A stretch of 24,000 nucleotides of DNA from Clostridium sp. KNHs214 (GTDB taxonomy: Bacteria > Bacillota > Clostridia > Clostridiales > Clostridiaceae), in contig NZ_JQMW01000004.1 in the NCBI RefSeq assembly GCF_000744935.1, forward strand, positions 86,869 through 110,868. The letters are read 5' to 3'. How positions within the stretch are numbered: the stretch's first letter is position 1; every line of letters starts with the position of its first letter. The notes under the pieces were generated by a model that made no database searches, was not told the DNA's origin, and saw only the letters and a program-made list of their open reading frames with translations. The position numbers were made by a program, and so were the translations under genes. Of the stretch, positions 1-24,000 are shown in pieces.

Positions 1-163
1 AGCAGATTCCCTGTCCATCTTCATTTACAGGGCAGCCGTATGTACAGGTATATTTGTCCCCCACTTCCTCTCCATTTCTGCAATATCTTTCAGTGTGGTC
101 ACTGCGAAGAAAACCTGTAACTTCAATTTCCCATTCATATTCTTCGTCATACCATTTTTTCAC
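1..163 (-). CDS. Small Cys-rich protein, N-terminal 54 codons only (gene runs off the left edge); resembles the TIGR04076-type family
   Basis: Absent from the ORF track because it is edge-truncated. The minus strand reads GTG(163-161) AAA AAA TGG... = (M)KKWYDEEYEWEIEVTGFLRSDHTERYCRNGEEVGDKYTCTYGCPVNEDGQGIC, open to position 1. An AAGGAGGG Shine-Dalgarno lies 8 nt upstream. The family name is recalled from the GDxY..C..GCP motif, not searched. Confidence 0.55.
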   Translation of the reverse strand, partial: MKKWYDEEYEWEIEVTGFLRSDHTERYCRNGEEVGDKYTCTYGCPVNEDGQGIC

Positions 164-330
164 ACTTCCACCCTCCTTTCCATTTTACTTCTATCTATAT
201 AATACATAAACTTCAATAAAAATACAACATTGATTCAAGTATTTGTTGAAAGCTTCTCAATTTATTTTTATACCTTTATTTTTAAGTTCCGATGCTTTCA
301 AAATAATCAACTCCTTTGTATTTTTAGGCA

Positions 331-358
331 AGAAAAAAACAGGGTTTAATTTCCCTGT
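331..358 (-). terminator. Rho-independent terminator after the toxin gene
   Basis: Minus-strand RNA reads ACAGGG-AAAUUAAA-CCCUGU followed by UUUUUUCU. It begins 12 nt after the stop at 371. Confidence 0.6.
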
Positions 359-370
359 TAATGACTTAAT

Positions 371-685
371 CTATAATAAATTTATCCAATCTCTTCTACT
401 ATATAATATTCTAATAATTGTAACTGTTTTACTCTCCTCAGTCACAATATAAAATACAATATAGTTATCCACCATAATTTTTCGTATACCTTTATAAGCA
501 AGTCTATCATCATCTACTAATGCATTCCTTAGTGGTATACCTTCTAAAGGATTAATTCCTTTAGCAATTTTTGAAATTACCTTTTTTGCAGTTTCAGGTT
601 CTAAAAGTTCTTTAGATATATATGCACCAATCTCATATAAATTTTTTTCAGCGGGTTCAGTAATTTGAATATCATACATACTCAT
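371..685 (-). CDS. Type II toxin, RelE/ParE family (104 aa)
   Basis: Size and sequence pattern (MSMYDIQITEPAEKNL...VDNYIVFYIV...TVTIIRILYSRRD) are typical of RelE/ParE. The start lies 1 nt after the stop of the upstream Phd/YefM-like gene. Confidence 0.85.
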   Translation of the reverse strand: MSMYDIQITEPAEKNLYEIGAYISKELLEPETAKKVISKIAKGINPLEGIPLRNALVDDDRLAYKGIRKIMVDNYIVFYIVTEESKTVTIIRILYSRRDWINLL

Positions 686-686
686 T

Positions 687-944
687 TTATAAATCCTTCT
701 CTATATCAGCCAATGCTTCTTTAAACGGTCTAACTTTTTTCTTTTGCATAGCATCAACACCCTCGTCAAGCAATTTATACAGCTCAAATTTGCCTACAAG
801 CTTTTCATAGGTTTCAATGCTCATAACCACTAAATCTCCCTGCCCATTCTTTGTTATATAAACTGGTTCTTTATACTTATGACAAAATGCTGATATTTCA
901 CTATAATTATTTCTTAAATCTGAACTCGGTCTTATTGATGGCAT
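687..944 (-). CDS. Type II antitoxin, Phd/YefM family (85 aa)
   Basis: MPSIRPSSDLRNNYSEISAFCHKYKEPVYITKNGQGDLVVMSIETYEKL is the classic Phd/YefM N-terminal fold signature. I moved the start from the track's GTG (953) to ATG at 944 because AGGAGG (958-953) sits 8 nt upstream of it. Confidence 0.85.
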   Translation of the reverse strand: MPSIRPSSDLRNNYSEISAFCHKYKEPVYITKNGQGDLVVMSIETYEKLVGKFELYKLLDEGVDAMQKKKVRPFKEALADIEKDL

Positions 945-960
945 AACATACACCTCCTGA

Positions 961-1003
961 TTAATATATCAATATTATATCACTTTATTGATATATTAAT
1001 CAA
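961..1003 (-). promoter_or_regulatory. TA-operon promoter overlapped by a 14-bp perfect inverted-repeat operator
   Basis: Inverted repeat TTAATATATCAATA (961-974) / TATTGATATATTAA (986-999) with an 11-bp spacer. Minus-strand promoter: -35 TTGATT (1003-998), 18-nt spacer, extended -10 TGATATAAT (982-974). Confidence 0.55.
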
Positions 1004-1031
1004 TATTCTGTCGTAAATCAACTTTTTTTAT

Positions 1032-1169
1032 TTATGGTGTCACTACGGGTTCACTAGGTACCGCAGTAAACCATCCACTAATAATTGTTGCGTCCACCTC
1101 AACGCCATCCTCATCAGCAATAAATCTATATTGACCATCAGCTTCCCTTAGGTAAAACTTAGAAAACAT
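1032..1169 (-). pseudogene. Orphan C-terminal gene fragment reading out of the degenerate MITE copy
   Basis: 45-codon frame MFSKFYLREADGQYRFIADEDGVEVDATIISGWFTAVPSEPVVTP*. Its ATG lies inside the repeat. The body is locally GC-richer and looks like real coding sequence, but has no recognisable family and no upstream part. Confidence 0.3.
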
Positions 1170-1200
1170 ACGTTTCCAGTTTATGTCATGACCCTGGGGT
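1160..1200 (+). mobile_element. MITE copy 1: degenerate, left half only
   Basis: TA GAAAACATACGTTTCCAGTTTATGTCATGACCCTGGGGT matches the family consensus through the central palindrome, then diverges. Hairpin 2 and the right end are missing. Confidence 0.6.
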
Positions 1201-1239
1201 CATAGCCATGTTGTATTTACAAAATTATTATCTAAAATA

Positions 1240-1953
1240 TTATTCAATATAATCTATAACTTTTGCTGGACAAGAAAGAATTGTTTGCTGAAGCCTCTCT
1301 CTGTCTATATCTACATCATAAGATTTAATATATGCCTTTTTACCTTGCATACCAAAAATCTCGGGATAATTTCTGCTGCATATTGTACATCCCATACAAG
1401 CTTCCCTGTTTAACGAAAGTCCCCTTGCTTTTTCTTCTTTTTGTGCTAGATCTTCATCTTTTATAATCTTTGAAGCAATCCACGAAAATACTACTATAGC
1501 AATTACAGTTAATACCCAACGAATTGCCATAAACTTTATACCCAAAAACTTTACTTCGTTTAATAGCATTGGAACCTTTATTACTGCCCAGGAACTTAAG
1601 ATTATAACTAGATTTCGTATAGATGCCCCTTTTTTGTGAAGCATTACGCACATAGGAAATGCTGCATATATGGGTCCCGCAGATATGCTACCTAAAACAA
1701 ACGACAATATGATACCTTTAACCTTGGATTCTTTTCCTAAGTATTTTGAAATTTTTTCTTTTGCAATCCATGTATCCAAAAGCGCAGTAAGAATAAATAT
1801 CACTGGCATTATCATAAGCATTTCTTTTATATAATAGGCACTGTTTTTAATTGATGTAACACCCATAGATGGTTTAGTTACAAACATTATAATATAGGCA
1901 GCTATAACCATTACCAAAAAAGTATTATCTTTTGCTTTCTTTAAGATTTTCAT
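1240..1953 (-). CDS. Permease-family membrane protein (second half of a split permease) with a C-terminal ferredoxin-like Cys cluster
   Basis: Multi-TM sequence with LGSISAGPIYAAFPMCVMLHKKGA. The tail ...CMGCTICSRNYPEIF...LSCPAKVI looks like a small Fe-S ferredoxin domain. Overlaps the upstream permease gene by 4 nt. Confidence 0.8.
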   Translation of the reverse strand: MKILKKAKDNTFLVMVIAAYIIMFVTKPSMGVTSIKNSAYYIKEMLMIMPVIFILTALLDTWIAKEKISKYLGKESKVKGIILSFVLGSISAGPIYAAFPMCVMLHKKGASIRNLVIILSSWAVIKVPMLLNEVKFLGIKFMAIRWVLTVIAIVVFSWIASKIIKDEDLAQKEEKARGLSLNREACMGCTICSRNYPEIFGMQGKKAYIKSYDVDIDRERLQQTILSCPAKVIDYIE

Positions 1954-2432
1954 ACAATCACCCCCATTACCATAGCAATCATTATGGCAAATAAAAAACT
2001 TAATCCATTTCTCGTGGCAGTAAATTTAAGCCCAAATTCACGCTTTTCAAGTGGAAATGTTGCGATTCCTACCATAGTAAGTGTAGTTAAAAATGCCACA
2101 GAAGGAACTATACTAACCCCGGCATCAACCAATGTTCCAACAAGCGGAAAAGCAATAAAGGCAGGAATCAGAGTAACTGTTCCAAATACCGCCGAACCCA
2201 CCGTTGCTATGAGCAATGATTGACCTCCTACAAATTTGGCAATATTTTCTGGCGGTAATATTGTTAGAATTAAGCCAATTAAAAAAATAATTGATAAGAT
2301 GCTTCCCAGCATACCCTTGCCCATACCAAATGCCATTTTAAGTGCTTTCAATGTCTTAGATTTATCCTTTTTTATAGAAATCAAAAGGAATATGATTGTT
2401 CCTATCCACATTGCTGCTGTAAAAATATCCAT
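1950..2432 (-). CDS. Permease-family membrane protein (first half of the split permease)
   Basis: Hydrophobic multi-TM ORF. Start moved to ATG at 2432 (MDIFTAAMW...) because GGAGGA lies about 5 nt upstream. The track start (2462) has no RBS. Confidence 0.8.
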   Translation of the reverse strand: MDIFTAAMWIGTIIFLLISIKKDKSKTLKALKMAFGMGKGMLGSILSIIFLIGLILTILPPENIAKFVGGQSLLIATVGSAVFGTVTLIPAFIAFPLVGTLVDAGVSIVPSVAFLTTLTMVGIATFPLEKREFGLKFTATRNGLSFLFAIMIAMVMGVIV

Positions 2433-2490
2433 ACAAATCCTCCATTCTTTTTGTAATAACATAATTATAAATTACTTTATTATGTTCAAA

Positions 2491-2519
2491 TAGACACCGA
2501 TGTTTCTTTTTGATATAAT
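2491..2519 (+). promoter_or_regulatory. Sigma-A-type promoter for the Crp/Fnr gene
   Basis: -35 TAGACA (2491-2496), 17-nt spacer, extended -10 TGATATAAT (2511-2519). Confidence 0.55.
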
Positions 2520-2545
2520 ATTTAAAAATGGAGGACTTAATTAAT

Positions 2546-3196
2546 ATGAATATTGACGTTTTACGAAACATTTCATTATTTTCAACTGTAAGGGAACCTG
2601 ATTTAGAAAGACTAATAGCAAGTAATCATATTTATCAAAAACACTATATGAAAGGCGTAACCGTTCATAATGCAAATGAAACTTGCCAAACATTAGATAT
2701 TGTATTATCAGGAAGTTTAGTTGCATACTCTTTATCAACCAACGGTTCATCGACTACGATGTTTGAATTTAGTAAGGGAAGTATGCTCGGAACAAATTTA
2801 TTATTTGATGAAAGCCACGATTACCCTCTTAATATCTATTGTCTTACAGATTGTCAAATTATCCACATTGACATAAATGCTGTATTAGAATTCTTGCACG
2901 ACTACAATTTTACATTGCATTATATAAGGTCACTCTCACATAATTCGCAAGGAATAAATCAGAAGATAGCAATGTTTACACAACGAACTCTTAGAGAAAA
3001 TATTATGAATTATCTTAAACAGCAAACCATCATACAGAAATCTTCAGTAATTCTGCTTCCAATGAGTAAAAGGCAACTCGCAGATTATTTCGGTGTGCAA
3101 AGACCTTCTCTGTTTAGAGAACTTAAAAAATTAAAAGAAGAAGGTATTATTGAAATTAATAACCGTACAATCGCAATAAAAAAATATAAATATTAA
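2546..3196 (+). CDS. Crp/Fnr-family transcriptional regulator
   Basis: N-terminal cNMP-binding-like beta-roll region plus a C-terminal HTH (SKRQLADYFGVQRPSLFRELKKLKEEGII). Start set at ATG 2546: GGAGG at 2530-2534 is 11 nt upstream, and the track ATG at 2528 overlaps that RBS. Confidence 0.85.
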   Translation: MNIDVLRNISLFSTVREPDLERLIASNHIYQKHYMKGVTVHNANETCQTLDIVLSGSLVAYSLSTNGSSTTMFEFSKGSMLGTNLLFDESHDYPLNIYCLTDCQIIHIDINAVLEFLHDYNFTLHYIRSLSHNSQGINQKIAMFTQRTLRENIMNYLKQQTIIQKSSVILLPMSKRQLADYFGVQRPSLFRELKKLKEEGIIEINNRTIAIKKYKY

Positions 3197-3226
3197 ACAA
3201 CTTTATACATAATTAATATATTGACT

Positions 3227-3912
3227 TTACACATTAAATAAAAAAAGCACATATCTTAGTATAAAATCAAAAACATCAAGTTCTTCTTCTATTTTCTGTC
3301 CATCTTCATGCCTTTCATAAACAAAAGTTACCTTTTCACCATCATATCTTTTTATTCTTGATTCAGCTATTACTGGCCTTGCAGTATATCTTCCAACATA
3401 TCTTCCTGCTTCCTTTGCTGTTTTTATTTTTCCTTTTCCATATACATAAAATCCATTTTTTAATTTTTTATACAGTTCATTTTTTAATTTTTTAAACTTC
3501 TTTCTGTCACTCTCAAGGTTATTTCCTATCTCATCTAACAATATTTTCTGCCATCTTTTTCTTAATGCTGTATAGTTTATATGCTTGATATTTTTCCAGG
3601 CTGTAATTTCACCTGCCCCACCTTCGGTAACAATCAAATGCACATGGGGATTCCACTTTAAATCTCTACCAAAAGTATGAATAACTGATATTATTCCTGG
3701 AGTAAAACATTCTTTTTTATTTAAATCTTTAAACCAACTCTCTTAATTTCTCCACAACTCTCACAGTTAAATTCAATAAACCCTTTGTCTAGCGATCCAC
3801 AGTTAATCATTTTGTAAACTTCTCTATCTATGTTAGCTCTAATTTTGCCCTTATTGATTTCACGGAATTTTTCCCAATTATCAACAAATATTTGTTTTAT
3901 TACTCCACGCAT
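3227..3912 (-). pseudogene. IS91-family (Y2 HUH rolling-circle) transposase, decayed
   Basis: 3721-3912 encodes the N-terminal zinc-binding domain (...MINCGSLDKGFIEFNCESCGEIKRV). After an internal deletion, 3227-3700 encodes ...ISVIHTFGRDLKWNPHVHLIVTEGG...YVGRYTARPVIAESRI..., the catalytic-domain core. The C-terminus is missing. Confidence 0.8.
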
Positions 3913-3938
3913 TTATATCAATCCTATTCTAATTTTAG

Positions 3939-3972
3939 AAATAAAAAAGAACCTACCCCAAATAGTAAGTTC
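3939..3972 (-). terminator. Rho-independent terminator
   Basis: Minus-strand GAACUUAC-UAUUUGGG-GUAGGUUC (8 bp, one U.G pair) followed by UUUUUUAUUU. Confidence 0.55.
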
Positions 3973-3996
3973 CTTAAATTATTTCATAATCATTAT

Positions 3997-4087
3997 TAGC
4001 ACACATAAACTTCCAGTTTATGTCACGACCCCTAGGGTACTGCCAGAAAAAGGTTGTAGCAGAGCGAAAAACTTTTTCTGGGTTCTA
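3997..4087 (+). mobile_element. MITE copy 2 (full length, with flanking TA..TA)
   Basis: TA|GCACACATAAACTTCCAGTTTATGTCACGACCCCTAGGGTACTGCCAGAAAAAGGTTGTAGCAGAGCGAAAAACTTTTTCTGGGTTC|TA. Confidence 0.8.
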
Positions 4088-4249
4088 ATTATTCTTTGAA
4101 ATATTATAGGTCATCAGCCGAATACACTTAGCCTTCTTAAAATCTTCTACCACTTCTTTATAATTAACAAAGTCTCTACCTACAACAATTTCCCCGCCTT
4201 AATACGGTATATTCATTTTCATAAAATAACATTATCCTTCTTTTAAAAA

Positions 4250-4795
4250 CTATTCTTGTTTCATATTAAGAATCATTCCATCTTGAATTTCAAACTTTGT
4301 TTTAAAGTACGTTCTATTTTGACAATATCTCAAAATGATTTCACGCACATAATTGCGAGTGCAATAACTTTCTTCTACAATCTTATTTCCATTGTTATCT
4401 TCTTTTTCACGTGTAAAAAGTTTCATTTCTTCCCATGCATCTTTAATAGAAGTTACAAGCTCTTCGCTTAATTCAAGGTGTGAAAGAATTGTAGCATTAA
4501 GTTCCTGAGCCTTAATTTCTTTAATTTTTTCAAACTCACTAAGTTGTTTAAGTTCTGCTTCAATTGCTTTTGTATATGTATTCATATTTTCTTCTCCTAA
4601 TAATAAGTAGTCAGGAGTTACATCTAAAGTTTTTGCTAATTCAAGTAAATACACTGCTACCGGCTCATTATTCCCCTGTTCGTAATTTCTGATAGTTTGA
4701 ACAGAAATTTTTGTTATTTTAGCAAGTTCTTCTTGAGTATAGCATCTTTCTTTGCGAATTCTTTTTAAGCGCGCTGCAAAGACTTCTTTTTCCAT
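4250..4795 (-). CDS. XRE-family HTH protein with an uncharacterised ~110-aa C-terminal domain
   Basis: FAARLKRIRKERCYTQEELAKITKISVQTIRNYEQG is a canonical XRE HTH. Start placed at ATG 4795 (MEKEVFAARL), which follows GGAGGTGCAGGAAG. The track's TTG at 4831 is less likely. Confidence 0.75.
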   Translation of the reverse strand: MEKEVFAARLKRIRKERCYTQEELAKITKISVQTIRNYEQGNNEPVAVYLLELAKTLDVTPDYLLLGEENMNTYTKAIEAELKQLSEFEKIKEIKAQELNATILSHLELSEELVTSIKDAWEEMKLFTREKEDNNGNKIVEESYCTRNYVREIILRYCQNRTYFKTKFEIQDGMILNMKQE

Positions 4796-4879
4796 AACTT
4801 CCTGCACCTCCAGTATTGCATATTGCAACACAAAATTGACTACCCAAGTATTAGTAGTAACGAAAAAATCGACAAGTAT

Positions 4880-5062
4880 TTATCTTCCTTTTATGTATTT
4901 TCCGCTTTTAATTCTCTGATCATCCGGCTTCTCCGCATCGTCAGGAATGGCCCAATATGAGCCAACTTTCATCGCTCCTGGAATACGATCCTCCGAACAT
5001 AATACCTGGATCCTTCTAACGGAGATGCCCCACTTTTCAGATGTCTGTTTTATTGATAGCAA
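4880..5062 (-). CDS. Small MerR/excisionase-type HTH DNA-binding protein, native start split off by MITE copy 3
   Basis: LSIKQTSEKWGISVRRIQVLCSEDRIPGAMKVGSYWAIPDDAEKPDDQRIKSGKY matches small HTH proteins common in Firmicutes mobile DNA. The track start is a TTG inside the MITE (5062-5060). The original ATG AAA G lies at 5154-5148, on the other side of the MITE. Confidence 0.7.
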   Translation of the reverse strand: MLSIKQTSEKWGISVRRIQVLCSEDRIPGAMKVGSYWAIPDDAEKPDDQRIKSGKYIKGR

Positions 5063-5147
5063 ACATAAACTTCCAGTTTATGTCACGACCCCTGGGGTTG
5101 TTCCAGAAAAAGGCTGAAGTGAAACGGAAGACTTTTTCTGGTTTCTA
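5057..5147 (+). mobile_element. MITE copy 3 (full length, TA..TA)
   Basis: TA|GCAAACATAAACTTCCAGTTTATGTCACGACCCCTGGGGTTGTTCCAGAAAAAGGCTGAAGTGAAACGGAAGACTTTTTCTGGTTTC|TA. Deleting it plus one TA restores ATG AAA GTA TCA ATA AAA CAG... Confidence 0.85.
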
Positions 5148-5177
5148 CTTTCATTTATAAAATTTATGTTTCATTAA

Positions 5178-6107
5178 TTATTTATCATTTACTATAAGCT
5201 TCATATCCATAAGCTCAAGCCCCTTTAAAAATCCCAAATTATGATATACATTTTCAGCTTCATTTTCCACATCTACATATAACCTAAGTACTGGATACTC
5301 TTCCTTTAAAACTGATAATGCTTTTTTTAGCATTTTAGTTCCAAGCCCTCTGCCTGCATAGCTTGGCTTAACAGCTACTTCCCATACTAGCGGCCATTCC
5401 TGCCATAAAGATATTAAGCAAACTCCTACTAATTCTTTAGTTTTCTCATCATATATAAGTGTAGAAGCTTTATTTAAAATTTCTATATGATAATTATCTT
5501 TAAAATAATCTTCAATCCACGAAGCACGCTCTTCTACACTATATGTGGAATTTGATCCTACATCATTTTGAAATGCTTCAAATATTAATTGTGCAACTTC
5601 TAATTTGTTCTGTTCTTTAGGCAAAATAATATTAAAATCACCTTCCCAAATGACGTTAAACTCTTCAGTTGGTCTTATCATCCAGCAACCACTCTCGACT
5701 TTTACAAAACCTATTTTTTCATATATATCTATCTGTGATGGATTAACTACAGATGCTTCTATATCTTTATTTACATCTGACCAATAAACTAAAATCTCTT
5801 TTAGTTTTTTTAATAATTCATATTCATCTGAATAAGGTGGGATAACAAATAATTCACCTATAAGGTTTGGTTCTATAAGAACTCCACCAACTTTAAGCCC
5901 ATCTTTCATTATCCAAAAATAATCATCATCTTTACAAACTGTAGAACGCATAATATCAAAGCTCTTCTTAAACCATCCATTAGCCTTTTGTAACCCATGA
6001 TAAACTGCATGATATTTAGAAAACTCTATGTAATCTACTCTTTCTAATACAAACCCATCACCTAAATCATATTTTATTGTTTCTTTTGACCATTTTTCAA
6101 AATTCAT
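5178..6107 (-). CDS. GNAT-family N-acetyltransferase, two-lobed (309 aa)
   Basis: C-terminal acetyl-CoA motif VAVKPSYAGRGLGTKMLKKAL...NVYHNLGF. The N-terminal half has a second GNAT-like beta-alpha pattern. RBS GGGGGGAAAG lies upstream. Confidence 0.8.
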   Translation of the reverse strand: MNFEKWSKETIKYDLGDGFVLERVDYIEFSKYHAVYHGLQKANGWFKKSFDIMRSTVCKDDDYFWIMKDGLKVGGVLIEPNLIGELFVIPPYSDEYELLKKLKEILVYWSDVNKDIEASVVNPSQIDIYEKIGFVKVESGCWMIRPTEEFNVIWEGDFNIILPKEQNKLEVAQLIFEAFQNDVGSNSTYSVEERASWIEDYFKDNYHIEILNKASTLIYDEKTKELVGVCLISLWQEWPLVWEVAVKPSYAGRGLGTKMLKKALSVLKEEYPVLRLYVDVENEAENVYHNLGFLKGLELMDMKLIVNDK

Positions 6108-6242
6108 AGCTTTCCCCCCATATAGGGACGGTTATCAAATTTTTATAGCTTCAATTTTGAGAACCGCCCCCTACCCTCATAATTTTCTTGAACTATACAG
6201 TAGCATATGTGATATTTCCACTAATCTCTTCGTTATTTAAAA

Positions 6243-6818
6243 CTATAAATTATTAGAAAAATATACATCTGTAATTGATTTTCCTTTATAATCCTTAGGT
6301 AAAATATCCATATACACTTCATCAAAAGCCTTTCCACCTATAAAATGAGATTCACGCCTTCTTCCAAATTCCTTGAAACCAACTTTTTTATACATTTGTA
6401 TTGCTTTATTATTATGAGAATAAACAACTACCATCACATTATGTAGGTTTAATATGTTAAAGCAATAATCTACAATAAGCTGCATTGCTTCAACACCATA
6501 CCCTTTACATCTGAAATTCTCATCACCTATTAAAATAGCTAATTCCGTTGACCTATCTACAGAGCATACTTCTTTAAGCCAACAAAATCCAATTAACTTA
6601 TCTTCTTTTAAATCAACTATTGAAAAATGATTACCTTGGCTACTATAATGTTTTCCAAAAAATTCTTTAGTTCTTTCTATAGAATAATTGCCTGCTGCAT
6701 CTCCAAGCCCAATAGCTGTATTCATGTCTGTAAACCATTCTGCAAATTTTTCATGATCATCATAAACCATTTGTGCCAAATAACACTTTTCACCGATTAA
6801 TTTTTTTAAATATTTCAT
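6243..6818 (-). CDS. GNAT-family N-acetyltransferase, RimJ/RimL-like (191 aa)
   Basis: ELAILIGDENFRCKGYGVEAMQLIVDYCF...NNKAIQMYKKVGFKEFGRRRES is the typical RimJ/L-type GNAT core. Confidence 0.85.
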   Translation of the reverse strand: MKYLKKLIGEKCYLAQMVYDDHEKFAEWFTDMNTAIGLGDAAGNYSIERTKEFFGKHYSSQGNHFSIVDLKEDKLIGFCWLKEVCSVDRSTELAILIGDENFRCKGYGVEAMQLIVDYCFNILNLHNVMVVVYSHNNKAIQMYKKVGFKEFGRRRESHFIGGKAFDEVYMDILPKDYKGKSITDVYFSNNL

Positions 6819-6942
6819 GTAACTATTCAGTTATCCTAAATAATTACTATTTTTAACAAGCTTGCTTATATAATTATATCATGCTATATTACATTAATGT
6901 ATTAATTTAATTAAATATTATAAATATTTCCTATAGATTTAT

Positions 6943-6991
6943 AAAATAAAAAAACCTTACTTTCAAATTTTTATGTATCTAACAGTAAGGT
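6943..6991 (-). terminator. Possible terminator (large loop)
   Basis: Minus-strand ACCUUACU-N22-AGUAAGGU followed by UUUUUUUAUUUU. The 22-nt loop weakens the call. Confidence 0.35.
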
Positions 6992-7005
6992 GTTGGTATT
7001 AAATT

Positions 7006-7044
7006 TAGCAAACATGAACTTCCAGTTTATGTCACGACCCCTGG
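7006..7044 (+). mobile_element. MITE copy 4, left part (interrupted by the IS)
   Basis: TA|GCAAACATGAACTTCCAGTTTATGTCACGACCCCTGG, then the IS inverted repeat begins at 7045. Confidence 0.8.
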
Positions 7045-8657
7045 CAGGTTGTGCGAAAATCCATAATTTATGGTATAATTTAATATATAAGTATTAAATT
7101 TCTATTAAGGGGTTGTTGCAATGAATTATATTTATGGTGATGATAGAAAACAAACAAAAATTGAAATAATGGAAGACTATGTTGATAACGATAGTGAAGT
7201 AAGAATTATTGATAAAATAATTGATGTTATGGATATAGAAAGTATGGGTTTCAAAGTTGGAAATAACGATGAAGTGGGACGACCTAAATTCAATCCAAAA
7301 GATTTATTGAAATTATACGTTTATGGATATTTTTACGGAATAAGATCATCACGTAAATTAGCAAAGCAATGCCTTATTAATAGGGAAGTTATTTGGTTAA
7401 TTAAAGGTATCAAACCTAAGTATAGAGTTATTGCAGATTTTAGAAAAGAAAATGTTGAAGCTCTTGAAAATATTTTTAAAAAATTTTTTAATTACTGTAT
7501 TGAGCTGGGCTTATATGGTAAAGAACTAATTGTTATAGATGGTACTAAAGTAGAGGCTTCCGCATCTAAGAGAAAAAATTACAGCCTAAATAAGCTATCT
7601 AAAATGAAGGAAATAACCCAAAATAAAATTGAAGAATATATGCATGCAATAGAAATTAATGATAATTTAGATGAGAATAAAAATAAAGATTTTGATAAAG
7701 AAGCCATAGAGTCTGCTATAAAAACATTAGAAGAAAAATTGGAATACTACAAACAATTAGATACTCAAATAATATTAAACGATGAAACTGAGATTAATTT
7801 TACAGATCCTGATGCTAAAACAGTAAAATTTGGAGCTAATCAAGGTACTGATTTGGGATATAATGTTCAAGTAGCAGTAGATGCTAAAAATAAACTTATA
7901 GCTGCTTATGATGTTATTAATAATTCAGCAGATCAAGGTCAGTTGTTTAATATGAGTGAAAAAGCTAAAGAAGCTCTTGATGTAGATTCTATAGAAGTTC
8001 TTGCAGATAAGTGATACTTTCATACAGAAGATTTTATTAAATGCGCTGAAGGAAATATTGTAGCTTATGTGTCTAAACCAACGTATTCTAATGGCATAGG
8101 AAATCCAACATATTATACTGATAAATTCAAATATTTAAAAGAAGAAGATGCATATATTTGTCCTGACGGACAAACTTTACATTGTATTACCAAAAAAATT
8201 AATGCTAAAAAGAAAAGATATTGTAATTATGATGCATGTAGTAAATGCAAAAACAAATCTAAATGCACAAATTCATCTAAAGGAAGAACAATAACAAGAG
8301 GCGAAAATGAAAATATTACAGAAGCGGTTAACGAAAGAGTTAAGGAGAATAAATCAAAATGTATGCTTCGCCAAACAATTGTTGAACATCCTTTTGGAAC
8401 ATTAAAAAGGACAATGGGTTTTTACTACTTACTTTTGAGAGGTTTCAAAAAAGTGAGGGGTGAGATTAGTCTTGCCATTTTTACCTATAATTTAAAAAGA
8501 GTAATAAATATTCTAGGAGTTGAAAGGCTCCTAGGAGCCCTTCTTGCTAATATTTATATACATTTTATGAGAAAGAACAAAAAGATTACTATAGTCCCTT
8601 AAAAAAGGAAATAAAGTTTCCAAGTAATCTTTTTATAGTTAATTTACGCACAACCTG
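7045..8657 (+). mobile_element. IS1182-family insertion sequence (1613 bp)
   Basis: Terminal inverted repeats CAGGTTGTGCGAAAAT (7045-7060) and, reverse-complemented, CAGGTTGTGCGTAAAT (8657-8642), 15/16 identical. 4-bp direct repeat CTGG at 7041-7044 and 8658-8661. Confidence 0.85.
7121..8602 (+). pseudogene. IS1182-family DDE transposase with an in-frame TGA
   Basis: N-terminal ...GRPKFNPKDLLKLYVYGYFYGIRSSRKLAKQC...IADFRKEN... is typical of IS1182/IS5-like transposases. Track ORFs 7121-8014 and 8069-8602 share one frame. The TGA at 8012-8014 sits where relatives have Gly in the conserved ADKGY motif (here LADK*YF). Confidence 0.8.
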
Positions 8658-8711
8658 CTGGGTACTACCAAAAAAAGTTGTAGCGGAGCGGAAAACTTCT
8701 TTTGGTTGCTA
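8658..8711 (+). mobile_element. MITE copy 4, right part
   Basis: CTGGGTACTACCAAAAAAAGTTGTAGCGGAGCGGAAAACTTCTTTTGGTTGC|TA. Joining it to 7006-7044 after removing one CTGG gives a full-length copy. Confidence 0.8.
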
Positions 8712-8725
8712 CCGCCAATCCAACA

Positions 8726-8780
8726 CAGGCCAGTCCATTACAGCGGCTTTCGCTTCGCAAGCCTCCGGTTGGACTGCCTG
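8726..8780. other. GC-rich extended hairpin between the MITE and the 3' end of the HD-GHKL gene
   Basis: CAGGCCAGTCCA (8726-8737) pairs with TGGACTGCCTG (8770-8780). The interior holds GGCTT...AAGCC around a GCGAAGC/GCTTCGC mini-hairpin motif. GC content is far above the surroundings. Confidence 0.5.
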
Positions 8781-8823
8781 TTAAATGTAAAACATTTTGC
8801 TTCAAACCATACCATTGTTTCCG

Positions 8824-11298
8824 TTATTTCAAGCAACTATTCTTTTGACTATACTCTGTTTCGATAAATAAAGTTAATAATTCTCTTTGTTCTGGATTTA
8901 AAGTCGCATTATCACGTATCCACATATGTAATGCTTTTCCTATTGCATATGATAATTCTTTCTGTTGAACCTCTCCAATATTGCTTCTTGATACATTAGG
9001 AACAAATTCTGAATTCGTAATATTTACAATAGCCTCTTTTAAAGAAATTCCATCCACGAGATTCGGAATTTTTAATTTTAATCCTGAAAGCAATACATCT
9101 TTTAAATAGCATCGATCTGTATAAATCCAATTGTATTTGCCAATAACCCTACAATCCTTATTATATGGTAATACTATTCGGCTTCCATTGTTTATTACAT
9201 CCTGAACAATAGTAGAAATCTTTACTGGAGTATTTTCACCATGCCCAAACTGATCTCGAAAACCACCTAATGTATATCCTCCAACAATTTTATCACTTGA
9301 CATATCTACCCAAAGGTCGCCATAATCTATTTCTTCTTTCTTTCCCCAAACATTAATCGAATTATAATTTCCAATTTTATTAAGAGCTTCATCATAATCT
9401 TCTAGTACTTCATATGCCTTAAGGAAATCATATTCATCACAATCAGAAATAATCGGAATATTTAATAATCGAATTTTAGCATCTTCAACACAATCTTTAA
9501 TTAATAAGCACTCTTCATCATCCAAAGAGTACTTTTCATTATTATAATAATAACTTTCACATCCATTAATATCCCTTAATTGACCGGCAAAATTAATTTG
9601 CTTATAATTACAATCAATATAAGCCTCTACTCCATTCAAGTACTCATTCAAACATATATTTTGAGTAAAAGTATTTTCTACTCTTTTTAATTTGCACTCA
9701 AGTTCAGTAGCTTCCCCATTCTCCACCATTGAAAGCTTAATTGGAATCCCTGAATAAAGAAAATTGTTTTCAATAAATGATACTATATGCTCTATCTTAT
9801 TATCAAAAACACTTAGACATTGATCATAATCCAATATAATTTCTGTTCCTTGTGGCCTATGTGCATCCTCATACGTCAAACAAATATATTCACTATTTCT
9901 TTCAAATGAAATTCTATTCATTTTATAATCTTCATAATAAACAGTTTTTACCTCAACTTTATCAGATAACATAAAACAAGCTAAAAACCCTATTCCATAG
10001 TGCCCAATCGGAGAATATTTTCTTCCCTGCAGTAAATATTCATCAGATACATAATAAGATACGCCTACATTTAAAAAATATTTTTTTAAGATATTTATAG
10101 ACATGCCACTTCCATTATCCATAATAGTTACTTGTTTTCTATCCTTATCTAGCGTTATAGAAATAAATGGCTGATATTTTTGATATCGAAAATCCTCCAT
10201 TCGCCTCGATGTTTCTTCCATTGTTTTACATGCATCAATTGAATTCTGAATCAGCTCCCTAAGCCCAAATTTTTTATCTCCATAAATATGCTCACCCATC
10301 AATAAATTTGTTACTGCATTATAATCCAGTGATAATCTTAAATCCGAAAAACTAAATCCATTTGTCTGTATTTTATTAATCACATTTGTCTTTAGCACCA
10401 ACAAATACTTTTCACTGGCGTATTTTTCACATAAACTCACTGCATTTTTCAATTCTCCATTAATAGAATCAAAATATTTTAATAATTTTCTATGAACCGT
10501 GGGATTCTGACTAGAACCTTGAAAAATAAGTTCCTTTAATCCAGTGCGTTCATTTAAAAAAACTTTATCATAATTTTCTATAACAAAATGCTGTTTCCAT
10601 TCAAGATCACTATATTCTGTTGGCGCTAAATATTTGTATAAATACAATGGCGCTCGTTGTTCATCAATGTCCAAATAATCTGCAATTCTCAACAATACTG
10701 CAATGTACTGTGAATTCAAAGCATATCTACCTTTTGTTGATTCATAGGATAGATTCTTCTCTATCCATTCAAAATCTTCATTATGCGACATACATATCAA
10801 ACTAATTTCTATTCTGAAAGATATAATTGTTGATTCTGGAATCAAGAACAATTTCTCATCCATATTTTTTTCTATATATTCTTTAGCACGTCTCCCATGT
10901 ATTGGTCTAATACATTCCTGTAAGGCAATCTTTTCTTCTCCAAATTTTTCTAATACTTTGCTATACTTTCTCTCTCCTAAAATTGAATTATCATTTTTAA
11001 TGTCTCTTATTTCATCATTATTTGTTACCATTCCAATATCATGTAATAAAGCGCTATATATTAATGAAATCACCTCTAATTCACTTAATTGATCTATATC
11101 TGATATTAGATTATACATATATTCCATTACATCTATAGAATGTCTAATCCCATGAACTGTATAATTCGTAAAAACATTATTAATTAATGGCAATACATCA
11201 TTTGCATATTTAATAACTTCGTTGAGTTGTGTTAAAAATTTACTATCTTTTTTTCTTAACCACTCATATAGATGTGTCTCTTGTACTTTTTCTATCAA
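8824..11298 (-). CDS. 824-aa protein: N-terminal HD phosphohydrolase domain + Hsp90-like GHKL ATPase domain + ~350-aa uncharacterised C-terminal region
   Basis: HD motifs: H49/H53 (VHGIRHS), H86-D87 (ALLHDIGM), PIHGR, RIADYLD. Bergerat-fold motifs: E348..N352..D355 (LRELIQNSIDA), D394-G398 (MDNGSGM), G435-G437 (GHYGIGFLACF). An RBS-like GGGGGAGG lies upstream of the ATG. Confidence 0.85.
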   Translation of the reverse strand: MIEKVQETHLYEWLRKKDSKFLTQLNEVIKYANDVLPLINNVFTNYTVHGIRHSIDVMEYMYNLISDIDQLSELEVISLIYSALLHDIGMVTNNDEIRDIKNDNSILGERKYSKVLEKFGEEKIALQECIRPIHGRRAKEYIEKNMDEKLFLIPESTIISFRIEISLICMSHNEDFEWIEKNLSYESTKGRYALNSQYIAVLLRIADYLDIDEQRAPLYLYKYLAPTEYSDLEWKQHFVIENYDKVFLNERTGLKELIFQGSSQNPTVHRKLLKYFDSINGELKNAVSLCEKYASEKYLLVLKTNVINKIQTNGFSFSDLRLSLDYNAVTNLLMGEHIYGDKKFGLRELIQNSIDACKTMEETSRRMEDFRYQKYQPFISITLDKDRKQVTIMDNGSGMSINILKKYFLNVGVSYYVSDEYLLQGRKYSPIGHYGIGFLACFMLSDKVEVKTVYYEDYKMNRISFERNSEYICLTYEDAHRPQGTEIILDYDQCLSVFDNKIEHIVSFIENNFLYSGIPIKLSMVENGEATELECKLKRVENTFTQNICLNEYLNGVEAYIDCNYKQINFAGQLRDINGCESYYYNNEKYSLDDEECLLIKDCVEDAKIRLLNIPIISDCDEYDFLKAYEVLEDYDEALNKIGNYNSINVWGKKEEIDYGDLWVDMSSDKIVGGYTLGGFRDQFGHGENTPVKISTIVQDVINNGSRIVLPYNKDCRVIGKYNWIYTDRCYLKDVLLSGLKLKIPNLVDGISLKEAIVNITNSEFVPNVSRSNIGEVQQKELSYAIGKALHMWIRDNATLNPEQRELLTLFIETEYSQKNSCLK

Positions 11299-11316
11299 AA
11301 AACCTCCCCCTTTATT

Positions 11317-11826
11317 CTATATAGCAAACTTATTTTTTAATTCTTCATCAGTTTCTATTTTTTCACCAACCCACGGTTGCAAAAAATATTTGATATGTGG
11401 ATTCACCATGTCTACCATATGATTTTGTCCAGCTGGCGTAATTACAAAATAATGTTGCAATTCAATAATCAAACCATTATTCATCGGTAACTCTAACGTA
11501 TGTGTGCTCTCCCTCAAAAAAGCCTTTATAATCATAACTTTCTCCTGATTCATATTCTTTAAATATTTAATTTGTCCTTCAGAAACTTTCTTTGCAACTT
11601 TTTTATCATGGAAATGGTGATACACTTTTGACATCAAAAGTACAACTAATATTGCTAATGAAACAACAAATACTACCCCGATTACAAAACCATACCGATT
11701 ACGAAACTCCAACATATACAACTTTTTTATAATACGATTAGGCAAAAAAAGCAAAAAACCACTTGCTATTGCTAATGCCCCTAATATATTTGGTGGTAAT
11801 TTCAAAAACTCTATAAAATCCTTCAT
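11317..11826 (-). CDS. 169-aa two-TM membrane protein, SieB-like (superinfection-exclusion B family resemblance)
   Basis: Two N-terminal hydrophobic helices (ILGALAIASGFLLFLP and YGFVIGVVFVVSLAILVVLLM) followed by a soluble tail. The layout and the LKLP...LLFLP...F...YG..IG pattern recall SieB-family proteins from memory. The stop is 18 nt upstream of the HD-GHKL start. Confidence 0.75.
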   Translation of the reverse strand: MKDFIEFLKLPPNILGALAIASGFLLFLPNRIIKKLYMLEFRNRYGFVIGVVFVVSLAILVVLLMSKVYHHFHDKKVAKKVSEGQIKYLKNMNQEKVMIIKAFLRESTHTLELPMNNGLIIELQHYFVITPAGQNHMVDMVNPHIKYFLQPWVGEKIETDEELKNKFAI

Positions 11827-11910
11827 CTTATCACACTTCCTTCTAAACCTTCAATAAATGAATTCCGTATTTTTTCATCATTTATAAGTTAAAACTTATT
11901 TCTCATCATA

Positions 11911-12099
11911 TCAAAACTTAGTTTTTGTATCCCCACACTCTATATCGACCACTACCGAAACATTGATATAATCCTTAATCTCCTTATTCCGCATTTTCTC
12001 ACCCCAATCAGTAAACACAATATACTTGTGAAAGTGCCTGAAATTAAGGATTTCTATATATCTTTCTGCACTCCCCACATAAACCCTGACGAATAGCAA
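11911..12099 (-). CDS. Hypothetical 62-codon ORF reading out of MITE copy 5 (doubtful)
   Basis: The frame opens at the TTG inside the MITE. The sequence is paralogous to 19000-19175, where the same frame is broken by a stop. It may therefore be non-coding. Confidence 0.3.
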   Translation of the reverse strand: MLFVRVYVGSAERYIEILNFRHFHKYIVFTDWGEKMRNKEIKDYINVSVVVDIECGDTKTKF

Positions 12100-12184
12100 A
12101 CATAAACTTCCAGTTTATGTAACAATCCCCGGGGCACTTCCAGAAAAAGGTTATAACGGAGCGAAAAACTTTTTCTGGTTGCTA
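12094..12184 (+). mobile_element. MITE copy 5 (full length, TA..TA)
   Basis: TA|GCAAACATAAACTTCCAGTTTATGTAACAATCCCCGGGGCACTTCCAGAAAAAGGTTATAACGGAGCGAAAAACTTTTTCTGGTTGC|TA. Confidence 0.85.
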
Positions 12185-12251
12185 TCTTCTCCCTTTATTT
12201 ATTTTTTAGCCCTATCGCATTAAATAATATAAAATTCTATTTAACCACCTA

Positions 12252-15200
12252 TTATTTAATGCATCTGATACGTTTTTTAAAATATGTTGGATATTCGTCC
12301 AGCAATTGTTTTACCTTATCAGTCTTTGATTTTATGTATTTTATTATTTCATCTTCTTTTATCAATTTATTTCCTAGTTTATTTGATAGTACTGTTGCTA
12401 GATATCGGTCATTAAAAATTTTTTCACAAATTGATATACTAGTTTGTGAATCAACACCATATTTAATTTTTTTCTGAAGCATCATTAAGCGACTGAGATT
12501 CGTGCTTTCTGAATTTAAAAAATCCATAATATTACCAATTAGAAAATTAAGTTTATACGAAATGTAGTGGCAACATATTTTTTCGACATCCATCATAGTC
12601 TTATCATATGCTTGGCTCATTTCTACGCATGACATACCATGAATCCAATCTTGACACAAATTTGCTGTAATTAAATCCGCTTCATATATTTCATTATATA
12701 ATCCAACTGTCATCTCTATTAATTGCTCTTCTGAGTATGTTTCGTTATTAACATCATATTCTTCAATCCAGCTCTTTACATTTTTTGCAATATCCCTTGG
12801 AAGTATTGCCGCTGAATATTGTTTAATATCTTTTCTATTATTATAAATATCCTCTACTATCGTATAAATAATCATAGATAGGCGTTTTTCCTCTTCTTCT
12901 GTTGCCAAATACATTGCCAAGGTGTTTTGAAATGCTCTAGCTGCCTCTTCCTGCATCTCATTGTAATCATCTAGTATATTATTTTTACAAAGCACATAAC
13001 TTATTTCACTCTCTATGATACCTATTATGCTTTTATAATTTTGAACTTTACTTGTAATATTTCGCCGGTATTGATCTTGGTTTACATCAGGATACCGTTC
13101 TTTAATATCCATCATCAATTCTTCTACAAGAGTATATTCCCATTTTTCACAAAAATTATCACATATATATTTCGTAACAAATTCACCATATACCGTAAGT
13201 TGATAATTTCCTTTAAAGTCTTGGACTACACTTAAAATTGCACTTCCACACGCCTCAGCGTTTTGTGAATCAAATAAATCTGTTGCCTCTTTCCATTCAT
13301 AAAAGCCTCTACCATTCCTTTTATTATCAAAAAGTTTCGAATCTGTAACTATAATACTTCCTTCCGTATAAACACCTGACCTTGCTGTTCTTCCCATCAA
13401 ATTCTGAAAGCTTCTAGTTGTCATCATTTTCTGAGCAGACTTCATACTTGTCATTATTAAATACTTAATAGGAATATTAACTCCCTGAGCCAAAGTTGAT
13501 GTACACGCTATAATTTTTAATTTTTCTTTTCGAAATGCGTATTCAATAGCTATACGTAATCCATTTGGCAAATAAGAATAATGCGGTAATATGCCTATTT
13601 CACATGCTTTAGTATACACATAATCATCACCATAGTACGCTTGAATAAGGTTTTTCAATTTATCTAGTTCATCCATGTCTGCTGATTGTTTTATATTACT
13701 CAAATCATAACTTCTATCCTCTAGTTCAACAACCCGATCTAGTATTTTAGGAATAGATCTTCTTTGATTTAAATATACTGCTATACCACCGTTTTTACAT
13801 AATAAATTCGAATAATATATTGCAACATCTTGTGGTTTGCTCAACTCAGGAAATACTTTCTCTTTTCTTTCCCGTTTTTTCATGCTAAGTTTCGTTATAT
13901 TAATTGCTCTTGGTATATAAAAATCTTCTTCTGAAAAAGAATCTGAATAGTAATGAATTTCTTTTGTTTTTGATGTAAACCCAATTACTTTAGGAGTACT
14001 TCTAATATTTTTGTCATAAGCCAGTATTCCATCTTCTCCAAATGCCCAATGACATATCTTATCAGCATTTGAAAGAACTGCAGACATTAAAACCATTTGA
14101 TGAGTAATTTGTAGATTCGTTGTAATATCTGAAACTAATAATTCATACAATGCCCCTCTACTTTCATCATCAAACATATGACCTTCATCAAAAATATAAA
14201 GATTAATTTCATTTATATAATCTGGTTGATGATGAAATATATATTGCAATTTTTCTGGAGTACATACAAAGATTTTATGCCTTTTTTTATTTTCAAATAG
14301 ACTTTCAAAATCAAATTCTAATACATCCGAAAACTGATTAATTATAACATCTTTCAGAAATGCTCTATGCATATCATCTGTTATCTCGTTACAAAGAGCT
14401 CTTAACGGTGCAACAATTAAGGCAGTATCCCCTCTTTCGGCCAAGAACATTGATCTAATTATTAATTCTATACTTTTTGTTTTTCCAACCCCTGTAGGCA
14501 ATTGAACAACTGCATTCTTCCCTCTTAATATTCCACTTTCCCCAATAAGTTTTTGAGATGGCCATATCAACTTTATTGCATTTTTCTGATTAAAATAAAC
14601 TTTCCATTTTTCTTCTTCTACAGCTGAATATTTCGGAAGAAGTTTTCTCGCAGAATATCCTAGCATAATTCTTAAAACTGCACACAAAACTTCTGAGAAG
14701 AACAAATCCAATGGGCTTCCTTTAATATCCATTTGTTTCTTATACTCATCTGCCTCTTGAAGAACTTGCTCTTCTGTTCCTGTTTGTAAATAATTTTTTA
14801 CTAAATTTAAAAGAGTACTCTCAAAAGATTGTTTTCTTCGACCTGTAAAAAGTAAGTTGAATACTTCAACCAAAATCCCCCTTGTATCATTCTGAATTTG
14901 TTTATCATTTACAGCTTCTGATAGTACTTTTGCACTTCCAAAATCGTCTAAAAAGAAATATGCAGCCGCACCAGAAATCAAGAAATCTTGATCATGTTCT
15001 TCCTGTTCCCTAGCTTTGACAGCTGCATCATAATATTCCGAACAATAATGTAATCTTTCTTTTATTTTGTATTGAGTATCCTTGTCATTATTTATAATTG
15101 CTTCTGCATATTCTGACAATGTTAACACTGTTGGAAAAACCAAATCTCTATAATTTAGTGGAAATTTAGGATGACTATCTTCAGGTATATTATATTCCAA

Positions 15201-15257
15201 AAGTTTCACTTTTGCTTTTTGGTATTTTAACATATATTCAGATCTTCTAGAACTCAC
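12252..15257 (-). CDS. hamB: Hachiman HamB, SF2 DEAD/DEAH-type helicase (1001 aa)
   Basis: Walker A QLPTGVGKTK (G256-T260), motif II IFDEGH (357-360), SAV, QGVNIP, and motif VI QNLMGRTARSG. The GTG start overlaps the hamA stop (GTGA). Confidence 0.8.
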   Translation of the reverse strand: MSSRRSEYMLKYQKAKVKLLEYNIPEDSHPKFPLNYRDLVFPTVLTLSEYAEAIINNDKDTQYKIKERLHYCSEYYDAAVKAREQEEHDQDFLISGAAAYFFLDDFGSAKVLSEAVNDKQIQNDTRGILVEVFNLLFTGRRKQSFESTLLNLVKNYLQTGTEEQVLQEADEYKKQMDIKGSPLDLFFSEVLCAVLRIMLGYSARKLLPKYSAVEEEKWKVYFNQKNAIKLIWPSQKLIGESGILRGKNAVVQLPTGVGKTKSIELIIRSMFLAERGDTALIVAPLRALCNEITDDMHRAFLKDVIINQFSDVLEFDFESLFENKKRHKIFVCTPEKLQYIFHHQPDYINEINLYIFDEGHMFDDESRGALYELLVSDITTNLQITHQMVLMSAVLSNADKICHWAFGEDGILAYDKNIRSTPKVIGFTSKTKEIHYYSDSFSEEDFYIPRAINITKLSMKKRERKEKVFPELSKPQDVAIYYSNLLCKNGGIAVYLNQRRSIPKILDRVVELEDRSYDLSNIKQSADMDELDKLKNLIQAYYGDDYVYTKACEIGILPHYSYLPNGLRIAIEYAFRKEKLKIIACTSTLAQGVNIPIKYLIMTSMKSAQKMMTTRSFQNLMGRTARSGVYTEGSIIVTDSKLFDNKRNGRGFYEWKEATDLFDSQNAEACGSAILSVVQDFKGNYQLTVYGEFVTKYICDNFCEKWEYTLVEELMMDIKERYPDVNQDQYRRNITSKVQNYKSIIGIIESEISYVLCKNNILDDYNEMQEEAARAFQNTLAMYLATEEEEKRLSMIIYTIVEDIYNNRKDIKQYSAAILPRDIAKNVKSWIEEYDVNNETYSEEQLIEMTVGLYNEIYEADLITANLCQDWIHGMSCVEMSQAYDKTMMDVEKICCHYISYKLNFLIGNIMDFLNSESTNLSRLMMLQKKIKYGVDSQTSISICEKIFNDRYLATVLSNKLGNKLIKEDEIIKYIKSKTDKVKQLLDEYPTYFKKRIRCIK

Positions 15258-16090
15258 TTTTTACACCTCTCGTAAACCTCATGTGCTAAATCCATTAATT
15301 TTCTACCATGTACATAGAATACTGCTGTTCCTGTTTTTATTTGCAGTTTATCCCCTTCAATATTAGGAATAACTTTCATTGTTTTCTCGTTAACCTTTTT
15401 TTCAGGAATATTATCCAAACTAGATATTCCTGCTCCAATATATCTAAGCTTATAATTATACCCCTCCTTTGTTTTCTTCTGAAAACGCAAAACATCTTCT
15501 GCCACATTAGTCTTACCCATCATTTTTAATTTCTTTCGCATATAATTAAGCGTTATTGAAACTCGATACTCATCTTTTACAGAATCTAAAACTGCATCTT
15601 CAATTGGATTTGTACTCTTTGATGTCAATTGAGCCTTTACCTCCACTGCCATCAACTTATCTTTTTCACTTGGGCTTTTATCTAAATTATGGAATTTAAA
15701 ACCTATAATGTCCGTTCCATGCTCTGACAAAGTTTTTCCTGACATATTATACTGTCTACATCTTGGAACTTCATAATTATAGACAAACTCCAGTAAATCA
15801 GAAAATAATATCTCACTAATAGTATTTGACCTTGCTGTTCCACCCATTGGATCCGTTTTTTGTGGAATAATATATTTTCTCAAATAATCCTCTACTGGCA
15901 GATTTAACTCTTCACTATCTTCTTCTAGTTCCTCATCTGAAATATAATGTCTTCTTAAATGAAGTGCCCAATCATCAAGTATTGATTCTTCCTCATCATA
16001 ATCTATTTCATAACAGAATAAAGATTTCCCATTATCAAAAATAACATCTTTTTCTTTTGTAAGCCATTTTAGATACTCAGGTTGCATCAT
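15254..16090 (-). CDS. hamA: Hachiman HamA (DUF1837, PD-(D/E)xK-like)
   Basis: 278 aa, directly upstream of and translationally coupled to a large SF2 helicase. Core GGTARSNTISEILFSDLLEF...HGTDIIGF (D127)...LMAVEVKAQ (E150, K152) fits DUF1837. Confidence 0.75.
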   Translation of the reverse strand: MMQPEYLKWLTKEKDVIFDNGKSLFCYEIDYDEEESILDDWALHLRRHYISDEELEEDSEELNLPVEDYLRKYIIPQKTDPMGGTARSNTISEILFSDLLEFVYNYEVPRCRQYNMSGKTLSEHGTDIIGFKFHNLDKSPSEKDKLMAVEVKAQLTSKSTNPIEDAVLDSVKDEYRVSITLNYMRKKLKMMGKTNVAEDVLRFQKKTKEGYNYKLRYIGAGISSLDNIPEKKVNEKTMKVIPNIEGDKLQIKTGTAVFYVHGRKLMDLAHEVYERCKK

Positions 16091-16313
16091 AATTTATCCT
16101 TAGCAGCAAACCGTATATTATGCATATAAATATTACATAATAAGCATTTATTACTTTATTTACAATAAATACCGTCTACTACATTCTCCTCCCCTTATTG
16201 ATTTTTATTTATGCTGACATTCTTGTGCAAAAATACGCTTGACACAGAATGCACAAAGCACTTACATCCTTTCTGTAAGGCAAAATATTAATCTTCTGCT
16301 TATTCTATCTGAA

Positions 16314-17201
16314 TTAATTACTTACTTTTCTCTTTGAATTAGCAAGATATGTATTCCGAGAAAATGGTCCTTTATACGCCTCTTCATCTAAAAATCCAAG
16401 AATAATTTTTACCTGTTCCTTATCATTTGGAATAACAACCTTTTCATCTTTTATATTCACAATTATTCCAGATTCATAAGCCAAATCCTTAATTTCATTT
16501 GCAGAATAATTTTCAAGTACCTTAGAATCGTTAATCATAGCAATTTTTCTTCTATTCCATGTATTTGCCATTCCTTTAAAATTATCTACATTTTCTAAAC
16601 TCAGCTTGTCTGATCCTGCAAAACATTCAACCTCTTGATCTGTTGCCGAACGATAATAGTCACCCAAGTCAAACACCTGCCTTGCAAAGAAAAAAGAAGA
16701 AAACTGTAATTCGCCTTCTGTATAAAAGCAATCAATATTATCAGATATACTAATTCCAAAATTTTTTTCTCTATGAAATGTGTCGTCAGTAAAAAACAGG
16801 TTAAACCATGATGTAGATATATATTGCTCTTTACGAAAACGTTGAAATGCCACTTTAAATTTTTCTGTATCATCTGCCTCTGTTCTTTTTCCAAGAAACA
16901 CAGCCTTTATCTCAAGGAAATTCCCATCTTTCTTTTCATAAACCGTTACTCCTAATGGATCTCTTATTGCATCCTTAATTTTGTCTGCCAGTTGAAAATT
17001 TTCAACAGCCAAGAATTCATCCCTGTGAGGTTTGTAACTTCCATCAAATTTAATCCTTGTTTTGTCAGTAATCAAATCACCTAATGCAGTTTCAAATGCA
17101 CTGCAAATATCTTTTTGCGTATCCGCATCAACATCAAGTCGATATATTTCATTTGCATGGGCGCCAGCAGCAATAATCATTACAGAACAATCCTCAAACA
17201 T
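16314..17201 (-). CDS. kwaB: Kiwa KwaB-like protein (DUF4868)
   Basis: 295-aa soluble protein 4 nt downstream of a 4-TM partner. Size, gene order and the C-terminal ...ILGFLDEEAYKGPFSRNTYLANSKRK pattern fit my memory of DUF4868/KwaB. Confidence 0.65.
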   Translation of the reverse strand: MFEDCSVMIIAAGAHANEIYRLDVDADTQKDICSAFETALGDLITDKTRIKFDGSYKPHRDEFLAVENFQLADKIKDAIRDPLGVTVYEKKDGNFLEIKAVFLGKRTEADDTEKFKVAFQRFRKEQYISTSWFNLFFTDDTFHREKNFGISISDNIDCFYTEGELQFSSFFFARQVFDLGDYYRSATDQEVECFAGSDKLSLENVDNFKGMANTWNRRKIAMINDSKVLENYSANEIKDLAYESGIIVNIKDEKVVIPNDKEQVKIILGFLDEEAYKGPFSRNTYLANSKRKVSN

Positions 17202-17205
17202 ATTA

Positions 17206-17730
17206 TCATCTCCCTGTATCTAAAAGTAAAAAATCAAAAATACGGTTTACAGTCCCTAGATCTTTTGACCTTCTCAATTTTCTCTTACTTATTACTGTAT
17301 ATCCAGACATACCATGTTCACCACTTACTTGGTAAAAGTGATACTGTTTTACCCATAAAAGTGGGTTTGGAATTGATGTATTAACATAGGGTGCTACAAC
17401 AGCAAGTATTACACCTAATATTGCACATATTGTCACATCAAAGTCTTTAATTGCCATACTTGCAAATGGTAATGCATAACTTAACACATACAAAACTACC
17501 CACCCATCATATGGAGAAATATCATTTGTTCTTATTATTATTGGAGCGATGTGTGTTTTTCCATAAGAAAAAGAAACTGAAAACAACACAATGAGTACAA
17601 TTCCAACTGCAATACTAATAAGTGGAACTTTTAATGTTTCCTTTTGCAAATACCAAACCAAAGCAAAGATAAAACTAAGTGGTGCTACTGTAGAAACATT
17701 ATAAATAAATTTCTGTACAATATTTCCCAT
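17206..17730 (-). CDS. kwaA: Kiwa KwaA-like membrane protein
   Basis: 174 aa with four predicted TM helices and a basic cytoplasmic tail. RBS GAGGTGAG lies 5 nt upstream. Immediately precedes the KwaB-like gene. Confidence 0.6.
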   Translation of the reverse strand: MGNIVQKFIYNVSTVAPLSFIFALVWYLQKETLKVPLISIAVGIVLIVLFSVSFSYGKTHIAPIIIRTNDISPYDGWVVLYVLSYALPFASMAIKDFDVTICAILGVILAVVAPYVNTSIPNPLLWVKQYHFYQVSGEHGMSGYTVISKRKLRRSKDLGTVNRIFDFLLLDTGR

Positions 17731-17748
17731 AAAAACTCACCTCACTTT

Positions 17749-18057
17749 TCAAATAATGCTCGTTTTATTTCTTGTTTTTACCACATTCACCCACTTCTTC
17801 TCAAATGAATTAGAACCACCAACATCAAAATATTTTTCAAAGAATACTTTCAGTTTATCCATAACCCTCTATTTTTTCTCTGCCCTACCACCACTGCCAA
17901 ATCTAGAAACAGGTGACATAATCTTCTCAATATCTGTTCCGACTGTCTTAATCTCTCCATCTCGGAATGCATTCTCAATAAACTTTCTAGTGTCCGCTGG
18001 TTTTAGCTTTTCCTCTGTGATAATGGCTTGGAGTTCCTTTTCACGCTGATTTAGCAA
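17749..18057 (-). pseudogene. hsdR: C-terminal remnant of a type I restriction R subunit (HsdR, EcoR124-like C-terminus) with an in-frame TAG
   Basis: ...EEKLKPADTRKFIENAFRDGEIKTVGTDIEKIMSPVSRFGSGGRAEKK*RVMDKLKVFFEKYFDVGG... matches the conserved HsdR C-terminal tail. TAG at 17871-17869 falls where relatives have Gln. No helicase or nuclease part lies upstream. Confidence 0.7.
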
Positions 18058-18142
18058 ACATAAACTTCCAGTTCATGTAACGACCCTAGGGGTACTGCAA
18101 AAAAAAGGTTGCAGCAGAGCAAAAAACTTTTTTGGGTTTCTA
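18052..18142 (+). mobile_element. MITE copy 6 (full length, TA..TA)
   Basis: TA|GCAAACATAAACTTCCAGTTCATGTAACGACCCTAGGGGTACTGCAAAAAAAAGGTTGCAGCAGAGCAAAAAACTTTTTTGGGTTTC|TA. Confidence 0.85.
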
Positions 18143-18158
18143 TAAAACAACTCAGATT

Positions 18159-18732
18159 CTAGTTCAATTTGAATTCTAAAAGCCTTATAACACGCTTTAA
18201 TCTGTTCTTCATTATATCTCTAAATTCTAAAACTTCCTCTTCTTTTATCTCTATAACTTTTTCAATTAATTCATTCCAATAATCATCACGATTAAATTCG
18301 TAAGTATCAATGAATAATTTATTATATTTATTTTCTCTCTGCATATCCTTTTCACAGATTTCTTGCTTTTTATCTTCACGCAATGTATTAGATATCTTCC
18401 ATCTGCTAATAAACCGTTCTTTACCTTGAGTCATATTCTCAACAGCATGTTTCACTGCAAGTCTAGCTAAAACGCTCTCAGCAAATTTGCCTCTTTTATA
18501 ATTAGCATAAGCTTCATTTTCTTTACTTTTTTTATTAAAGTACTCGAATCCTTTTTTTATTTCTGGAGCAATACTTGCTTCCAAAATTGTAAATGCAGTT
18601 GATACTCCTTGAACAAATTGTGCCTGCTGCAATAACAGAACTAGCTAATATTGCTGTTCTATCTAAATTTTCATTCTTCCCGTTAATATATTTAATTAAT
18701 TGTTTTAATGTTTCCTCTTTATATGTGCTCAT
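18159..18732 (-). pseudogene. Unknown ~190-aa gene, apparently frameshifted
   Basis: Track ORFs 18535-18732 (MSTYKEETLKQL...LASSVIAAG) and 18159-18632 (QAQFVQGVSTAFTILEAS...) overlap in frames offset by 1 nt around GCAGCAGGCACAA. Joined, they give one continuous plausible protein. Confidence 0.5.
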
Positions 18733-18999
18733 AATTTATTTCCTTTCATTAAGATATAAATTACTTAAATGCTATTAATTGATTTCTTAAAAATAACAAT
18801 TCATTATAATATTCTACAAACTTCTAGCTTTACCTTTTAAATATCAGTAAATATTCCAATATATTTATATTTTGTCATCGATATACAAAATAAATATTAA
18901 TTTACCATTATACAATTTATAAAACACAAAAGGACCATGAAGTTTTAAGCCATAGCTCTCTTTATGATCTTTTTCTACTTTATATTAAATTTACAACAA

Positions 19000-19196
19000 C
19001 ATATCCCCTTACACCCTATCAAATACCAACTCTTACCTTAACACCATTAATTTCTTCTTTATTCTTAAAATCATCACCTTTTGTGCTAAAGTTAAAAAAG
19101 CTGGTAAAGTACATGAATTCAAGGATTATAATGTATCTTTTGTACTCCCCCCATAAACCCTGACGAAACTCCACCCCGCCAGCCCTAATTTCTCGG
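19000..19196. repeat. Diverged paralogue of the DNA flanking MITE copy 5 (11925-12093 plus 12185-12212), without a MITE
   Basis: By eye, roughly two-thirds to three-quarters identity. Examples: AAGGATTATAATGTATCTTTTGTACTCCCCCCATAAACCCTGACGAA here versus AAGGATTTCTATATATCTTTCTGCACTCCCCACATAAACCCTGACGAA; also TATCCCCTTACACCCTAT versus TATCCCCACACTCTAT. Similarity resumes at AGCCCTA beyond the point where copy 5 is inserted. Confidence 0.5.
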
Positions 19197-19628
19197 TCAA
19201 TTCTAATAAAGTTTGCCTAAATCTATTAGTAATAAGGACTAAATTCCACCTTATTTCTATCATCCTTAACTCCTATTAAGGCGTAGCTGAAGCATCCCAT
19301 TACCATCCTATAAACCTACTAAAACCCTTGCTATATCTCCCTTTAACCCTACTCCCTTTCTCCCTTAAATCTAATTCTGGTCATAAAAAAAGAGCCAAGA
19401 TTTTGCTCTCAGCTCTAGTTTTTGTTTGATTTTTTTAGATATTTCCACCCCTTATGAGGCTTCCACCATGAATTAGTGCAAATTTCAGTGGTTTGGAAGA
19501 ATAGTGGAAAAATCATATATTTCAACCTATCTAAATTGCTTAACCCTTGATTTTCTTAGTTAAGCTCACCACAGTCTCCACATGTGTGTAGACAAGCTAT
19601 AAATACAAATACTCAAAAATAATAATTC

Positions 19629-19659
19629 GACCCCCTAGGTCTTTTTATAAGAGGGGGTT
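19629..19659 (-). terminator. Probable terminator after the HTH/zinc-ribbon gene
   Basis: Minus-strand ACCCCCU-N15-AGGGGGU (7 GC-rich bp) followed by CGAAUUAUUAUUUUU. Confidence 0.45.
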
Positions 19660-19759
19660 CTTGGGTTAAAATTGGCTATATTACCTATTTTGCAATACCC
19701 ACCTTTCTTTATTTCTTCATTTTGCATGTTGCAAATATCCGAAATATACCCTCTTATTT

Positions 19760-20269
19760 TTATACTTCTTCATCTCCAAGTAGCAGTTCTTTAAGCCATT
19801 TAGGTAGTTTACTAACCTTTTTAAATTCTAAGATTTTATCAGCGATTTCTTTAGCGTCTTCTTTCCTCCAAAATCTATCTTTAATGTAACAGTCTCTACA
19901 GCAATACTTAAGGTGCTTAATACCTAAAGACTTAAATTCTTTTCCACAGTAGGAACATTTTAAATTAAAAGCTTTACGATGAGTTTTGTCCCACTTCCTT
20001 TTACATTCCATGGAACAGTATTTCCTCTTTCTCCCCTTGGCATTCTGCTTTATTTCTTTACCACATTGAGGACAGAATATATATATAAATTCTTCCTGCA
20101 TCAATATCTTTCGCTTTAAGGCTAGTTCTTCACCAAAGCCATCTAGTCCATGTCTCCTGCAATAACCTCTTACAGAATCTCTTGATAGTCCTATTTGATC
20201 TGATATCTTTTTATATCCTATCCCCTCTAGCCTCAATTGTCTGATTTTTTCTTTTTGCTCATTAGTCAC
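19760..20269 (-). CDS. DNA-binding protein: N-terminal sigma-70 region-4/resolvase-type HTH plus two CxxC zinc ribbons
   Basis: EKIRQLRLEGIGYKKISDQIGLSRDSVRGYCRRHG is the HTH. It is followed by CPQC..CSMEC and CSYC..CCRDC. Proteins like this accompany serine-recombinase elements in Clostridia (from memory). Confidence 0.75.
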   Translation of the reverse strand: MTNEQKEKIRQLRLEGIGYKKISDQIGLSRDSVRGYCRRHGLDGFGEELALKRKILMQEEFIYIFCPQCGKEIKQNAKGRKRKYCSMECKRKWDKTHRKAFNLKCSYCGKEFKSLGIKHLKYCCRDCYIKDRFWRKEDAKEIADKILEFKKVSKLPKWLKELLLGDEEV

Positions 20270-20392
20270 CTTACATCAGCTCCTTAACAAATAGTAGTCT
20301 AGTAATTGCTCTAAATCAACTATGTGTCAAGAATTTTATTCTTCATTACTTATTTTTTAGGTAGGTATTCTTGTAATAGAGAATTTAAAGAA

Positions 20393-22054
20393 TTAATTGC
20401 TCCTTAAAAAAAATTTATAATTCTCAAGTTCAATACAATCACTATCTATCTCAGCTTTTTTACTTCTAGCTATTTCATATTCGCTCTTTATTTTTGAATA
20501 TAGAGTTTCAAAATAATTATCATATGTTGCATTTTCAAGTGTTTTACATATTTCATTTAACTTATACCAATTACACCATGCAGCTTTCTCATTATTATGG
20601 TTGCAATCTGAAAAATGAGCAAAGTGTCTTCCTACTACGAAAAACTTGTATTTCCAATCTCCATTTAATACTTCTTTTTTAACTCCAAACACATCTGCCT
20701 TATCCTTGATAGTACTTGACGATAACCACTTTGATACATCATCTATCCACTTATTACTTGCGTTAATAAAATTATTCTTTTTACTGTTCCTTTCACTCAT
20801 AGATCCACCAAATGGCTCCTGCCACTTTAATTGAAATACTGCCATTGTTTTAGACTCTGTATCGATAACTAAAGCATCAATATCTGTAAGTCGTCGTTTA
20901 TCTTCATATATATTAATATTTTTATCAATTTTTATAAAGATACCACTATCTTTAATAGTATCATATAGTTGAGTTCTAAAAATCTGTTCCCTTGTGTTTA
21001 TTTCTCGGCTCCAATCCCTTGGAAACCTTCTACTTAGTTGTTGCAACAAACACATAAATGGATCTGTTAAAAATGCCAAATTTGTTCTTAATAACATTTT
21101 GTTTGCAACTTTTAAAAACATAGGATATGTATTGTTAAAATTGTCAACTGAATCAGACAAATCATTTTGATTATAAGTCAAAACATCCATTATTATTTTT
21201 GCTGTATCCTCAGAAATATTTAATGCTGTAGTTAAGGTTTCTATTTCTTCCTCTATAGTATGAAATACGTTAAGAATATCTATTAATTTAATATTAGGAT
21301 TCTGTCTAATCAGCAAATCACAAAAGTCTAAGTGTTTTAAAGTTATACCAATAAAAACAACAATGCTTGCTATGTAGTCCACATATTTTACTCCCCCAAA
21401 CATAGCATCTTCAGGAAAATCATGCTTACCCCAATATGTATCAGAAATACAAGTACCTAAAACTAAATAGAAATCATCTATCTCTTTATTTGCTGAATAT
21501 CCTATATAATGATTTTTATATAAATAAACCATTTTCTCCATAATTTTATGGACATCTTCTATATTCTCCGTAAATGCTAGTACTTTAGGTTGCTCCTCCA
21601 TAAACTTAAAATAGTCATTTCTTTCTTCTTGTTCAATAGGATGACCTTCTACCATAACATTAAATTCATACTCTTTATCCTTGATTTTCTTCAATCCTAT
21701 AAGGTTATACTTCGTCATTGATAGTAATTTTTTTATAGCACATATCTTTGAAAATAACCAAAATACCTGATGACTAAAGCGTTCTATTTCACCACTTGTT
21801 GTAAACAAGGGATACTCATCACGTCTAAAATCTTCATAACATATATTTAAAATATTTGGCCAAGCTCCTAAATAATATGCTGTTAAAGCTTTATTCAATT
21901 TATCTTTGTTACGTAAATTAGTCAAATATAGATAATCAATAATTTTTACAAATTCTATTGTACAAACACATTTATCAAATACTTTTTCTGATAACTTCAC
22001 TTCATAATCGGAAAGAAATAAGGTTAATTCTTCAAATGATTCATTACTATTCAA
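20393..22054 (-). CDS. 553-aa uncharacterised protein with a C-terminal Mrr/NERD-like PD-(D/E)xK-type motif
   Basis: TTG start preceded by GGGGGG. Residues 390-410, TDIDALVIDTESKTMAVFQLKW, fit the D...(Q/E)xK restriction-endonuclease-fold pattern (as in Mrr D..QxK). The ~380-aa N-terminal helical region is unrecognised. Confidence 0.75.
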   Translation of the reverse strand: MNSNESFEELTLFLSDYEVKLSEKVFDKCVCTIEFVKIIDYLYLTNLRNKDKLNKALTAYYLGAWPNILNICYEDFRRDEYPLFTTSGEIERFSHQVFWLFSKICAIKKLLSMTKYNLIGLKKIKDKEYEFNVMVEGHPIEQEERNDYFKFMEEQPKVLAFTENIEDVHKIMEKMVYLYKNHYIGYSANKEIDDFYLVLGTCISDTYWGKHDFPEDAMFGGVKYVDYIASIVVFIGITLKHLDFCDLLIRQNPNIKLIDILNVFHTIEEEIETLTTALNISEDTAKIIMDVLTYNQNDLSDSVDNFNNTYPMFLKVANKMLLRTNLAFLTDPFMCLLQQLSRRFPRDWSREINTREQIFRTQLYDTIKDSGIFIKIDKNINIYEDKRRLTDIDALVIDTESKTMAVFQLKWQEPFGGSMSERNSKKNNFINASNKWIDDVSKWLSSSTIKDKADVFGVKKEVLNGDWKYKFFVVGRHFAHFSDCNHNNEKAAWCNWYKLNEICKTLENATYDNYFETLYSKIKSEYEIARSKKAEIDSDCIELENYKFFLRSN

Positions 22055-22139
22055 TAGTTTCCCCCCAATATCATATTAACTTATACCGACATAAGTTGTA
22101 ATTTGATTTCATTTCTATCTATAAAAGTTGCTATAGATT

Positions 22140-23384
22140 CTAGTACGAATTTTCTTCCACACCAATTCGAACCCTAAATGCTACTGGCACTAAACTAATC
22201 TCATCTTTATTATTTTCAAACGGATTATTGATTCTCCATATTTTAGGATTAGCTGAATTAGCTTCAAAAACTATATACACCCAGTAGTTAATATCATTTT
22301 TTGCTCGTTCTAACTCATTTGCTGTCAAGTAAAAATTAGCATCTCCTGGTTTTGCTCTAGTTGATTTTACTTCTATATAAATTTCATTACCATTTTCATC
22401 AAATGATAATATATCATAACCTGCCGCATCATTTTCTTTTGAGATATGTTTAATAGCTTTTACAAGATTTCTCTTGCCACAAGTCTTAAGCTTATTTATT
22501 TCAGACTGTAAAACTATTAGTTCTCCTCTATCTCCTAGTCTTTTATTATTCCTATTCTTCTCTTCAAAGTCCACTTTTCCGCCACTATTGTTTGTAGAAG
22601 TAGATTTAGTTGTTGGAATGCTTTTAGGCCTTAATTCAATAATTGTGTAATTCACATCACTAATACCCGAAAATACCTCTACCATTGGCTTATTACTATC
22701 AACATCAATTACACCTTTAACTTTATTATTGGTAGGGCTTCCAAATAAATAATATAAGAACTTTCCAAACTTATATATACTCCATGACTTCATTATGGGA
22801 TCATTATTTTTATACTCTAGGATTATTTTCTGCTTATCAATTTCAGAAATCCCTTTTGTAAGTCCTAAGCTTAACTGATTCATAAAGAAATCTAAATGAC
22901 TACTGGAAAAAATATTGAGATAATCGTTAGGATAGTATATAGAGAGTATTTTTCCTTTTAGCATTGGTGATATTAAGTTATTATTAATCTTATCGAAATC
23001 TTTAATGGCACCCGCTTCAATTAAATTAACTATTTCTCTTTTAATTGCTTCAAAGGCTTCTTCTACTGTGTCCCCCCATTTACCAACAATTCTATATTTT
23101 TTCTCCGTATCTGCACCAAAAGTGCCATAGTAAACCCCAAACTTTGTAGCAAAAGCACCTTTCATATTACCCAAGTCTCTCAATTCCGTTTCTATTCTAT
23201 TACAAAACGTGTTTCTGTCACCCTTGCCATTTATATACTCATCTATTTTCATGTTCAATATTGAATCTTTGGAGTAATCGGCAACAAATCTAACTCTTAG
23301 TTCTTCTATTTCCTTTTCCTTATCTACATCTAAAAATTTACTTTCTTCAAAACCTGCTATATGAACTTGATAAGCTATATCCAT
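22140..23384 (-). CDS. DUF3883-domain protein (414 aa) with an unassigned N-terminal domain
   Basis: The last ~130 aa (22140-22532), DRGELIV...AAGYDILSFDENGNEIYIEVKST...FYLTANELERA...YWVYIVF, is the DUF3883 (nuclease-fold) signature. Start moved to ATG 23384 (MDIAYQV...) behind GAGGGAGAG. The track start at 23438 lacks an RBS. Confidence 0.8.
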   Translation of the reverse strand: MDIAYQVHIAGFEESKFLDVDKEKEIEELRVRFVADYSKDSILNMKIDEYINGKGDRNTFCNRIETELRDLGNMKGAFATKFGVYYGTFGADTEKKYRIVGKWGDTVEEAFEAIKREIVNLIEAGAIKDFDKINNNLISPMLKGKILSIYYPNDYLNIFSSSHLDFFMNQLSLGLTKGISEIDKQKIILEYKNNDPIMKSWSIYKFGKFLYYLFGSPTNNKVKGVIDVDSNKPMVEVFSGISDVNYTIIELRPKSIPTTKSTSTNNSGGKVDFEEKNRNNKRLGDRGELIVLQSEINKLKTCGKRNLVKAIKHISKENDAAGYDILSFDENGNEIYIEVKSTRAKPGDANFYLTANELERAKNDINYWVYIVFEANSANPKIWRINNPFENNKDEISLVPVAFRVRIGVEENSY

Positions 23385-23568
23385 AATAATCTCTCCCTCA
23401 CCATAGACTCGTATAAAAATATGCGTACATAATTCCACATGATCAATTTCAGTGAATTTATAACCATATTTTTTGCTTGAAGTTATTTGCTTATTTCCCC
23501 AAATCTCTTAAAAATGATTGCACTAAGCACCAAAAGTAATCAATAGTTTTTTATCTTTTTAAGACTAA

Positions 23569-23597
23569 ATTATAACATTATTTGGCAGAATATTCAA
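23569..23597 (-). promoter_or_regulatory. Candidate promoter for the DUF3883 / 553-aa gene pair
   Basis: Minus strand: -35 TTGAAT (23597-23592), 17-nt spacer, extended -10 TGTTATAAT (23577-23569). Lies just downstream of the recombinase terminator. Confidence 0.45.
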
Positions 23598-23602
23598 TCC
23601 AA

Positions 23603-23643
23603 TCAAAAAACACCGGTCAAGGTAAAATTCACCCCAACCGGTA
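23603..23643 (-). terminator. Strong rho-independent terminator after the serine recombinase gene
   Basis: Minus-strand ACCGGUUGGGGU-GAAUUUU-ACCUUGACCGGU (12 bp, including 3 G.U pairs) followed by GUUUUUUGAUU. It starts 11 nt after the stop at 23654. Confidence 0.7.
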
Positions 23644-23653
23644 TATCTCCAAT

Positions 23654-24000
23654 CTATTCAATTTCACATTCAATCTCTGTACCATCAAGCAATGTTACAA
23701 TTATTTTTTCCCCCTCAAAGACAGTCATCTTCTCAATAATACTAATGAATAAATCCATATCAAATTCTTCTATTGGTTCTGCGATTTTCAGAATTCCAAT
23801 CAATTCCTTTGATTTGTACCTTACCAAAGCATTCTTGCTCTTTAAGTGCTCCTTCCATTTTTCCATGAAATAATCCCTGTTCTCAATCATTGCATTGAAA
23901 ACATTTATAAATGTTTGATGTAAAACTCTATCATCTATATGCTTGTTTTTACACCCCTTTTCCCCTTTGACTCTATACTTGTTATTGCATCTCCATATTA
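23654..24000 (-). CDS. Large serine recombinase, C-terminal part only (gene continues past the right edge)
   Basis: The frame is open from 24000: ...IWRCNNKYRVKGEKGCKNKHIDDRVLHQTFINVFNAMIENRDYF...LFISIIEKMTVFEGEKIIVTLLDGTEIECEIE*. The zinc-ribbon and coiled-coil/C-terminal beta tail are typical of Clostridial large serine recombinases. The track shows only the part after an internal Met. Confidence 0.8.
   Translation of the reverse strand, partial: IWRCNNKYRVKGEKGCKNKHIDDRVLHQTFINVFNAMIENRDYFMEKWKEHLKSKNALVRYKSKELIGILKIAEPIEEFDMDLFISIIEKMTVFEGEKIIVTLLDGTEIECEIE

Follow-up and report, generated by a model that had tools for sequence, protein, structure and literature searches.

The hairpin-rich repeats in the 24,000-nt stretch of DNA analysed here (the window) are a new family of an already familiar kind of bacterial repeat, MITE- or REP-like, and not a gene-cassette system. 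They belong to a set of small non-coding elements dispersed in Haloimpatiens, Hathewaya and psychrophilic Clostridium. With somewhat better than even confidence, we regard them as a non-autonomous, structure-defined mosaic palindromic element of the REP/REPIN (BIME-type) or MITE-like sort that occupies intergenic positions in these genera.

A scan of the window with a 25-nt probe, compared with shuffled sequence, gave five plus-strand matches (at 3999, 5059, 7008, 12096 and 18054) where none was expected from the shuffles. Repeat detection and nhmmer retrieved five full 91-bp copies (an IS interrupts one of them) and a half copy, all on the plus strand, in agreement with the six copies and the single orientation reported in the preliminary description. 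The uninterrupted copies lie at 3997..4087 (copy 2; probe, repeat detection and nhmmer), 5057..5147 (copy 3, within the third codon of an HTH_17 gene; nhmmer and reading-frame reconstruction), 12094..12184 (copy 5; probe and nhmmer) and 18052..18142 (copy 6; probe and nhmmer). Copy 4 was found by nhmmer in two parts, 7006..7044 (arm A and half of the central palindrome) and 8658..8711. Copy 1 is a degenerate 5′ half at 1160..1200 that retains the arm A hairpin and the central palindrome (nhmmer E = 1e-5, model positions 1-48, nhmmer extent 1160-1207). Outside the window, some 1.68 kb to the left of where it starts, is a seventh copy. As had been claimed, each of the five full copies begins and ends with TA, and each of the six window copies stands 16-162 nt past the stop of a minus-strand ORF, on its downstream side, which also bears out the earlier observation. 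The blocks had been called near-identical; in fact the 91-bp copies are only 78-87% identical in pairwise comparison, and they may be old and inactive in their own genome.

The family is held together by structure. Each end of an element has TAGCAA or TAGAAA and then a perfect hairpin of 8-10 bp, and a GC-rich palindrome occupies the centre. As a single strand it forms three hairpins closed by pairing of the terminal TAGCAA with TTGCTA, which in the 91-bp type gives a cloverleaf (-22 kcal/mol, z = -6.7); the 73-bp types, which are inverted doublets, fold with z = -5.5 to -9.3. Six arm types were distinguished (A, B2, B3, H2, M2 and T4R), all starting with one of the two motifs and a hairpin, and the hairpin sequence differs among them by compensatory changes. 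In the 91-bp type the likeness of the ends is limited to TAGCAA and the hairpin shape, or 6-9 nt of sequence. Across the family, both sides of the arm stem have changed at four of eight positions, pairing holds in 92.6% of arm-stem cells (80.5% in shuffles, 30-55% in slid controls), and double-change cells number 73 where 27 are expected, a count that none of 500 shuffles reached. Every copy has the first hairpin, the drifting central palindrome and the second hairpin of the preliminary description, and 92% of the stem cells pair. The stem covariation that it proposed proves thin within the 91-bp type, where one stem position varies as G:C, U:A and A:U and the stem base of copy 6 is partly broken. 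Constraint on the hairpins is nevertheless upheld. Searches with Rfam covariance models gave no match at the gathering threshold and only chance-level matches (E ~1), and neither a terminator nor a promoter signature was found inside the element.

Matches in 36 genome tiles and 44 metagenome loci add about 100 copies, carried on at least 30 contigs of a single Clostridium population. Many copies are alone, in certain cases on contigs of 400 kb, and some form dense clusters of a single orientation. Intergenic locations account for 111 of 116 copies, and no integrase is found nearby, in agreement with the earlier view of a dispersed, non-autonomous, insertion-type repeat; the lone copies on many contigs likewise speak against a cassette recombination site. 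Nearest-neighbour identity reaches 95% in the commonest type, which argues for fairly recent copying.

Copy 3 gives the clearest view of an insertion. It is flanked by ATGAAAG and, across the element, by TATCAATAAAACAG...; the former (5148..5154, minus strand) is the start of the HTH_17 gene (PF12728; Met-Lys-), left orphaned, and the rest of that gene (4880..5058, minus strand) is now read from a TTG in the element end, TTGCTA. When 5059-5147 is removed, the sequence becomes ATG AAA GTA TCA ATA AAA CAG, that is MKVSIKQTSEKWG, and HTH_17 homologues begin MKYLSIKQ (MKYLSIKQTSEKWG). DNA homology of the gene remainder to a second locus (L050) starts at window position 5058, exactly that TA. Frame and homologous DNA thus agree with the proposal that removal of the copy and one TA rebuilds the gene start, and on this sequence comparison copy 3 entered a gene exactly at a TA. 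As an insertion in coding sequence, it demonstrates past mobility of the element. The restored frame would also be expected if the TA belonged to the element itself. Across the family, 91% of copies retain the 5′ TA but only 59% the 3′ TA, and 45 of 79 have TA at both ends; given this asymmetry, the TA resembles a piece of a conserved TAGCAA motif more than a duplicated neutral target. Beyond the TA, the flanks have no conserved target of 4-5 nt such as IS200/IS605 elements use. A search for pairs of empty and filled sites yielded no true empty site. The supposed MITE-free paralogue at 19000-19196 does not serve as one: its homology with the truncated ORF or segment that abuts copy 5 (11911..12093, minus strand) ends exactly at the edge of the copy and does not resume beyond it, while the paralogue itself (~19000-19167) continues upstream.

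The elements are themselves targets. An IS1182-family IS of 1613 bp (7045..8657, plus strand; TIR CAGGTTGTGCG) lies in the central palindrome of copy 4, flanked by a CTGG duplication, of which 8658-8661 is the right-hand member. Its transposase is split into two ORFs (7121-8014 and 8069-8602) with the Pfam domains DUF772 and DDE_Tnp_1_6. A Haloimpatiens locus carries the IS with 98% identity (L011, 1951-3608), where it occupies the same site of a different element copy. Abutting half copy 1 is CATAGCCATG (1201..1210, plus strand), a remnant that looks like an inverted-repeat end from an IS4-like IS; such an IS targets the element centre at other loci, where the junction from the central palindrome to CATAGCC recurs in at least 11 copies. 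The central palindrome is a preferred insertion target, used repeatedly by three IS families.

Orientation is not random, as the preliminary description had noted for the window. It is uniform in 18 of 21 multi-copy loci, among them one (L081) with nine copies in 7.4 kb, all on the plus strand, amid genes on both strands. The strand that reads arm A first is the C-rich strand for 81 copies and the G-rich one for 21. In loci 5 kb or longer, orientation agrees with GC skew in 27 and disagrees in 8 (p = 0.002), skew being only a proxy for the replication strand and, on short loci, confounded with gene strand. The 8 of 35 loci that disagree count against the skew argument. On a Haloimpatiens chromosome, copies are on the minus strand at 0.78 Mb and on the plus strand at 2.10-2.12 Mb, each fitting the sign of the skew. 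Neighbouring genes point every way across the family, and orientation tracks skew more closely than it tracks gene direction.

The earlier statement that no autonomous partner is present in the window holds, and extends to the wider collection: no integrase, RAYT, IS630-type transposase or arm-flanked transposase was found in ~600 kb around ~120 copies, nor any IS with TAGCAAACATAAAC... termini. When 1959 ORFs from all loci were searched by phmmer with IS608 TnpA, the E. coli RAYT, IntI1, XerD and an IS630-like transposase as seeds, hits were limited to an unrelated IS605 element and, at a locus that is not clostridial, one XerD-like gene. That IS605 element, the only one nearby (L032), has unrelated hairpins (CCCAC...GTGGG). 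Pattern scans for arm-flanked ORFs of transposase length gave none except the IS4-like insertions into elements. No cognate RAYT flanked by the repeats occurs in the loci, which are tiles with exact pattern matches; one flanked by these arms would probably have been caught by the pattern scans. The failure to find the mobilising enzyme and the absence from the flanks of a 4-5-nt target beyond the TA both count against our preferred reading.

Among the closest parallels are the REP, BIME and REPIN sequences of Proteobacteria and their RAYT, a Y1 HUH transposase. In both systems a short motif, GTAG in REP and TAGCAA in the clostridial family, stands directly 5′ of an imperfectly conserved hairpin that comes in several classes per genome, and the elements are mosaics that include inverted doublets with a spacer, are near-exclusively extragenic, cluster locally and are preferred targets of IS, as with IS1397 and IS621 for REP. 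The clostridial family differs in its GC-rich central palindrome, in clusters that are uniform instead of alternating, in the correlation of orientation with GC skew, in the one insertion precisely at a TA, in its host class, Clostridia, and in having no RAYT at the examined loci. The PATEs of the IS200/IS605 family are similar in being non-coding, with hairpin-defined ends and a replication-strand bias in orientation. Such a bias is expected for IS608 and ISDra2, which transpose as single strands into the lagging-strand template. Unlike PATEs, whose subterminal hairpins are co-oriented and which insert 3′ to a conserved target of 4-5 nt, the clostridial elements have inverted ends and flanks that conserve only TA.

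We tentatively favour single-strand hairpin recognition over an IS630-type mechanism because of the strand bias and the structure-defined ends. In such a scheme, copies would be made in trans by an enzyme encoded elsewhere than beside them, which would recognise a short motif and a hairpin shape on the single-stranded DNA of one replication strand, by an HUH/RAYT-like logic instead of the binding of double-stranded TIRs. The principal alternative, a doubtful but possible one, is a classical MITE of a TA-duplicating DDE transposon (IS630/Tc1-mariner-like), whose transposase, encoded elsewhere or lost, would bind the inverted ends on double-stranded DNA, cut and paste the element, and duplicate TA. 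The TA-TA flanks in all full window copies and much of the family, the inverted termini TAGCAA...TTGCTA and the in-frame repair of the HTH_17 gene are exactly the signature of such a MITE, and non-coding, extragenic, dispersed copies suit it too. Correia elements of Neisseria and RUP of Streptococcus pneumoniae (linked to IS630-Spn1) are of this kind, and share with the clostridial family a length of ~70-110 bp, a non-coding nature, inverted ends with TA on both sides, stable hairpin folds and dispersed, mostly intergenic but occasionally genic positions. However, we know of no parent IS for the clostridial family, and the TA was the sole basis on which an IS630/Tc1-mariner assignment had been offered, which the lack of an IS with these ends in the loci leaves without a partner. 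Modular arms, ends alike over so few nucleotides and the unequal retention of the two TAs also set the family apart; compensatory change in the arm hairpins would not be required by sequence-specific TIR binding, and cluster-uniform orientation that tracks GC skew is not predicted by a double-strand cut-and-paste MITE.

It is less likely again that the repeats are host-maintained structural elements with a role analogous to that of REP/BIME, such as a 3′-UTR RNA stabiliser, an insulator or a protein- or DNA-structure site, now immobile in their own genome and spread or rearranged solely by recombination and horizontal transfer of their flanks. Their position on the sense side shortly after gene stops, the preservation of structure despite the divergence of the window copies, the fact that the commoner strand is the one that would be co-transcribed and the lack of a partner enzyme would all fit, but family-wide skew outdoes gene direction as a correlate of orientation, neither transcription signals nor an Rfam match came to light, copy 3 within a gene attests past mobility, and the high nearest-neighbour identity speaks for rather recent copying. 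Highly improbable, finally, is a site-specific recombinase that captures modules at cassette or tandem-accretion sites (attC-like or att repeats). Integron attC arrays and CALINs do resemble the window in having same-orientation structured repeats, imperfect palindromes that fold as single strands, between accessory and defence genes beside a core gene; the modules have typical content (toxin-antitoxin pairs, GNATs and defence systems), some repeats are bordered by gene fragments, the homology beside copy 5 breaks off exactly where the repeat begins, and dense arrays occur elsewhere, as at L081. Yet the family ends (TAGCAAAC ... GGTTGCTA or CTTTCTA) lack the R and L core boxes of attC (R″/R′; RYYYAAC/GTTRRRY), and the elements fold into three hairpins or a cloverleaf, where attC forms one long imperfect hairpin that carries extrahelical bases. 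The arrays have no associated tyrosine or serine recombinase, and no IntI-like ORF lies near any of them; genes between repeats face both directions, and a shared toxin-antitoxin module does not have repeats on both sides. The cassette reading was rejected on the solitary copies, the missing integrase and core sites, and copy 3 within a gene.

Within the window the copies are piled up, in one orientation, in an accessory and defence-gene region. Under the preferred REP-like reading they may have built up in a dispensable island downstream of an rlmCD-type methyltransferase gene that would tolerate insertions, even into genes, and copies in the same orientation could then delete or recombine, leaving gene fragments at the edges and modules juxtaposed. 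Several copies adjoin truncated genes whose missing halves are absent, which points to deletion or recombination at the copies. A C-terminal 62-aa fragment of HsdR, the R subunit of a type I restriction enzyme (17869..18051, minus strand; Pfam EcoR124_C, profile positions 187-245 of 260), ends exactly at copy 6, and beside a copy at another locus (L036, 2190) a TIR_2 domain breaks off at position 92 of 122. The earlier suggestion that the copies could serve as near-identical substrates for module shuffling fails on their divergence, while the part of it that concerns rearrangement is borne out by these truncated edge genes. The core-gene anchor of the repeat-rich island is marked by a duplicate of the final 47 nt of the rlmCD-type gene (19540..19586, minus strand), which is also the inner boundary of an element integrated from 19587 on; in one Logan contig (L045), the intact rlmCD-type gene is joined directly to window position 19586.

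We place somewhat better than even confidence in the interpretation that the repeats of the window belong to a non-autonomous, structure-defined element family that is copied in trans. Six copies are found, all on the plus strand: four are full (copy 2, 3997-4087; copy 3, 5057-5147; copy 5, 12094-12184; copy 6, 18052-18142), copy 4 is split by an IS (7006-7044 and 8658-8711), and copy 1 (1160-1207) consists of half an element and, after it, a remnant that looks like the inverted-repeat end of an IS. The copies claimed in the preliminary description were recovered at their positions by a repeat finder and an nhmmer profile, and a 25-nt probe from the left end gives five plus-strand matches at ≤1 mismatch, compared with an expectation of 0 in shuffled sequence. 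It had also been noted correctly that every full copy reads TA-GCAAAC...-TA and that the copies lie downstream of minus-strand genes, all six being 16-162 nt past a minus-strand ORF stop; their description as near-identical blocks was too strong, pairwise identity among them being just 78-87%. Logan contigs that match the window exactly are interrupted within copies, every Logan contig of the strain ending in a copy, and one of those matching the window reveals a seventh copy some 1.68 kb beyond its left end.

The 91-bp unit opens with the motif TAGCAA and closes with TTGCTA. Between these lie hairpin A (ACATAAAC-TTCCA-GTTTATGT), a GC-rich palindromic centre (e.g., ACCCCTGGGGT) and hairpin 2 (CCAGAAAAAG-N19-CTTTTTCTGG). 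As single-stranded DNA, the unit is predicted to form a cloverleaf closed by TAGCAA/TTGCTA, with a fold energy of -22 kcal/mol versus -8.4 for shuffles (z = -6.7). When 12 copies of the 91-bp type, taken from the window, Haloimpatiens, Hathewaya and two metagenome contigs, are aligned, 92% of stem cells are paired. In this alignment, real covariation is confined to position 4 of the hairpin 2 stem (G:C, U:A, A:U). A comparison of G.T with A.C mismatches, intended to show which strand folds, was dominated by one polymorphic site, and a scan of the elements for promoters and terminators found none.

The clearest case of insertion is copy 3, which lies in an HTH_17 gene. On the minus strand, ATGAAAG precedes the element and TATCAATAAAACAGACATCTGAAAAGTGGGGC follows it, and removal of the copy with one TA yields MKVSIKQTSEKWGISVRRIQ..., so that the gene start is regenerated as had been proposed. 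The closest homologues of the reconstructed HTH protein, 88-93% identical, start with M(K/G/E)YLSIKQTSEKWG, and DNA homology (85%) to one of them begins precisely at the insertion TA. Because the reconstructed start agrees with the homologue starts and the homology edge falls at the TA, we conclude that insertion of copy 3 split the gene past codon 2; the chance of an in-frame ATGAAA at this point is roughly estimated at a few per thousand. Reading of the split gene now starts at a TTG within the element end. No empty site was obtained through the HTH homologues, the close ones of which sit in unrelated serine-recombinase elements, and none was found when the joined flanks were searched by BLAST against all loci collected.

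Elsewhere, searching a single genome for each species located the element core in three tiles of Haloimpatiens lingqiaonensis and in Hathewaya massiliensis, Clostridium bowmanii, C. frigoris, C. algoriphilum and Clostridium sp. CF012, as well as in several Clostridium MAGs. Metagenomes contributed 44 more loci with about 90 copies, mostly from one Clostridium population and on at least 30 contigs. Some contigs of about 400 kb carry a lone copy; elsewhere there are dense clusters, one of them (locus L081) having nine copies within 7.4 kb. Only five of 116 copies are located within ORFs of at least 100 aa. No match to the element was found in Rfam, in plasmid and phage collections searched by BLAST, in a scan of viral contigs, or in a targeted full-text search of the open-access literature.

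The family is a mosaic, as seen from a common 5′ module (TAGCAA, hairpin A and centre) joined to differing 3′ arms, and from additional arm types and hybrids (M2, T4R and a solo hairpin-2 mini-element). There are three main architectures: the 91-bp type of the window and two 73-bp types, one with a 3′ arm formed by an inverted ACAATAAC...GTTATTGT hairpin and one ending in GTAAAAAC-TGGAA-GTTTTTAC-TTTCTA. The rule across arms is TAGCAA or TAGAAA followed by a hairpin of variable sequence. In an alignment of 64 distinct arms, 92.6% of stem cells are paired versus 80.5% in shuffles, and controls in which the alignment was slid give 30-55%. Both sides have changed at four of eight stem positions, and there are 73 double-change cells versus 27 expected (0/500 shuffles as high), with the compensatory changes representing only about three arm lineages. 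These data show that the dyad symmetry of each arm has been maintained, beyond the complementarity between the two arms.

Orientation is a further property of the family. Of the 21 loci carrying at least two copies, 18 are uniform in orientation, and in L081 all nine copies are on the plus strand while the intervening genes run both ways. Genes beside the 116 copies occur in all arrangements, with a modest excess reading into the 3′-arm side (54 versus 26). The strand on which arm A comes first is the C-rich strand in 81 copies versus 21, and in loci of at least 5 kb the same relation is 27 versus 8 (p = 0.002); the relation is only suggestive and not decisive, because GC skew in short loci is confounded with gene strand. 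On the complete Haloimpatiens chromosome, copies at 0.78 Mb are on the minus strand where skew is +0.15, and those at 2.10-2.12 Mb are on the plus strand where skew is -0.21. Such a pattern is that expected if replication uses one strand of the element.

The central palindrome is a target for three ISs, two of the IS1182 type and one IS4-like. An IS1182-family IS (7045-8657; TIR CAGGTTGTGCG, CTGG duplication, Pfam DUF772 and DDE_Tnp_1_6) splits copy 4. It is 98% identical to an IS in Haloimpatiens (locus L011, 1990-3608), in which the 493-aa transposase is intact rather than divided into two ORFs as in the window. From the 98% identity, the window is taken to derive from a close relative. The two occupy the identical centre position and orientation in non-orthologous copies, which suggests site-specific targeting of the palindrome. 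A second IS1182-like IS also sits in the centre. The IS4-like IS (477-485 aa, DDE_Tnp_1) is confined almost exclusively to the edge of the centre, with at least 11 instances seen and both orientations represented, and its target duplications measure 10 to about 21 bp; examples are L016 2160-4036, L093 7960-9838 and L094 489-2367, and others are in L002, L008, L027 and L056. REP sequences attract IS1397 and IS621, and the attraction of ISs to the element centre parallels this behaviour.

A mobilising enzyme was sought among the neighbours of the copies. In the loci collected there is no tyrosine recombinase, RAYT or IS630-like protein near copies, and no transposase-length ORF bracketed by arms except for the IS4-like insertions into elements. 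The only recurrent transposase is the IS4-like one (477 aa, TIR CATAGCCATCAAC). It was rejected as a parent of which the element would be the fused ends, since it has its own TIRs and its 10-21-bp duplications of the centre, in both orientations, indicate targeted insertion. An IS1182-like IS seemed to share the TAGCAAACA terminus; the similar sequences proved to be a further arm type (M2) of the same superfamily, always single-ended, and are not IS ends. Three more candidates were set aside: IS605-type tnpA/tnpB genes beside a half element (locus L032) have unrelated end hairpins, a recurrent DUF429 gene lacks flanking arms, and a degenerate IS91 transposase adjoining copy 2 (3227-3912) is not recurrent. 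The last is a minus-strand Y2 HUH gene about 85 nt downstream of copy 2, with a Zn_Tnp_IS91 N-terminus (3721-3912), frame breaks and a Y2_Tnp fragment (3227-3643).

How, then, might the family spread? We favour an enzyme that would read hairpins on single-stranded DNA, with a logic like that of REP/RAYT, because of the motif-plus-hairpin rule of the arms, their mosaic combination and the extragenic spread, and also because of the IS attraction and the skew-linked orientation. The main rival, proposed in the preliminary description, is an IS630/Tc1-mariner-like MITE moved by a TA-duplicating DDE transposase. This would account just as well for the TA flanks and for the reconstruction at copy 3, but it leaves unexplained the strand bias, the hairpin compensation and the dissimilar ends of the 91-bp type, and we judge it the less probable account, if a serious contender. 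That the element has a host function and is largely immobile seems quite improbable to us, and would be compatible with the other readings. Cassette or attC recombination sites are hardly credible, given the dispersal of the family as solitary copies, the missing recombinase (neither IntI nor Xer near arrays) and the absence of core boxes. Integrons and CALINs are very rare in Firmicutes according to IntegronFinder surveys (PMC9024848).

Among known systems, the family works most like REP/BIME/REPIN sequences; it resembles Correia and RUP MITEs in size and TA flanks, and shares strand bias with IS200/IS605 derivatives. It is not assigned to any of these, because the defining enzyme link was looked for and not found. 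To our knowledge, no REP-RAYT-type system has been described in Clostridia, nor any REP- or MITE-like family in this clostridial group. A speculative proposal, which we think unlikely, is that of a clostridial REPIN-like family copied from single-stranded DNA hairpins of one replication strand, whose same-orientation copies serve as boundaries of cassettes without an integrase. Under the REPIN-like proposal, copies would act as portable homology through which defence and accessory modules could be captured, deleted or swapped, and the array would be anchored here downstream of an rlmCD-type gene.

Several junctions bear on rearrangement at copies. The sequence taken for a MITE-free paralogue of the copy 5 locus does not represent an empty site, since homology ends at the edge of the element; the opposite flank has a score of 44, where shuffles average 36 and reach at most 51. 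An hsdR remnant (last 62 codons; EcoR124_C profile positions 187-245 of 260) abuts copy 6, and one Haloimpatiens copy is flanked by codons 1-100 of a TIR gene and, opposite, by the apparent tail of another ORF. Simple insertion does not account for these junctions, which are compatible with recombination or deletion between copies, or with deletions adjacent to an element. A stretch of roughly 370 nt that lacks a convincing ORF (18776-19140) is 85% conserved in Haloimpatiens (locus L036, 2611-2974), and a partial paralogue of it abuts copy 5 (11911-12093).

The window is about 30% GC with nearly all genes on the minus strand. The modules between copies comprise ParE/Phd, two ArsP-type permeases with a Crp regulator, HTH proteins, two GNATs, an HD-CE/HATPase protein with SieB, and complete Hachiman (HamA, 15254-16090; HamB, 12252-15257) and Kiwa (KwaA, 17206-17730; KwaB, 16314-17201) systems. 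Defence content spans 8824-11826 and 12252-17730; the SieB-like protein adjoins the HD-CE/HATPase_c_3 protein, which matches no PADLOC system. The ParE/Phd module is 84-87% identical to counterparts in two Clostridium species, and was rejected as a repeat-bounded cassette because a repeat flanks just one of its sides, and does so solely in other genomes.

Positions 19540-19586 duplicate the final 47 nt of an rlmCD-type methyltransferase gene (tRNA_U5-meth_tr), and in a metagenome contig of another sample (L045, 1-1489) the intact gene is joined straight to window position 19586. It follows that the repeat-rich island lies directly downstream of an rlmCD-type core gene, and that a separate integrated element, which that sample lacks, has its end at 19587-24000+. 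The integrated element encodes a sigma70_r4/Zn-ribbon protein (19760-20269), a 553-aa protein without assigned function (20393-22054) and PD-T4-1 (22140-23438). Related HTH genes occur in large-serine-recombinase elements beside the same methyltransferase gene (locus L051). In Haloimpatiens, a run of ORFs beside copies, with none between them (L036 3129-7777; 2.115-2.120 Mb), resembles antibiotic-modifying enzymes by eye only: a putative Arr-type ADP-ribosyltransferase, nucleotidyltransferases and a hexapeptide acetyltransferase.

Small structured repeats break assemblies, attract IS insertions, disrupt or re-start genes, and are recombination points in defence islands. For annotation, the family accounts for the gene fragments and unusual TTG starts that border its copies. 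Should the strand bias stem from single-strand mobilisation, the family would offer a Gram-positive system for finding the responsible enzyme, and could be used to test whether such repeats help build defence islands.

Finally, we note a second abundant repeat (TAGCAAACAGAACTTG-N13-CAATTTCTGT-AACGGGGTC...), which shares the TAGCAA terminus with the element and is oriented locally like its neighbours. It occurs in L081 (3855, 10208), L025 (726-3089), L014 (5541-5903), L015/L016 (C. bowmanii) and L092 (4642). Some copies extend to a 98-bp three-hairpin element and others to units of at least 170 nt, and the repeat points to a wider superfamily.

What the first reader, a model, noticed from the sequence alone, without database searches (positions are those of the whole stretch)
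8824..11826. Candidate undescribed two-gene defence module: SieB-like 2-TM protein + HD / Hsp90-like GHKL ATPase, bracketed by MITE copies next to Hachiman and Kiwa
Seen directly:
- A 169-aa protein with two N-terminal TM helices is followed 18 nt later, on the same strand, by an 824-aa protein.
- That protein combines a complete HD metal-dependent phosphohydrolase motif set (H49, H53, H86-D87, RIADYLD) with a complete Bergerat ATP-binding fold (E348/N352/D355, DNGSGM at 394-399, GIGF at 435-438).
- Both domains are followed by ~350 aa with no motif I recognise.
- The module is delimited by MITE copies 4 and 5 and lies immediately beside two bona fide anti-phage systems.

Established knowledge: defence genes cluster in islands. 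HD nucleases/phosphohydrolases and GHKL/MORC-type ATPases recur in conflict systems. SieB-type membrane proteins mediate superinfection exclusion or abortive infection.

Inference: this is an ATP-regulated HD effector working with, or triggering, a membrane partner. I do not recognise this architecture as any named system. A relationship to GHKL-containing systems such as Tiamat or paraMORC should be tested rather than assumed.
Basis: partly seen in the sequence, partly recalled or inferred. Interest (0 to 1): 0.85.

Follow-up and report, generated by a model that had tools for sequence, protein, structure and literature searches.

The report
HD-CE–HSP90 defence gene beside SieB-like gene
Two real neighbouring genes in a Clostridium anti-phage island, a small SieB-family membrane protein and a large HD phosphohydrolase fused to an HSP90-like ATPase, are almost never found together elsewhere, so they are best read as two separate defence candidates, and the large one belongs to a class already predicted by computation but not yet tested.

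Summary
The sequence observation holds. A 169-aa two-TM protein (11317-11826, minus strand) lies 18 nt upstream of an 824-aa protein (8824-11298). Hachiman, Kiwa and PD-T4-1 lie next door.

The "undescribed two-gene module" reading does not hold.
- The 824-aa protein matches Pfam PF24391 HD-CE ("conflict effector", E 3e-50) followed by an HSP90-class ATPase.
- The "unrecognised" C-terminal ~300-350 aa is HSP90-like. The AlphaFold model (pLDDT 86) aligns over more than 500 columns with full-length HSP90, GRP94, TRAP1 and HtpG.
- This HD-CE + HSP90 architecture is, from my memory of the abstract, the class predicted by Nicastro et al. 2023. That paper is not held in the library.
- None of 41 homologue loci, including 67-78% identical ones, has a SieB-like gene beside it.
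- None of 69 SieB-like loci has an HD-HSP90 gene within the 5-8 kb of flank fetched.
- Each gene sits tightly against many unrelated defence, restriction or mobile-element genes.

Most likely these are two independent single-gene defence candidates, co-transcribed by chance adjacency. Neither matches PADLOC v2. No phage phenotype is known to me. This is a new member of a known (predicted) kind, of moderate interest.

The parts
11317..11826 (-). SieB-family two-TM protein, 169 aa. A stand-alone membrane exclusion / abortive-infection candidate.
   Evidence: ORF. Pfam PF14163 SieB scores 126 bits against a cut-off of 26, covering 2-146 of 147 model positions. Hydrophobic segments at ~10-29 and ~45-66. 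NCBI names it 'superinfection exclusion B family protein'. No PADLOC, PHROG or phage-genome hit.
11299..11316 (-). 18-nt intergenic spacer carrying the Shine-Dalgarno sequence (GGGGGAGG) for the TTG start of the large gene. There is no room for a promoter or terminator, so the two genes are co-transcribed here.
   Evidence: Sequence read. No terminator-like site between the genes.
8824..11298 (-). HD-CE-HSP90 fusion protein, 824 aa (whole gene including stop).
   Evidence: ORF. Identical to an NCBI protein of Clostridium sp. KNHs214. 809 clusters at 50% identity match with E<1e-30.
10444..11172 (-). HD-CE phosphohydrolase domain (aa 43-285), the predicted effector.
   Evidence: Pfam PF24391 E 2.8e-50, covering 1-263 of 263 model positions. 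Weak PDEase_I hit (3e-4) over aa 49-94. H86, D87 and D207 invariant; H49 and H53 at least 90% conserved. The H-x3-H...HD pattern aligns with cyclic-nucleotide phosphodiesterases, but only weakly (E~0.3).
9727..10302 (-). HSP90-class Bergerat ATP-binding N-domain (aa 333-524).
   Evidence: NCBIfam HtpG E 2.2e-25 over model positions 15-206. PDB HtpG N-domain E 5e-17, and all 60 best PDB sequence hits are HSP90 family. E348, N352, D355, the DNGxGM motif and the GIGF motif are invariant.
8827..9726 (-). HSP90-like middle and C-terminal region (aa 525-824), ending in two long helices (776-797, 802-815) that may form a dimerisation bundle.
   Evidence: AF2 model with pLDDT 86.3. The 50 Foldseek PDB hits listed are all HSP90 family (mostly full-length, some NTD-middle fragments) with 507-556 aligned columns. 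No sequence-level PDB or Pfam match. The dimerisation role is inferred.
12076..12211 (+). Intergenic structured repeat copy, upstream of the SieB-like gene and downstream of hamB.
8658..8725 (+). Right half of a repeat copy lying just after the stop of the 824-aa gene. The copy is split by an IS; its left half is at 6988-7044.
   Evidence: Alignment. Sequence. TSD CTGG at 7041-7044 and 8658-8661.
7045..8657 (+). IS element (DUF772 + DDE_Tnp_1_6 transposase in two ORFs, terminal inverted repeat CAGGTTGTGCG) inserted into the repeat copy. Not part of the defence genes.

Best explanation
The interval holds two independent single-gene defence candidates. They happen to be adjacent and co-transcribed in a Clostridium defence island.

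(1) The 824-aa protein is a self-contained sensor-effector.
- It has an N-terminal HD-CE metal-dependent phosphohydrolase fused to a complete HSP90-like ATPase (N-domain, middle region, C-terminal helices).
- Inferred mechanism: the HSP90-like part works as an ATP-driven dimeric clamp or switch, as a STAND NTPase does in other immune proteins.
- It is proposed to bind an infection cue, most likely a phage protern 'client' or misfolded protein load.
- Through N-terminal closure it would release or activate the HD-CE domain.
- The HD-CE domain would then hydrolyse free nucleotides, stopping phage replication and probably host growth (abortive infection).

(2) The 169-aa SieB-family protein is a separate two-TM membrane protein acting on its own. 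It may work as an exclusion or abortive-infection factor at the membrane.

Shown here: the domain identities, motif conservation, HSP90-like fold, lack of a conserved partnership, and variable defence or mobile-element neighbourhoods.

Inferred: the cue, the substrate, the activation step and any anti-phage phenotype.
For: Domains:
- HD-CE E 3e-50 and HATPase_c_3.
- HtpG N-domain E 2e-25 and 5e-17 against PDB.
- AF2 pLDDT 86. Foldseek's listed top 50 are all HSP90 family over 507-556 columns.
- Catalytic residues of both domains are invariant or nearly so in 110 homologues.

Independence, from the HD-HSP90 side:
- No SieB-like ORF was found anywhere in the sequence fetched for 39 genome loci plus L005 and L006. 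No two-TM ORF sits upstream.
- No SieB-like gene appears in the called genes of L048 (78% identical homologue) or L049 (76% identical homologue).

Independence, from the SieB side:
- 0 of 69 SieB-like loci carry HD-HSP90.
- The SieB-like gene is instead packed at -4 to +54 nt against ArdA, SNF2 helicase/DUF4391, HNH, HsdR, YgjP, Abi_C, Schlafen, or RcaT-like + RT.

Other:
- 'CE' means 'conflict effector', and Calcineurin-CE, named in the same paper (ref. 8 of PMC12871103), is now shown to deplete dNTPs (PMC12871103).
- GHKL-effector fusions can be single-protein defences: VcSduA needs both its ATPase and its nuclease residues (PMC12137116).
Against: - The 18-nt spacing with a shared transcript is what a true operon looks like.
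- No repeat copy separates the two genes, whereas repeats separate some other cassettes.
- No experiment exists for either gene.
- Neither gene is in PADLOC v2.
- Only 2 of 10 sampled large neighbours of homologues hit PADLOC, and no background comparison could be run. Defence-island enrichment is therefore suggestive, not measured.
- The HD-CE substrate is unknown. An HD nuclease role is possible.
- The Nicastro 2023 paper could not be read here. Its statement about HSP90 modules is from my memory of the abstract.
Confidence: 0.62

Rival explanations
1. The SieB-like membrane protein and the HD-HSP90 protein form one dedicated two-gene system, with the ATP-regulated HD enzyme working with or triggering the membrane partner.
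For: Same strand, 18-nt gap, and a Shine-Dalgarno sequence directly after the SieB stop codon. Both genes lie between the same two repeat copies. The pair is kept in four other assemblies, all 100% identical, so these are the same organism.
Against: - 0 of 41 HD-HSP90 loci have a SieB-like or any two-TM upstream gene, including 67-78% identical homologues.
- 0 of 69 SieB-like loci have HD-HSP90, including 69-73% identical homologues.
- Kiwa and Hachiman also share one inter-repeat interval, so the repeats do not mark functional units.
Confidence: 0.08
2. SieB-like two-TM proteins are portable accessory modules that plug into many different cytoplasmic defence enzymes. Here the accessory has been newly recruited to HD-HSP90, for example as a membrane sensor or a second effector. 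There would be a real functional link in this genome despite no conserved pairing.
For: The SieB-like gene is always packed very tightly against a neighbour: -4 nt to DUF4391 and 10 nt after an SNF2 helicase in 16 loci, -4 nt after Schlafen, 3 nt after YgjP, 18-20 nt from HsdR, HNH and Abi_C, and 25 nt before an RcaT-like gene. In the SNF2/DUF4391 operon it sits between two genes of one system.
Against: About half of the loci place it before the anti-restriction gene ardA on Tn916-like elements. That fits a cargo gene better than a system component. One 73% identical homologue has no adjacent gene within about 300 nt on either side. Tight packing is common in defence islands.
Confidence: 0.15
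3. The 824-aa protein is a single-protein defence, but its HD domain is a nuclease acting on DNA or RNA (as in Cas3 or Cas10 HD domains) rather than a nucleotide-pool hydrolase.
For: HD domains include nucleases. GHKL modules often act on DNA (MutL, MORC, topoisomerases, VcSduA). Some homologues sit next to SMC/ABC ATPases that usually act on DNA.
Against: - The best profile is HD-CE, a family defined as nucleotide-targeting.
- The only other HD-type similarities are to cyclic-nucleotide phosphodiesterases and small-molecule HD hydrolases.
- The ATPase is HSP90-class, a protein-binding clamp. No MutL, MORC or topoisomerase appears among the 60 PDB sequence matches or 50 Foldseek hits listed.
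Confidence: 0.15
4. The 824-aa protein has a housekeeping or stress role, such as a specialised chaperone or signalling phosphodiesterase, and its position in the island is incidental.
For: Sources annotate some homologues as 'molecular chaperone HtpG/HSP90'. Some neighbours of homologues are ordinary genes such as ribosomal protein S2, transporters and capsule genes.
Against: - It scores far below the HtpG equivalog cut-off: 89 bits against 371.
- Distribution is patchy, contexts vary, and several copies are decayed or split (L036, L042, L045, L046).
- It lies on ICE-like and plasmid DNA and among RM or defence genes.
- No conserved housekeeping neighbourhood was found.
Confidence: 0.05

Closest known systems
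HSP90-module conflict systems with HD-CE effectors (Nicastro, Burroughs, Iyer, Aravind, Nucleic Acids Res 2023, 51:11479; Pfam PF24391 HD-CE)
   Same: N-terminal HD-CE domain at full model coverage. Fused HSP90-class ATPase with HSP90-like downstream domains. Variable defence and mobile-element neighbourhoods.
   Different: Nothing found that departs from the class as I recall it. The paper could not be read here, so a clade-level match is untested. The class is a computational prediction. I found no experimental test in the library.
PUA-Calcineurin-CE-HAD (PMC12871103)
   Same: It uses a 'conflict effector' phosphoesterase named in the same 2023 study. That effector is shown to deplete dNTPs and cause abortive infection after a sensor domain binds a cue.
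   Different: A different effector fold (calcineurin-like, not HD), a different sensor (PUA binding m6-dAMP, not HSP90), and a required HAD partner.
VcSduA / Shedu type I-D, formerly paraMORC3 (PMC12137116)
   Same: A single protein with a GHKL ATPase fused to an effector. Both the ATPase and the effector residues are required for defence. A clamp-like middle domain is predicted.
   Different: Its effector is a C-terminal DUF4263 PD-(D/E)xK nuclease, not an N-terminal HD domain. Its GHKL is MORC-type, not HSP90-type.
Tiamat (TmtA)
   Same: A large single protein with a sacsin/HSP90-like GHKL ATPase.
   Different: No TmtA model in PADLOC matches the 824-aa protein. TmtA's C-terminal NOV_C domain is absent here. 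In this window that domain belongs to the PD-T4-1 gene at 22140-23438.
HtpG / HSP90 chaperones
   Same: The Bergerat N-domain motifs (LRELIxNxxDA, DNGxGM, GxGF) and an overall N-domain plus middle-domain fold.
   Different: Only 13-16% identity. It scores 89 bits against the 371-bit equivalog cut-off. It carries an extra 320-aa HD-CE domain. The middle and C-terminal regions are not detectable by sequence.
SieB family (Pfam PF14163; phage lambda/P22 superinfection exclusion B)
   Same: Full-length match to the family model. A small protein with two N-terminal TM helices.
   Different: It is not in a prophage here. No match in 50,697 phage genomes, in IMG/VR or in PHROGs. No exclusion phenotype has been tested. 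Its relatives are cargo of ICEs and restriction/defence operons in Clostridia.

Membership tests
Pfam HD-CE (PF24391) | Profile match above the curated cut-off over the whole domain | tested here: met
   171.9 bits against a cut-off of 27, covering 1-263 of 263 model positions, aa 43-285. The same domain is precomputed for nearly all full-length homologues listed.
Pfam HD-CE (PF24391) | HD metal-binding residues (H...HD...D) conserved | tested here: met
   H86, D87 and D207 invariant; H49 and H53 at least 90% conserved in 110 sequences.
Pfam HD-CE (PF24391) | Hydrolyses free nucleotides | not testable with these tools
   Needs purified protein and nucleotide assays.
HSP90 family (GHKL class) | HSP90-type Bergerat N-domain | tested here: met
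   NCBIfam HtpG E 2.2e-25. PDB HtpG E 5e-17, and all 60 best PDB hits are HSP90 family. ATP-binding motifs invariant.
HSP90 family (GHKL class) | Middle domain (and C-terminal dimerisation domain) following the N-domain | tested here: inconclusive
   Foldseek aligns 507-556 columns with full-length HSP90s and with N-domain + middle-domain fragments, TM 0.49-0.50 on the fragments. The aligned coordinates were not returned, and there is no sequence-level match. The C-terminal dimerisation role of helices 776-815 is inferred.
HSP90 family (GHKL class) | Orthology to HtpG (equivalog score) | tested here: not met
   89.2 bits against a cut-off of 371.
HSP90-coupled conflict systems (Nicastro et al. 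2023) | A nucleotide-targeting CE effector fused or linked to an HSP90-related module | tested here: met
   HD-CE and the HSP90-like module are in one polypeptide. The definition of the class is recalled from the abstract, not read here.
HSP90-coupled conflict systems (Nicastro et al. 2023) | Protects against phage or other mobile elements | not testable with these tools
   No experiment found in the library.
Dedicated two-gene system (SieB-like + HD-HSP90) | The two genes co-occur and are adjacent across homologues | tested here: not met
   0 of 41 HD-HSP90 loci and 0 of 69 SieB-like loci.
SieB family (PF14163) | Profile match above the cut-off, and two N-terminal TM helices | tested here: met
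   126 bits against a cut-off of 26. Hydropathy peaks at ~10-29 and ~45-66.
SieB family (PF14163) | Prophage-encoded superinfection exclusion | tested here: not met
   No phage-genome, IMG/VR or PHROG match. The contexts are ICEs and restriction/defence operons. The phenotype itself is not testable here.
Tiamat (TmtA) | Match to TmtA profiles; C-terminal NOV_C/DUF3883 domain | tested here: not met
   No TmtA hit at E<=1 in PADLOC. No NOV_C domain in Pfam.
MORC / paraMORC | The GHKL domain is closest to MutL/MORC-type ATPases with an S5 transducer domain | tested here: not met
   All 60 PDB sequence matches listed and all 50 Foldseek matches listed are HSP90 family.
Shedu type I-D (GHKL + DUF4263) | DUF4263 PD-(D/E)xK nuclease domain | tested here: not met
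   No such Pfam or PADLOC hit.

The most novel reading that the evidence does not exclude
SieB-family two-TM proteins of Clostridia may be portable membrane modules that are inserted, translationally coupled, into many unrelated defence and restriction operons. Partners seen include SNF2/DUF4391, HsdR, HNH, Schlafen, Abi_C, an RcaT-like retron toxin, and here HD-HSP90. On this reading the window shows a newly formed functional pair, in which the membrane protein senses or executes for the HSP90-gated HD effector.
Probability: 0.12. Interest if true: 0.65.

Novelty: new member of a known kind. Interest (0 to 1): 0.4.

Why it matters
- The HD-CE-HSP90 class is large. 809 clusters at 50% identity match at E<1e-30, across Clostridia, Bacilli, Desulfobacterota and Bacteroidota.
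- It is absent from PADLOC v2 and, as far as I could find, untested.
- A chaperone-type ATPase used as an immune switch would add a new sensing principle beside STAND, ABC and GHKL/MORC switches. It would also echo the role of HSP90 in eukaryotic NLR immunity.
- This window offers a compact, well-conserved Clostridium representative with clear mutational targets.
- The negative result also matters. It removes a false 'new two-gene system' from the list, and shows that tight spacing inside defence islands is not evidence of partnership.

Tried and rejected
- PADLOC v2 on both proteins gave only a weak REase_II hit (E 3e-4) on the GHKL core and nothing for the SieB-like protein.
- NCBIfam gave no equivalog-level hit.
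- PHROGs gave only GHKL-core hits.
- Rfam on the whole window found nothing at gathering score.
- I tried to read Nicastro et al. 2023 and Burroughs et al. 2015. Neither is held.
- Literature searches for 'HD-CE' returned only unrelated medical abbreviations. Searches for an experimental HSP90-type defence found none.
- A viral-contig scan for SieB-like genes found none.
- tblastn of the 824-aa protein found one full-length plasmid homologue (Bacillus mycoides, 34% identity). The only phage-collection hit was an HSP90 N-domain-type fragment.
- A SieB HMM built from close homologues was searched against all ORFs of the HD-HSP90 loci and hit only the window's own species.
- The sigma-70 promoter scan was no better than shuffled sequence, so no internal promoter can be claimed.
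- PADLOC on 138 neighbours returns family counts only. The count is inflated by ABC ATPases that each match dozens of models, so I could not turn it into an enrichment figure.
- I considered Tiamat, paraMORC and Shedu I-D and rejected them on profile and domain grounds.
Full report
**Observation.**
- The window comes from Clostridium sp. KNHs214. Both proteins are 100% identical to NCBI entries of that organism.
- On the minus strand, a 169-aa ORF (11826-11317, ATG) is followed after 18 nt by an 824-aa ORF (11298-8824, TTG).
- The spacer reads ...TAG AATAAAGGGGGAGGTTTT TTG. The second gene therefore has its own strong ribosome-binding site but no room for a promoter or terminator.
- The small protein has two hydrophobic segments, at about residues 10-29 and 45-66. 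It matches Pfam SieB over the full model (E 1.2e-36).
- The large protein matches Pfam HD-CE (aa 43-285, E 2.8e-50) and HATPase_c_3 (aa 346-467).
- The flanking genes are HamB and HamA (12252-16090), KwaB and KwaA (16314-17730), and a PD-T4-1 protein (22140-23438).
- The sequence observation is confirmed.

**What the large protein is.**
- The ATPase is specifically HSP90-class. NCBIfam's best model is HtpG (E 2e-25, N-domain positions 15-206).
- The 60 best PDB sequence matches of the family profile are all HtpG, HSP90 or GRP94 N-domains (best 5e-17).
- An AlphaFold2 model from 110 homologues is confident (mean pLDDT 86.3, pTM 0.68).
- The 50 Foldseek hits listed against the PDB are all HSP90-family chains (mostly full-length, some NTD-middle fragments): GRP94, HtpG, HSP90, TRAP1, Hsc82. 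They align over 507-556 columns, with TM about 0.5 on N-domain + middle-domain fragments.
- The part of the query after the HD domain is only about 505 residues. The '~350 aa with no motif' is therefore the HSP90-like middle and C-terminal region. That region has no sequence-level match.
- The protein scores far below the HtpG equivalog threshold (89 against 371 bits). It is not the housekeeping chaperone.
- The HD domain's only other similarities are weak ones to cyclic-nucleotide phosphodiesterases and small-molecule HD hydrolases.

**Prior description.**
- 'CE' stands for 'conflict effector'. PMC12871103 spells this out for Calcineurin-CE and cites Nicastro, Burroughs, Iyer and Aravind, NAR 2023. 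The same reference appears.
- That paper is not in the library.
- From my own memory of its abstract, it names Calcineurin-CE, HD-CE and PRTase-CE as predicted nucleotide-degrading immune effectors. It also reports systems in which HSP90- and HSP70-related modules act as analogues of STAND and GTPase switches coupled to such effectors.
- The architecture here fits that description, so it is not undescribed.
- I found no experimental test of an HD-CE-HSP90 protein. PADLOC v2 has no model for it.

**Is it a two-gene module?** I tested this from both sides.

*From the HD-HSP90 side.*
- I gathered 39 genome loci and four contigs of individual homologues, spanning 33-78% identity.
- An HMM of SieB-like proteins hit no ORF in the 39 genome loci or in L005 and L006. 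It hit only the window's own species.
- For L048 and L049, the precomputed Pfam annotation of the called genes shows no SieB.
- The upstream ORFs carry no pair of TM helices.
- The 78% identical homologue follows a type I R-M operon and precedes a helicase, GmrSD and an HNH protein.
- The 76% identical homologue sits by GmrSD and an AAA_15/21 ATPase.
- One lies on an integrase/ParAB element in Desulfitobacterium. One lies on a Bacillus mycoides plasmid by a 'beta family / sce7726' pair.
- Clustering 138 flanking proteins shows no shared partner, with one exception. An ~810-aa LmuB-like ABC ATPase lies 46-49 nt upstream in a 45-47% identity clade.

*From the SieB side.*
- I gathered 63 metagenome loci and six further places. 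None contains an HD-HSP90 gene within the 5-8 kb of flank fetched (and the gene tables).
- About half of the loci put the gene just upstream of ardA on Tn916-like elements.
- In 16 loci it sits between an SNF2 helicase (10 nt) and a DUF4391 gene (4-nt overlap in most).
- In other loci it follows HsdR, an HNH protein, a YgjP-like protein or a Schlafen protein, or precedes Abi_C or an RcaT-like (STM3845) gene with a reverse transcriptase.
- A 73% identical homologue has no adjacent gene within about 300 nt on either side.

*Conclusion.* The pairing in this window is a local juxtaposition. It is retained only in identical assemblies of the same organism.

**The repeats.**
- A ~95-125-nt element recurs at 3979-4114, 5039-5174, 12076-12211 and 18034-18169.
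- A fifth copy is split by a 1613-bp IS (7045-8657, terminal repeat CAGGTTGTGCG, CTGG duplication) into halves at 6988-7044 and 8658-~8725.
- All copies point the same way as the genes. They fold into three hairpins closed by their ends, with modest support (z about -2). They match no Rfam family.
- 'MITE' is unproven.
- Kiwa and Hachiman, two separate systems, share one inter-repeat interval. The repeats therefore do not delimit functional units.

**Mechanism (inferred).**
- The HSP90-like module probably dimerises through its C-terminal helices and cycles between open and ATP-closed states.
- Binding of an infection-derived protein or misfolded load would shift that cycle and free or assemble the N-terminal HD-CE domains.
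- Those domains would then hydrolyse nucleotides and arrest replication.
- Precedents support this. Calcineurin-CE has been shown to deplete dNTPs after sensor activation (PMC12871103). The GHKL-nuclease fusion VcSduA needs both its ATPase and its nuclease residues (PMC12137116).
- The substrate, the cue and the phenotype are untested.
- The SieB-like protein most likely acts alone at the membrane.

**Verdict.**
- The genes and motifs are real and the locus is a defence island.
- The finding is not a new two-gene system.
- It is one more member of a computationally predicted, experimentally open class (HD-CE-HSP90), lying beside an unrelated SieB-family gene.
- Defence-island enrichment of the family is suggestive but not quantified. 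Only 2 of 10 sampled large neighbours hit PADLOC, and no background comparison could be run.

Noticed in passing
window 3979-4114, 5039-5174, 6988-7044 + 8658-8725, 12076-12211, 18034-18169 (weak copy at 1142-1198): A family of ~95-125-nt intergenic repeats separates the cassettes of the island. All copies have the same orientation as the genes. Each folds into three hairpins closed by pairing of its ends (z about -2). There is no Rfam match. It could be a MITE, a REP-like element, a terminator or RNA-stability element, or a recombination site. Its distribution in the rest of the genome was not checked.
   Followed up: partly
window 7045-8657: A 1613-bp IS with the transposase in two ORFs (DUF772, 7121-8014; DDE_Tnp_1_6, 8069-8602), 11-bp terminal inverted repeats and a CTGG target duplication. 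It is inserted precisely into one copy of the repeat. The same IS sits at the same place in other assemblies (L002, L004).
   Followed up: partly
L028 5517-7946, L029 832-3276, L033 5501-7945, L035 5504-7948 (also L037, contig edge): In a clade of HD-HSP90 homologues at 45-47% identity, an ~810-aa LmuB/PtuA-like SMC/ABC ATPase lies 46-49 nt upstream. This is the only recurrent partner seen and may be a real two-gene variant. Two further loci (L020, L041) have a different SMC_N protein adjacent.
   Followed up: partly
L084, L087-L099 (e.g. L088 1766-6169): SieB-like genes are embedded between an SNF2-type helicase (~1074 aa, 10-nt gap) and a DUF4391 gene (4-nt overlap in most) in 16 human-gut metagenome contigs. 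That is a stable three-gene arrangement, in which the membrane protein may be a true component.
   Followed up: partly
L120 73-2737: A 70% identical SieB-like gene lies 25 nt upstream of an STM3845 (RcaT-like) gene followed by a reverse transcriptase. This looks like a retron-Sen2-type system with an added membrane gene.
   Followed up: no
L036, L042, L045, L046: Several HD-HSP90 homologues are split or truncated into two or three ORFs. Frequent decay is expected for costly defence genes.
   Followed up: no
window 18159-18632, 19760-20269, 20393-22054: Three further minus-strand ORFs lie between Kiwa and PD-T4-1 (157, 169 and 553 aa). None has a significant Pfam, PADLOC or NCBIfam match. The 169-aa one has a zinc-ribbon and HTH-like N-terminus. 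They may be further uncharacterised island cargo.
   Followed up: partly
window 5178-6107, 6243-6818: Two GNAT acetyltransferase genes lie just beyond the IS (Pfam annotation of the identical genes in L002). They have no PADLOC hit. They mark either the edge of the island or a different cassette type between repeat copies.
   Followed up: no
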